Source: Orbicella franksi (taxonomy: Eukaryota). Taken from it: a DNA stretch of 64,000 nt. The stretch is taken from the NCBI GenBank assembly GCA_964199315.1, contig OZ116703.1, forward strand, positions 16,616,001-16,680,000, given 5' to 3'. The position numbers and the translations under genes are program-made. Shown in pieces: positions 1-64,000 of the stretch. Numbering within the stretch: the first letter of the stretch is position 1; every line of letters begins with the position of its first letter. The notes beneath the pieces are model-generated. The model saw only the letters and a program-made list of their open reading frames with translations. It was not told the DNA's origin and did no database searches.

Positions 1-1818
1 AAAATAAGAAAACAAATGAAGCTGTTAAAGCGAATGAAAGAAGTAATCAGACTTGCGTAGGTTGGTTTCAAAAGATGCCTTTGTTTGGTATGTTAATGCT
101 ACCGAAATCAAACTCTGATCAGTCTTCAAAATAGAGTAATAATTTGTTGGTTGTTTGCTGAAGCAATGGAAATCCTTCTATAATGAGCTGAAGTTCATAC
201 GAGCTATCAGTTACCAAATTGCTTTCATTTATGGTGCTAGCGTGTTCGTTAAAAGCCCTTTAGTTTTCAGCGAGTTTAGGAGGCAATTGGGCTTCACATA
301 AAGGATCAGTTTCGAGTGGCTTGGCTCAGATTTCGGCGACGAGTGCGGATTAAAGTGATTTTGAATAGTGTGTTTATTGCAACCTGTTCTTTTGTTTTGC
401 TTGACAGACTTGACAGATAACGTGGAATAACTAAGAAAATATTGTTGTTACCCGTGGAGCAAGTCGACTGTTGTGGACTTTTGAGAGATTCAGTGAAGAG
501 GAACTGATAAAAACCCATCAAATGCTGCGCTACGAGCCGATGGCTGTGGAACTCAGACTATCAATTAAGTGAATTCTGGAACAATTTTCAACTTGGCTGT
601 TGACCATCCTCAACAAACACACGAGGCAAGGGGATAAAAATATACATTTACTGTGTCCCTCATTTTACGTGATCCTCAACAACCTCCTTCAGTGTCACCG
701 AAGAGGTATTAACTTGTTCAAGTTAGAGGTATAAATTTTGAGAACGTTGAAATTCAAAAAGAACCCTTTTTTTTTTTTTACAAAGACTCCAAGTTTTATA
801 TGGAGACGTGAATGAAGATTTTCTCGAGAAGACAAAGACAGCGCCACGAGACAGGTCTTTTCAAAAAGGTGTGACTTTGGAGAGTATTCTTTGAGAATTA
901 AAATTTGATGAGCTGTATGTAAAAGATCAGCTTGATGAAACATTAATAAACCCTGCCTTGCAAAATCACCATTATTCACTTCGCTTGAGTGCCGAGATTT
1001 GTTTGCAAAAGGAAAAATAAATCCTTCTTTGCTTTCGTCTGAGAAAAGACGGAAAAGATGTAATTGGAAGAGTGAACCTTTCAGAAAATCGTCCTTTGAA
1101 ATTGCGCGTTCTATTTTACGGCAATGCCGATAAAATTCATCACCTTTTGTAAAGAGATTTATGCCGAACAGCTTGGAACAATTTAGATCCAATATTTTAA
1201 AAATCTCTGCTTTTTATCTTCCAAAATGAAGTAACTAATGTTACACTGTTAGAAATATTGTGTTGGCAAATACAATTTGTTACCTGTAAATTAGAATGCA
1301 CAAAGATTTATGGACAAACGGTGACGGCTAAAAACCCGCATTAGGTAATATTTCAGTGTACAGGAACAGAGATTTCAACAAGTCACGACAGAAAATTCTG
1401 AAAAAAATAACACTTGTTTACTGCTGTGGAATATTTCATATTGTCGGGGTGTTGTGTAGTTTCAGTAATATATTGAAGAATTCCACTTTGCTTCGAAGCT
1501 TTAGCTTTTAACAAAAGAGCAACTTCTAAGAAGCCAATGAAATGCGGCGGCTTTTCTTGGTCTTACTACCATGGCAACACAATGTTAGGTTCTGCAGCTC
1601 TCGAAATTATTTTTTGTCTCTTGACAAAAGGAAGAAATGAGTCCTTTGACACGCCTTGTCGGTATTGGCTGGCGGGTGTCTTTCACACCAGTCTCAATCA
1701 AGAGCTGCGGGCATTCAACACACAATTGGACAGCTTTGCAAACGCGTCCTCTATATTTGTAGCGAATTTACCAGTTAATTTAGTTTTGAGCAACGAACCT
1801 CGAACGCAACAACACGAC

Positions 1819-2044
1819 ATGGACCTGGTTCGACATCAATACGTTTACCCGCATCATCATCCGTATCGCCTGGGAGGTATGAGATATGGAGCCGTATCAC
1901 CTTATCAAGTGGTGACCATCCCCCGTTGCACCTGCGAGTGTTACTGCGAGAGGAATCGAGTGCAGTTTGTCGAAGGTGAATCTAGGAACTTGTCGGACCC
2001 CGCTAGAGAAGGACGAGGCAGGGATATGGATGACCTTAAAAACG
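1819..2044 (+). CDS. Divergent PRD-class (Uncx-like) homeobox gene 1, exon 1 of 3 (join 1819-2044,5235-5392,5941-6111; 184 aa)
   Basis: ATG at 1819 in the frame of ORF 1537-2142 (MDLVRHQYVYPHHHPY...DLKN). Phase-1 donor AACG|gtatgg joins in frame to the homeobox exon. The start codon is inferred. Confidence 0.75.
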
Positions 2045-4849
2045 GTATGGTCAGTTTCAAGCTACGTTGTACTATAACTGAGTTTCTTTCCTTTACATTA
2101 TCAGCGAATAAGCAATATAAATGTTTACCAAGTTCTCACTGAGAAGTTCTAAACGAGCCTTTTTGCGGGTTTTAAACATCCGGTTTTATCAAAACACGGT
2201 ATTTAACACGATTTAAACGATGATTACTGCAATTAGTAGGTTCATTTTCGGCCGGTCCAATATCGCTGATCTGGCTTTGTGTGATTTTGTGACTGAGAAA
2301 CGGCAATGAATTCAACTGAAGAACCGGTCCAAAATGGCAGTCTTCGCCTGATGAAATTTTGACTAAAACATTGAACAACACTGAATATTTGCGTCCTTGA
2401 TTTACTCAAGGAGTGGCTGCATTGAGTCAAAATATAGGTTTTTCGTGAAGAAACTTACTGTCAAAGCTTGCATTGCTAAGTTTCTTTAGGGCTCGAATAA
2501 ATCCAGAACTAACTTTCATTAGAGAAAATTCAAGTACCTAATTGTCTTCAAAGCACAAAAACAGTTGCCTTCTGTTGCAGAGGTTAATCTTTTCCACTTC
2601 GATATGGTTTTGTTTCGGAAATGTTTCGATTTCAATGAACAATAGTTCGGTAGCTTTAATAATGAACTTTGATTTCTGATCTCACTTAAGTACTTTTGTG
2701 ATCTCTCTTTTCCGGCTGATAAGAGGCTAATTTCAGATAAATTTAATCGAAAATTATTCCTCTTTTCTACCACTAATGCAAGAAGAGATTTACGCACTGA
2801 TATCAAAATTTGAATCGTATATTGGTTTTCCAGCACGCCTACGGCAAATGGGCAGACGTCCCGATATTTCACTAATAGTAAATGTTTTGTTATACATTTC
2901 ATAGTACAATCCTTCGTGGGCCATGAAACTTTATATCTTGGCATCGTAGTAACTCTCCTTTTTTTTTTAAATAAATAATTTTGTTTCTAATAATAAATGC
3001 TTATTAACGTATGCAGAATCGTTACAACTTAAAATATACAACATTTTCAAACACTTTCGTTCATAGATTGACTTTATTTCGCCCTTCACCCCCATAAAAC
3101 TTCAACTTTCAAGCAGTTCTTTTGTGTTGTAAACCAACTGACTTTGTCACTTCTTCGTCAGTTCTATTTCGCTGTTTTTCAAACAGGAGCGTCAAAACTG
3201 ATCGACTTGAATCAAACGCAGTAAATGTTTTTGACAATGGCCCGGCAAAAGCATCAATTAATTTACGGTATTCGTTTGAAATTCATTTACTAGCTGGCAC
3301 GCCAGAGAAAAAGGAGCGATCGAATGAAGCAGAAATATCAAGGAAGTCCTTTATTTGATATGAATCTCTTCCAATATGTCACTCTTTTACGGATCGATTT
3401 TGACATAAAATTCAAGGTAATTAACTTCCGATCGATACTTTGGTTGGACGATCTTTGTGCAGCTGTCAGCTTATGAAAACAGAAAACCCGCGCCCAACGA
3501 TCACCCTTGTTTTGAAGAATACACAAAAGCAAGTTTTTATATCAACCTTGATTCAAAAATTCACACCATCCAAGTATTTCTTAATTGCTTCATTAACGCT
3601 ATAAATGCAGCCTTCGGGCGGTAAAGATATTTCCCTTACGAGAAATTTGCGTCTAGGTATTATAATTGTAATGATCTACGCAAATTGGTCATTTAAAGCG
3701 AGGAGGTAACACTTAACCGAATAGTTGCGCTCAAAGGATTCTAGTTTTATAATAATATTCTTCTGATAAATCGTTATTCAGTTTTTCTCTTTCAATGTTG
3801 CGGTTTTCTGGCATAATACATATTTTTGAAAGCGAAATGAAAAAAAAAAAAAAAAAAAAAAAAACCCTGGCAAAGTGTAAAGCCATGCTATCCGAAGGCC
3901 AATCAATTTAATTTCGGATAAAATTCGAGATGATACCGAAAGTGTTTTTTTTTATTATTATCATTAAATTATCATTTATTTAACCGATTTTCAACTATTC
4001 ATTTTAGTTTCTTCATATTTTAACTATAAATTTGTTTTTCTCTGTGATACGCATTTATTTAGGATGCATAAAGCAATATTATTTTTAGTGAAATATTTGA
4101 TGTCAATCACGTTTTCGGCCAACCAAAGAATCCCACTTTTATTTGCCTTTCTCCATTTCATCCGGACAGTTTATTTCAGAGCTATGAAGACGCAAAAAGA
4201 AAGAAAGAAAGGACAGATTGAATGCTTGTTTGATTCTCTGGCTGTTTTACTAATCATTTTAAATCGTCTAATTAAATACAAGAAGACCTAGATGTATTTC
4301 TAATAATTGGCGATTTTTCCCTGTGCGCGGTTCAATAAATGAACAAAGGCTATAGTCTCGATCTTGATTGATTCCACTGTGAAATATTCTATGTCATAAT
4401 TTTATCGTGGCATGTCCAGAGACTGTGTTTTACCACCTTGAATACAGTATTAACACATACGTACAGGTGACCGCGGATTTAGCTATTCTGTTGACCTGTG
4501 TAAACTAGAGATGTCCAAAGATGCAAATAACGCCGCTTGCTAGTTAAACAGCGCCTCTGGGAGGGACTTCTTTATGTGAATTGGGTTCACAAACAACTTG
4601 CACCACTTGATTGACAGCTTACACGGTCGGTACCGTTGATCTCTCTTAGACCTTTCCTGATATGCTGTTAAGTGAAGTGTTGGCCAAGCTATCAAGGGTC
4701 CGGATATGTTGGAGTAGCGATAATGATGAAATTAAAACCAGAAATCAAAACCAAATCTCAGTTATGTCTCGAGTTCCGCCGTTAACTTGAATTTAAAGCT
4801 AACAAGTGAAGCATTATTGCCAGACAGTTTGCCACAATAAATCGCAAAC

Positions 4850-5740
4850 TGCATTTAACCCAAGTCCTCCAATGTCTTTTCAAAAATGTCATAGAAACAA
4901 ATTTGAATCTCTGGACTCTTGGGCTCAGCATTCATCGAAAGCTCTGCTCAGTAGCTTTCATTTAAATGGTGACACACTTAAAAGTTATGACCACCTTATA
5001 CACATGTTCACATGTTCCATATAGTGCTACCAGTTTTCATTTTTTGTGGTCACACAGTGAGATTGCAACCTCAGGAAGAAAACACGAGTGGTAGTGAAAA
5101 GATTAAATCCATTTATTTTAGATCCCATCTTAACCCTCGCTTTACTATATTGTTATAAGTCAACGCACTTCTCATTTTCTCTTCAACAAATTCATATGCG
5201 CTCCACTTATTTGTACCGTTTCAATTTTTTGCAGACTTTTGCCACGACAAAACAGGCAGGAGAAACCGAACCACTTACAAAAGATGGCAGATCGATGAAC
5301 TTGAAAGGGCGTTCTCTATTAATCCATACCCGACCAGTGTATATAAGAAGACTCTTGCACTAAGGCTGGGTCTTAGGGACTCGCGAGTTCAGGTGATAAA
5401 CTTTCACATATTTCAATTGAGGAGTCGAAGGAAGGGTTTCATTGCCAAAAACGAGCTTTTCACATGCCAAATGGGGTTGAATTCTACTCTAAGGAAACAA
5501 TACGGTAACAACGTCAAAATACTTCTCAATAGCTTACACTCGGGTTTCATACATGGACTCAAAAGTTACAACCAACTTGCACCACATGAAAGTACTGCTC
5601 AATAGTTTTTATTTGAATGGTCACACAAGAAAGTCCCTTCCACAGATTAAGATGATAAAACCGCCTCGGCAGCCAGCATATAAATAAACTGTACCATTAA
5701 AAATACTGCGCAATAGCTTTCGTTTGAATGTTCAGAAGGA
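4850..5740. repeat. Degenerate intronic repeat units flanking exon 2 of gene 1
   Basis: Core CTGCTCARTAGYTTTYATTTRAATGGTSACAC recurs at about 4944-4977, 5594-5626 and 5705-5734, and partially at 5521-5540. Confidence 0.6.
5235..5392 (+). CDS. Homeobox gene 1, exon 2 (homeodomain residues 1-46)
   Basis: Acceptor ttttttgcag| and donor GTTCAG|gtgata. Translates (D)FCHDKT-GRRNRTTYKRWQIDELERAFSINPYPTSVYKKTLALRLGLRDSRVQ. It is 158 nt, the same length as exon 2 of gene 2. The ORF track misses it. Confidence 0.9.
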
Positions 5741-5940
5741 TTTCAACATCAATGGACAACGGTCTTAAAGACTAAGACCACGTTGATTGCTAGGTATATG
5801 GTTGAACTCACTTTGGGGTGAAACAGGTCAATATACTTCAATGTTAATGTTTAAACCTAGAAATTAAGATGGTCTTACAGATACACAAAGTTTTAAGATT
5901 TTTTTTAAACTGATCTAAACTGATCTGACCGCTCTTTCAG

Positions 5941-6111
5941 GTTTGGTTTCAAAACCGTCGAGCAAAAGCAAAACGGGAAAGGCATGGCTCGACTGAATGT
6001 TACCCCAACGATACAGAGGCTGAACTCACGGAAGAGGAGCAGTCAGCCGACACAGAACATCCGGTTGATGTTGAAGAAAACAAAGAACTCGAACAAGTAG
6101 ATGTCGATTGA
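5941..6111 (+). CDS. Homeobox gene 1, exon 3 (helix 3 plus acidic tail)
   Basis: Acceptor ctctttcag|. Translates VWFQNRRAKAKRERHGSTECYPNDTEAELTEEEQSADTEHPVDVEENKELEQVDVD*. AATAAA at 6248-6253. Confidence 0.92.
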   Translation, partial: VWFQNRRAKAKRERHGSTECYPNDTEAELTEEEQSADTEHPVDVEENKELEQVDVD

Positions 6112-6399
6112 GTCTGTGGTTCTCTTTTACTGCATCTAAGACCAGGCTGAACTAGGTTTGAATCGAAGTGAATTTGTTATATCTTCGATTTAACAATACT
6201 GGGGCTTTGTCCTGTTTCAGAGAGTGAAGAATATTTCTACTGAAACAAATAAAAGTGGAGGAACTAGATGAGAACCCTCCTGGAGACGGTTAAAAATCTG
6301 CCACATTGCATCAATCTTGGCTTTATGAATAGTTCACAGACTTCTCATAGTGCTAATTTGTCAGCTACTAATAATAATACAACCAGATCATGATGAACG

Positions 6400-6890
6400 T
6401 GTTATGTATAGGAGGTCTGTATATGGGAGAATCTTGACCTCGGTCGTGAGTACAGACCGAACGCAGCGAGGTGTGAACATACGACCGAGGTCAAGATTCT
6501 CCCATACAGACCGACTAAGCTCGGTTAATAAGATCTTTATTATATGGCAACAAGAAAAATTTAATTCGTTTTATGTAACTGGTTTGTACTAACTGACACT
6601 TTGCTTGTGTTCAGCAATGAGCTGAATCTAATTCCGCCAAACTTCGCTCGTCCTGTTTACTTTTTTTTTCTCATCAGGCTTTTTGGGACTTCCATAAATA
6701 AATATTGTTTGAAGAAAATAGCCAATATTTTTGTATTTTAGTTTGCGACTTTTTTGCCGCAAAACATTACCGGTCTAGATGCCGATCTAGATGGGGAAAT
6801 CTAGACCGCTTTCAATATCCATTTCAGCCAATCAAATTCCTGAATTCGGTTGTTCCCAGTCCTTGTGAGACACAGTCGTATAATAAAAGT
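6400..6890. mobile_element. Non-autonomous interspersed element with a long internal inverted repeat
   Basis: Arms ggtctgt(at)atgggagaatcttgacctcggtcgt (6414-6447) and acgaccgaggtcaagattctcccatacagacc (6481-6512) are reverse complements apart from a 2-nt insertion. Outer limits are approximate. Confidence 0.6.
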
Positions 6891-6899
6891 TCTTTGTGC

Positions 6900-7067
6900 T
6901 TGATTGATGAACGTCATACTCATACTCACTCTGATTGGCTGAAGCATACGTCACACACGCGTTTCTTGAGCCCTTCATTCAGGTTGATTGATGAACGTCA
7001 TACTCATACTCACTCTGATTGGCTAGAGCATACGTCACACACGCGTTTCTTGAGCTCTTCATTCAGG
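6900..7067. repeat. Tandem duplication, 2 x 84 bp
   Basis: 6900-6983 and 6984-7067 are nearly identical, with about 3-4 substitutions. Confidence 0.95.
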
Positions 7068-8380
7068 GCGCTACCTTCTTCCGCCCTGCTGGTACATTAG
7101 TGCAAACAGTTTTGATTTGGACAACGCATAATTACTGACTTATTATTTTAAACTCTTTTGCATTTCATCTTTCTTCTCAAGTAGATTTACAAGCTCAGAG
7201 CACTCTTCCTAAGATCATGTGAAAGCAGTGTGTGTTTTCTTTTAATTTATCAGCGTTTTTCGACCGCGTTATTTATAGTACTGAAAAATGTAAGAAATAG
7301 GATTTGAGGCCTAGATGTATCATACTGTAAATAGAAATAAAGTATAACTGAACACATGCACATCTTTTGATGTCTCTTTTACTTGAAGAAAAATTCGCAA
7401 CCAACCAATCAGAATTTCTATTGCTGTCACTTTACTGTCAAGGAAAGACCCTTTTTCTCGTCGTGTCCGCCATCTTGGAACTGAGAACGAGGCTGCGAAA
7501 GTAAGTTTTCCCGCCAAACACAAGTGTGCTAAGCCACGTGCGTCTCTAGGCCCGCGGGAAACCCGCGTCACTTTTCGCAGCTGTCTGAACAAATCATCCT
7601 CGATAGAATTAAAAAACCAATAACATTCGACGCTCTTCTCGCTAAATTCACCGCTGGAGGAAAGAAGTATAGCATTAAATGGTAAGCTTACAAAATTTAT
7701 AATATAAAGCAGTTCAATTCAAGCTTAAATTATAAGCAGCTGATTTAGACTTACTGCTTTTATTGATCGACAAGAAACACATGTCTATACATTTCGTCTT
7801 GCGGAGAGCCTTGTTCGGCAATACGAAATTAAAGTCAGTAATAAGTCTACAGTGAATTTAGTTACGATAAATACTTAATTGACCTAATAGTGAAGTTTTG
7901 GGGTGCTTTAGCCACATATCAGTCTGTTTTTTCCTCGCCATACAGATTTCGACTCGACTGTAATTCACGAAAGGGCGAACCAACCGCGACCAAACTTGAA
8001 TAATTTGTCGCAGAAGCCGAACGAGCAAACGACAGTTTTGCGATTAGGTATGCTTTATGATAAAATTTACATAAAGTAGTCTATTTACATGATCTAATTC
8101 TTTGAAAGCCGAACGCACGAGTGAAATTGTGGTGTCATTTCCAATGCGGAGCTTGCAAGTGAACTAGCCATTTCAATGTTTTTTTCATAAATTTCCATCG
8201 ATACCATTTGGTAGAATATGGTTTTCAGTCAAGACTCGTGTTCTACTGTGATATCGATAACCAGCTGCAGGTCGTCAAATAATTCTTAGTCCTGTCTACT
8301 TGAATCAGTTGTTCTTAAAAGGTAAATACGTCAAGGACCTTTTTCATTTAGTTAACGCAGAAGTTTGCTTTGGTAGTGTG

Positions 8381-8418
<38 letters not shown>

Positions 8419-8778
8419 ACCAACGGCAACAAATTGTCCATAGGCTAGCAGTTCTTTAGTGCAGCGCTTAAATTTCTCCGGTTTCAGAAGCTAGCTTTAA
8501 ATGACGTATTAGAGTTTTGCCACTACCTTCTGAGTGGGATACATTGCTGCCAATGGCGGATTTAGGAGAGAGGCCTCACTCTTAATAAACAACAACAACA
8601 ACAATACCAACGGCAACAAATTGTCCATAGGTTAGCAGTTCTTTAGTGCAGCGCTTAAATTTCTCCGGTTTCAGAAGCTAGCTTTAAATGATATGACGTA
8701 TTAGAGTTTTGCCGCTACCTTCTGAGTGGGATACATTGCTGCCACTGGCGGATTTAGGAGAGAGGCCTCACCCTTAAT
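8381..8778. repeat. Tandem duplication of a ~200-bp unit, each copy headed by a (CAA)n microsatellite
   Basis: Copy 1 (8381-8586) has about 12 CAA and copy 2 (about 8588-8778) has about 5 CAA. The bodies are near-identical, with a 5-nt insertion in copy 2. Confidence 0.93.
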
Positions 8779-8943
8779 GTTTTAAAATATTGGACTAAAT
8801 GGCCAACCCCCCCTTCCCTATTCAACCGAGAAACCTTAACTACCCCTCCCTACCGCACCTTTATATTTTCACAATAATCCATTTACTGTATACTGTATAT
8901 TCGAGGAATTTCGGTGTGCTTACTGAGTTAAGAGAAACATGTG

Positions 8944-9297
8944 TGTTACGAAAAATTGTCTAAGTCTAGTCCTAGAACAATCTAGAACCTGAAGTCATTC
9001 AGCCGTGACCAATTTGTATAAGAACATTCCAGAACATTCTAATCCTTATGTAATTACTCAGATTAGAAACCGTGTCCGACTACTTAATTTAGCTTGTAAT
9101 AGAAGTTTCTAGAACTTTGAGCCTCGTGTATATTAGAGCGAGAGTTTCTTCTGTAAGAGAAATTGATTCAAATTTGATGAAGCTTAGTGCTGTAAATTCG
9201 TGAAGTTATCTTACGGAAATAAATTAGTTTGTTGCTGTTACCGGCGATCCTGAGTTCTGTCTGGAAACAACCCTGCTCTACAACGATACTCGTAACA
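8944..9297 (+). mobile_element. Solo LTR (354 bp; BEL/Pao- or Gypsy-type)
   Basis: Termini TGTTACGA...TCGTAACA form a perfect 8-bp inverted repeat with TG...CA ends. Perfect 5-bp TSD ATGTG (8939-8943, 9298-9302). Internal TATA-like tract near 9128 and AATAAA at 9218-9223 suggest + orientation. Confidence 0.88.
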
Positions 9298-12200
9298 ATG
9301 TGCTTATGTTTGAAGAAAGATGTTAAAGTACAGCCTAGGAGGTTTGTATTAATTCGCTCAAACTTCTACGAGTCTTGTTAGTACACCTACAAAATGATTT
9401 CCATTTTCTTTACAAAAGTTCCTATCAAGAACTTTTTCTGCCTCGGGGTTTTGCGTCAATCTGAGAGCGCATTTCTATTAGACTGTTTTTATTAACCTTG
9501 TAGTGAAAAAGTCCGGCCCTATCCCCCACTTGGGGGCAAGGAACTAAGATTAAGAAGTGAAAAAGTACTGTGCGCCACCTAAGAATGGAATAAAACCATT
9601 ATGAATCCGGTTCCTCAATTACTGGTATCTCACGCCAGGCTACCGCACCTCCTGACGATACCCTTACAACCATGGTAACCAGTCTCGATATCTGAGTGCG
9701 TGCAGGCTCTACAAGCAACTGATTAGTAGATTTCAACCGTTTTACTTACTGGTATACATTTGGTGATGTTAGACTCCAGATCTCATGTTACCATTACCAA
9801 AATAGTACATTCAAAATTGTATATCTCCCAAATGTGACCACGCCGTTGACCTCTTCAGAAGACGATGCCTTTGAAGTTGTTGCGAAATGTAAATAGTTGT
9901 TGTTGTACCCCTGACCTGTACAACTACACCGCAGAGTTCTACCCCACCAAGAGAATTTCATTATCTTCACTGCACTGCACGGAGGACAAAACATTGACAA
10001 GACAACCAGTCATGGGGTCTGTGTAATTCATTAATCTCCAACACAGACGTTTTTTTTAGGTAGACTACAACAAAACAAAGATAAATCTCTTAGTGTGCAT
10101 TTAAAGTGATGAAACACGGGGTGATTAAAATTTAATATGTTATTTCAAAGAGCAATTAATGGCATGGGGGAGAAATTGAACGAACGAAACAAGGAACACT
10201 GAATCTCTGTTGTCAATTTACTCATTAAAGTTTGGATCCTCAAAAACGAATATTGAAATAAAACAAGACTGTTCAGTGCAATCATGTTGAAAGACTTGGA
10301 ATGTGAAAAGACAATGTTGGATTCTTTATTTAGAAGAAAGTTCTGGTTTTGCATACATGCCCCCGGCGAGAGTCACTATGTTGGAAATATTTGATCCGCA
10401 GATCAAGAATGAATGTGGGTCACCCAGTTCTCAGTCCTGTCAGGCCCATTCTAAAATGATAAGTCAACCTCTCCATATCCATGACGGAAATTCCTTTTCT
10501 TCGTGGAGATCAGTGCATTTCCCTTCTTTAGGGAAATTCTTCTTGCCGGCTTGAGCACAGAAAAGTTAATTGGGAAGGAAGATGAATGCCGGTCGCATTA
10601 ACTGCCGGGGAACAGGTGGATGCGTTCGAGAGGGTGCAAAGTGTTTCTAATTCACTCTGTAACCTTAATATTGCACCAAGTGTTCTAAAAATAACCAAAC
10701 ATGTAAATTATACGGGTCTATAAGGAATAAAGTACTTTTGTAGTTTGGTCAGGAGTTATTCCGAAAACGATGAAATATGCCATGAAGGAATCGAAAAAAT
10801 ATCATTTTTCAGTTCATGATTAGAGGCCATACCGGTTTTCTCCATTTCTCTGAATTGTCTAAAAATAGCAGTATACTGTTTTTGGACAAACAAGCAAGAG
10901 TTGCTCAATTGACCCTGCTTCAGAGTGGAACGGGTAGACATAACAAGAAGATTATTCGATGGACAGACAGATACTATACATTTGTTATAAATAATAGTCT
11001 GAAACGCACTGATCCGAGTGACAATAGGCTCTATGAGGCAGTATACTTCTTAATGATTCAAGTCCTTTTAGTGACATTGACAGTGATGTAACCTACAATA
11101 TTGGTCAATAGTTCCTTCCGTACTGAATAATGGAAAGGTACGTTTCAGACGCAGAATCGTTGAGTTACATTCTGTCCATCGTTGGTGATGCCGGCCCACT
11201 ATACGTCCGGTATCACATTTTTTGCTGGAGAACTTTGAATTAAGTGATTTCAAACCGAAAAGCGTTAAATGATTTACACTGTTGCTGTGCTACATGTACC
11301 AGACAAAAATATATCCAGAAGATTAAACCGAAAAGGCTTTAAATGATTTGTACTGCCACCAGACATGGGTATTCACGGGATTAAATAGCTAACTAAGAAA
11401 CCGTTCGGTGAAATGTTTGCTGAAAGCTATAGGCTGACATAAATTGGATCTACTCTTGTTGGCAAGTTTTAATCACGCCATAAACCTCTTTGCACCTCTT
11501 TTTAAAAACTCTTGAGATTCCTTCTTTGTTTTGCACCACAATCTGCAAATCAGCTCGAACCGGATGACCTATAATTTCTGGCTGTTTCGAATTTAAGGAT
11601 TGACTTTTAAAATGCCGATGGAGCACCGTGCATTTTGGCCCGGCATGTGGCCATTGAGTTAATAGACGAGATTAATACCATTCTTTGCATATTAAACCGA
11701 TGAAAACTTAAGTCAATTAATGGCGTTCCCAGCTGATCAACACTACTGAATCAATCGAATTAGGATATCACGTTACGTGCCCGAAGTCAAAACGGGGTCA
11801 TCAAACGACATTTAGCGCGATGGAGTTGAAAATATTCCACGGCGTCATTGCAATTTGTGAATCAGTAACACCCTGCAAGTCAATCATCGCTTTTGAGTGC
11901 GATTCTACACTTTTTAGAAGGTTCGATGAATAAAGTTTTTAATTATCTCGTCGGATTTTCACCTTTCTGACCCTTCATTCCCACTAAATTGACGCAGCTG
12001 TACATTTCATACCCCATATAAAATGTACAGCGCAAGAAAGAAAATATCAAACAGACAAACAGACACGGACCACCACAGGTCACCATTTTAGACCGTTGTG
12101 TCATGAAATAACTTTGGGCATAGGCTCTCCATTGGTTTGAACTTCTTTGAGATGTTCAAGGTGACGTTATGTACAAGTCATTATACTTTAAAAACATGGC

Positions 12201-12407
12201 AAGAGCTTAACGGTATTTTCTTCATAAAAAGAGATCTCTCATATGTTGCAAATTAAAGCGGTATATTAATACTTTAGAAAGTTCCCGATGTCTGAGAATG
12301 ATTGTTTAGCACGTGCTATTAAACCAGTGGAAGGAAACAGCGAGAAAATCATACAATACCAGCTAAATTGATATTTACAATCTTGTTCTTTCCTAGAACG
12401 GTTTCAA

Positions 12408-12478
12408 TCTCCCGGAGATCCAAACGTAAACGCCATAATAAAACTTGGTATGGCGTTTAAGTTTGGATCTCCGGGAGA
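12408..12478. other. 71-nt fold-back (30-bp stem, 1 mismatch, 11-nt loop)
   Basis: 12408-12437 pairs with 12449-12478 except for G12426/A12460. Confidence 0.9.
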
Positions 12479-14836
12479 ATGAGGTTTTCAATGCAAACTG
12501 AACTAGGACACGACACTTTCCTGTGCTTTAGAAGACCTTGGAGCCGCATGCCGTGAAAACTTCACACATTTAAAAACGGCTTGAAAATCAGTTACCACGA
12601 GCTACTGCAAATCTAAGCGAAACTGAACTAAGTCTCTCTGAGATCAGAATGTAAACGGTAAGTAGACAATTAAGATTGAATATTTACCATACCTTGGTAT
12701 ATAGTGTAGAAATTTGAGCAAGAAGTCTGTAAAAGGATAGACCTATGAAGGCGTATTTGTCTGGTGAAACCCCAATCTGTTTACCATAATGAAGTGCAAA
12801 ACAAACATTTCGTGTGATCGAGGTTTGCACTTGATTTATTCTGAACATAGTTAATTTCTTAAAAGAACATTTTTAAAAAAAAAGGAAAAAGAGAAATATA
12901 TATTTAATGTCGCGAACGTCTGCGATCCGGCAGTTGATTCTTGGTTAAAATTAGTTGAAAGTAATAATCCCTTTATTAGATTCCAATTGATCAGGAAATA
13001 GTGTTGACAGTTGTTTGTCGACTGCAAATTCTCGCTAATCAGTTCAGACAGGTCTCGTTTCCTAAAGTTTCAGCAAATCATTTTGAACTGCAGTTTTTCG
13101 GGGGCATTAATCTTTCTCTTTTCAGCCTTTTTCAGTATCATCCTTAACGCTGTCATGTTGAACATTTAGGTCATCGAAAAACAACATCAATTTATCACTT
13201 ATTTGGACACACGTAAAAACGCCCTTTGTTCAATTGGATGAAACAACTGATGTCAACGATTTTCTGTGACCTCGCTATAGTTAGCTAGCCTCGCGGGCAC
13301 AATTTCAGTCAAGACGACTTTGGTACGCGCAATCCATGGGTCCTGTATGACAAATATGCGTTGAATTATGCACGAACAATTATTAACAATTACCTTGTGC
13401 CTTTGAACGGAAATACGGACATTCACAGACCGAGAAAACTAGTTGAAAACAAGAAAGCTAGAGTAAATTCGTTTTCCTTTGATTTTAAGATTAATCTAAA
13501 GACCAGGTTCTGAAAACAAAACAGTTTTTTTTTGTACTTTGTTAAAACCTATTTGATTAAAAACTGAGGGTAACTGAGGGGCTCAAAAAAGTCTAGAATA
13601 TCACTGGGAAATTGACCTCTCGATGATGGCTTGATTATTTCCAGCGGGTTCGACACACATATATTGCCAAATGTAAGATATCTTTCCTGGCTTAAAGATG
13701 GAGATGCTGTCAGTTTCACTTGCTTGTATTCTTGTATTTTACAACGAATGAAGCCGTTAAAATCATAAAGTAAGTTCATCACTCTCCTTTTATGCCTCAG
13801 AATGTTTGTTTCACATTTTGCAATTAATTTTGTGTTTTCGACTGTGTTAGATCTTTTCACAAATACACGCCACAAGGGCAGAGGCCGTCAGACTTATCTA
13901 AATCATAGATCATTTCTAAGATTGCTCCTGACATAACTGATCCTATATTGTATTGCGGTAGCACGCAAGCCACACCTTTATAAGTTGAGCATGTCTTGAG
14001 ATGGTTTTTCGCGATTCAATTACACGAACGGATTTCAATTATTTAACTCTGACTGCGAAAAAGTTTTATATTATGACCACAGAGTGGTTTACTTAACAAA
14101 TTGTTTTAAAATTGTTCCCGTCTCCAATTCGAAATCAGGGACCTCTGCTGAATGGTCAACTAAAGTAATGTTTTAACAAATCATTTAGTTGTCCGAAGGC
14201 TCGAAATTGTTGCCCAAACTGTGATTGAAAATCCCACGATATGAGCAAGGGCATTTAAAAGAATAGTGGTTTTGATCATCCGAACATTCGAAAGTGTAAA
14301 GTTTAGGTCAAGATCGGCAAGTAGACACATTTAACAAACTGATCCATTTGTGAGACGTGTCTGCATTTTATCACAAGGGCTCGTTGATAGGGTGCACCCC
14401 CACACTAGCTAGTTTTTCCCGGTCAGTGCAAATTTTCAGGCATTTCCTTTCCTTTGTAGTTTACAATTTCGTTACTGTTTACCGTAAAAGCTCGATTTGA
14501 ATCGGTGTTGATGTCTGTCGTGTACCAACCATGGCTAATTTCGCCCGTGAGATGAAACATTCAGTGTACATGACCTCAGGACAGACCAATGTAGTAATTT
14601 CAGTCACTGACTCCATTGCAGTATATTAAAGGTTGGTTTACCACATAATTATTAGCGATTGCTTAAACTGTATATGATTTCTAGATTTCGAGACGTTTAT
14701 TTTGCACACTAAAGCCGCAGACTAAAGCTCCTAAACTGTAGTTGATTCTACGATCAAGGCTGAACCGGTTTTCAAATTTCTTTGCAACTGTGAGTTCGTC
14801 ATTCCCAACAATGATTTTCAAATCGGCCTTTAGGGT

Positions 14837-15029
14837 CGCATTTTACAAACTTAAACTCATTGCATCGATCCTTTCTCTCTGCAGTTAAAACATGATAAAG
14901 TACTCTTCTGTCGGATAAATCTGTTTAGGGGCGCACTTTACAAACTTAAACACATTGCATTGATTCTTTTTCTCTGCAATTTAAAACAGGATAAGGTACT
15001 CTTCTGTCGGATAAATCTGTTTTAGGCGC
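14837..15029. repeat. Tandem duplication, 2 x ~95 bp
   Basis: The unit cgca(t/c)tttacaaacttaaac...gtactcttctgtcggataaatctgttt occurs twice. Confidence 0.9.
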
Positions 15030-16171
15030 CAAGTAGGAATCACGATGTCACGAGTTAGTCATGCCCATGATCACATCTATTTCATTTCCGAATCTAGGAT
15101 GCCAATCGCTAAGAGATCAAGTAGACTTTCTAAATCTCAGTTGACATTGTAATTTCGGACTTCTATCTATGATTCAAGGGTCATGATGATGTGAAAGCCA
15201 GCTGGTGTCGAGTCTTTTTGTCAGTTCCAGTTATATAACTATTCGAAGATCATTAAGTTATCTTGACCTGAGTACTTGGACGACGAAAACTTGGACTATC
15301 TGGTTTGGGTGAGTTGTTATTTATTAGATTCTTTTATTAGTTTTCTGCCTTTTAATACATGAGCCATAACGAAACCATACCAGTCGTAAAAAATCTGGGG
15401 CTGTTTCTACATGGATCTACATACAGTCTATATCTGTATTCCGTAGTACAGTCTGAGCTAAACTTCTAACGTCTTGTGTTACATGCGCATCGAACCATTT
15501 AGCAGAAGTGTACCAGAGGATTTTATTTAATAAACCTTGTACCGCGGTATATTGATTTCAAATTGCTCCTAATAGATAATTATAAGCATAAAAAAAAAAA
15601 AAACAATAAGGTCAAGTTAAGGAGGGACATAAGCACGGCTCTTCGCGTACTTTTTTCCCCGAACAAGATAGTCCCATAATAGTGTTCTCGAGATCCGACA
15701 TCTACATGTAAACTGGCTGAGTTCAGCTGATCCGGCGATCTGATAAAAGTTATTCAACAAGCTATAAATCAGTCATCCTTTTGTTTGAAGCTTGGATAAA
15801 TTCATGCTTGAAACAATGAGAGAATCACATCGCCAGATAAAAGATATTAATTAATATGATCTAGAATCTTTTTTTTCCTAACGGAATACTTGCCTCTAAC
15901 TTGTTTGGCAGTAAGGGAGACGAAGTGCTCTCCCGATCCTTCGTTTTCATATCATCTCGAGTATTTCATCATGATGTTGTGAGGTATTGTGCAAAAACGT
16001 CATCTGACTTCTAGTCAAAATCCCAACGTCTTTATAATCTTTAAACGTACGTCTATGCACGTTTATGACCATCTGAATATTATGAACGTTACTTATACTA
16101 CATAACCTTTGATAACATTTCTCATACTTAAAATCATTTCTATTTCAATGAGTGCAAGAGATGGTCTCTCG

Positions 16172-16242
16172 ATGAGTCATTACATATAGTACAAGGTTAT
16201 GTAATGACTCATAAGCATGAGTCATAACGTATAGTACAAGGT
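16172..16242. promoter_or_regulatory. Cluster of three perfect ATGASTCAT (AP-1/TRE) sites in an inverted plus direct repeat
   Basis: Sites at 16172-16180, 16204-16212 and 16217-16225. Perfect 15-bp inverted repeat 16172-16186/16198-16212. Segment 16217-16242 directly repeats 16172-16197. Regulatory function is inferred. Confidence 0.4.
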
Positions 16243-16914
16243 CTTCGCTCGTCTTCAGTTTATGCCACCTAGCACTCAAAGATTGAATAGAAAGACCCAC
16301 GCAATCTCTGTGGAAATTCAACATGACTGAGAGAAAAATCGGTCTTCCTTCTAGGCCTTGAATTAATTGTCAAGGCGCTATAGCTGCAATAAATTAAAGG
16401 GGCTCTACTCATGTCGGGGTAAAGCATAATTCGTGCAGGAGCATTGTAAAAGATTAACCTATTCGTGGGCCTCCATTGAAGTGGCATTAAATGAAATAAC
16501 TGTTGAGATTTTAAATGATAGAGGAGCTTACTGCACAACACTGAATTGACCTTTGTTCTAAGCCCTCACTAACTTCGTAACTGAGGAAGAACAGGCCAAT
16601 GCAATTCACTTGGAGCTGCTATAATTGTGTGCAAACGGAAGAATCTTAGTCGAAAGCATAAAAACCTATCCTAAATTTAGTGAGGGCAAAAAGCTTGCAA
16701 AAAAATATATATAATTTCCAGCGCAAAGAAATGGGTCGTAATTTGATATTCATATGATAATGATTTAATAATTTTCTCGGTAATTGCTGAATTAGTTTAC
16801 TTAGGTAATATACAATAGATTCTTTAAAATTTTCTGTATTGACTAATTAATCCTGAAGTCTTAAACGAGCCGAGCGATAAATTCTGCCCATGTTGGTAAA
16901 TTATACTGTTCTAT

Positions 16915-17245
16915 CCCATGATCCTGGCAGTATTATGCATATCATGAGGTCATTTGCTCGACACGAAAGTTTATTCTAATGTTAGAGAGTTAAGTCCAGG
17001 CAACTGCTACGTGAAATAACTTACTAAAGGCGATGGCGTCCTAGTGGTATTATGCACACAGATTATTTTCTCGACAAGAAAAAGTTAGAGTAAGTCTGGG
17101 CAACTGCTACGTCGAATAACTCACTATGTGCACTGACGTCCTAGTAATTTTATGCACATAGGTCAATGTCTGGACAAGAACGTAAATTCTAACGTTAGAG
17201 AGTCATCTGGGCAACTCAGCTAGGTGAAAAAGCTTACTACGTAAG
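16915..17245. repeat. Degenerate tandem array, ~3 units of 100-110 bp
   Basis: Anchor GGCAACT at 16999, 17099 and 17210, with shared gttagag, gtcctagt and ttatgca blocks. Confidence 0.8.
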
Positions 17246-17937
17246 TTGACCATATAAACAAACAGTGTGACTTGGGAGGTTTTTGATGTTATTCCTTTGC
17301 AGCTACAGTAACTAATAAATACACACACGGGCATACTATTTTCTTGAGCATGGTGAGAAATGTTCAGGACTGAATGCTTAGCAACTGAACCGGTATTAGT
17401 ATTTTGGTATTTTGAGAGTGAGATTTAGGATAAAGATGTCTGTCGATCGTTTGATAGAAAAAACTTATAGTATTATATTATCTTAAACAGAACATCCTCT
17501 CAATCTTTACGAACAGACAACTACGGCGCCAGCCATTCTGTAGGGTTTTGCTTTACATAAGAGCGTTCAGGGAGGAAAATCCCCATAGAGTTTACACTAC
17601 TTCCATACTCTGTGTGTTCATGCTTCTGAAATCATCCTGAGCGGGTGCTTAATTAGCATACCCCGGAATACAGTACGTCAGTCTGAAGTAGTCTCAGTGT
17701 TCTCGAATTTCTTCTAGTACATCGATTTACTCCAGTGCCGATAACTCAGAAAATTATACCCCGAGTTCATAACATCGGGCAAGTCTCAGAGCCAGAATTA
17801 TATCATAGTTTATAGGGGGGGAATCGTTATGAAAGCAGAAAAAGTTCTTTGTTGCATGCTTTTGTTAACTTTTTTGGCCTTGACCCGCGGCGTGCTCAAA
17901 ACACAGTAGCTGATTACTTCTGAATGAGGAACTAACC

Positions 17938-18094
17938 AAGAGACTACTTTCGATATATTAAAATTCAGCTTGGCAGTGAGGCTTAGAGGACACAAACAAA
18001 GGAACCTGAATCACCATGTTTATTCATTTCTTTAGTTTGAGTCCTCTAAGGCTCACTATGAAGCTGAATTTTAATATATCAAAAGTGGCCTATT
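17938..18094. mobile_element. Fold-back MITE with ~45-bp inverted arms
   Basis: 17946-17991 and 18041-18086 are reverse complements at about 41/45. The right end is ggcctatt and the left end is degenerate. Confidence 0.7.
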
Positions 18095-18691
18095 GGAACG
18101 TTTTGGTTACATAATTCATGCGCATGGTGTATGACTGGCCGCAAAACAAAAGATTGTGCACAGTCGTGGACCTTCCTGCATACTTGCCATCTTTGTTTGT
18201 TCATTTGATGTTTGGCGGGCTTCACAACCATTCCTCTCTGTTAACTATGGTTATATTTACTAAATCAATCCTTTCAAACAATTCATTGTTTTTGCAGAAC
18301 TGAAAACACTCTAACACGAGGCAACATCTACCGATCAAGAAGCCACTGATGGGCTCACAACCGTCGTGTATGGTTCAACCCAACGTATTCCTACACAGCG
18401 GAAATGCATCTCGTAAGGAAATGACATCTATCGCTAACCAAAAGTTGAGATTATCAACAAATAATTTTTTGTATTATCATTATCTTTTTTTTTTTTACAC
18501 TTTGTTACTTACACTTACACTTACACTTACTTAAAATACGACATTACAAACTGAAATACTTAATTACTGCATGCATTGGGTTCATTAAGTATGTAAGATT
18601 GCACAAGAACACATTAATTTACTAGCACGTTACCAAATGCTTGGTCAGAGGGTAGAAGCAGATAAAAATAGGTCAGACTTTGTTAGCTGGG

Positions 18692-18820
18692 TAGCCTGCG
18701 TAGGAAGCATTTTCACATTTGGACATGACAAAAATTGAAAAAAGTGGAAAAAGGCGCGGCCATTGATCTGTGCACAAATTCTCAGCTTTATTCGAACAGG
18801 AACGCTTCCTACGAAGGCTT
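18692..18820. mobile_element. Short MITE (TAGCCTGCG-type termini)
   Basis: Left end tagcctgcgtaggaagcatt versus the reverse complement of the right end aagccttcgtaggaagcgtt. Confidence 0.6.
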
Positions 18821-20298
18821 TTAGGTGGAGTAAATCCTTCACAAGAAGAAGTGGACACAAAATATTATTAAGCCTTCTTCAAATACTAAAACACACGCTC
18901 CCACAGTACACGGCTAAAACCCGAGACGGGCCATGACACAGAAAGTACATCCAGTCTCATCAAGCACAAAGTACATTGTTAATCAGTAGTAACCATGTTC
19001 ATCTTTCCACCTTGGTCATCTTTCCTTAAGCTTGACAAGCTTTTCTTCTTCATTCTCTTTAAGTCCTTTATTGTCTCATTCAGATGTCTCACAGGCATAA
19101 CCTACCAGCTTGATCTCAGGTTTTCCAGGCATGGTTAGAAAAGAGGAGGAAAGAGATTATAAAAAGAAACAAAATATTTGGTGGATAGTTGAAAGTTTTA
19201 ATATGAACAGAAATCCCCGCAGGCCCGCAGGGAAGAATCTTTCAAGAGTCGAGATTTGCAAGTCAGACAATCTGTCTTAATTGAATTTCCTGGTATCAAA
19301 CTGGATGATCTGCTGTTATTCTCGCTGACAATAATAAACCAATCCAGGCGACTTGCAGAACGTTCGAACTCTCGATTGAATTCCGCTTCTCCCAATTCCA
19401 CCTCAGTTTCAGGAGAAGCGCGATGCAAAGACTGATGGGCTGGAATTTTAGAGAAAACCTTTTCGAAGGCCCTCAGAAAGCGTAAATTAAATCATATTGT
19501 CAGACAGAGCGACAGCAGGGCGTGTGGTCTTAGGTTTTAAATCTCTCAGATCCAAGAAGCGATAGGGAAAATATTCTAGCAATTTAATTGTGAAAGTGAG
19601 TGCTAAATCCAGATGCGCACAGCGATTTCTAAGTCACAGACATGCTTCTGGGCACGGCAACATAAGTCGAGAGCTGTAAGTGTTACCCTTGAAAAAGAGC
19701 TTGCATTTCGCGTTTATACTATCATCGCAGATGAATAGTGGATAAGACCTTGATTTATTGCCGCTTTTAAAATAGAACAAGTAATAAGCAGCGACATCAA
19801 CTCCCAAATCCCTGTAATGAAACTTTATCAAATGTACCCATAACAGCTATTTGTTAGGGTTCGATATCAAGATTGGTAATAGCACTGAAAAGCGCTTACT
19901 GTCTAATCTCTCTTTACCAATCTGCGCAGTGGTAATCATACACTACCAAATTGTTTACACAACAGCTAAGCGTGTAGTATAAACAACCCGAATCGCAAAC
20001 AATTACCAATTAGCCCGCCAAGTAGACAATCGTGCAAAAGTGCGGCTCCGGCCGCCCATGTGTCGAGTGATCTTTGTGGCGTCGGGACATGAGCTTATCA
20101 GCTCTAATTACTTTTGGCGTAATTAGATAATTGGACAGCTGACTTGACGGCTTGTTAGTCATCTCTGCCTGCCTTGCCTGCCAGTGGCCATGGTCTTATG
20201 TTTCTGTTAACAACTAGCATTGCTGTCCTAACGAGGCGCCTAAAGCTTCGGCGCGTAATCAATCCTTCCCTTCTGACGGAAACGAACGCGCGCGTTTT

Positions 20299-20335
20299 TA
20301 TAAAGCGCACCTCGGGAGTGTTACCTCACTCATTT
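20299..20335 (+). promoter_or_regulatory. Candidate core promoter of gene 2 (TATA box plus Inr)
   Basis: TATAAA at 20299-20304 and Inr-like TCATTT at 20330-20335 (A about 33 nt from the TATA start), about 38 nt before the ATG. Confidence 0.5.
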
Positions 20336-20369
20336 TGGCGCCGGCTTCCACGGGAGCAAGACAGGGATT

Positions 20370-20565
20370 ATGAATTTTCATCCTGCAACGTTTAATCTCA
20401 TGTTGTCTGAAGGCGAATCCTATGCGCACGCAGCTGGTGGAAATGTTCGCTACTCGTGCGCGACAAACGCTGGAGCAGATGCAAATTTATTCCAATACCC
20501 AGTCACTCTTGGTAGCCTAGCAGACTTGAGTTCCGACTCCGAAGTTGAAATAATCGAAGCCATAG
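20370..20565 (+). CDS. Uncx: Uncx/unc-4 homeobox gene 2, exon 1 of 3 (join 20370-20565,20729-20886,23126-23839; 355 aa)
   Basis: ATG 20370. Phase-1 donor ATAG|gtatgc and a 163-nt intron join in frame to exon 2. Confidence 0.8.
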
Positions 20566-20728
20566 GTATGCATATTTTGAAAATACCTTTGTTTGTAAAG
20601 TCGCGCGTCTCGCACTACATGACTGTCCATACGCGCTCTCGCGGCCTCCTAGCATATCGGTGAACAAAGTTAACGGATAAATCTCTTTCTGTTCCTTTTT
20701 TTTGCTTCGATGCGATGCCATCCTGTAG

Positions 20729-20886
20729 AAATTCCTATCTTACCCAAGAAGCGAAGAAGCAGGACGAATTTCGACGCTTGGCAACTCGGCGAGCTTGAGA
20801 AGGTCTTCAGGAGAACACAGTATCCAGACGTATTCACGAGAGAAGCACTCGCCCTGAAGCTGGACTTACTCGAGTCAAGAGTTCAG
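20729..20886 (+). CDS. Uncx: Uncx gene 2, exon 2 (homeodomain 1-46)
   Basis: Acceptor cctgtag| and donor GTTCAG|gtgagg. [46 protein letters not shown] carries the unc-4 signatures RTNFxxWQL and REALALxLDL. Confidence 0.93.
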
Positions 20887-22699
20887 GTGAGGAGAAAACA
20901 AATGTCGCTAAAATATTCAAGCCACATTACTTGTGGCCCTTGTGTTATTGCTGGCCGGGCATATTGTTATTGTGTTTGCAGTCTTAGTTGTGGCTTCGCC
21001 AGCACAAGAACTTCAGAGCTCCATCAGATTTCCACCTTAATTTTCGTCCGTATTAGAATATCGGTACTTTTTCGTTTAGTAGTCGGGTTATGATGAGCTG
21101 TACAGATCTTTGGCTAGCATTTGGTTTGAAAACAAAGTTCGCACAATACAATTTGTAACAGATGCCGGACCGATAATTCTCTTAACACGTTTCGCAAGTT
21201 ACCTCAGTTATTTTTCACACTAGTCAACTGAACGATGAACAGACTCTTGAGCTTAGTGCAAAACTCTAAGACTTTCTTGGCCTAGAAACGCTCCTTTTTC
21301 TCAAAACAATACCCGGAATCGGCATTTCTCTTACCTTTCATTCTTTCTCAGTTCGTAATAGTCGGATAAGTCAAGCATTAGAAAGTTTTAGAACAGAAGG
21401 TTGATTTATGGTTGGGAACGAAGAGGACACCCAACTGAGATGGTTCCTGTCGTGTTCCTCGATTTACACACCTAATTGAATTTAGCCAGTTGTTACCAAC
21501 CACTTTTTGTCAATAGGCGATTAAATAATTCCTCTATTTGGCCATCTAAAGACAGTGTTCTACCACAGTTGCACGCCATGTTTCCGCCCAGAGCTTGCAG
21601 TAGAGTTTAAAATAAGCAGTGGAAGCCATTTTGTGATAGCGTTTCTGTTATCGCACAGAGCTCGTAATGGCGAAAATTTTACTGGCGACTCCAAGTCGCC
21701 AACAGCTTCCGTTTTGCGCGTCCGAGACACGGCTTCGTGCAGAGATTTCGTCTCGTTTTCCTTGAAATTTCAAGGCATAAACTTAAAAAACTAGTGCGAA
21801 AGGAAAGCAACGCAGCTACTAAATCGAGAAAACACTTTGCTGTAGATTCGAAGATGTGGTTTTATTTGTTCGTTAGTTGAGGGTGTGAGATTTAGCAGCA
21901 TACGTGTCTGAGATGGATGAGAATTTAAACCAGTTCCCACCTTGCCAGCTAATCAATAAATAAATTGTCTGTCGGGTTTCAAACTGTTTAAATTGTGCGA
22001 AGAATTTCTGAAGTTTGGTTTTGTGAAGTGCTTTTTGGTTTTAAAGGAATGTTTTTGGGGCGCGCTGGTTTAGAATCCGGCGTTTCGTTCATCTCCTTTA
22101 ACGCCTTTAAACGGTGTTAAAACCTTCATTGTTAAGCACTCTTTAGAAGCTCTAATTGACTAAGAAACCACAGTTCTCCGATGATTAATGCTGCTGCCGA
22201 TCTTCAAATATTTCTCGACCGTCCAACGCTGTAAGCATGCAAACAAATTGTAGTTAATGGCTTAGCCATTCACCTTTAAACAACAGCACTTCACACGCAA
22301 AACATAACAAAGTTGTGAGTGTGATATAATTTGCTTTATAGTAGGCCATGGTGGGAAACATTTTCCCTGCAAATGGCTCCTCTGATGGGAATTACTTCCT
22401 CAGTTTAACCTCGAAGGTTTTTGCTTGTCAAAGCATAATAAATTACTGTGAGTAGGGTCACGATTGATTAATGTGCTGTAGAAAGAGGAAGCCGTTACTT
22501 TTATCTCCTCGAGCGCATGTTAAGATTCTTGGTCTTATGTTTTTGCACATGGCCACATTTTTTGGCAGAAGTGGCTTAAGTTGAATACGATTAAGTTTGC
22601 TACCAAAAAAATGCTTAGAGTTTGGTTTGTACAATTGGATGTGTAAACACGTTTGAAGCGATGAAAACGTCGAGTTTTGTTTACATACGTTGTAAAGTT

Positions 22700-23141
22700 A
22701 TATGGTCTCGTGGGTTAGATTAGAGACAAGAGTAGTAGATTTAAATTCTCGCAAAAATGATTTATATTTGAGCTGTCTTAAAATTTAATAAATGAAGAAT
22801 GTGTCCATTGTTGTTTGCTGTAACTGGTTTAGTTTTTGTCTTCGTGTGGCATTGTGTTTGCTTCTGCACTAAAATGGGTTCTCCCTTGAAAATTTCAGTT
22901 CTGGTTTCAAAACAAACTTATGCGTCCCGTGGGTTAGATTAGAAACTAGGGTAGTATATTTAAATCCTCACAGAAATGATTTAGGATTTAGTTGTCTTAA
23001 AATTAAGTAAATTAAGATTGAAAAATATGTCCAGTGTTGTTGCTTGCCGTGATTGGTTTAGTTTTTGTCTTCGCTTTGCATTGTGTGCTTTTGCACTAAA
23101 ATGGGTTCTGCCTTGAACATTTCAGGTCTGGTTTCAAAACA
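22700..23141 (+). repeat. Tandem duplication (~220 bp x 2) that includes the intron-2 acceptor and the first ~16 nt of exon 3 of gene 2
   Basis: Copy 1 ends atttcag|ttctggtttcaaaac (AG at 22897-22898). Copy 2 ends atttcag|gtctggtttcaaaac (AG at 23124-23125). Confidence 0.92.
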
Positions 23142-23839
23142 GGAGAGCAAAACTGCGAAGAGAAGAGAAAACCAAAGCGAGACCTGGCAGGAGAGAGAAG
23201 AGTGAGGTTGAAAAATCAGCTGTGACGTTGAAAATTCTCGAAGTGTTCGACAGGGAGTTGACTTCAGGGAACAATTCCGAGGAAACTGAACCTCTCTCTC
23301 CACGGAGTGTGGAGAACAATGCACAGCCATCGCTCTCATCGCACTCTTTCAGCATCGAGAGCATCCTGTCACGAAAAGACCCTCCACATCCACAAACTGA
23401 AAAACACACCACTGTTTCCCAGAATATCGGCAAAAGCTTTCGAATCGAACAACTCATCGACGCGACTAAAGCAATGCAAGATAGAGTGACTGACAAGAAG
23501 GGTTCTTCTACTGGTCAAGTGAAGCCTGCATCTGTCACGACTTCTTTAACAAACACTAATTTAAATAAAGCAGCCAACGCTAAAGGGAGAGAAATAGAGA
23601 AAAAGAAAGTCCAGGGTGACGCCACAAACATTTGCGCTGAAAAAGCCACAGTGCTGGCACCATTTTATGTTCCTATGGCAAGACATTGTGGTTCATATCA
23701 GAAGTTACCCGAAAGATACGTCCACGCAGAAAATGTGTCACCTTACAATGCTGAAATGTTTGAAAACTTTCGTAGCTCCAGTATTTTACGATTGAGAACG
23801 AAAGCAGAGGAACATCTGAAGCAACTTCGAGTTTCTTAG
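23126..23839 (+). CDS. Uncx: Uncx gene 2, exon 3 (helix 3, two eh1-like motifs, OAR motif)
   Basis: VWFQNRRAKLRREEKTKARPGR, which resembles the post-homeodomain KKGPGRP of Uncx. FSIESIL at 23348-23368, FRIEQLI at 23438-23458, RSSSILRLRTKAEEH at 23771-23815. In frame with ORF 23222-23839. Confidence 0.93.
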   Translation, partial: VWFQNRRAKLRREEKTKARPGRREKSEVEKSAVTLKILEVFDRELTSGNNSEETEPLSPRSVENNAQPSLSSHSFSIESILSRKDPPHPQTEKHTTVSQNIGKSFRIEQLIDATKAMQDRVTDKKGSSTGQVKPASVTTSLTNTNLNKAANAKGREIEKKKVQGDATNICAEKATVLAPFYVPMARHCGSYQKLPERYVHAENVSPYNAEMFENFRSSSILRLRTKAEEHLKQLRVS

Positions 23840-26405
23840 GTTAGCTGACTTCTCAAGAAAAGAAAATAGAGTTCCTCAATGGAATTCAACGTGTGACATA
23901 AATGTCATGAATATTTTGTTATGTTTCTGAAATGTCCCGCTTTCTTACAATCCCAGTATTTAAATACACTTTGTCAAGTACGCATGCTAGTTCACATTTT
24001 CATATACAACAACCTGAAGTCTTTATACAGTCCAGTGCAAGTTTTACAAGTAATCTAGAATCTCGTTCCTCCTGCAAACTCGTCTTTACAGGATATCTAT
24101 TTCTTTTAATTCAGTTTTCGTCATGAAAAATTCATTATTTATTCATTGTTGTTTTATGCTGCGATTTTCACTGAATCGATCCTGTAGTTTATTTGATCCA
24201 ATTATGCCACATTCTTCTTTTTCTGCTCAACTCGTATCTATCTATACAGATGGTATTCTTCTGACATTTGATAACTGCAAGTGATAAATTATCGTATTTC
24301 GTGACTTGGTACTTGTCAATAACTGTCTCGTTAGGGACTGCTAAATACCGATAGATGATAGTACATTGTTAAGATACTAAATCTCTCCACGTTTTGTAAC
24401 CAACCCTCTGCTGTAGTCCTAAAGATTTAGAATTCTTCTTAAAACGTAAACTGCGGAACCAAAACACATTTCTTATATAAAAAAAAAAAAAAAATTAACC
24501 TAGACATAATTGTAACGGATACTTTACCGTCTTTGAGATATTTTCAAGAAGCATTTAAAGATAAACCAGCTTTGTTATTTCGCTTTGGCTTATTTATTAT
24601 TTTTACGACGGCTTTCTCTGCTGATTAGAAAAGGATTTTACTTCATTTGCGTTTCCTCTTCAACATCAAACAAGGCACTCTGTTCTGACAATGAAATGCA
24701 TGCACGCAAATCGAATATACTTGTGGCTTTCCCCTAAATTCATTAAAAAAGATGATAAAAAGCATTGAAAGATATGTGTTGCTAAGAAAGGCGACCTTTC
24801 TTTATTTACAAAAAAAATGATCGCCTTTACTCATCGGTTTGTGTATCTCATAACACCACCATGGCCACAAGAGTTTATCAGAAACCGCAACTTTATTCTT
24901 GCATTCACAGTGAAAAAAGCTCGGGATACAAGCTAATCCTTACAATGGTCCGTCTGTTGGATGACATGGTTTGGCTTACATCCAGATCTGCAGATTAACA
25001 GATTTACAAGTCGCGATTAATGTTTTAATAACGATATTTCTCGAACGAACCTCTGGCGGAATAAAATTAACTTAATCACAATAAACCGATTAAACGTCGA
25101 AAAAAATCGGGGTTGATTTGAAAGCCAAAAAAATCTCAAGGAAGTGAAATCAAAATCAGTTCAAAATATACGAAACCAGGAAATTATTAACAAAGGAAAC
25201 ATCGAGTGGAAATTAGGTTAATCGTGGTTTCATCTACGCCACACCCTGACTTCTGGTATATTGAAGATCTTATCAACAGTTTAAACACCGCAAATGTTTG
25301 TCTTTGTTCATTCCCTCGTTAACGAAGACTAATTTGAAAAACGAAGAAGCCCAAGTATTCAGAGAACGCCAGATTCGCCTGAAGTGATTAGAGATAACGG
25401 CCTTGGCAGCCATATATCAAAATTCTTTGTAGGTTTCAGTGCTTCGTACTCAAAACGACGAACTGTGTTGGACCAATAAACGCCGGCGAAAGAATTAATT
25501 CTTTCATAACATTTTACTGGTACTACCTTTCTTTCAATGGCTGAAGCAATTTATTGCGGCATTCGTGCCAATGTTTGGTTGATTAGATGTTGATATCGAA
25601 AGGCTTAAAAATCAATTGATGGGTCCGCAAAACAGAATAACGAGATTATGTCGTGAGAGTCCCTTTAATCTGAGAGTCAGATTAATTTCCAGAAAGAAAA
25701 AATAAACAGTGCTAAAGTAAATTCCTTTCCACTAGTATATAGCCGATGACAAACCCTTGTTTTCAGTTTTTCATTAAGGGGTAAAAGATGCAACATGGCG
25801 ACAAGGCCCCGTTAGAAGGCATTAGTTACCACGACACTCGTATATGTTTTTTCGAGAATATTGGCTTTGTCGGCTGTGGTATTCTAATTTGAGACCTTAA
25901 TGCCCGTACCCAAAAAACGTATTGCCCCTTAATCGCGGGCAACTTCTGAACCGTCTTGATTAATTAATTTTCAACTTACTTCAATTTTGAGGTCGATGTC
26001 AATCAAAAACAGTGAACGAACAATTCAAAAAAACAAACAAACAAACAAAAAAACCCCATTTATTTCTGTTTGTAAAACAAGAATTCGTCGAGTGTGGTAT
26101 TAGATAGGAAATTTTTAGGGCTTGTGCTTGCTCTGAGTGACTAGCTTTCAAACATTCTGCTGCTTGTCAAGACGCTTTTGACATTAATAACAAGGAACGA
26201 GACACGGTAATTCCGATGTTTTACAAACAGATGAATACTACATGCAGTTTCCTGAGAAAATTGTTTGTTTGGAAAATGACTAGCGATGCTCATCAGCAAT
26301 GTCGTAATTCAGCGAATTTAATTCCCTCCAGAATGATGATCCGTTCACACCACAAAACGTTTAACACGTTATTAAGCAATTACCTCGAGCCAGGTTGACC
26401 TAACA

Positions 26406-27291
26406 GAGGGTCTCAATGGGGCGGTGGCTTTGGCTCGTTTTGGGGTTAACGCCCAGGGGAGTACTCCCAGAAAAATTGGGTGGGGGTGTGCGGCCCGCTT
26501 CCCAAAACCCTTACTCTGTTCATGACCAAAATCTGCGATATTCCCTACCCTATTTATGACCTGACCATAGATTCGAAACTCTATTTATGACCTGACCCTT
26601 AAATCAAAACCCTGTTTCAGACCTACATTATAATTAGTTCCCTAGTCCAGACCAACGTTAAATTACCGTAAACATAATTTGTGAAGGGCTTTTGTTGATT
26701 TTCTCTTTTCTCTTGATTTTTTTCTTTTTGTTGATTTTGTGTTCGATTATGATGAAAAAGTGGCTTCTCCTTAAAAACATACCCATATCAAGGCTAGAGT
26801 GCAAAAACTATACCCTATTTATGACCATAATGGCCAAAATCAGCTAAATTCGATACCCTATTTATGACCAAAACGGCTGAAAAATCATACTCTTTGGGGC
26901 CGCACATACCTATATAGCCCATATAAGGGAGTACCCCCCGCGGGGGTTAACGGTTAACATTTGGGCTTTTTTACGGCTAATGGTTAATCTGTTTTCCAAA
27001 CGGTTAACAGGCTTAGAATTTGAATTACCACTGCTTCAAAAATTTAAAAATTAATTTTCATCATCTACTGTGGTCTTATGACCATTCCGGAAAGGAAAAT
27101 GAAGAATTAGAATTATTACAAGATAAGAAACAAAAAGAGTATTGACAACAGATCTTGAGACTTGCACTTTCGTGGCTAAATTTTTAAGGCTAACATTAAC
27201 ACGGCTAATGGTTAAAATTTTCCAGTTTTTACGCCTAACGGCTGATTTTTGGCTCCCTTTACTGCTAACGGCTAATCCCATTGAGACCCTC
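26406..27291. mobile_element. MITE with perfect 15-bp TIRs, interrupted by a younger element
   Basis: GAGGGTCTCAATGGG (26406-26420) and CCCATTGAGACCCTC (27277-27291). Flanks ctaaca/ctaaaa may be a decayed TSD. Internal (g/c)taacggytaa repeats. Confidence 0.8.
26452..26944. mobile_element. Non-autonomous DNA transposon (493 bp) nested in the MITE above
   Basis: Imperfect TIRs cccaggggagtactccc...gggagtaccccccgcggg. Perfect 8-bp TSD GGTTAACG (26444-26451, 26945-26952). Four subterminal (CC)CTATTTATGACC motifs. Superfamily unassigned. Confidence 0.85.
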
Positions 27292-27315
27292 CTAAAATTG
27301 CTTCGCGTCTCAACG

Positions 27316-27410
27316 TAGACTGCTGGCAGCCGGTCTTTTCTCTAGGCTAAAGCGTCTCGCCTCATAATTTCTGCTGAATTTTGAGAGAAAAAAAGACTGC
27401 CAACAGTTTA
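27316..27410. mobile_element. Short degenerate MITE (TAGACTG...CAGTYTA termini)
   Basis: Left tagactgctggcagccggtctttt versus right aaaagactgccaacagttta. Confidence 0.5.
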
Positions 27411-27457
27411 GTTTCAACTTTTTGCTTCTCATGTGAAATCACAAACTGCAGTATGTT

Positions 27458-27518
27458 ATATCATTATATGGCTAGTTCCGTGTCCGTGAGCTGGCAAGAT
27501 GAATCAAATCCTGCTCTA

Positions 27519-27549
<31 letters not shown>

Positions 27550-27720
27550 TATCTTGCCCGCTCGGGACTACCCGCCGTGTCCCGCAAGAAAAATTTCCCC
27601 ATAAGCCCTGTAATAAATCCTTTACTGACCAAGCTTGTTCGGTCAAGATGCCTTGATATTGACCTCGTTCTTTTTTTGCAAGTTTATGGTCAATAACCCA
27701 TATATCTAATAAAACATTTA
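27458..27720. mobile_element. Interspersed non-autonomous element with a perfect 16-bp internal palindrome
   Basis: CCCGAGCGGGCAAGAT (27529-27544), a 6-nt loop, then ATCTTGCCCGCTCGGG (27551-27566). Outer limits are approximate. Confidence 0.55.
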
Positions 27721-27858
27721 TTAGCATTCCAGTTTTCTACCATTAACTGATGAAAAAAACTAATGTTAAATTTGTCTGGATAGGCTAGCGAACATTTTTG
27801 GGTAGTTCCCCCACTTCGGCCTCCGTAAGATACTTGTCCGGTACTTGTTTGGTCTCCC

Positions 27859-28162
27859 TGTGGAGGCGCGGTGGCCTCATCATGCTCATACTTAGTGTGC
27901 TCGACTACGGATCGTGCGTCCCCTTTCGAGTCCTGGCCGGAGACTTTGTGTTGTGTTCTTTACTTTGCCCTCGCAGTGACTCCCCCCACCAAGGTATATT
28001 TTTGAGTAATCATGGCGAATTTAATTCTGGGGGTAACCCTACGATAGACTTGCATCCCATCCAGGGGGTGTGTGGAAATACTCCTAGTCGCTTCATGCTA
28101 CAGAAACCCGGAGAAGCTCCGGCCTTTTGGGCCAATTAGCTCGTATGCAAACCTTTTTTTAC
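27859..28162 (+). mobile_element. tRNA-derived SINE (decayed)
   Basis: A-box-like ggtggcctcat...ttag with a small insertion and B-box-like ttcgagtcc at 27925-27933, followed by a ~220-nt body and a T-rich tail. No cloverleaf 3' half. Confidence 0.7.
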
Positions 28163-29086
28163 TTGATCTCCCTAGGGTTCCACACGCACGACCTTGGTGA
28201 CGGTATGAAGATGAAAAAGGATAGCCACTTTAATTGGTTTACTGATAAGCTCTGCGGCTTTTTCTACTCCACGATTTTTTTTTAGCTGGAAGGTAGCCAC
28301 ACAAAGTCGCTGACGATACGGGCATGATAGATAAACCCATGTGTTTAACGTAAAATGTCCGCAATAAGCGCTCCTCCCACTTATAAGCACCCTGGCTTTT
28401 TTACAAGCTGTCTCTTATCACAATCTAAAAGTTGCTTTCTTGTCAATTCATAAAAAAACGTTTTTTTCTAATACCGCTTCGAAGCCCCTCCCATCAGTGA
28501 TAAGCAAACCCCCAAAATACTACGATGAGATCATAAAGCCCAGGGCTTATAACCAGTATAATACTGCATACGGCTCTCCTAGGCTAGATTAAACGTTTAA
28601 CCATGACAGATGAGACTTCTTTTAATTTTAAATAGTTAACGAGGAACATCCCTGGGAGTCCAGAACTTCTGAACTGCCGCATATTCTTGGCTAGTCGTCT
28701 TAACTGGAAGTTTTCCATATCAGTCGCCACGATCGGCACAGAATAGTAATGCAATAAAGAAAATACCCGATAAGGCGTGTAGACTAGGACTGAAAAAATA
28801 AAAACAACCACGCAGAGTATTCTGGAAAATTTACCATATAAACGATCGCTGGAACAATCTACGGAGAAGGGTTTCCATTTGACCTCAGCGATCGCTACGA
28901 TTGACGAGATAGATCTGAAATCTTTCTCAGCGGCTACAACAACTTTAAAATGTTTAAGCAAGCAACCGGAACGATGATTCTGCTGGTATACGTTGGATCA
29001 ATAATCAATGATCTAATCGGCTTTAATTATAAAATGAAGGATACAAAAGCAGAAACAGACACAACGTAGAATGATTTTTTGAAGGT

Positions 29087-29127
29087 GTACCATATTTCGG
29101 CTGGCCAAACCAGCCCTCTTCAGGTAC
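29087..29127 (-). ncRNA. Degenerate minimal type-I hammerhead ribozyme motif (Penelope-like element type)
   Basis: Minus strand GUAC-CUGAAGA-G-GGCUGG-UUUGG-CCAGCC-GAAA-UAU-G-GUAC. Core CUGANGA/GAAA, 6-bp stem II, 4-bp stem I and palindromic AUAU in place of stem III. G at position 17 predicts no cleavage. Confidence 0.5.
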
Positions 29128-31109
29128 TATGAGAATTTTACGTTGGGATGCGTTTTTATGTAACATATTTTCGTAAAACAGGAAATACGTAAAACTAATT
29201 GACAGTGTAAATTAAAGATAAGCATACGGTAAAATAAAATAATGAAATAACATAACAAAAGGAAACAAATAATATGTTTCTTCGCGGATGTTTGATCACT
29301 GATCTCATCTCTCAGAAATCCTAGCGATCGCAGCGGCAAGGGCGAGGAACGATTCTTCCAGCCGATCCAAACCTACGCCGAGCCATGCCTAAATCAAATG
29401 GTCTTAAAATCTATCTGTTTGGGAGTATCAACCAAAACATACATCAGCGAAAATTACACTGTTTCAGCAGTCGGTCAATGCAGTGACATCCCATAAGTAT
29501 TGGCTCTTGTGCTATCTTTTTATGTCACAATGTTCTATCAACCAGCGTGTGTGTGTCAAATATTTCCCGCTATTTGTTAAAAAGAATCACGTGACCTTTG
29601 CCACCCTACGTTGAATTTCGCCATGTAGGCTAATGCTGCGTCTGGTTTTCAATTTTCTTCGGCAAAACTTTCGTAAAAAATAATTAATTTTTTTGTTTAT
29701 TGTCTTCGAAATGGATGAATTATGGACTAAGGAAGTTAAAGTAATGTGTTACTCGACGGTTGCCATATTAGACAACAGTTTAGAAGGTAAGCAACACGAT
29801 AGAATATGTATAAAATGTCCGTAGGGTATGCACGAGGTGAAATAACAAACAAAGCGTATAGCGCCAATCCAACAAAGGCGAATGATAAATTGTATTAAAT
29901 CCTGTAGTTTTCTGGATGGTGTTGACGTTTCAATTAGAACTACAAGAAATGATGGAATAAAGCCTGTGATACCACAAGTCAGCGAGACGTAGTTTCTTCC
30001 GAAAAATTCTTCGCATAAGCACCTGCAAAGTTGTCCGTACGTTCTGGAAAATTGCGACAAACTCGAAAAAAGGTTTCCGAGAAGTTCCGAAGTAGTGGCG
30101 TTGCTAGCTGAAAGGTTTATGCCTGGTGCAAGTCAGACGAAACAATTGGTTTACTTGTTTGAATTAAGTGGCTGTCAGGCTACGTGTTTATATTCAGAAT
30201 CGATCGATTTCTCTGAAGTCTAAAAGGACAAGACCCAAATGTAAACTTCACTGGAGTGCTAGGCTGAGAATGAACCATTTTGTGTCGGATTCTCTGGCTG
30301 CTTTTTTTCTTCATTCAGTTCAGTCGCTTTGTTGTGCATTTACAAGCCTCTTCGATTTCGTATCAAACTTTATGTAATTGAGTTAATTGTGACATTTTGT
30401 GGCTTTTTGTGGTTTTCCGAGATGGCATTGCCTATCATTTCTTATACTTTCGCCGCAGAATATCTAAATCTAAAACTTAATCCGCTGTCATTTTCAGCCA
30501 TTTGCCATCTTTTTCTGACATAACTTTCCATTACAGCCGAAATATTATAAACTAAACGATATTTGCCGCACAGTATCGGGTTTAATGGCTGGTAACCGAG
30601 ATTCTGTAAAGTAATTAGAGAGCTAGAGGAGCATTATCCGAGGTTTAGAGTTAAGTTTACTCGCACTACAAGGGTTCAATCATACCAGTCGAATATGTTT
30701 TTGTGAAGTATACTAGACTTAAATTACAGTGCTAATTCACAAAAACACAACCATTAAGTGGCATCGTTATTCATGTAATAATTAGCCTCTTGCAGGCGTT
30801 CAGTTAGTTGGAGCGCGAAGAAGCGCTGAACGTCTGGAAGTGGCTTCTTGTAATAATATGTTCTACCGAAACATAGTGGATGAGATTTCAAAGTCTCGCT
30901 ATCAAGACTCCCTCAACTCTGAGCCAAATTTGAGCCTCAAATTTCCATGAGAACTTTCGGGCACCTATAGAAACTTTTAATCTGTTCGGTCATTCTAGGG
31001 GGACTTGGGTCTTCTCGAATTTGATTTATTAGGGTTCTTCAAGTTATCCATTTCCCGAAAACCTTAGGTCTTATTTCCTTTCCGAAAATCATTGCCGACG
31101 TTTGCTCGG

Positions 31110-31217
31110 TAACCTGCGATCAGGCATTCTTTTTTGTTTTCTTGGCGAACGGGGGAAGAGGAAAACAGAACTTTTCCTTCCCCCTGCCGTTAAAAGAGAA
31201 CGCCTGATCGCAGATTA
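31110..31217. mobile_element. TA-bounded fold-back MITE
   Basis: aacctgcgatcaggcattct versus agaacgcctgatcgcagatt (18/20 inverted). Second inner arm gggggaagaggaaaa/ttttccttccccc. Confidence 0.7.
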
Positions 31218-31380
31218 TTTTCTCAATACCCAAAATGACATTTCAATCCGACGTCAACAGCAAGTATTAAATTTCTAATATCACGAAAGTTCGAGGTGGC
31301 AATTTTCTTAAGAAAATCGGAGGAGATTAAAGACCTCCTAGGATCCGTTTGGTCATGAGGATGCCACAAAGTGGACTGGG

Positions 31381-31428
31381 CAACCTCGTTCCCAGGGCCT
31401 TCTCCCAGACTTGGGGGAACAAAGTTGG
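31381..31428. mobile_element. Ultra-short (~48 bp) Mutator-type MITE
   Basis: TIRs caacctcgttccc/gggaacaaagttg with flanking direct repeat GGACTGGG (31373-31380, 31430-31437). Same terminal motif as the 63086-63291 element. Confidence 0.6.
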
Positions 31429-31691
31429 GGGACTGGGTTTACGCGTTTTTTTGACAGGCAGATTGCTTGGCCGCGATGCAAGCTAATGGCGGTCATTCTT
31501 CCCGGTTTTTTGTCATTTGCCATTTTGCTTTCACAAGATTGTAGATACCTCACGGTTGATTCAACTTCTGCATACAAATCTCGACTGTGAAGCTTCAGAG
31601 AGAAGAGTGCAGTCAAATGCGCTATACGTTCGAGCTTTTTGTGATTTGCAGACCGAAAAAGAACAAACGAGAAACACTAAGTTATTTCTGA

Positions 31692-31719
31692 CCTAATAAT
31701 ATACATGAAAAAATTACTC

Positions 31720-31752
<33 letters not shown>

Positions 31753-32060
31753 TTTAACAACAGTGCAAAAAGTATAACACCAGTGCAAAAAGTGTAACAC
31801 CAGAACAAATTTCACATCCTAATTCTGGATTATGATTGGCTGAAAGACAATAGGAAATTTTCTAAGCCAATGATATCACGTAAAATGATGACGAAAATTT
31901 TGAAAAAAGTTTTCTCGAATGAGAAAAAATGGCTTCAAGAAAGATCTTCTGGCACTTCCTCCACGAAGCGGCTCGTGCAATTTCAGCTTTTTGAAAAACG
32001 CACTCGAGCGAATTAATTCCAAATTGAACGAGAAAAACCGTATGATTACCTTTACTAATA
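31692..32060. repeat. Interspersed repeat with an internal 20-bp tandem
   Basis: Contains cagtgcaaaaagtrtaacac x2 and two gattggctga blocks. It resembles an anthozoan interspersed repeat from memory, not verified. Confidence 0.5.
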
Positions 32061-33380
32061 GCGCACCGAACGTTTCGAATTTCACCCTTCTGCTATGATT
32101 GTATTGCTGAAAGCTAAATATTGTTGTAATTCAAAAACGTTAAGAGACATTAAATGGATCAAATGTGGCCAAATAGAATGTCCAAAAACGCAAGATATAA
32201 GTTGTAAAATTTTCTCGCAGTCTTAAAGTAAAGGTTGTCCTCGCTTCCCCTACTTTGAAGAAAGGAAGAAGGAACCAAGAGTTAGCAACTGTTTGCCACC
32301 TGAACTGCGCGCCCCTCGTAACATCTCGAGCAGGGAGGAAGTAGGTACATTTAAGCTCTCTGATCTCGCGAGTACTTCGCGTATAAATTCCCGCTTGAGT
32401 TCTCGACACCGATCATTTCAAAGTGATTACCAGTGACGAGCCTGCGAGGACGGGCGAAGGGAGGTAAGGTTAAAACGACTCTTTCTTGCTCTAAAAAGGA
32501 ATGGGTGCGAAGTGAAGGTGACCCCTTTAATTCTTGCTCCAATAAGACATTTTTGTTTTCAGGGTGAGGTAGTGGGGCGGGGGGAAGAGAGACTTTCTCA
32601 GATTTGTGAGCGAGTGCGATAAGTGTGCGTTTCATGTCCCTGGAGGCGTCTCACTAAGCAATATGTTCCCAGAGACTAAAAAGACTAAGGGATCAGCATA
32701 ATTACAAAAAGATTTCGTGTTACATTAATGTTCATTAGCCCTTGTGGACACACCCGACAGCTGATAACCAAGCCACAGACCTTGACAGTTGTGTTGTTAA
32801 TGGCGGTTTAGGCTTTTAAACGGCAAATTCGGAGGGCCTCATTTGTCTTCATGACAGCATTGTCCTGCATTTATCACCAAACAATTGCATTGAGGGTAGT
32901 TCATGTAAAGAGTATTTTCCTGAGCCGTGATTTGACACACAAATCACTTTGGCGTGAGCTATGATTTACAATGTTTATTGAGAACATTTCAAGTTATCCC
33001 TGAAGTGGGTATTAATTGTTTAGTTTGGTGCGAGCTTTTGTTTTGTGACCGTCTCGCGCAATTATGTGAATGATCATAAATTCGAGTTGAAGTGGGAAAT
33101 AGTCTGTTTGAAATGCAAAACTGACCTGTACTACAGTAACAGACTAAGACAGATATAATGGCAAATCTTTCAGTAAGGGGATAAAGAATTCTGCTAGAGA
33201 GCTATTACTTACAATTTCAACTGAGTTCCTATAGGTGCACTGACTTTGGACTTAGTATTTCATGCGTCGTGTGCATGGCTCAAGGCAATACTTGACTATG
33301 TGAAATGATTGTTTTATTTTCTGTGAAACGGGGTCTACCCCACCCCTTCTTTTTTCGCCCTTTCCGGTGTTTCGGTGTTC

Positions 33381-33665
33381 GGGGAGCAGGGATGACGCAG
33401 TGATGAGAGTGCTCTCTTCCTACCGACGTGTCCCACGAGTGAGTTCGACTCCCGGACCCGGCGTCATATGTGGGTTGAGTTTGTTGTTGGTTCTCTACTG
33501 TGTTACTCCGGTTTTCCCCTCTCCTCAAAAACCAACATTTCCAAATTCCAATTCGATCCCGGAATGCACGGGTATTTCTCAACGAGTTCTTGTCATCTCC
33601 TTGGTGCTCTGTGGGTAAACAAATTACATATTTACAATATTTTATTTTTTTTTTACCTTCACATT
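33381..33665 (+). mobile_element. tRNA-derived SINE
   Basis: A box tgacgcagtgatg (about 33393), B box gagttcgactcc (33441-33452), body of about 180 nt and a (TTACA)-like tail. Confidence 0.8.
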
Positions 33666-36600
33666 TCTCCATATTAGAGTAACCCAAATGTTACCTGAAA
33701 CGATTTTATCGTTGACGAGAATTCAGGTCGAATGACTTTAGTTCTGATATTGACAAAGTAAAAGTACTGTACTGTTACTTGCTGAGTGTCTGAATGACAT
33801 TAATGAGTGCACTACATCATCACACGTTAATGGCTCAATATATCTTTGTAAATACATTGTCCAGCTGATATACTCCGCAGACAAGTTTCTTACAAATTTT
33901 AATCATAATGAGCGTTTTTGTTAAATTGTCTGTCTATTCGTGCTTCATTTAACACTGTCTTTCACGTTGTGTTTTGTCCTTTCCTTCAGTCAGCTAACTT
34001 TTTGGAAACTTTTTAAACAAGAATAACGTTTTCAGATTAAATGCACCGACAGGATTTTACTAAGAACGATTCATGAATCAAAATTTTAACAACCTTCCTG
34101 AGACTTTTTCAGTAAGATTCATCTTTGCGGCGAAACAGAATTTTAAATTCTTCTATACTTTACATTTGACCGTGGCCCTTTTTGCTTATGTACATAGTGG
34201 ACAGCTGGTTAATGTGAACGGTATAGTGTTAATGAGTAGCATATTACAATAAAAGCTTATGCCATGCTTCAACGTGACACCGAGCACGTTCTCTGAGTTA
34301 TTCATAAGGTTAAGCTTCACTTGTTGATTATTATCAGCAGTATCTATCATATGTTATTCTGTACTTCCTTTTTTATCTGAATCCTTTGTCGTCGGGATGT
34401 CTGACATTTGGGAACAACTCATCAAGCGGCAGCTGCCCATTCTTCTGTTTTAAGTTTTACTTTGCTTTTGTAAAATTGCAAAATAATCGTCTACTTTATT
34501 TTCCTTATTTTTTTTTCTTATGCCAGGCTCAGGCCATGAAAAACACTTGGCAAGTTTCGGCAGGGTGCTGGAGTGTTTTATTTCAGAAAACTGGGACAAT
34601 ATCGATACTTTTGAAGTCAAGATAGACTGTAGATAGGTGCAAAGTTTGTTTTTTTCCAGACTAGTCAAATAGCCGGCACGTGCGAGAATAATAACGCCAC
34701 TTCTCCTCCATAAAAGGCGTATGTCTCTTATCAAAAATTCTGCCCTCTTACTAATGAACCGTGCAGCTGAAATAATGCAGAGAAAACAATTATCCTAAAA
34801 ATAGCAAACTCCCAAATAACCATGACAACGGGCTTAATTCAAGGTTATACAACTCCAACCCAAATGTCAATGTTCTATTCTTCACTTTGATCTCTTTTTG
34901 AAAAGTTTAGTTTTAGAATGGAGTCTCTTGTTTCTCTTTTACATGCATTCCTTTTGGTGCACTAGTAAACCAATTCCGTTGAAACCGACCAGCTGCGAGA
35001 AGATTTCTTTTTGTTTCACTGTAATAAAGATTCAGGCCGAAGTGCTACCAACTTCAATAACAGCGTCTTTAGGCAAATTCTAGATCGGCATTGTTGACAC
35101 TGAATAAAGGGATGTTTTAGAATTATTTATTAGTTAACAAGGCCATTAAGATGTAGAAAGATTAAGTTCGTGAAGAAATATAAACACGTGGTCTCCAAAG
35201 GAAAGGTGGAGTAAACATTATTACTAGAATTCAAGGTGAATTTTCAACAAAAGCAACCGATTATAAGTTGCAACTGGATACTTCTATTAAACACGAGTTG
35301 GCGTAGCAGTGGCCAAAGAAATGAGTAGTCTGATATTGTGTGTTAGCATGCAGATATCATTTTTAAATGACTAGTTAAGAGCGCTGACAATTGTTGAACA
35401 AACACCCGACTCGTTGTAAAGTGCAAACCCATCGATGGACGTTCAGTTTTCAAGCACTATGTTGATTCTTTTTTAGGCGGGTTTGATTTATACTACTGCT
35501 TTATTCTACGTAAAATCGAATGCAAGCTTGTATAGTATCTTCCAAAAACAGTTCCGTATAACTCAGTATCTAAAGCATTAGTTTAAAGAATTAATTTTGC
35601 TCGTTGAAGAGCTGAAATGAATTTGAAAACGTGACGTATTAGTCACAACTTAAGCTGTTTGCACTTAACACAAGCGCTTAACTTAGACAAATAGCCTGGA
35701 GTGAGGTGTTTAGGACAAGTTTGGCATGGGGGATCATACAGGCAAGTAAAGCCATCAGTTTAAGTTGTTACGTTTAGATTTTCCAAACAGCACCCTCGAC
35801 CACTTCCAAGGACAAGCCTTGATTACTGCTTTCAATGTAAAAATCCATGTCGTGTCAGCAGCTAAAACCTTAAGTGCAAGCAACTTTTAAATTATTTGCT
35901 TTTACTTTGTGACTGTTTGATTTGCTTTCAGCGGTAAGGGTTTTGTAAATACCTCTAATTCGTGTTTAGCTTTAGCATAAGCCTTTTTTTTTTTAAAAAC
36001 ATTTTATATTTTTCATTTTGTCAGTTCTAAAGTGATACATTCACGAATTGTTTACCTGAATGCGTACAAAGCGTGCGCTTGTCAATCTTGACGAAATTCT
36101 CCCATTTGAGAAATAAGCGTTATCGTTTCAGTCTCAAAATCGCGTGTTTTAATTGAAACGATTCAGAAGAGAACTGCTAGCTTTTCTTTACTCCAGCCAT
36201 ACCACGATAAGACTTCAAGTACAAACTGTATGTTATTAATGACTCATTAGTCTTATTCAAACACGGAGCAGTTGATTAAAAATAGGGAACTGGCCCTCTT
36301 GTTTAGCATAGTAAAGACCATTTCAGGTATTTAAACAGGTTTATAATAACCAGACAGTGGACTATTGAGCTGTCAATCAAAACGCTCCTGGAGGGTTTTC
36401 AGAGAACATTACTGATGAATACTGTCGACGTACAATTTTCTATCTGAGTGTCGTCAGTAATTGAAGCCCTGAAGGTTTAAACTTAATACAAAGGTTTTGT
36501 GAAGGTTATACTTAGCGCTGAAATTTACATGAGCGTTCGGCTATTCAACTTAATCAATCAAGTTTGTATAGATGTATCTTTTAGTTGAATACGTCGTTTT

Positions 36601-39600
36601 GGTACAATATGTTGTCGCATTTGCTCAGGGAACGGGCTTCACAACCATAGTTTAGTCGATTGAATCGAGATTTACAGTAAAGTTTAACAACTAACTACAA
36701 TCACACATTAAATATCACATAATCAGATGAAGAACTTTCTTCTTTGTTACAGCAGTTAGCCGCATTCAGTTTCAACAATACACCAAACGGAGGGACGAAA
36801 CCAAAAAACGAAACTATAACCTGTGGCGTCATAAACGTTCCCTTGGCACCCACTGAAAATGCGACTTTCAGTTGCAAAGATAACGGAAAATCGTCCTTTC
36901 ATTAAGATACTCATACACTCATTTTTTTCTTGTAAGAATAAGGTTTTTTCCTGCCTGTTTACCAATTTTCAACACACAAAATTATATTCCTTTCAAAATC
37001 TCAGCCTTGGTTTTGTTTTAACATATTCTTAAAATTTCGCGAATTTCAGCCTCGATATTCTTATAAAATGTATTCTTGTATATAAAAGTATCAGTTCCTC
37101 TTTTCTAGCTAACGATTTACTACTGTAAGGGTTCCATGTGTAAGACGCAATCAGTGGAAATCATTAAAGAACATGGCTAAAAATATCATCATATTGTTAT
37201 GTTATTTTCAACAGTTTCGGTTATAAAATTGACTTAAGAACTATACTTTTGGTTAGGATTGGAAGAAATAAAAACCCAAAGTCGGTTACTGGAACGCCAT
37301 TTTGCGACGCCGTGTTGGATTTTTTTGTGTTACAGTGAAGCAATATGGACTGAGGACAGAGGCACTGAAGGTCGTTTTTGAGGCTTCTTTTTGCGTTTGA
37401 AGTCGTTCAGTGCTCCAGACCAAACCCAACGCCATTGAAAAGTCTTGTTTTAATTTTACCTTGCGGAAATTTGTTAATGAATAGTTCGTGAATTACTTGA
37501 TATCGATGGTTGCAAAGAGATTCCTCAAGTTTTGGTAAAGGGCTTTCGTCTTGTTTCATCTTGTACAGGGCTTTCATCTTATTTCAGAGTTTCACTATCT
37601 ATCAGAAGCGGTGCTGGCGCTAGGAGAATATAGTCTACAGAATGCGTCATGCTATGAGCGTGTACAAATAATAAGACAGATTTTATGCTTGATATTTCGA
37701 CTTTTATCTAAAAATTATTTGAACTTGAAAGTCATTTGAGCATGGTGTAACGATGAATTGTGCGCGCTTAATCACATTTAAATAACGATAACTTCACAAA
37801 TGGTTTTTTTTAAATGAAAACAATAATCGATTAAACTCTGCAATTCGCGGAAGCAATCCTAGAAGCAAGCAGGTAAAGCATTTTCTCAGTGTGTCACAGG
37901 AAATTCAAGCAACATTTATTAGCGAAGAACCAAATATTATTCCAAAGAGAATTCATATAATTGCAGACAGTTTAATGTAGACCTTAGGCCGGACTACGTA
38001 CAAGGGTAACGATCAGTTTTGTAGCATTCCTTATTTTTGATTCTTAGCTAGTAACAAATACATACGATCAATTCGTAGTCTGCTTCAGTCGGCCCATAGG
38101 AAAATCGCCGACTATGCAAGTTGTTGAAATATGCGACCGTATTGAATTCGCAAGCGTGCCGCTAATTCTTGGCTAATTGATTCGTTGCTCAATTTGAAAA
38201 ATAGCGAGAACCTGACAAACTTAATTTCATCTTCAACCGTTTTAAATTAAAGATAAACGCAGCTTTCAAGCGTCAGCTCTGGTTTGGTTATTAAATAGAT
38301 TCTTGGGTAATAAACGTGGTATTTAGCAGGGACATATGCATATCCAAGATAATCAACAGCCAATCAAATTTTCCCTTTGATTTAGGTTAAAGCAACTGAG
38401 TAAAGTTTAAAAATTATGGAAAAATTAAACCTTTCAAACTCTCACAGGGCTGTAAACTTACAAGCAATAAGAGTTAATAAGATGACGCTATCCAGCATCT
38501 ACTGCCAGAGATATGATTCAGACCGTAATTGCCTTGACACCTTATGTAATCACCTTGTCTTCAGTCATTTGGCAATCAAAGAAATGTTATCTTTCTTGAT
38601 ATTTCTTCTCTTTAATTCCTTGACCGTTCCATTAAGATGTTGTTTAGAAAATACCATGTTTAAATGTTGGCAATTAGATGGAGAAAATGTTGCATTTAAT
38701 AAATGACTGAAAGTTTAAGTTGCAAAAACGGTCTTTTAATTTGTATCGATGTATCCAGTGATTCTGCATATTGCAGTTTTTCCTTGGGATCAAACCCTCA
38801 CATTTTTGTTACCATAAATATAAAACTCTGAAGCTTACCAAGCGAAAATTTAGTCATGTAATGCCAGTATTCCAATGAAATGAAAAATAATAATAAAAAA
38901 AACCCCGACAGCATTTGAAACGAAGATAGCTTTAGATCAACTACCTTAAAACAAAATCCAATTTATTGTTATAAACTTTTTAAAAACTACCTTTGTTTGT
39001 AAATCATGGTCTGAAACGTTTTTCTGGCGTTAAATTTTAAACGCTATAATTAACGTTTACCAAATGAAAATATCGTTATGTCACGTTTTTTGTCGAATAA
39101 ATATCCATTTTACTGGTATCATGTTTTATGCAGCTCTTCCCTTTTTCAAAAGAAACTCGTAAACTTTTGTTCCTCGTCAATTTCGAACAACTGTGTTTTA
39201 CACATCTTGACAAACCAATTTTCACCAACGCCCAAAGTTTAACCAGGATCATGGAAAGCCCTTTTGAGCGCTACGAGATCATTAATATTTGCATTTGCAT
39301 TTATTGAGCTTGTATACCACTTAAAACGGATTTAAAGCCAATTGATAAATAAATAAACCGCCGCCAGCAATCTTTTCAGCTGCATTTCTAACTTATTACA
39401 ACACTTTTTCTTCATTAGTAAAACATTTTGACGTTTTGCGTTAGTTTCTTTGAATAGAATGATTTTTCAATTATATTACTGCATTCTGTCGCCTTTTGGG
39501 TATAGTTTCTTAATGACAGTGTTATAACTTATGATGTAGTTTATTTTATTCGCTGTGTCACAAGTTTATAAGATACCACCGATGTTTTTTAACCGATTAG

Positions 39601-41378
39601 TCAGTTTAAAGGATTCTTATGTGAAGTCCTTGCGAGGCTAAGAGATACCGCCAAATTTGGTTTTGTCTTTGAGCGGCCCGTCTTTAGAACAGATGTACAA
39701 ACATGCCTGTTATTATACTTGGTACTCCATTGCAATTAAAGGTAATACGGCGTTTATTACCCGAGGAAAACAGTACCCCTTTTCGTTTCTCTGTCTCTAC
39801 TGCGTGAAACTGACTACTCTGAACCATGGAGCAATATTTCAACCACGACAGGAAAAACTTTTATCAGGTAGGTTGTTGCTTACTGCAACAGTAGTGACCT
39901 GTTATTAGAAGGAGACTAAGCGATTATCGTTTTGTTGTTTCTGATCCTTTTGTTGTTATCTGCGCAAAGGAAAGGGTGATAATAGCTAAATTACCCCGTA
40001 ATGTTTCACAGCTTGGTTCGGTTTCACTTCATTACCGATCTGGTAACATCCGTCCATTGTGAGTTTCTGCTATCAGACTGTACTGAAATTTTTGCGCTAG
40101 CAATGTACACTATTTGTTAGATATTGCTAAATAGACTCGAGTTTGCGAGTTTGCGAAATGAATTGGCTTGCTTTAGTCAAACGCTTAGATCCTAAAGAGA
40201 ACTTTCAGTTTGCTAAATTCCCTTGTAAGCTGACGGGCTCTGAGAACTTCTCTTTCGTCTTTATAGCCGCCGCGCTTTATCTAGTTTTTCACTGACTAAA
40301 TTAAAAACGAGAATCATAATTCTAGCCTTGGTACCAGGGGTTTCAGTTTCACGTTTTCCCGAGTGGAGATGAAAAAAACTGTTTCGTATATATGGTGTGG
40401 AAATCCCATGATTCGCTATGCATAGCTGCTGAATTCAGTCAAAGCAAAACCTTCCTCAGTATTGGGTTAACTTACTACTCTAGGAAAAGCGTGGATTTTA
40501 AACTTCATAAATCACTGATGGTTTTCTGTAATTTACTGGCTTAATATGCTCCACTTTCACGGATCTTCGTGAAAATAGTCGAGTCATCCGAGAGAAGACT
40601 GGAACTGATAAGACTGTTTCTTGGACAGTGTCTTGACTGATGTATCGTGTTTTAATAGGTGCGGTCAAGAGCTGGTATAAATTTGCTTTATTGTCTTGCA
40701 ATAGAATCGAAAGGAAAAAAAAAAGGGCAAAAACAGTGGAAGGCAAAGAAATTCAGTGCAACTAAAAGGAAATAATAATAAAATCAGAATAGTATACTAT
40801 CAGAATAGTATAATCGTCCAAATACTTTATGTGTTTATAATAATGTATTTTCTCTGTAGAATACTTTTGTCCAATTTATTTGGTGGCATTTGGCTATATG
40901 TTAGTGGAAATTAGGAAAATTAGGGTCCTCTACTGAATGGGCTGGGACACTTTTCAAGCCTGGTTTTCATTTTATCCGGCCGGGGCGCGCTTAATCTCAA
41001 AGAAAATTTGCGAAAATTCGAGTTCCTGTCCCAAATTATTTAGTGCATGGTAGAATGGCCTTCTTTTTTTATCGCTAGCTCTCTCCAGAACACGAGAAAT
41101 GACCCAGTGCATTTCGGGGGCGAGTTAAGCGGCCGCCCAAAAATCAAGCAAACCAGCTCTCGTGGTCACGATTAAATGAAGTACAAATGCAGCATCATCC
41201 ACTTCATAAAGCCTGTGATTCCTAAATCGAAACACGATATTCCGAAATGCGTTGTTTACTAATCTAAAAATCACTTTGTGGCGTATTCATCTTGTCGATA
41301 TTTCCAGAATGCGCCTATTGCCCAAAGTGTCCATGAAAAAAAAAGAAACAAATCTGCAGAGTTTGGGAGAAGGAGGGG

Positions 41379-42136
41379 TAGGCTTTGGTAGATTGTGCTA
41401 GCATAATTTTTAGCATAATTTAGAAAAACGAGCATAATTTAAAGCTTTTATTTCAGTTTAGCATTGCTAGCATAATCCGAGCTTTTATGCCTTGAAAACA
41501 AAAAAAAACCCATCATAGTTCTAGAATAATTCAGTTTGTACTTTACTTCTGTATTGTTATTGGAAAATATCGAGGTCTGGAAGACTCTAGCTAGGTCACC
41601 CCGTACATATCTGAGAGGCTGAGACTCTCCTCAGGCCACCACGCTTATGGCTCGGCCCCTCAGGCCTTAGATCAAAGATGGCGTCGTCCTCGAGTACATC
41701 CACTGATTCCACTCCCAGCACTTCCAGCACTCCCAGTGCCGTACCGAGAGCTTCAATCTCTAGAGAACGTGTTCCTAAAAGTAATACTGGAAAGTACAAG
41801 GAAAGAGGTAACTCAGATCCAAAGAACATGAGTCTTCGTGATCGAATCGAAGAATTTCCAGAGGAAAATTTGTGTCTTCGAGGTGGAAAACTGTTTTGCA
41901 ATGGGTGTAAGACTGTAAGACTGGAAGGTGGACTGTCTGAATGTTCATTAAAGTCAAAATTGATAGAGTTAAGCTACTGGCGATCTTTATTTTCCTTAAA
42001 ATCCAAGTAGCATAACTTCGGTGACAGAGAGCATAATTTTCAGAAAGTAGCATAATTTTGGCATAATTTCTAAAAAATATGAGCACTGCTAAAAGCATAA
42101 TAAGCTTTTTTTTCGAGCACAATCTACCAAAGCCTA
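41379..42136 (+). mobile_element. Internally deleted hAT transposon (758 bp), CGGBP1-like lineage
   Basis: Perfect 21-bp TIRs TAGGCTTTGGTAGATTGTGCT and perfect 8-bp TSD AGGAGGGG (41371-41378, 42137-42144). Multiple AGCATAAT subterminal motifs at both ends. Confidence 0.93.
41678..42010 (+). pseudogene. Truncated transposase N-terminus (CGGBP1/BED-like zinc-finger half)
   Basis: SLRDRIEEFPEENLCLRGGKLFCNGCK resembles human CGGBP1 TPLDRVTEFGGELHEDGGKLFCTSCN (from memory). Similarity stops after CxxC at a tandem GTAAGACT (41907-41922), and the His ligands are absent. Confidence 0.75.
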
Positions 42137-45100
42137 AGGAGGGGACAAACTGTAGTGTGCGCCGTCGAACTGAATGCTTGGTGTAATTCCCATCGACATT
42201 TCATCCCAATTTCAATGGATGTATGATAAAATACAGAGGTCGGACAAAAAGAGCGTTTAAACAAGATATTAGGAACGATATGGAGGTCTAAATGCAGTGT
42301 GCTCATTCGACTCAGTTGCCCCCAAAATAAAATGAATTAATCAAAAGCTGGCCCAAATTAAACACTGATTGATGCTACATTTCATTCGCTTCATCATGAA
42401 GAGGGTAACAAAGGCGGGTTGTGATCACGTTTCGAGCACGAAGTTTAACGAAGTTCACGCGTCACATTTAATTTTAGCTACTGTTAACGATGTTTTCGTT
42501 TTTCATAAATACACGAATCACGTATGTCTTTTTGTTGCTATTCACGAGTCAGACACTAATTTTCTGCCTTCATCAGATGCCACACATAATTCCTTTGAAC
42601 TCAGTTCAAACAGGTTGTTTTCCTCTGCAGTAAATAAATGTTTGCAAGCAAACTTTTCAAACCAACATGATTAACAGCGAAATGTCGTTGGAGATGCTTC
42701 TCAGTGTCTTTGGTCTTAATGAAAAGGAATGCAATTTTCTGTTTGAATAGCCGGTATAGACTCGCTGGTAGGTCTACATAACTGGTGGATATATTCGTAT
42801 AGACCACCAGTAAGTATACACGTTTGTTGATAACTCAGTGGTGACGCACTTTCTATTGATAACTGGTTCAAATTAAACCCATTAAAGTGAGCTTCCCGTG
42901 GGAAAGGTCCGCACGCTTGAACAGAAAATAAACAACATCGTACTGCCTTCATGTTGTGAAAATAACACGAACCTGTTATGTTATGTTATGTAGCGAAATT
43001 CGCATCATAAAAAAAAATCGACCACATGTCAGTGAAGAAATGCAGTTGAAATAAACTAAAATAATTATAATTTGTGCAAAGCAAGTAAAATCATTTACGT
43101 GAGCTAGAAAATACCAGAGAATCCACTGGTTAAGGTTTCATAACACTTTTTACCTTTCAGAACCTTAAATTTATAATATTGACTTTGTTTCTTTTGTGTC
43201 AAAATGTATCTCATCTTTTTGGCTTCTTATTTCGTTAATTATTTAATACGACCATTATACCGTTCAGTTTTTTTCTTATTCCAGTACTTTTTGATGTTGT
43301 TTTGGTCGTTTCAGTTATGATACGCATCTCGAGCTTGAACTTGTATCATTGGCTGCGGTTTAATTGGACTTTTGTCAATATCGACCCGTAGAAATACTAT
43401 GCACAGAATTATACCACACGTAAAATTTACAACAATGCAATTTCAAATAATGAATGACAGCAATCGCGTTTGGCACATAACCCGTTTCTGCTTAGTTCTG
43501 CTTGGTCAAAACTGATACATCAAAGATCATTATATCGTGATACGACATATGGTGGCATAGCGTCATTTCAAATGCTCACTTTGATGTAAAGACGAATTTT
43601 TTGACGAGCTACTAAAGGCAAAGTAGAAAAGACGGGCCATTGTTTCTGATAGTCGATCTGATTTAAGTCGTGAATCAAGAACTCTGCAGGTTTAAACGTT
43701 CATCCGAAAGCAGACTAAAACAGGGGCGTTTGAACATCACAGTTCTTCGGCAATGTACATTTGACAAAGGCCTGCTTCGGCCACTCCTTTGGAAGAATAC
43801 AAAATACGGTCAAACCTAGCAACTTCCCTTACATTCAAAACCTCTTTCATTGTCTTTTAATCAGTTTTACTCAGCATGAAAAGGGGTGCGTGCATGCATC
43901 TCTAACTTCCTTCCAAAGAGAAGTCAAAAGAACGTCCTTCATCAGTAGATGCGTGGTGTTGGATATGACGAGATTCGGTACATAAGAGTTCGAAACCCTG
44001 AATAAAACACGTTTATTTTCAAATTCTAAAACAGTAAAAACACGGTAAGTCAGACCTACAATCCATTCTTTATTCCTTCTGTAGAACAGGTAGAAGACAT
44101 AAAAAATCCGCATTAAATTTGTTTGATGAGCATTTTCTCTGAATAGGGCACCAGTTTGAACGGTGTCAAGCCCCCTACTGTTTGGCGAATAACACCATGT
44201 ACCATGCGGTTACCACTTCTGTGCTAATTCAAGCGCCTTTCTCGTTGCCTAGACCGCGAAGCCTTAATTTTAACAGCCGTTTTCAGTCCACTGAAAAATA
44301 ATGTACTTAACTTTTATGTTGAACTTAGAAATCCAATCTCTAACTGACAGAGCGATTCGAACAGTTAACTATATAGTACTTCGGCTTCAACAACACTGGG
44401 TTCATTTGCCTGTCGTTTACGCCGTTTACTTTAACTCCGTGAAACTATCTTAGCTTATTTCTGGCTGAAAATAACTAAATCGAGTTATTGCTTGACCCGA
44501 TTTTAACCAAGTCTACACGCGAATTTTTGTGGTTAACTAAAATCAAAAATTCAGTTCTAGTTTTGTTATTACGTTTGTGATTAATTTAAGATTTGCGCAT
44601 TGCGAAACGCCCGTTCATGTGTCATTCGATTACAAACTACAACTCTAGATGATTTTGGTGTTTTCTATCCTATTAATTTATCAAAGTTCAGTATCTCGGC
44701 TTAAGTTTGAGAATGTAAAGCGTTGCTTTTTTTGGCTCCATTCTGATAACAACATACTCATTGTTAACGGTGGGCTAGCAGATGTAGGCTCGTATGGAAT
44801 TACGTTTCTTTATGATGCAAATATTTTCTATAGTGATGTCCATTTTGATACATGTAGATGAAACAATTTCTCTTCGTCTTGAACAACACGATACTGCGAT
44901 ACTCTTTAAGTAATGTTGTTTTGTACTACATACACCAGGTCGGTCGCGTGGGTCAAACAAAATTAATTAAAGCGCGTTTCTTGTTTTGTTGTGCCGGGAT
45001 GCCGAAGTGTTGGCCTGGAATGCATTGACAGAAAAGAGCAGATTTTAAAGTTCCACTTGTTCAAAATCAAATGATTTTCATATGAACAGAAACGGTGATG

Positions 45101-48100
45101 AAAATTAGAACTACAAAAGAAATCATTGTTGGGCAGTTTGGTTTGTTTTTTCATTGAACTCGTTTTATAATCGCTGAGCACGTTTTTCACACCCACGCTC
45201 TGGCGTCAGTAAAATGCAAGAGAAGTTGAAGTAGAGTGATATAGAAAATGGAAATAAATATGTAGTTAGTTACGTTGGCATACTGCTAAAAAGACAGACG
45301 GTCCGCCAGCGTTATTGATTTTCCTTTCAATCTAAAGCTTTACAGAGTCATCAGTGTTTACCATGGTTTAAGAGTAACAGTTCGACGCAACAGATTAAGG
45401 CTTTTTCGCAAGCTAAGCTAATGTAAATCTTAAGTCAGATTAGAACTACAATTGTTTAAAAGAAATACGCGCTAGAAAAAGGATTAAAGGGCTGATTTTC
45501 TACCTGCTACAGTGGTTTAGCTTCTTTTATTTGACCGAAAGTTACAAAGAACAGCGGGTTGCAAACATATCTAATTAAGGTCATTAAGTATCTACCCATT
45601 CTGTAACTAAGAGATGGAGGAGGCGAATAGGTAGCGCAAGCAAGGATTTTGCCGCGGGCGAGAAAGAGAAAGCAGATTATTTAAAAACAATGAAGCGAAG
45701 TCGTCGTTGCTCCAGTTTCGTCTCAAACATCAGGTTATTTAACGGTGAATAAACTAAGCAGGTATAAACCGTTAAGTCTGAATACGTCGTATATTCGTAG
45801 CTGGAATATGAAGGACATTCAGTTGATTTATTTAAGTTGCAAAAGTCTTCAGAAAAAAAATATTGACAACGATTCCTTATGCGAGTCATTTCAACATCGC
45901 AAAATCAAGTTATCTAAGGCTTTGTTAGACTATCACAGATCTGCGTGACTCAATGAATGATATTCACTTGGTTTCCGTGCACAATCCAAAAGGCCATCCT
46001 ATAGCCGGCGCGGCGGGTTGTTTTGCTCAAAAATTTCCTTTCACTGAGAATGGGTTCATGAAAATAAAAAAGCGCTGATCTAGCTTTTGGAAGGTAAATA
46101 ATCCATAGCCTCTGGCACCAGCTTTGCCTTTTGATAATATATTGATTTAAAAGCTGTTTTTCATGTCCTTCAAACGCAGACCTAACAAAACGGAGTTTTA
46201 ATTTCTTTTTAAAAGCCATTCTATTTGGTCATTGGCCAACTTTGGTTTTCAAAGGTCATTAACGTTGATACAATACACAATAACACTGAGTTAACATGTA
46301 ATTATACTTTTCTACAACGAGAAAAGATCTTCGCTCAGCTGTCGTTAAAGTAGTTCGGCAATTCTTTTGCTTCCTAGGAGATCATGACTGCATGAATGTG
46401 GTCTAAGTCATTGCACAACCACAAAGTGAAACATCCTCAAAAATCAAACTTTCTTTCTGGCTCTACCGGGACAGGCTGCACGGAACTCTGTAGCTCGATC
46501 AATAAAAAACCTTATTGGGTTTCATTTGCAGTTGGAGACAGGTGCATCCTTACACTGCGAAAAGACAAAACAAAACTAGGTAAAATAATGGTCACAATAT
46601 CAAATTCCTGTTTACTATGTGGACCTCACCACAAGCTCGAATTTTTTACGAGATGACTGACGTGTGCCTTGTTATCGTTCTCACCGGGAGCGATGACAAG
46701 GCACGGGCAGGCAAGCAATTGTGCAAGCGGGTCGTTTAACAGTTTCTATCGCTTTTAGTATACCCAATATCGTCGTTAACACTTTGCCTTGGAGTTTCTT
46801 CTTTAATGTCACGCAGTGGAGTGCGTTTAGAAACGTTTTTCTATGAGGAATTGACACGTCTGGTCACGTGATCAGCACTTGCTCTTCAGGACAATGAGAG
46901 AAGAGTATTTGGTTAATGGCCATCAATTTGAAGGCCTGCTTACTCAGCTGACGAAGATGTGTCTTAAATCCCTTTTTAATATTTTTCTTGAAAAACAACC
47001 CTGAAGAATACAAATGATCCCAACGCAAGTTTCAAGTTTCCTCACATTGTTTGATAAGATTATTGTTTAAGAATTTGATCTTCATTGTTTTCAATATATC
47101 TAATTTCGATAGCTTGGTTAGTTTCCGATGTCTTATCATGCTTAGCTAAGCGAAATCTGGCGGTTTGTTTACTTCACTGAAGGTCTTCTAACTACACTTG
47201 CAAAACTGGGAAACCATGGATTTGTTTTTGTATATCGTCTAGCTGGACCTAGTTGAATTTAAGAAAAAGGTTTTATAAAAATACAGAGGAAAATAACACA
47301 GACCATGTTCCGTGCTACTCTTTTTTTGTTAAGAAGCCCCTACCATCTGCCATTTTTAATCTGATACAATGTTTACAGCTCGGTCAATTTAACATTTCTG
47401 TCTTTTTTGTCGTCTGTGGCCAGTCAGTGTCGATAAAGGAACAGAATATAGCAGCCCTTAATAAGGTGTTGTCTCTCAATTTTCATGACAGTTTCGGGGA
47501 TGTTCGGGTGAGGGGTTTAATTAAAATCTTAAGACATTTACCTGCAATGGAAACTAAGTACCGATGGAACAACGCAATCCCTTCATAATTGTCATTAGTC
47601 TGCGATTAGAGAAAAAAAATCGTGAATAATAAAAGGCAAACGAAAGGAAAACGAAAAGCTTCAGTCGGAAAAAAAAAATAGGGAAAGTGTTATTTTGATG
47701 GCCGTTTAGTTGCTAATTATTCAGCCGAATTTTAATTTACCTTGGTTGATGTTGAGGTGTGTGATCGTCTATAATGATGAATTTATTTTCAATTATTTCT
47801 AGATGGAGCTAGCTAGGCAAATGAAAGGCTGCAAATTAATTAATCATTACTCGCGCTGTTGTTCTGTTCTTTGAACAAGACAAACGTACTCGACTGAACA
47901 CTGACAAGTTGACAACAATCCGATATCGAACGTAAAGTCTTCATTCACAGCATTTCAAATCTCGTCTTTTTGTTCCTGTCCTGGTTTAGGATAGCTCCTC
48001 TAAACGTGTGACCATTTGCTCCGCGCGGCTTTGTTCAGGCGACGTTAAATTCCTCATTCGTCGAGAGGCTCGAAAGAGCATTTGACGCGTATTTTGCGCC

Positions 48101-48781
48101 CCTAATTTCGAGTCTCCTTATTACATGAGGAATAATTCATTAAAATATCACTTGTGATCCTATTAGCTCTAAGCTAGATACCAGCTGTGCATACGATAAG
48201 CAGGTGAAATTTTCGTACCTCCCACAATTCAAATAGCAACATGGAGTGTTTGCCCTAAAATGGCAACCGATTCGAATCCACATTGAAGCGTTGACAGCAC
48301 GACCGTGCTAACTGGCTCACGTCAAAATATCCATCACGGCTACATCCTTAGGAAAATTTCTTTGGCTTACCAGTGTGCGATATTCTGTGGGTTAATTCAG
48401 TGTTCCCCTTGTTAATTAGGCAAATCATTTTCCAGTCCCAAGCCTTTCACGCCCGAGCGCAATTTGGCGTCGGTCCGCGGCAGCCGACCAATCACAAGGC
48501 GGCAAGCGGAAAACAGCAGCTCTTAGAGGCCTTTGTATTATATTATGACCAGTTGATTGAATAGTTATTTGATTTGCAAACTTCAGGATGAGCAAAGAAT
48601 ACACTTCAGAATTCATTGTATAATTCCATTAGCAAAAAATAATAGGCAGACTTTAAATATCGCCATAATTTGATATTTGTAGTCAGTCATTTGTCCGCGC
48701 ACCTCATCGCATCAACATCGAGCACCGTTTTAGCAAACTAATCTGCGTCAACACCAATACTGTGAACCGGTCATTTTACTT

Positions 48782-49043
48782 ATGATCATGGAAAGTAACT
48801 TACAAGGGCATCCTCATCCTACATTTTTTCAGTCGCCGTTCTACGCAATGGTTTCTCCCCGTGGACAGAACCTCTCTAACGCTGCCAATTTGCCGTACGC
48901 CACGGCCGATACTTGCTGCAGTGTTCCCAGCTACCTGCCGGCTGCCTATCACCACTCCTTCGCTGGTCGACCGTACGAAGTGCCTTGTGTGTATCACCCA
49001 GCCTCCTACGTAGATCCTCAGCTACAACTTGCGGCTTTTCAAG
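48782..49043 (+). CDS. Uncx: Uncx/unc-4 homeobox gene 3, exon 1 of 3 (join 48782-49043,50079-50257,52096-52542; 295 aa)
   Basis: ATG 48782 (or 48788). Pro/Tyr/His-rich N-terminus. Phase-1 donor CAAG|gtaaga. CCAAT at about 48488 upstream. Confidence 0.82.
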
Positions 49044-50078
49044 GTAAGAATAAATTTTACTTTTCAATCGCAAAATAATCACTTTTAAATCGCGTGAACC
49101 AATTTTAAGCTCGGAGTTTGTTTTGTGATTCATTTTGTCTTTGAGCTGACTCGCAACATTAAGTAATTGTTCGTGTCGCTAAAAATCGTATTAACTAATT
49201 TGTTCTTGACATTTTAGGGGCCGATAACACCGTGTCAAATTCTAGATGAACTCATGATTAGATAAAAAGACAGTGTAGAAACTAAACACGGTGATTTTTC
49301 ACTGGATTATCTTTGGCGATAACCGAGATTTGAGGATGAACTAAAAGATAACTGTAGCAAATTAAAGGTCGGCTTTGTTATCAAGATTTTCTTTCCGTTT
49401 TATTCTGCCTCTTGGTAACGAAAATATAAGAGAAATATTTCCCTAGCAAGCTAATACGTTAAACAAAACAGAAGCAAAAAATAATCTCAATATTGCTTTT
49501 CCCAATGTTATAAACAAGCGACGAAGAAATTAGCGTTCAGTTTACGTTCCCGAGGAAACGGTTTTCAGTTCAAAAATTAGGAAAATTTGTGGCGTCGCTT
49601 AAACAAATGCTTTTTTAAAAAAATTCAGAGTGTTGTTTAAGACAAATTTGTTAATTATGCGTGTCACGTATTTATGAATCCGAAATGACGAACACTATTT
49701 CACTTTTTGTTGAAATGTTTTTACGCTTAAGGACACGATTTCTACTCATAAATTGTATTTCCTGGATGAAAGCGCTAAACAAAGAAATAACACATCAAGA
49801 TATATTTTAGCCGTTATTATCTTCTTTGCACTTTAGAAGAATAACTTTCCTGGCTTTGGCTGAAAAGAAACAATGAATATTTTTTCCTGAGTATGTCTGG
49901 TTGATAACGGAAAAACAAAGTGGGGAATACTGCAATTTTCCTTTCACATGTTACTGACAAATCAGAAAAAAAAGAACATTCCTAGCTTTTCATTCGTCAC
50001 ACCCTAAAATAAAGAAGTTGATTGAAAGAAGAGCAACCAGTGTTAATGAAGTCACTTGTAATTTTATTCTGCCCACAG

Positions 50079-50257
50079 GCCAGAGATTCTTAGATCATTT
50101 ACGCCCTCACAAGCCCCGAAGAATGCGAGTTCGAACAAACTTCAGCCCGTGGCAACTAGAGCAGCTCGAACGCGCGTTTGAGACGACCCATTATCCTGAT
50201 GTTTTCATGCGCGAGGCTCTTGCCCTGAGATTAGACCTCACGGAAGCCAGAGTCCAG
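50079..50257 (+). CDS. Uncx: Uncx gene 3, exon 2 (homeodomain 1-46)
   Basis: Acceptor gcccacag| and donor GTCCAG|gtacaa. [46 protein letters not shown] is close to the UNC-4/Uncx consensus. Confidence 0.95.
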
Positions 50258-52095
50258 GTACAACTTATGTTTCTTCACCTTCTACAAAACACGATTTACT
50301 TCTGGGTTTGCTTTTTCGTCTCTGCTCTTCCAGTTCTTTTTGATGCTAAACACACCCTCAGGTTTACTTCGAATATTGTTTTGAACGTAAGAATCTGATG
50401 CAAGAGATCCAGGCCGACAGACACAAGAAAAACAATTTCCTTCTGGATAGGAGTTTTCCTTTTCTTTGTTCTATATACGTGTATGTTCTACAAAAAAAAA
50501 AATATGTTTTAAAGTTGGTCAGTTCATAATCTACAAGTTTGCGCAATTATTACCTCCTGTTCACGACTCATTCCTGCTCTGTCATACATCGCAGCTTTAC
50601 CTCCCACGTGAAGCAGCTGAGTTTCACACACGAAATAAAACATTTATTCAAACTGTTTCTTATTTGTCTTCTAAACCTCGCTCGCGAGACCCTGATTTCA
50701 GAATTAAATCCAGAGAAAAAGAAAAACAGAACAAGTTATAAGAGTCATTCAATAACACATCCTTTTTTACAAAACTTTCCAAGTCTATTCAGACATAAAG
50801 AGTCGTACCGTAATATCGAACAAATTTAGTACGAGAAACAAAAAAGTGTTTCTCGGTCGAAAGGTTAAGGAAAAAGGTATACAGTTGTTTCCTAATTTTG
50901 ACGTTGTGTCACTTAGTATCTGTTTCACTGTGTTAACCTGTTATCCTGATATTTAGACACGTTATCCGTTAATTCCCTTTTCGCTTACATTAATAGATGA
51001 CAGGTGGGAGGGTAGTAACTAGCCAATGAAACCCGCCAACCAAAGCAAAGCGGAAAGCCCTGACTAATTCGATTGAACTAGGAACACATTGTCTTCTCTT
51101 TGGAAGCTCCGTCTCACTAAAAACAAAATAAATCAAACACGAAAATCTAAAACATCGAAATCACCAAACACATGAGAACATTTATCATTAATCAATGTTA
51201 TCGACCACGATAGCGTTCGTCTTTCTTTAATGGTTGGCACGAGCGACGATTTTTTAAAGAAAGAAGCAATTATTTTCCCCCCTCGAGGATGCGATCTTTG
51301 TTTGTAACGAACGTTATTGTTTTGGCTGAATATTTATCGCCACACTTGGTTCTTTTCTTCTCTGTTTCAAAATTCAAAGCGTGCTATACCGCGTTCTTCC
51401 TCCTTTATTTTCCTTTAATTGGAAATTTTTTAATCAAAGGAATCGAAATAAAAGTACCAAATGTTACTCTCCCATCTGCAATGTGCTTTCAGACTCCAAA
51501 CCTCCGGTAAAACTGCTCGGCAGATCGAGTAGTTTCAATTCGTCGTTTTGTATTTTCCGCAGTTACTATCAACAGTTACATTAGAAAAACAGAAACGGGT
51601 AAATGTTATCTAAACCAAAATTGACAATAGTTGAGTTAAAATGCAAATTTTCATGTTCAACTGATCATTCAAGTGTCGCTGTGTATTGTTCAATTCCACA
51701 GCGGCCATTTACTTGGAAGAAAGGAAAAATTGCTATCTAACATTTTATTTATCCCATGTTGGCACATAAACATCCTGAAAGCGTCAATTTTGACTTCACT
51801 TGTTGTATAAAAAGGTCTTTTACTTGAGAGGTAAACAAATTTTCAGTTATTCGCTGTCTCATAATGCCAACGCAAAAAAAGTTTAAAGATCATTGTTGAA
51901 ATTTGCAATGAAATGTCTCTCCAAACATTCAAAAAGACCAGTCGCTTTCGTTTTATTAATTGCGATAAATATAATAAAGGTTATTGTATAATACCACATG
52001 CCGCACAAATCTTACTGCGAGAAAACAATGCTTTTAAGGTGGTTTTTTCAGACAGTAAAGTGTCTTTAAACTGACTCCTTGTTGCATTTTCTCAG

Positions 52096-52542
52096 GTATG
52101 GTTTCAGAACCGTCGAGCAAAATGGCGGAAGCGGGAGAAAGCGAAAGATGGTGAAGATGGGCAGAAAGATTCAGATAACAACGAGGAAACGGAGGCGAAT
52201 CAAGAAAAGAGGGAAACGGACGGAGAAGAACGAGAATTGAGCGGCGATATGGTAATTAAAAGAGAAAAAGACAGCGTGGAACACGAAGGACAAGATACAG
52301 GAAATGGAGAGAAATCGGAGGACGAATATCGTCAGGAAGATACGCGAAAGCCAGTGAAGGAAGAATTCCCAGCGCAGTGTGGGCGTTTTAAGGGATGCGC
52401 GGGTCATGCGTACAGCGACAAAGAACACAGTTCAAGAGATTTCGATTATTTTGAGAAGATAAGAACATCAAGCATCGCTGCTCTCCGACGAAGAGCAAAG
52501 GAACACGAAGTACTTCTCACGTCACAGAACTCTGTGATTTGA
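52096..52542 (+). CDS. Uncx: Uncx gene 3, exon 3 (helix 3, acidic linker, OAR motif)
   Basis: Acceptor ttttctcag|. VWFQNRRAKWRKREK..., with RTSSIAALRRRAKEH at 52462-52506. In frame with ORF 52237-52542. Confidence 0.94.
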   Translation, partial: VWFQNRRAKWRKREKAKDGEDGQKDSDNNEETEANQEKRETDGEERELSGDMVIKREKDSVEHEGQDTGNGEKSEDEYRQEDTRKPVKEEFPAQCGRFKGCAGHAYSDKEHSSRDFDYFEKIRTSSIAALRRRAKEHEVLLTSQNSVI

Positions 52543-55500
52543 GACTAATGAGGATCATTGGAGATCATGATCAGCGATTCTTCGTTTGACACATTGAACA
52601 ACATAGCATAAATGAACCAGTCTTTGACAGTGACTGATCGTGTTGGCGAGTTCTGGGTACATAACAAGTGTAAATACTAGCTCCGTCAGTCGATGCACAT
52701 TTTCCGGATGTCATCTCTAAAGAACACATTTCAGTTTCAAAATACAGTAATGATAGGTCACTGTGCCAAATATTGATGAATCAAGATCTAACGTTGCTCG
52801 TTTCTGCCAAAAGCGAAACAGTAGTAGCTGTCAGTGCGCTTTGTTTGATGACAGAGTAACTAAACAAATGTTAACTCAACTCAATAACCTAATCTGTAGT
52901 TGTCGACCAAAACACGTCGAAAAAAGATGAACGCTCTCACGCCTCCGGGCTTTTAGTAAAAACTGAAGTTAGTGAAGTTTCCAGCCAGTTGTACAGTAAC
53001 CGCTGTTTTTGGCCACTAAATTTCAACACCGGTCAAGATTTTCCGGTAAGATCCCTAACTCAGAGTTCAAGCAAGATATTAAAATCAGAAAGTCTCGATG
53101 TCAGAACAAACCGGTAGTACAGTAGGCAGAAAAATAACTCTGCCGGTCAGGAGGGTCTTATTTTGGGCAAAAGTCTTTAATCTAGTCTGTACAAAGTAAT
53201 TATCTCAATTTTGATTCAGATACGTTTGGCAGATCCTAATTGAATGTAACAAACATTAGATAGATATCTGGAGTTTACAGTATTGTTGTTAAAATATTAC
53301 TTGAAACTCAGGTTGTAAAACTATAAACATTGAATTAAAACTCTGTAATAATTCGGTCGTCTCGACCCAGTATTGAAATAAAGCTTCAAGCTGTATAACT
53401 ACAATCCTCAGTATTTATTTGTAACGACTATTTAGTTCGATAAATGAAAGGAAAAATTTTCTGCGGCTTTCAACGAACGAAGTTTTAATTACAAAAAGTG
53501 CACACCGTTTTGGTTATATTCCCGAAATATCCAATTTCACAGATTTCACTGAATGTGAAATAGTGGTACATAATTTTAAGCAGGTTTTTAAGATCAAATT
53601 TTGCTTCTGTACTTCTTTTGTGGTGCAAATTATTAATACTTCAAACAAAAGAAATAACTTTTTTATAACCTATTTAAGATATTGCTACCTGCTAACAGAG
53701 TCGCTTCGATCTTTCCTAAATATGAAAGATCGAAGCGACTCTACTAGCAGGGTAAGATTTTGCGAGTAAGTACAATTTTATTATTCGCTCAGTGGACTTT
53801 TACGGTACGACTCGACTTAGTTAAATGAGCTACCCAATGATTAAAAATTTTCCAACATTTCCAGAAGATGTTTCACCGAAAAAGGTTTCATTTTCACTTT
53901 ATTTTGTCCCGCTTTTTTTATTTTAACTCCGACAAATAATCGATTTAGCGAATAAGACGTTACTAAAATATTATTCCTACATTTATATCAATATATTTTA
54001 TATCATCTTTATTGTAGTTGACGCTTGACTTGCCGAATAATTCACACACTTTTCTTATTTGTTCAAACAGGAATAACTCCATTTGAAAATATTTATTAAG
54101 TTACAGAGCTCTGCCAAGCTCTGGAGGATTTAAGTTGAATGATTCCACGTTGCATTTCAAACATTTACAATTAACACAACTCGCGAAGACGCTGAAATGA
54201 CCTCTGTTTATATGCTTTCCCCTTTCATATTTCTTGCAAAATTGATCGCCTATTTGCCTTTTTAGTCGTTTTTAAATCATGTACGTCAATTGCGACATTT
54301 TTCGGCTCGTGTCTTTACCCCGAACAAGTCTTCTGCGAAGATAAATTCGCTATACAATTGTTGCATACTGATTGGCATTAGGCGGCGAAATCTAAACTGA
54401 ACATTTGGGACATCCCATTTTGGCGTTTTAATTGCTGTTGTCTGACTTGCATTAGAGTCTTTCAAGTGATTCGTCAAAGTTCTCCTCATAACAGCTGATG
54501 GATAAACGTAAATTTCGCTTCAGAAATTAGATAAATTTCAATTTGCAAGAACTTCAAAAGGCAATCGAGGTCGCACAGATTAAATAGGATGAAATAAATC
54601 TTTCTATTGAAATGGTATTATTTCGTGCAAAATCAATTTGCCACTCTCGGGGTTTGAAAATACTGAGAATTATAATTTCGTTTACGCGGTAAAAAAACTC
54701 AAAAGGCCCGAAAATTTAATTTTTTCAATTTACTGATGGCCTTAAAGGTCAAACTGCTCGGACGATTAATTAACTAAGACAAACGGACAGGTTTTCTTTC
54801 GATATTGCACCGAGCACAACCTTGTGTGTCACAACATTATTCATTTATCAAAAAGAGTTTTTCAGTGTTTCACCTTTTCATATTGTCGCGTCTGAACCAT
54901 TTCCATTGTATTTAATTTGATACCTGACAAACTTCAAAAGCACGATGGGCTCTCGAACACTAGCAACGTTTTTTTGAAAACTATTTTGAAAAAAACCTGA
55001 ACAGGAGTGGAGCTAATTCTGAAGTATACTGCAAACGGCGTTGAACTGAACGATTGCTTTTTGCGTTGTCTTTGGACTAGAAAACTACTAATCTGCTAAA
55101 CGAAGTCATAAAACAGCCATTGCGGAAGTACCAATTGAGTATTAGAACACAAAAACTACTTTTTATTATTTGGTTTTTAATTTATTCGTGGGAATTTTTT
55201 TCCAGGGAAAGAATACGGTGACCAAATGAACCATTAGATATCCCATTGTGAGATTCTCTAAAATCGGAGGTCAAATTTGAAACGCAAACTTGAGCCAAGT
55301 ACGAGAAAACACCCCGAATCAATGAAATGGCTTCAAATCGCGGATGTTGGCGCTGTCACCACATGTTAGGTTCACATAATTATTATCGTATTTGGAAAAT
55401 CGAATTACTCATTGCTTCCAAGCTCATAAAATGGATTTTGTTCGGCGCAAATGAAACGAATTAATTGCAAATTCGTAATTGTTTACGCGCTTCCAGCTTT

Positions 55501-57248
55501 ACTAGACGATCAAAGTTGTGGGAAAATTTACCACTGTCCCAAAAGGCGTTTTTAAATTTTCTCATCCTAGAAATAGGGGTGATAATTTTTCAACACACAG
55601 GCGAAGGCTTCAACACTTTACAATTTCTTAAACGATTTATCCCCTGAAAATGCAAATTATCCAGTGAAATTTTGCAGCAAAAAGCCTTTAATTGTGAGTT
55701 AACCGACGCTGATTGACAACAAAGAAAATCAAGCCTTCTTTCGTCTTGATTTCTTTCAATTCGCCATGTCCAAACCAGATCGTGTTATGTTTGCTGTAGC
55801 TGCTAATTTCTTTGGAATATCACCTTCGAAATTTTTAGGTTTTCGCACCTGGGTCAACACTACTCTAAAAGGTTTAGGGTTTTATTTACCCAAAATCAAA
55901 AACAGGCGATCAATATCAAATTTGTCAAGTAAGTTAACACGCAAATTGTCGACGCTCATTTGAATTTAGACGACATTATGGGTTTACGTAGCCAGGTTGT
56001 TTAACTTTGCAAACGACAACCTCGTCAAGGACAGATTCTAAATTAAAATACAACAAACCAATCATTTTTTCATCTATTATTTCTCGCAAGGTTAGCGCGG
56101 TTCAGCGATTTTTTTTTAATCGCAACTAACTGATATGAAAATTAATATTTTCAATTGTGTTATTCCACTAATTTACGATCTATATCTCTTTTCAGTAACA
56201 TACTATCATTGAGCGCTTTAGAAAACGAGACCACCGTCTGTTTTAGGGGACTGTTTCTGTCACGGTATAGTTAAGAAAAAATCCATCCAGAACCGGGATG
56301 GACGCATTCTTGGTAACCAAGAGAAAAGGTAATTAGGTTCTGAAATATGTAGATGATTTCCAACTACGCAACTGATATAATAAAAAGAGATATTAGATAT
56401 TTTGTGCACAAGTGAAAAGGTACAATTTCTAATCTCCACAGCGGAAAAATAGTACTAGAATGCGTCTAATTTTCAACTCTTTTTTCGCTTGCCTGTCTAT
56501 GGAACTATGTTACCAAGTAAAAATATAGGACATACGCGGCGTTTTTGAAGCGTTTTAGCGGTTAGAGATGCTAGACTTTAAAGCGTAAGCTCAAAAACTG
56601 AGGAAGAAAAATCAACAAAATTCCCTCGGGACTTGCTTTGTTCTGAAAATGCACCGGCGTAATGTCGGCACAATCACATCTTACGAAAGTTAACTCGAGA
56701 AAAGAAAAAGCGGAAAGCCATTGTGAAAGCAAAGTTAGATTTTCAAGGGACTATTTAACGCTGTACACCTGCCCATTCATTAAAAGTAAAAACGCGTTAA
56801 ATTTCCGATATTGACGATATTAAATTTCGATTATTTGAGACGTAAGTCCTTAAGTTTCGCACAATTCGAAAAGAGTTTCCTGGGTTTTTTTCCTGAGTTT
56901 TCCTGAGACCTGGGTAAAATAAAAAACCCTAATGTTATAAATTAATCGCAATAAAGGTTGATGAGATAAAGAGAGTAATAAACGTTTGTGCACGAACGGT
57001 CCTTTTGGGGTTTTCAAATAAATCACCGAAATCAGACGTCTTCTACTCAAGTGTCATTCAGTCAAACACTGCATTGCGACAATTAAAAAAAAATTATATC
57101 TTTGTCATTCTTTGTGAAATCTTTGGGCACAGCTTCAGTTTAAATGTTATGACCTCAAGACAGTTTGAACAACCGTTTTGATCGAAAAGAAATGCGTTCG
57201 AAGATTTTGGGTTTTTTAAATTCAGATGAGGAATAAAATTACATTGTA

Positions 57249-57474
57249 AGGGGGGCTACATTTGAAAGATGTTTGTCATGCAAGTTTGTCAGTATTCTCT
57301 TTGGAGTTTCATGCAATCTGAGATGCCATCATAGGTTTTATTTACAATGGAAGGTCACACAAAACGTTTGATTTTTTAAAATTCTTATGCAAGACTTACG
57401 AGCCAGTAAAAAGAATGGTTGGGTGGAGAAGATAAGTAGATTTACAAAAATTTGGACATCCAAGTAGCCTCCCT
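57249..57474. mobile_element. Possible old MITE (AGGGRGGCTAC termini)
   Basis: aggggggctac...gtagcctccct followed by TTAA on the right. The left flank (tgta) does not give a clean TSD. Confidence 0.4.
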
Positions 57475-58303
57475 TTAAGAATAGTTGTCTTGTAAGGGGA
57501 GTTTGTGGGGCATTATTTCTTTAACATGATTCTTCATCCCAATTGAAATAATTCGTCATTAATCCCTAAATTGTCTGTTTTGCAACAATCCGTTTAAATC
57601 TTACCACGTTCCTCTATGGTTCATTTGACCGTTTCTTTAAAAGCTTTTTTTGATCACCCCAGTGGTTCAACTACTGCCGTTACACAGGATGCAAGATCCT
57701 GGGTTTTACTGCATTTTCTGGGGGTCCGAGCAAAAACAAGAGGAGATGTCCCCTTTGGGACACTGAGGCAGTAATGGATTTTCCCAACGAGTCCAGTTGG
57801 TGTTTACAAAGTTATAGTTAAAACTCTCGTTTAAGCTTGAGTTTTTTTTGTAGCTCCCTTTTTTAGCAGTAATTAGATTGCTGTTAACCCCCAAAGGTCA
57901 TTCATAATCACTTTCAGCTATTAAGAGTTGCTATCAGTATGAGATTTCTTACGACTTGGAGGCAATTTCCACTTACATCAGCAAAAATGACTTGAAATTG
58001 AATGACAGGGGACTATTAGCAAAAACGTTCATGTTAGAGAGTAGAGAACATCGAAAAGGAAATTTTTTCCCTATCGCTAAGGTAGTGAGGATGAGGATAT
58101 ACACTTATTTTGGCGACTTTTGCTACTCGTATCTTAGTGAGTCAGTAGTAAAAGTTCCTTCTCGGACCTTCTCGGCTCCGCCATATAAAGAGGAAGGAAA
58201 AACTTTAGAGAAGAGGACTACCATCGCATTCAAGCCTGGGACACATGTAGAGGTAAATACTCCTCGTCGCTTTATTTTATTGAAAATCAAAGATAAGAAT
58301 TAG

Positions 58304-58634
58304 AGGTGGCGAATGGTCCTTTAAAAACCAGGGGTCTTGCAGTTTTGTTTTTTTTTACAGGCTATGTGCGTCTCGCGATCGCAGTTTTTTTTTTTCACAG
58401 AGCGGTCTCCCAGACTCTTGTTTTTGAAAGACTAATAAGAAACTCTCGAAGTCCCGATTCCTTTGCTTGTTTCATGATAAGTGTCTGAAAGTCTTAGAGT
58501 CTGAATGTCTCGCCCTCGCATTTAAAACACTTTAAAGTCTCGCTACCACAATTTAAAAAGTTAAAATGTCTCAGGTTCGCTAAGAAAAACGCTAGTCTCG
58601 CGTTCTCGCAAAGTCTCGCATTAACCATTCACTG
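58304..58634. mobile_element. Possible decayed non-autonomous element with GTCTCG subterminal repeats
   Basis: About nine GTCTC(G)-like hexamers and partial TIR (gtggcgaatggt/accattcactg). No TSD found. Confidence 0.45.
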
Positions 58635-61439
58635 TCTCTGACTGGAAGTGATGAGCTAACTGTCATTTTCGGTCTACTGCAGCGGGATTTGATGACTCCA
58701 CTGTCACCAAAAATATTCAGTACGTTAAGAAAACTTTCAGGCTGGATTGGGTCTGAAAAAAATTAAACAAAGTTTTTTTACTTTTACTTGTTTTTGGCGA
58801 AGCATTTTTTTGAACGAATTGTCCCGGTGGTCAGTGAAACTGTACAAAACAAAGACAACTGTGAGGTTAGGGAATCACTCACTGGTTGAGTACACTTCCA
58901 ATGTTTTATTGTCATAATAATGGGTCCTGAATGGAAGGGGAACACCCTTCTCACCCCCAGCATGAGGTATCAGTTATGGCACCGTGTTGTTGTCAAAAAT
59001 TGTGGAAAAAAAATGAGTGCTAGGTGCATGGAATATTCTGTGTACTTCCACTCAATGGTCAGTAGGTCCTGTCCCCTTCCTTCAACAGACTACTGGATTG
59101 AAGTAGATCTTGATTTACTGTTGGCTTTGAGTGATGGAAGTAATATAATAAGGGTGAGGGGCATAGGAGAACATGTCAGAAAAACAGGTTAATACAGAGA
59201 GAGGTACAGGTAGGTGCATTTATAATTCATCTTTCAAAGGGGGGTATTATGATACCATGAGGTTATTTACTAAATTACTGTAAAATATTGGTTACTGGAG
59301 AGATTTACTAAAACCAAAAGGTGATTATTTTTTTATATGTTTAAAGCACACATAGACCAAGCAATGTATCTGATAACAAGATTATGTTTGATAGGAGTGT
59401 TTCCAAAGCTTCGAGATATGATAAGTGTCAAAAGATTTGATGCAAGAGAATGAAAGACTTCAAGAGGATGAGAAAATCTGACATTTTTGTTTGAAGATCA
59501 ATTAACTGGGTATATAAAGCACTATGTAAGAAAGAGTGCACTGAAAGCTGTACTTCTATAACTCAATAGAACACAGAACAAGTAGGATAGTGCAACCAAA
59601 GAGAATTTACAGTTTTGATAATCAAAATGAACAAACAAGTTTTCTTCACTTTTTTCCCAGGGTTTTCTGTACGAGATAGAATGCATTTTCTCCACCTTTC
59701 TATTGATTTATAAACATTTTGTGAAAATTTGGGAAAAGCAGTTGTTCCCACAGCATTTCTCATTATCCCAAACTGTTTGTATAACTGGCAGGAAATAGAA
59801 AATGGTTTTCTATTTCTTAATAATATTAAGTAGACTGAAGAATATGAATGACGCATTATATCATGTCTAATTTATTTTCATTTGAGTATCATTGGATGCT
59901 TATAAGCAGTTAAACATCTGTAATTTTATTTCAGTAAAGATTTTGTTGCTCTCTCTGATTGAAGAGTCAATCTGCCATTGTAGAATATTGGGACTTTCAA
60001 GTTATCTTTTCCACTTTTATTACCTTGTGTTTTAGTAAGTCTTCAATTCAAGGAGTGGGTGCCTCTTTGGGTCTCTCAGTATATGACAGTCTTAGTGCTT
60101 GACGTATGCTTTGCAAGGTTCCAGAGCACTGAGCATGGCCGCCAAAACTGTTCTTCTTGAAGAACTTCTAGTATGGTTTAGAAGCCCACCAAAAAGCCCC
60201 TATGCTTGTCGTTCTCAATGAATCCATACATTATTCAAAAAGTATCATTTAACTTTCTTCATAAGAGGCTGACTCTCCTTTGAGACAGTGAAATAGATGG
60301 TCCAAGGGCTCCTACACTGTGGCCAGTGCACCATTAATGTGGATCTTGTGCCCTGAACTGGCCTCTTCACTCTCCAGACCTTGTTTCATCCTTGGTGTTC
60401 ATCTGTGAAGCTGCAGCCTAGCATGATCTTTAACAGCATCATCTTCACAGTTGCTTAGTTAGTTGTGAATGAAGAACTTCAGTCCCATCCAGTTGAAATA
60501 CATGAAGACCACAAACACTGGTATGGAGGTTGGCACAAGAAGACCAAAGTAGCATGGTGAATACTGATTTAGACATGATTCTGGAAAATCCTGTTACATT
60601 AACAAACATAAAATGTACTGTCACTAACTGCAAAAAATGTCTGCAAAATGTAAGAGCCAGTGTATTGCCATAACTCTGACATTGTTCTGTTGGTTATAGC
60701 CATCTGTGGTAATGAAAACAAATGGCAAAAGTCTCCTCTATAAAACTCAGGTCAGTTTACTTGTAATTTGCCCTTTGACAGAGCTATTCTTGGCAAAATT
60801 AATCTTAGTTGAAGCACTGATGACGTTCTAAAATTTACTGTAACAACAACTTATTTTGTACCTAAACAATGATTACAAATATCAAAAATAAATTTTACTT
60901 AAATATTGCAAAAATGATACTGGTCCAATGAAAGTATAACAAGAGCCCTCAAAAGTAATTTAATGTCGAATAGTCATGGCATGATCAGTTGCTTTACACC
61001 GTACATGTGTGCAACTTCAAGATGAAAACTGCAGCCTAGTCTAGTCTAAGAAACTGGAGTTTGCAATTAAGTGATACTTGTTCCTTGACTGCAGGCACAC
61101 TTTTAATGCAAGGACTGTCCTTGTGTTAGGATCAACTTTGTAACAGCAGTGTTACTGTTCGTGAGGGTGCTGTATTAAACGAGTAATGGTCTGTGCTGCT
61201 GTTAAATACGAGAGTCACTGCGAGATGATCAATTCAGTCATATTGGTATTGGGCTGAACAGTCGTAGATAAGAAAGCTTCGTATGTACTAATCTGAGTTT
61301 TAATTGTTTACTATGTGTTGTGTATAATCAAAGATGTTCCTCAGCAAAATATTGCAAGGCTCTTATGGTTCTTATAAACGTCTGTAAAAATTGTGCTCTC
61401 AACGCGACATAAGTTTATATAAGCTTATGAATGCAAAGA

Positions 61440-61590
61440 CAGAGGCGGAGCCCAGGGAGCCCGCCCGCCCCCCCCCCCCGCTTATTTTGGGTTTTTGGGT
61501 GAAAAGAAATCGCAGAAGGAAGAAAAACCGGCAGGGAAAGCAAAACAAAACCGGGCTCCCCTCTTATCTCAAGGTCTGGATCCGCCACCG
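61440..61590. mobile_element. Short element with GGCGGA(G/T)CC...GGATCCGCC termini
   Basis: cagaggcggagccc at the left and ggatccgccaccg at the right, with a poly-C tract inside. No clear TSD. Confidence 0.5.
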
Positions 61591-61698
61591 AAAGCTACAT
61601 GAGCGCTCGGCATGAACGCAACATTAAATTATACGGGATGTTTTTTTTACCGCGTATTTTTCCCATACCCACGAAGAAAAACCTAGATATTTCCTTAC

Positions 61699-61830
61699 CT
61701 CTGTAGTTAAATAAGTATAAAATATCCCGAAAAGGCAAACAATTACGAAGATTGGAGAGAAGATCAGCAAAAAATACGGGGCCAAATTGTCCGCAAAAGT
61801 ATAATGAACTTCTTCTCGTTTGTCCTCCAT
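61699..61830 (-). CDS. Candidate first exon of an unidentified small single-pass membrane protein gene, head-to-head with ADSL
   Basis: gtaATGG start. MEDKREEVHYTFADNLAPYFLLIFSPIFVIVCLFGIFYTYLTTE has a ~20-residue hydrophobic stretch. Strong phase-0 donor GAG|gtaagg. Downstream exons are unresolved. Confidence 0.45.
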
Positions 61831-61938
61831 TACATTTTCGCGGCTGACCGCTGATCAACAGGTATGGAAGTCCATAGTTTTTTTTGAAGTAGTTGCTGGG
61901 CAGAAAATGTTATGATCGCGGTCTCATTGGAATCCAAC

Positions 61939-62094
61939 ATGGCGGGAAACATGGCGGGAGATTCAGTTCATTCTGTGTATCGAAGCCCTCTTACAAGCCG
62001 TTATGCTAGTCCTGAAATGGCGTTTAACTTCTCCGAGGACAAGAAATTCTCAACATGGAGAAAGTTATGGCTTTTTCTAGCGAAATCCGAGAAG
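61939..62094 (+). CDS. ADSL: Adenylosuccinate lyase, exon 1
   Basis: [52 protein letters not shown] matches the ADSL N-terminus (YRSPLxSRYASxEM...F.TWR.LW). Donor AAG|gtaaaa. Start at 61939 or 61951. Confidence 0.93.
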
Positions 62095-62168
62095 GTAAAA
62101 TTTGTTGCCTTTCGAAAAACAGTTCATACACAGGATTTCAGTGGAGTTAAACGATTTTGACTTTGTAG

Positions 62169-62372
62169 ATGCTGGGATTAGATATCACAGATGAACAAAT
62201 TCAGGAAATGGAAGCTAACTCGACGAATATAGACTACAAGCTTGCGGCTTCTGAGGAGAGGAAGCGTAGACATGATGTCATGGCACACGTGCACACATTT
62301 GGTGTCTGTTGTCCAAAGGCGGCCCCCATTATACATTTGGGAGCTACCTCTTGTTATGTTGGCGATAACACT
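62169..62372 (+). CDS. ADSL: Adenylosuccinate lyase, exon 2 (204 nt)
   Basis: Acceptor ctttgtag| after a 74-nt intron. [13 protein letters not shown]...[34 protein letters not shown] is conserved ADSL sequence. Donor ACT|gtaagt. Confidence 0.97.
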
Positions 62373-63085
62373 GTAAGTTATTATACTAAAGTAGTTTTAG
62401 GGCCTAGGACTATGGGTCAAAAAGTAAGTAACAGTGGTAGGAGATGGGAGAGGGAGAAGTCTTTTTTTTGGGTGGGGAGAGGGGGTGACGGGAGGGGAGG
62501 GGGGGGGGGCTGAACTTCCCCATTCCACTTCCAGCACCTTTTTATTCTGGTTCCTGCCGGTTTATTGCAAAACGTTCTCTCCCCCAGAGACCGCTCTCTG
62601 TTTGGTCAGCACCAAGAAACTACTGTGTTGCAAAAGCCATCCAGGACTGTAATCCTGACCAAAAGGAGCACAGCTGTGAGATGAGAATGGCAAAACACCA
62701 AAAAATCATGCCCTTTTGTTAAGTGTTTCTGTTATTTCTCCTGGCTCCTGGCTCATTGGGAAATTATTAATTCCACTTCCAGCCTTTCTACCTAAATGTG
62801 AGATCCATGTCTCCAGACTATTAACCTAGCATATCAATCAACATGTTGATCAGCAGTAACTGGCAGCACTTTCTGTCTATAGTATAAAATATCTTAAATG
62901 GAGAACTTATTGTCATCTTCGGAATCAAGAGCCATTTGACTCTGAAGATGACTTTCACTCGGGCTGTCAGATAACTCATCACCAACAATGTCAATAACAG
63001 GCCTTTTCAGGACTACCCTGACTCAGGCAACCATGTTAGACCAACCTATGATACTACTGTGAGGCTGTCATTAAGGGCTGGTAGT

Positions 63086-63291
63086 CAATCTCGTTTCTAG
63101 AGTCTTCGTTTCCCTTGACTAGTGGTCGGAAAATGAGAGCTCTGGGAGCAACCATTTCAGGTGTGCGCTATAGACGCAGACTGCACAGTGAAATAGGATG
63201 GGCAGAATTCGGTTATTCAAAATGGTTGCTCCCAGAGCTCTCGTTTTCCGACTGCTGGTCAAGGGCAACGAAGACTCTGGGAACGAGATTG
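63086..63291. mobile_element. Mutator-type fold-back MITE in ADSL intron 2
   Basis: ~72-bp TIRs (caatctcgtt...gcaaccattt) and perfect 9-bp TSD GCTGGTAGT (63077-63085, 63292-63300). Confidence 0.9.
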
Positions 63292-63616
63292 GCTGGTAGT
63301 CAGATAAAACTGCTGGCTATAAAGTTAGTCATGGTCAGCCCGCTACTTCTGATGATAAATGTCGTTATTATAATACCATTGAAAAAAAACCTTTAATGTA
63401 TCCCTTACACAGTTGTGAGTCAAAGTCAGTGCATATTTAGACATGCAGAATGATTCCACATCAATGTTAGCTTCAAGGTTTGTGAGCAAAGTTTGAGATT
63501 GTGATACACATCACCCTGAATAGTTCCCTTGCATAGTGTCTTTGCTGAAAATTCTCTCTGACTCGGTCAAGAAATACCTCTTGATTCCTTAAGACATTTT
63601 TTAAAATCTTTTATAG

Positions 63617-63661
63617 GACTTGATTGTAATAAAGGATGCTTTCGACATCTTACTTCCAAAG
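63617..63661 (+). CDS. ADSL: Adenylosuccinate lyase, exon 3 (45 nt); the gene continues beyond the window
   Basis: ttttatag|GAC...AAG|gtaact. DLIVIKDAFDILLPK corresponds to human DLIILRNALDLLLPK. Confidence 0.93.
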
Positions 63662-64000
63662 GTAACTAAGATACTCTTGTGTGCAATTTAATTGCACAGT
63701 GCTTCAATACTAAGTTTATTTCTTCCAGGTTTGGGATTCTCCTTACTGTATTTGTTTAATTCACTGTATTTATGAAGGAGAAAATAGATTATAATCAGGG
63801 AAAACTGGGTTTAATTGTTGCTATTCTGAGATCATTTCACTATCTGGTATTGGTTAAATATTGTTATTAAATATTGTATACATTACCATAAATCGAAGAC
63901 AGTGCATTATTTGGTATAATGGCACCTTCTGTGGTTGGTATGACAAGTGACTGGCACTTCATATACTGAAGAGTCTTGGTACGTCCCTTTTTATGTAGGC

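What the first reader, a model, noticed from the sequence alone, without database searches (positions are those of the whole stretch)
1819..52542. Tandem cluster of three Uncx/unc-4-family homeobox genes with shared exon architecture
Seen: three + strand genes spaced about 14 and 25 kb apart. Each has a phase-1 intron shortly before the homeobox and an intron between HD codons 46/47, Q50 and W11-Q12. Exon 2 is exactly 158 nt in genes 1 and 2. Hand-counted HD identities are gene2/gene3 41/60, gene1/gene2 32/60 and gene1/gene3 30/60. Known: the 46/47 intron marks PRD class, RTNFxxWQL marks unc-4/Uncx, and most bilaterians have one gene (fly has unc-4 plus OdsH). Inference: an old cis-duplicated Uncx mini-cluster kept in synteny, possibly with shared enhancers in the long gene-free intervals.
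Basis: partly seen in the sequence, partly recalled or inferred. Interest (0 to 1): 0.75.

Follow-up and report, generated by a model that had tools for sequence, protein, structure and literature searches.

The report
Ancient Uncx-family homeobox cluster in coral
A stony-coral chromosome carries three neighbouring paired-like homeobox genes of the Uncx (unc-4) group. At least two of them are counterparts of separate gene lineages that also sit side by side in hemichordates, so the pairing probably dates from before corals and bilaterian animals split.

Summary
Three + strand, three-exon, Q50 paired-like homeobox genes lie at 1819-6111, 20370-23839 and 48782-52542. Each has a phase-1 intron before the homeodomain (HD) and a phase-0 intron at HD 46/47. 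Exon 2 is 158, 158 and 179 nt.

The interpretation needs refining. The genes are not simple cnidarian copies of one Uncx.
- Gene 3 groups (96/93) with an unnamed deuterostome subfamily "C". C is misannotated as Alx1-like, Rx1-like or ceh-8-like.
- Gene 2 most likely matches Uncx proper ("A"). It shares a post-HD FSIxxIL motif with A, and the HD tree supports the grouping at 86/91.
- Holding genes 2 and 3 as one clade is rejected (AU p=0.008).
- Gene 1 is a short orphan conserved across Hexacorallia. It has W11, but its link to Uncx is unproven.

Synteny:
- Stylophora keeps the same order and orientation.
- Actinostola keeps the genes adjacent.
- Nematostella has genes 1 and 3 dispersed 11 Mb apart.
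- In Ptychodera, C and A are tandem neighbours 18 kb apart.
- C and B lie 59 kb apart in Saccoglossus.
- A and B lie 119 kb apart in a tarpon.

Both gene 1 junctions are seen in RNA contigs. The shared-enhancer idea remains untested.

The parts
1819..2044 (+). Gene 1 exon 1 (ATG to phase-1 donor). It holds the conserved Cys-rich motif PRCTCECYCE at 1921-1950.
   Evidence: The junction 2044|5235 is seen as a GT..AG joint in RNA contigs. Orthologues align across it.
5235..5392 (+). Gene 1 exon 2, 158 nt, HD residues 1-46 (W11, Y8)
   Evidence: Pfam Homeodomain E=4e-11.
5941..6111 (+). Gene 1 exon 3, HD 47-60 plus an acidic tail and the stop codon
   Evidence: The joint 5392|5941 is seen in RNA contigs.
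20370..20565 (+). Gene 2 exon 1
   Evidence: Aligns with 355-363 aa orthologues.
20729..20886 (+). Gene 2 exon 2, 158 nt, HD 1-46 (RTNFDAWQL)
   Evidence: Pfam E=7.5e-13.
23126..23839 (+). Gene 2 exon 3: HD 47-60, an eh1-like FSIESIL motif at 23348-23368, an OAR-like tail at 23771-23818, and the stop codon
   Evidence: The tail is not recognised by Pfam OAR.
48782..49043 (+). Gene 3 exon 1
   Evidence: Matches the Stylophora, Actinostola and Nematostella orthologues.
50079..50257 (+). Gene 3 exon 2, 179 nt, HD 1-46 with the N-terminal arm RMRVRTNF
   Evidence: Pfam E=2e-13. The exon is the same 179 nt in Nematostella and Actinostola.
52096..52542 (+). Gene 3 exon 3: HD 47-60, an acidic linker, an OAR motif at 52462-52509, and the stop codon
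   Evidence: Pfam OAR E=4e-7, 30 bits against a cut-off of 20.1.
19262..20181 (.). Conserved non-coding blocks upstream of gene 2 (19262-19340 at 90%; 19475-20181 at 72%), colinear with Stylophora
   Evidence: blastn of the window against L060
38161..48781 (.). A run of eight colinear blocks conserved with Stylophora, upstream of gene 3 (for example 39277-39429 at 87% and 47775-48781 at 76%). About a quarter of this interval aligns.
   Evidence: blastn of the window against L061

Best explanation
The window holds the coral version of an ancient cluster of Uncx-group paired-like (Q50) homeobox transcription-factor genes.

- Gene 3 is the orthologue of a distinct, so far unnamed subfamily that I call C. 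Its marks are the N-terminal arm RMRVRTNF and a C-terminal OAR motif. C is also present in echinoderms, hemichordates, amphioxus and a scyphozoan.
- Gene 2 is most likely the orthologue of Uncx/unc-4 proper (A). It carries the eh1-like Groucho-type motif after the homeodomain that marks A.
- The split between the gene 2 and gene 3 lineages predates the cnidarian-bilaterian divergence. The two lineages have stayed neighbours in corals, a sea anemone and a hemichordate.
- Gene 1 is a short, divergent, expressed member. It is conserved across Hexacorallia and its origin is unresolved.

Inferred, not shown:
- All three proteins bind TAAT-type sites as paired-like homeodomains.
- Gene 2 acts as a repressor through its eh1-like motif.
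- The OAR tail modulates gene 3.
- The linkage persists because regulatory DNA in the gene-free intervals is shared or interleaved.
For: Gene models:
- Models and HD features.
- Full-length orthologues confirm the splicing of all three genes.
- Both junctions of gene 1 appear in RNA contigs.
- RNA runs hold 28-41% of the words of the gene 3 region and 16-45% of the gene 1 region.

Family signature:
- W11 is in all 45 sequences of A, B, C and the three gene groups that went into the HD tree. It is in none of the 18 other PRD homeodomains of this genome in that tree, nor in the further PRD exon hits listed.
- Those 18 split off at 96/93 in the HD tree.

Gene 3 = C:
- Full-length tree, gene 3 clade + C: 96/93.
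- M2 and V4 are shared only by gene 3 and C.
- HD identity to C is 53/60, against 47 to A.

Genes 2 and 3 are not sisters:
- A gene2+gene3 clade is rejected, AU p=0.008.
- A clade of all three genes is rejected, p=0.033.

Gene 2 = A:
- HD tree 86/91.
- The post-HD motif F[ST][IV][DE]x[IL]L is in 11 of 12 A proteins and all 5 gene 2 proteins. It is in none of 7 B, 6 C or 4 gene 3 proteins.

Synteny:
- Stylophora LSMT01000047.1 has g1, g2 and g3 on the + strand at about 892-907 kb, from 915 kb, and 942-946 kb.
- Actinostola has gene 2's exon 3 about 4.4 kb from gene 3, and locus tags 018108 and 018110 for g1 and g3.
- Ptychodera CM083797.1 has C at 19,894,508-19,903,034 and A at 19,921,406-19,932,337, both +, with nothing called between them.
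- Saccoglossus has C and B 59 kb apart.
- Megalops has A and B 119 kb apart.
- A and C share a chromosome in Lytechinus, Amphiura and Antedon. A and B share one in amphioxus and the lungfish Protopterus.

Exon plan: the same plan holds in nine further family genes, three anthozoan and six deuterostome. It has a phase-1 intron 6.7-21.7 codons before the HD and a phase-0 intron at 46/47.
Against: - Gene 2 with A is weak in the full-length tree (52/20). Gene 2 with B is not rejected (p=0.42). Gene 2 shares L56 with some B proteins.
- By raw identity, gene 3 (47-49/60) is closer to Uncx proper than gene 2 is (43-45/60).
- Gene order differs: A then C in the coral, C then A in Ptychodera. Gene 3 is inverted in Actinostola.
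- In Nematostella the cluster is broken.
- Trees rest on 60 or 257 columns and no protostome C or B protein was sampled.
- Distances in echinoderms and amphioxus were not measured.
- Nothing here tests DNA binding, repression or enhancer sharing.
Confidence: 0.7

Rival explanations
1. The three genes are cnidarian- or anthozoan-specific tandem duplicates of a single ancestral Uncx gene. This is the plain reading of 'old cis-duplicated Uncx mini-cluster'.
For: - Tandem arrangement on the same strand, with a shared exon plan and the same 158-nt exon 2 in genes 1 and 2.
- Published surveys assume one ancestral Uncx with local duplications (PMC6543554).
Against: - Gene 3 groups with deuterostome C at 96/93.
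- A gene2+gene3 clade is rejected at p=0.008, and a clade of all three at p=0.033.
- Subfamily-specific characters are shared across phyla: M2/V4 by gene 3 and C, and the post-HD eh1-like motif by gene 2 and A.
- The same exon plan is found in all deuterostome members, so it does not point to a recent duplication.
Confidence: 0.08
2. Gene 1 is not an Uncx-family gene. It is an independent orphan PRD-class homeobox gene of Hexacorallia that merely lies next to the Uncx pair. W11 would then be convergent.
For: - Its exon 2 peptide is only 45-48% identical to any paralogue. Genes 2 and 3 rank no better than Rx-, Hbn- or Arx-like genes.
- It was the weakest of 34 hits when gene 3 was the query.
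- It has no OAR and no eh1 motif.
- Database names are inconsistent: siamois, Hox-C8-like, Vsx1, unc-4.
- PDB and Atlas look-alikes are generic PRD proteins.
- A position outside the family is not rejected (p=0.41).
- In Nematostella it lies 11.4 Mb from gene 3.
Against: - W11 occurs in no other PRD homeodomain of this genome.
- The 18 other PRD homeodomains split from the set that includes gene 1 at 96/93.
- Gene 1 shares the phase-1 intron and the 158/161-nt exon 2.
- Linkage to gene 2 is kept in Stylophora and Actinostola.
- Y8 is shared only with subfamily B.
Confidence: 0.35
3. The A-C adjacency arose independently in corals and in hemichordates by secondary clustering, rather than by retention from the common ancestor.
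For: - The order of A and C differs between the coral and Ptychodera.
- Orientation differs in Actinostola.
- The cluster is dispersed in Nematostella.
Against: - Paralogues born by tandem duplication are expected to start out adjacent.
- Linkage of family members is seen in every chromosome-scale genome examined: coral, Stylophora, Actinostola, Ptychodera, Saccoglossus, Megalops. Members also share a chromosome in three echinoderms, amphioxus and a lungfish.
Confidence: 0.05

Closest known systems
Uncx / unc-4 family of PRD-class homeobox genes (C. elegans unc-4, Drosophila unc-4 and OdsH, vertebrate Uncx; Nematostella Uncx of He et al. 2023, PMC9882047)
   Same: - Paired-like Q50 homeodomain with RTNFxxWQL and YPDVF.REALAL.LDL.
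- Intron at HD 46/47.
- Eh1-like motifs.
- Gene 2 groups with bilaterian Uncx in the HD tree and shares its post-HD eh1-like motif.
   Different: - Gene 3, the gene annotated as unc-4 in Stylophora, belongs to a sister subfamily rather than to Uncx proper.
- Gene 1 shares only W11, the exon plan and linkage.
- Which Nematostella paralogue was studied as 'Uncx' could not be established here.
Invertebrate 'Uncx duplet flanked by Alx' and amphioxus 'Uncx-Rx' microsynteny (Nittoli et al. 2019, PMC6543554, citing Irimia et al. 2012)
   Same: It describes linked Uncx-type genes in Saccoglossus, Capitella, Drosophila and amphioxus. The Saccoglossus scaffold examined here is probably the same region.
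   Different: - That paper reads the extra copies as lineage-specific local duplications of a single ancestral Uncx, and the neighbours as Alx or Rx.
- Here the Saccoglossus protein that NCBI names 'ALX homeobox protein 1-like' and the amphioxus protein it names 'Rx1-like' carry W11 and the Uncx-type helices. They fall in subfamilies C and B, which have cnidarian (C) and vertebrate (B) members.
- That these proteins are that paper's 'Alx' and 'Rx' neighbours is my inference. Its supplementary figure was not read.
Homeobrain-Rx-Orthopedia (HRO) cluster, a conserved three-gene PRD-class cluster in Cnidaria and Protostomia (Mazza et al. 2010, PMC2938728)
   Same: - It is the same kind of object: a small cluster of related PRD-class genes kept linked since before the cnidarian-bilaterian split.
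- An HRO-like trio of PRD exons is present in this genome on C1 at 44.34-44.37 Mb.
   Different: - The families and the chromosome differ.
- The members here are closer paralogues of one another.
- Conservation is shown here for Cnidaria and deuterostomes. Protostomes were not tested.

Membership tests
PRD class, paired-like Q50 homeobox genes | Homeodomain with Q at position 50, and the class-typical intron between HD codons 46 and 47 | tested here: met
   All three genes meet it. The same GT follows codon 46 in 19 other PRD homeodomain exons of this genome.
Uncx group in the wide sense (A+B+C) | W at HD position 11 followed by Q12 (xxWQL) | tested here: met
   Genes 1, 2 and 3 all have it, as do all 45 group sequences in the HD tree. 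None of the 18 other PRD homeodomains of this genome has it, nor do the further exon hits.
Uncx group in the wide sense (A+B+C) | Phylogenetic separation from other PRD families | tested here: inconclusive
   - The 18 other PRD homeodomains split off at 96/93, and genes 2 and 3 sit among A, B and C.
- Gene 1 sits on a very long branch. Placing it outside the group costs only 1.1 lnL (p=0.41).
Uncx proper (subfamily A) | Eh1-like motif F[ST][IV][DE]x[IL]L on the C-terminal side of the homeodomain | tested here: met
   Gene 2 has FSIESIL at 23348-23368, as do all 5 gene 2 proteins and 11 of 12 A proteins. The motif is absent from genes 1 and 3 and from B and C.
Uncx proper (subfamily A) | Grouping with bilaterian Uncx in trees | tested here: inconclusive
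   - Gene 2: 86/91 in the HD tree, but 52/20 in the full-length tree. Gene 2 with B is not rejected (p=0.42).
- Gene 3 does not group with A.
Subfamily C (unnamed; annotated Alx1-like, Rx1-like or ceh-8-like in deuterostomes) | N-terminal arm RMRVRTNF (M2, V4), a C-terminal OAR motif, and grouping in trees | tested here: met
   For gene 3:
- The arm is shared only with C.
- Pfam OAR scores 30 bits, above the 20.1 cut-off.
- The clade with C has support 96/93.
- The N-terminal eh1 motif of bilaterian C is absent from the anthozoan proteins.
Subfamily B (short OAR-bearing genes of fishes, frogs, amphioxus and Saccoglossus) | RANYxxWQL (Y8), an OAR motif, and an exon 2 of 158-161 nt | tested here: inconclusive
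   - Gene 1 shares Y8 uniquely with B.
- Gene 1's exon 2 is 158 nt (161 in Nematostella), against 158 and 161 in B.
- The two pair weakly in the HD tree (52/62).
- Gene 1 has no OAR and lacks the conserved N-terminal motif of B.
Ancient conserved homeobox cluster (as Hox, ParaHox, NK, HRO) | Related genes adjacent in more than one phylum, with orthology between the members | tested here: met
   - The A-type and C-type genes lie 25 kb apart in the window, about 26 kb in Stylophora and about 4 kb in Actinostola.
- A and C lie 18 kb apart in Ptychodera.
- Not met in Nematostella for genes 1 and 3.

The most novel reading that the evidence does not exclude
The coral trio may be a one-to-one match to the three deuterostome subfamilies: gene 1 = B, gene 2 = A (Uncx), gene 3 = C. 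In that case the cnidarian-bilaterian ancestor already had a three-gene Uncx cluster, and amniotes kept only A.

A corollary concerns the Nematostella gene annotated 'ALX homeobox protein 1', which is C-type. If it is the gene studied as 'Uncx' in segment polarity, it would not be the orthologue of vertebrate Uncx. That would change how that comparison is read.
Probability: 0.25. Interest if true: 0.75.

Novelty: new member of a known kind. Interest (0 to 1): 0.6.

Why it matters
Few homeobox clusters are known to predate the cnidarian-bilaterian split: Hox/ParaHox, NK and HRO. A further PRD-class cluster would add a marker of ancestral genome organisation and a test case for regulatory constraint on linkage.

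It would also correct annotation. Genes named Alx1-like, Rx1-like, ceh-8-like, Prrx2-like or Vsx2 in corals, anemones, echinoderms, hemichordates, amphioxus and fishes are Uncx-group genes.

Uncx is used as evidence for a shared segment-polarity programme between Nematostella and bilaterians (PMC9882047). Knowing that anthozoans have two or three non-equivalent paralogues matters for that argument.

Tried and rejected
- The look-up of sequencing runs failed once and worked later.
- Two paper look-ups failed on term syntax.
- No paper mentions the zebrafish B-type gene dkey-43p13.5.
- The He et al. preprint gives no gene identifier or primer for NvUncx, and no supplement is held. I therefore could not tell which paralogue they studied.
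- The Saccoglossus A protein P0090 is not on record in the contig index, so a three-gene C-A-B order there could not be checked.
- No Nematostella orthologue of gene 2 turned up. It was not among the 120 listed hits or within 10 kb of gene 3. A published table counts two Uncx genes in Nematostella (PMC7642931).
- Pfam does not recognise the gene 2 tail as OAR. I call it OAR-like by eye only.
- Ten long ORFs in the window's non-coding stretches (intergenic, intronic and flanking) gave no Pfam hit. This fits gene-free intervals but does not prove them.
- PDB and ESM Atlas look-alikes of gene 1 are generic PRD proteins (DUX4, ALX4, OTX2, goosecoid, dharma) and assign no family.
For them I rely on spliced orthologous proteins found on short contigs, and on the shares of words held by RNA runs.

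Full report
**Observation**

A six-frame scan finds three helix-3 exons (VWFQNRRAK), all on the + strand, at 5941, 23126 and 52096. Their helix 1-2 exons lie upstream. Reading the splice sites gives three three-exon genes:
- Gene 1: 1819-2044 / 5235-5392 / 5941-6111, 184 aa.
- Gene 2: 20370-20565 / 20729-20886 / 23126-23839, 355 aa.
- Gene 3: 48782-49043 / 50079-50257 / 52096-52542, 295 aa.

Exon 2 is 158, 158 and 179 nt. Intron 1 is phase 1 and intron 2 is phase 0, at HD 46/47. All three have Q50 and W11-Q12. The gaps between genes are 14,258 and 24,942 nt. Pfam confirms the homeodomains and finds an OAR motif at the end of gene 3. The window is C6:16,616,001-16,680,000 of a 497-Mb scleractinian assembly. 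The nearest named relative among the hits is Oculina patagonica.

**Are the models real?**

- Gene 2 matches 342-363 aa proteins of other corals across both junctions. Several of these are encoded on contigs of 1.2-1.9 kb that cannot hold the 2.4 kb of introns, so they are spliced transcripts. The homeodomain is 95-100% identical across them.
- Gene 1 matches 184-205 aa proteins from Desmophyllum, Oculina, Porites, Acropora and Stylophora. It also matches 202-221 aa proteins from the anemones Actinia, Actinostola and Nematostella.
- Gene 3 matches proteins from Stylophora, Actinostola and Nematostella.
- For gene 1 in this species, a polyA RNA-seq assembly shows both joints. They are 2043>5234 and 5387>5936, GT..AG with cut offsets that give exactly 2044|5235 and 5392|5941.
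- RNA runs from several studies hold 28-41% of the sampled words of the gene 3 region and 16-45% of the gene 1 region.

**Which family?**

Within this genome, gene 3's exon 2 finds 34 PRD-type exons. Gene 2 is only the fourth best and gene 1 the last. Similarity alone therefore does not make the three a family.

One character does. W11 is present in genes 1, 2 and 3. It is absent from the 18 other PRD homeodomains of this genome that went into the tree and from the further PRD exon hits listed.

Searching 5.8 billion proteins with the gene 2 homeodomain, and 1.8 billion representatives with gene 3's exon 2, showed three bilaterian groups that share W11:
- **A** is Uncx/unc-4 proper. It has the arm RRRTRTNF and the helix-3 start ESRVQ, and its full-length proteins are 400-500 aa.
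- **B** is a set of short, mostly OAR-bearing proteins of sharks, ray-finned fishes, frogs, lungfish, amphioxus and Saccoglossus. They have RANYSSWQL and IEARVQ. They are annotated as Prrx2, Vsx2, Rx1 or unc-4.
- **C** comprises proteins of echinoderms, hemichordates and amphioxus. They have the arm RMRVRTNF, an N-terminal eh1 motif and an OAR-type tail. They are annotated as Alx1-like, Rx1-like or ceh-8-like. One scyphozoan protein also falls here.

**Trees and tests**

HD-only tree (63 rows, 60 columns):
- The 18 other PRD homeodomains of this genome split off at 96/93.
- The gene 2 clade sits inside A at 86/91.
- B is a clade at 88/86.
- Gene 1 and its orthologues form a very long branch attached near the centre.

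Full-length tree of A, B, C and the gene 2 and gene 3 groups (257 columns):
- Gene 3 with C: 96/93.
- A: 99/97.
- B: 99/99.
- Gene 2 with A: only 52/20.

AU tests:
- Gene 2 + gene 3 as one clade is rejected (p=0.008).
- All three genes as one clade is rejected (p=0.033).
- Gene 2 with B is not rejected (p=0.42).
- Gene 1 outside the group is not rejected (p=0.41).
- Gene 1 pairs with B in the best tree, but only at 52/62.

Independent characters agree with these placements:
- M2 and V4 are shared only by gene 3 and C.
- Y8 is shared only by gene 1 and B.
- The eh1-like motif after the homeodomain occurs in 11 of 12 A proteins and all 5 gene 2 proteins, and in no B, C or gene 3 protein.

I conclude three things:
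- Gene 3 is a C orthologue (firm).
- Gene 2 is probably the Uncx orthologue (moderate).
- The gene 2 / gene 3 split predates the cnidarian-bilaterian divergence (firm, given the sampling).

**Synteny in anthozoans**

- Stylophora scaffold LSMT01000047.1 carries gene 1 at 892-907 kb, a 356-aa homeobox gene (gene 2) starting at 915.5 kb, and gene 3 at 941.9-945.6 kb. All are on the + strand, and the spacing is close to the window's.
- In Actinostola, genes 1 and 3 have locus tags 018108 and 018110. Gene 2's exon 3 lies about 4.4 kb beyond gene 3 on the opposite strand.
- In Nematostella, genes 1 and 3 are on one chromosome but 11.4 Mb apart. No gene 2 orthologue was found there, although a published table counts two Uncx genes in Nematostella and in Acropora digitifera (PMC7642931).

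**Synteny in deuterostomes**

- Ptychodera has C and A in tandem, 18.4 kb apart, with nothing called between them.
- Saccoglossus has C and B 59 kb apart at a scaffold end.
- The tarpon Megalops has A and B 119 kb apart, with B beside INTS1.
- A and C share a chromosome in Lytechinus, Amphiura and Antedon. A and B share one in amphioxus and the lungfish Protopterus.
- Exact re-splicing of nine family genes, three anthozoan and six deuterostome, gives the same plan everywhere. There is a phase-1 intron 6.7-21.7 codons before the HD and a phase-0 intron at 46/47. Exon 2 is 158-161 nt in gene 1 and in B, and 179 nt in all anthozoan gene 3 orthologues.

**The intervals**

Ten long ORFs in the window's non-coding stretches have no Pfam hit. 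blastn against the Stylophora loci gives colinear blocks of 70-90% identity in introns and intergenic DNA. About 9% of the gene 1-gene 2 interval aligns, and about a quarter of the 10.6 kb upstream of gene 3. Similar blocks also occur downstream of gene 3. This shows conserved non-coding DNA. It does not show enhancers shared between the genes.

**Literature**

- Ryan et al. 2006 list one UNC4 and seven unassigned PRD homeodomains in Nematostella (PMC1779571).
- Nittoli et al. 2019 infer a single ancestral Uncx with local duplications. They note an 'Uncx duplet flanked by Alx' in Saccoglossus, Capitella and Drosophila, and an Uncx-Rx pair in amphioxus (PMC6543554). The proteins carrying those automatic names are the B and C members described here. 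That they are the paper's 'Alx' and 'Rx' neighbours is my inference.
- He et al. 2023 describe Uncx in Nematostella segment polarity without a gene identifier (PMC9882047).
- I found no paper describing the anthozoan cluster or the A/B/C subdivision in the library searched.

**How it most likely works** (inference from established knowledge of paired-like homeodomains, UNC-4/UNC-37 and the OAR motif)

- The three genes encode sequence-specific TAAT-binding factors.
- Gene 2 would recruit Groucho through its eh1-like motif and repress.
- Gene 3 carries an OAR tail, which in other paired-like factors modulates activity.
- Gene 1 has neither motif. It has a conserved Cys-rich N-terminal motif and an acidic tail, and may act differently.
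- The long retention of linkage suggests regulatory entanglement, but this was not tested.

**Caveats**

- The alignments are short.
- There is no protostome sampling for B and C.
- The root of the group is unknown.
- Several linkage statements rest only on shared contig length.
- One species' junctions were checked by reads, and for one gene only.

Noticed in passing
window 22701-23141: Two tandem copies of a 219-nt unit, 83% alike, span the end of gene 2's intron 2 and the acceptor of exon 3 (23126). This matches an earlier first-stage note about a duplicated acceptor.
   Followed up: partly
window ~5581-5627 (intron 2 of gene 1): A 47-nt element has depth in the thousands in RNA contigs of three runs and in raw reads. 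It shows loose ends on both sides and 'goes back 47' joints. It looks like a short repeat carried by many transcripts.
   Followed up: no
L031:15601-16034 (Nematostella gene 1 locus): Three degenerate tandem copies, with a period of about 154 nt, of the 3' part of the homeodomain exon lie inside intron 2, just after the real exon 2.
   Followed up: no
own genome C1:44,340,000-44,374,000 (L033, L035, L036): Three PRD homeodomain exons lie within 35 kb. By eye they resemble Otp, Rx and Hbn, which would be the known HRO cluster. All have the 46/47 intron.
   Followed up: no
own genome C9:9.28-9.42 Mb and C15:20.76-20.87 Mb: Two further dense arrays of PRD-type homeodomain exons, about 11 and 6 hits. 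Several have K50 or S50.
   Followed up: no
window 60450-60609: A block 85% identical to Stylophora DNA at the edge of a called PIG-Y gene. It is also 72% identical to Actinostola DNA about 9.8 kb upstream of gene 3. The same neighbour therefore flanks gene 3 in all three species, and gene 3 is inverted in Actinostola.
   Followed up: partly
P0262 (Rhopilema esculentum): A scyphozoan protein carries the C-type arm RMRVRTNF. He et al. report no bona fide Uncx in medusozoans.
   Followed up: no
P0001: A database 'protein' 99% identical to gene 2's exon 3 starts inside intron 2. It is a gene call on unspliced or genomic DNA of this species, not an isoform.
   Followed up: partly

Follow-up and report, generated by a model that had tools for sequence, protein, structure and literature searches.

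A homeobox gene (gene 1) near the start of a 64,000-nucleotide stretch of the Orbicella franksi genome, hereafter the window, is most probably the coral ortholog of an old family of paired-like Q50 homeobox genes that was remodelled early and has since been held under strong purifying selection, a reading to which we assign a probability of roughly 0.8. Gene 1 is a genuine homeobox gene of the coral and is expressed, and its homeodomain (HD) has been almost frozen since the split between corals and sea anemones. This result removes the attractive story of a cnidarian OdsH; the divergent look of an HD inside a single genome carries no information on the present tempo of its change. With approximately 21 family-specific HD residues fixed since before the coral-anemone split, gene 1 would exemplify a burst followed by stasis after duplication.

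Gene model, transcripts, and homeodomain class

The open reading frame (ORF) of gene 1 spans 555 nt, or 184 codons and a TGA stop, assembled on the forward strand from 1819-2044, 5235-5392, and 5941-6111, with GT..AG boundaries at both introns. Exon 1 encodes residues 1 to 75 and the first base of codon 76, including a cysteine motif, C37-T-C-E-C-Y-C43 (CxCxCxC; 1927-1947), that is invariant in the ortholog alignment. Intron 1 (2045-5234) lies in phase 1. Exon 2 encodes a linker followed by HD positions 1 to 46 (5255-5392), intron 2 (5393-5940) falls between HD positions 46 and 47, and exon 3 encodes HD positions 47 to 60 (5941-5982), an acidic tail (5983-6108), and the stop codon (6109-6111). 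This three-exon plan is shared with Desmophyllum, Stylophora, Porites, and Nematostella.

Two studies yielded spliced RNA contigs that agree with this model. Record 1 of X15 (1,108 nt) joins 1541-2043, 5234-5387, and 5936-6386, and record 15 of the polyA data set X20 (860 nt) joins 1788-2043, 5234-5387, and 5936-6379; once the cuts at the two joints (2043>5234 and 5387>5936) are shifted by +1 and +5, both contigs resolve to GT..AG junctions at 2044|5235 and 5392|5941, exactly as predicted. The first-pass annotation had described the ORF and its splice sites as intact, and the RNA uses these same junctions. The contigs place a transcribed 5′ leader at 1541-1818, where record 1 of X15 begins, and a 3′ untranslated region from 6112 to at least 6386 (6379 in X20). 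The RNA runs that contain the segment from 5941 to 6386, comprising exon 3 and the untranslated region, number 13 and come from many studies; these data give no sign that the transcript is confined to germline or embryo. Intron 2 holds a repeat at ~5468-5661, which accounts for the very high RNA depth there. An in-frame ATG at 1537 is followed by a stop-free frame in this species only; Desmophyllum, Stylophora, and Porites have in-frame stops there, so that the ATG at 1819 is the conserved start and the leader is noncoding. Aligned with the same three corals, the leader has a mean column identity of 79% and long invariant runs. It also carries a short upstream ORF at CCATGGCAAC (1571) and TAAT-type motifs. 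Pfam searches of the long ORFs at 695-1192 (−), 2519-2944 (−), and 6705-7100 (+) returned no matches.

Two observations could be taken to indicate a decaying or silent pseudogene whose frame is open by chance: the X20 contig lacks one nucleotide at 6043, which would shift the reading frame of the tail, and the polyA raw-read run X22 yielded zero reads over the gene 1 exons in the 12% of the run that was sampled. The ORF, however, is intact here and in at least 10 other species, orthologs retain the gene structure, several studies contain correctly spliced transcripts, and dN/dS is ~0.1 or lower over the whole gene and exceeds 0.19 in no part of it. On this conservation and these transcripts we reject the pseudogene reading, to which we give virtually no chance.

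The HD reads GRRNRTTYKRWQIDELERAFSINPYPTSVYKKTLALRLGLRDSRVQ|VWFQNRRAKAKRER, the bar marking the intron. All of the HD features listed in the first-pass annotation are present: a perfect helix 3 (VWFQNRRAK), Y8, an altered stretch from S21 to T33 (SINPYPTSVYKKT, which contains the segment NPYPTSVYKKT), K31, and D42, alongside W11. Exon 2 matches the Pfam Homeodomain profile PF00046 with an E value of 4.1e-11 (43 bits against a cutoff of 22.9), and exon 3 contributes profile positions 46 to 57; Pfam searches of exons 1 and 3 matched neither an OAR domain nor any other family. Gene 1 belongs to the PRD class and is paired-like Q50 by its splice site at Q46|V47, which is used in RNA, its Q50, and its lack of a paired box. 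An intron at HD position 46/47 is typical of the class; Ryan et al. 2006 (PMC1779571) counted it in 31 of 33 PRD genes from Nematostella. A normal three-helix fold is predicted for the HD: in an AlphaFold2 model of the Oculina ortholog, which is 89% identical to the gene 1 protein, helices span HD positions 10 to 22, 28 to 38, and 42 to 61 with pLDDT values of 93 to 97.

Ortholog conservation and the tempo of change

Drosophila OdsH is a young tandem duplicate of unc-4 whose HD evolves rapidly between sibling species. Gene 1 resembles it as a tandem relative of unc-4/Uncx whose HD departs from the parental type, and the first-pass annotation had proposed a possible parallel, with gene 1 as a fast-diverging Uncx duplicate, perhaps a germline or early-embryo factor; on such a reading gene 1 would be recent and possibly under positive selection. 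Within one genome this reading is easily understood, since the HD of gene 1, although helix 3 is unaltered, is just 50 to 53% identical to those of the genes in tandem with it. Comparison across species argues decisively against it. Full-length orthologs are present in Acropora, Montipora, Porites, Desmophyllum, Oculina, Stylophora (XP_022782407.1), Pocillopora, Actinia, Actinostola, and Nematostella (XP_032221103.2); a metagenomic protein, P0011, also belongs to the ortholog set. Gene 1 aligns with other corals at 71 to 89% identity over its whole length. Its HD is identical at 56 to 58 of 60 positions in other scleractinians, drawn from both major clades, and at 52 to 54 of 60 in three sea anemones. 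Across ten hexacorals 49 of the 60 HD positions are invariant, and these include every "odd" residue of gene 1 except I22 and Y30, which are the only HD residues specific to the species of the window. The two or three differences that separate this HD from those of other corals argue against a recent burst. K31 and D42 are fixed in 10 of 10 hexacoral orthologs and are therefore old fixed states, and at 21 of the 49 invariant positions the residue is found in neither gene 2 nor gene 3 nor vertebrate Uncx. The gene 2 HD, identical between coral and anemone at 49 to 50 of 60 positions, is more changed than that of gene 1.

Rates of substitution lead to the same conclusion. Among four scleractinians (Oculina, Acropora, Montipora, and the Actinia ortholog were left out), NG86 estimates of dN/dS are 0.05 to 0.11 for the whole gene, 0.006 to 0.023 for the HD, 0.08 to 0.17 for the N-terminal region, and 0.13 to 0.19 for the tail, values that are approximate because dS among corals is large (0.8 to 2.6, with some pairs saturated). 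The HD values lie far below 1, with no elevated nonsynonymous rate. The first-pass annotation had itself named strong conservation of the HD across Anthozoa as evidence against the OdsH parallel, and strong conservation across Anthozoa is what we find; the HD of OdsH is fast-evolving, whereas that of gene 1 is almost frozen across Hexacorallia. OdsH, moreover, retains the unc-4 helix-2 signature SHYPDIFMREALA in a published alignment (PMC1779571 supplement), whereas gene 1 lost this signature long ago. We consider a recent duplicate of the OdsH type very improbable.

A phmmer search of exon 2 against 1.84 billion representative proteins recovered nine clusters at 80 to 96% identity, each a separate 50%-identity cluster, and the next single-HD matches stand at ~55%. 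In a maximum-likelihood tree of HDs the gene 1 family forms a 100/100 clade on a stem of 1.1 to 1.9 changes per site, in which no internal branch is longer than 0.17. One octocoral HD clusters with this family, and Dendronephthya XP_028395640.1 is a candidate octocoral ortholog; a homolog search from the octocoral protein P0094 at E ≤ 1e-8 returned only the query, a threshold that is probably too strict for HD-only matches. The family spans Hexacorallia and probably all Anthozoa. As for earlier records, strings from the Nematostella ortholog have no match in the readable parts of the Ryan et al. 2006 supplements, in which one alignment shows identities as dots, and a gene 2-type Nematostella sequence is present in those same parts. 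NVHD088 is a different gene from that ortholog.

The Uncx cluster and family relationships

The window contains, on the strand of gene 1, two more Uncx-type homeobox genes, whose HD exons are situated at about 20.7/23.1 kb and 50.1/52.1 kb. The order is gene 1, gene 2 (Uncx-like), and gene 3 (canonical Uncx), adjoining ADSL, whose ADSL_C exon lies 10.9 kb beyond the window end. Linkage is also observed in sea anemones: Actinostola has gene 1 (+), gene 2 (+), and gene 3 (−) on one contig within ~21 kb, and Actinia has ADSL, gene 3, and gene 2 side by side, its gene 1 ortholog, recorded on a contig of equal length, probably being on the same contig. In Nematostella neither gene 2 nor gene 3 occurs within 10 kb of the gene 1 ortholog. 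The cluster is older than the coral-anemone split, which further weighs against a recent duplication. Because the cluster is also found in Actinostola and Actinia is partly alike, we read the divergence of gene 1 as an old burst followed by stasis.

Judged by residues, the nearest relatives of gene 1 outside its own family are the Uncx/unc-4 HDs. W11 occurs in 100 of the 150 best matches, 80 of which have the full unc-4/Uncx helix-2 signature, and among the paired-like exons inspected in the coral's own genome W11 is confined to the three cluster genes. Of the Uncx/unc-4 diagnostic set that we used (F8, W11, (S/T)HYPD(V/I)FMREALA, and RLDL), gene 1 retains W11 and L34-A35-L36-R37-L38 and has replaced F8, H24, D27, V28, M30, R31, E32, D39, and E42. 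Gene 1 and the Uncx/unc-4 genes (gene 3, Nematostella UNC4 NVHD059, and vertebrate Uncx4.1) all encode Q50 paired-like HDs with an intron at 46/47 and share W11-Q12, L34-A35-L36-R37-L38, S43-R44-V45-Q46, and the helix-3 base contacts; in coral and anemone (Actinostola) alike, gene 1 occupies a tandem position with ADSL and two Uncx-type genes as its neighbours. The differences are nevertheless considerable. HD identity between the two is just 30 to 32 of 60 positions; gene 1 has Y8 for F8, NPYPTS-x-x-KK for (S/T)HYPDVFMRE, and A56-K57 for W56-R57, and differs at G39, R41, and D42. Its protein is much shorter (184 aa versus 270 to 289 aa) and has an unrelated N-terminal region bearing CTCECYC. 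The OAR domain (PF03826), precomputed for gene 3 orthologs, is absent in every gene 1 ortholog.

These differences leave room for another reading, in which gene 1 represents a separate old PRD-class family beside Uncx, either the relic of an ancient array of PRD genes or kin of the Siamois/DUX type. G1-R2-R3 and N23-P24-Y25-P26 are common to gene 1 and DUX4/Siamois-type HDs (the latter run to DUX4 HD1), UniRef labels several orthologs 'Homeobox protein siamois', and other automatic names are inconsistent (Vsx1, Hox-C8-like, Hox-D8-like, unc-4, and Phox2B-like). A published table credits Nematostella and Acropora with only two Uncx genes (PMC7642931), and profile-profile alignment (hhalign) of the gene 1 and gene 3 N-terminal regions detected no similarity (E = 0.48), so none was found outside the HD. 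The tree places the gene 1 family on the Uncx-type side with modest support (89/53 and 80/98), from 60 columns and with outgroups biased toward Uncx-like HDs because they came from a search seeded with the gene 1 family. DUX4 HD1, however, is identical to gene 1 at only 23 of 59 positions, as against 30 to 32 of 60 for Uncx-type HDs; DUX4 has a double HD where gene 1 has one, and it takes a separate position in the tree, among PRD HDs that lack W11. The top single-HD matches among the 1.84 billion proteins are unc-4/Uncx, W11 and A35-L36-R37-L38 are common to gene 1 and Uncx, and the tandem with two Uncx-type genes is kept in Actinostola. We consider a separate family unlikely. Convergence is the best reading of the NPYP that gene 1 and DUX4 have in common, and a literature search combining 'Homeobox protein siamois' with coral found no papers.

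Under the reading that we prefer, gene 1 would derive from Uncx, as its linkage, signature residues, and weakly supported tree nodes suggest, by a tandem duplication that most likely preceded the separation of corals and sea anemones. One early burst would then have remodelled the N-terminal arm and helices 1 and 2 (Y8, K9-R10, NPYPTS, K31-K32, G39, and R41-D42), and strong purifying selection would have kept the remodelled HD nearly unchanged since.

Regions outside the homeodomain and a possible function

Of the 42 residues that follow the HD, 16 are D or E and 3 are K, R, or H; the tail is conserved among scleractinians (dN/dS, 0.13 to 0.19). The acidic count and the lack of an OAR domain in exon 3 are as first annotated. 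Part of the proposal of a neofunctionalised Uncx duplicate consequently survives: gene 1 is not recent, but it appears to be an old Uncx relative in tandem with two Uncx-type genes, and with an acidic tail and no OAR domain it is fairly described as an old neofunctionalised relative of Uncx.

The N-terminal region encoded by exon 1 contains conserved YxY..HPYR and AVSPYQVV stretches, and nine orthologs from corals and anemones all have C38, T39, C40, E41, C42, and C44 (Oculina numbering). In the AlphaFold2 model of the Oculina ortholog both the N-terminal part and the tail have pLDDT values below 50, and CTCECYC falls within a predicted-disordered stretch. A PDB profile search with the N-terminal alignment found nothing (best E = 9.6), and the N-terminal 82 residues gave no better than a chance-level top score (0.80) in an ESM Atlas feature search. 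A complex prediction for two copies of these residues with Zn scored 0.02, which speaks neither for dimerisation nor against it. Short alternating-cysteine runs outside the DNA-binding domain have a precedent among transcription factors in the cysteine cluster of MTF-1; Cu binding by that cluster, and a requirement for it in activation and homodimerisation, have been reported (review PMC11503025, which cites Gunther 2012 and Chen 2008). The likeness is one of analogy and is confined to CTCECYC, as there is no sequence homology and the cluster is C-terminal in MTF-1, whereas that of gene 1 is N-terminal.

The base-contacting residues R2, R3, R5, V47, Q50, N51, A54, and K55 are common to gene 1 and Uncx, and since these contacts are of the Uncx type the gene 1 protein would be expected to recognise TAAT-type Q50 sites in much the same way as Uncx. 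Most of the family-specific fixed residues map to the N-terminal arm, helices 1 and 2, the loops, and the beginning of helix 3, clear of the helix-3 contacts just listed. Lacking an OAR domain and carrying putative effector parts of its own, namely CTCECYC in a disordered N-terminal region and the acidic tail, the gene 1 protein would likely have a set of partners or cofactors and a transcriptional output unlike those of its Uncx neighbours. He et al. tied the Uncx programme to segment polarity in Nematostella. Quite speculatively, and with rather little confidence, gene 1 might be a third, unnamed anthozoan Uncx-derived factor that reads the same Q50 sites with a noncontact surface rebuilt once, that uses CxCxCxC for metal- or redox-dependent dimerisation or as a partner switch, and that modulates the Uncx programme as a competitor or cofactor.

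A conserved transcription factor family thus sits in databases under contradictory automatic names; given these names and the published count of two Uncx genes (PMC7642931), the 2023 work on Uncx may overlook a linked paralog that possibly shares its binding sites. Experimental work on the family has two handles in its invariant motif CTCECYC and in the 5′ leader, which is conserved.

Gene model and transcripts

The window holds three homeobox genes, all on the forward strand, whose helix-3 exons begin at 5941, ~23126, and ~52096 and are each preceded by an upstream exon encoding homeodomain (HD) positions 1 to 46. Gene 1, the subject of this analysis, has a coding sequence of three exons (1819-2044, 5235-5392, and 5941-6111, forward strand) that form a 184-codon open reading frame with GT..AG introns, and its HD reads GRRNRTTYKRWQIDELERAFSINPYPTSVYKKTLALRLGLRDSRVQ followed by VWFQNRRAKAKRER. 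What the first-pass annotation had described in the sequence is correct: the reading frame and splice sites are intact, the HD carries Y8, the SINPYPTSVYKKT stretch, K31, and D42 with an intact helix 3, the tail is acidic (D/E at 16 of its 42 residues), and the OAR, the C-terminal motif found in Uncx, is absent, the Homeodomain (E 4.1e-11) being the sole Pfam match.

Gene 1 is a real, expressed gene. Logan contigs from two RNA runs of different studies, one of them polyA-selected, splice all three exons at exactly the predicted junctions and span 1541 to 6386, and exon 3 with the 3' UTR is present in 13 RNA runs. The introns are covered too, at low depth, in a random-primed library, which is pre-mRNA or DNA carry-over, and no exon reads were found in the 12% read of one polyA raw-read run. 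Every RNA library covers two stretches, 5468-5661 in intron 2 and 6438-7000 just downstream of the gene, at very high depths in the hundreds to thousands, and loose ends and back-joints abound there; both are interspersed repeats outside the transcript. Two sequence variants were observed. The X15 RNA contig carries G>A at 6100 (D182N), and the polyA contig of the X20 run lacks one base at 6043 (depth about 8), a loss that would swap the last 22 acidic-tail residues for an unrelated basic peptide. All sampled words around 6043 occur in DNA runs labelled with the same organism as X20, so the deletion represents an allele or else a mistake in contig assembly.

Constraint across hexacorals

Gene 1 looked divergent because the best match to its exon 2 within its own genome is just 45-48% identical. 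An exhaustive phmmer search of exon 2 against 1.84 billion cluster representatives, however, recovered nine distinct clusters that are 80-96% identical, the next matches standing at about 55%. Full-length orthologs are present in complex-clade scleractinians (Acropora, Montipora, and Porites), robust-clade scleractinians (Desmophyllum, Oculina, Stylophora, and Pocillopora), and sea anemones (Actinia, Actinostola, and Nematostella). Whole-protein identity to gene 1 is 88.6% in Oculina, 85.3% in Desmophyllum, 71-80% in Porites, Stylophora, Acropora, and Montipora, and about 48.5% in the anemones.

The reading of gene 1 as a fast-diverging paralog akin to Drosophila OdsH is thereby refuted, as the first-pass annotation had itself counted strong conservation of this HD across Anthozoa against it. 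Its HD is strongly conserved from corals to anemones, at 52-58/60 across hexacorals (56-58 among corals, 52-54 between coral and anemone), with 49 of 60 positions invariant, 21 of them family specific. Only I22 and Y30 set the window's HD apart from most other corals; two anemones share I22, and no ortholog shares Y30. The coral-anemone value lies between those of the two neighboring genes, the Uncx-like gene 2 (49-50/60) and the canonical Uncx, gene 3 (58-59/60), whose HD is identical to that of Oculina.

Exact coding sequences were obtained for orthologs at five loci, and the three-exon plan, with its phase-1 and HD 46/47 introns, is identical in Desmophyllum, Stylophora, Porites, and Nematostella; the fourth exon of the Actinostola model is probably a prediction artefact. 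Among four corals, dN/dS (Nei-Gojobori) is low everywhere, at 0.05-0.11 for the whole gene, 0.006-0.023 for the HD, 0.08-0.17 for the N-terminal part, and 0.13-0.19 for the tail. These values are rough because dS is 0.8-2.6, but their direction, constraint and not fast change, is unambiguous.

Robust and complex corals also conserve the ~250 nt upstream of the start (1541-1818), far better than they do synonymous sites of the coding sequence. This leader, which may act in translation or in autoregulation, contains long invariant runs (e.g., CGGTATTGGCTG, CACACAATTG, CAGCTTTG, and CCTCTATATTTGTA) and a short upstream reading frame at CCATGG(C/A/T)AAC (1571). It also carries TAAT-type motifs, among them one that is CAATTAAG in the other corals and CAATCAAG in the window. 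In the window's species only, the frame of the 1819 start stays open back to an ATG at 1537, which would allow a 94-residue N-terminal extension, whereas stops interrupt the stretch 1537-1818 in Desmophyllum, Stylophora, and Porites.

Probable affinity with Uncx

Gene 1 belongs to a paired-like homeobox family that is linked to Uncx, old, and under strong constraint. Among the best 150 matches to the most divergent part of its HD, 9 belong to this family and another 100 carry W11, 80 of which bear the full unc-4/Uncx helix-2 signature; multi-HD proteins whose scores were summed make up most of the rest. When paired-like exons of its own genome were inspected, W11 turned up in the three genes of the cluster and nowhere else. 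Maximum likelihood trees of HDs (60 columns) recover the family as a 100/100 clade whose stem measures 1.1-1.9 changes per site and whose internal branches are very short. In these trees it sits on the side of the Uncx-type HDs, at nodes of modest support (89/53 and 80/98). The HDs of DUX4 have the family's NPYP motif but group with other PRD HDs, apart from it.

Synteny provides independent support for this affinity. Gene 2 (20710-20889 and from about 23126, forward strand; HD sequence VWFQNRRAKLRREE after the 46/47 intron) is clearly matched by orthologs in Actinostola, Actinia, and Nematostella, and gene 3 (about 48821-52530, forward strand), whose orthologs carry the OAR, is followed by ADSL, with an ADSL_C exon 10.9 kb past the window end (16690877-16691062). 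Actinostola has genes 1 (+), 2 (+), and 3 (-) on one contig within about 21 kb, gene 3 being inverted in anemones relative to the coral. In Actinia, ADSL, gene 3, and gene 2 are adjacent, and the contig recorded for gene 1 has the same length and is probably the same one. The Nematostella gene 1 ortholog neighbors Snf7 and Methyltransf_16, with neither gene 2 nor gene 3 within 10 kb.

In the octocoral Dendronephthya gigantea, XP_028395640.1 shares T7-Y8-R9-R10-W11-Q12-V13-D14, N23, Y25-P26, and K31 with gene 1, including the family's specific signature, TY(K/R)RWQ(I/V)D and K31, and clusters with the family in the tree (support 100/100), its terminal branch measuring 1.26. It is far more diverged than the hexacoral orthologs, it has a cysteine-rich N terminus (TTCCLNWEDCRMCD) without their CTCECYC motif, and a protein homology search returned no close relatives at E<=1e-8. 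Its sequence suggests that the family originated Anthozoa-wide and that the stasis is specific to hexacorals, a scenario that is probable only, because two long branches are involved.

Automatic database names of the orthologs contradict one another, and the literature searched, which was not exhaustive, yielded no description of the family. In Ryan et al. 2006 (PMC1779571), the single UNC4 gene given for Nematostella, NVHD059, is of the gene 3 type, and the Nematostella gene 1 ortholog was not found in the supplement text searched. Hamada et al. 2020 (PMC7642931) counted two Uncx genes each in Nematostella and Acropora, and He et al. linked Uncx to segment polarity in Nematostella.

Putative effector features

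AlphaFold2 models the Oculina ortholog with a confident three-helix HD (pLDDT 93-97) between a disordered N-terminal part and a disordered tail. The usual base-contacting residues (R2, R3, R5, V47, Q50, N51, A54, and K55) match those of Uncx, from which binding to TAAT-type Q50 sites would be expected. The residues specific to the family are concentrated in the N-arm, helices 1 and 2, the loops, and the beginning of helix 3, which together form the part of an HD that bears backbone contacts and protein-protein surfaces. Gene 1 would most likely share sites with Uncx and differ in partners and output. The CTCECYC motif, invariant from coral to Nematostella, and the acidic tail, conserved among corals, are two putative effector features. 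A prediction of an N-terminal dimer with Zn scored 0.02, a value that weighs neither way on dimerisation. The cysteine run resembles, by analogy only, the cysteine cluster of MTF-1 (review, PMC11503025).
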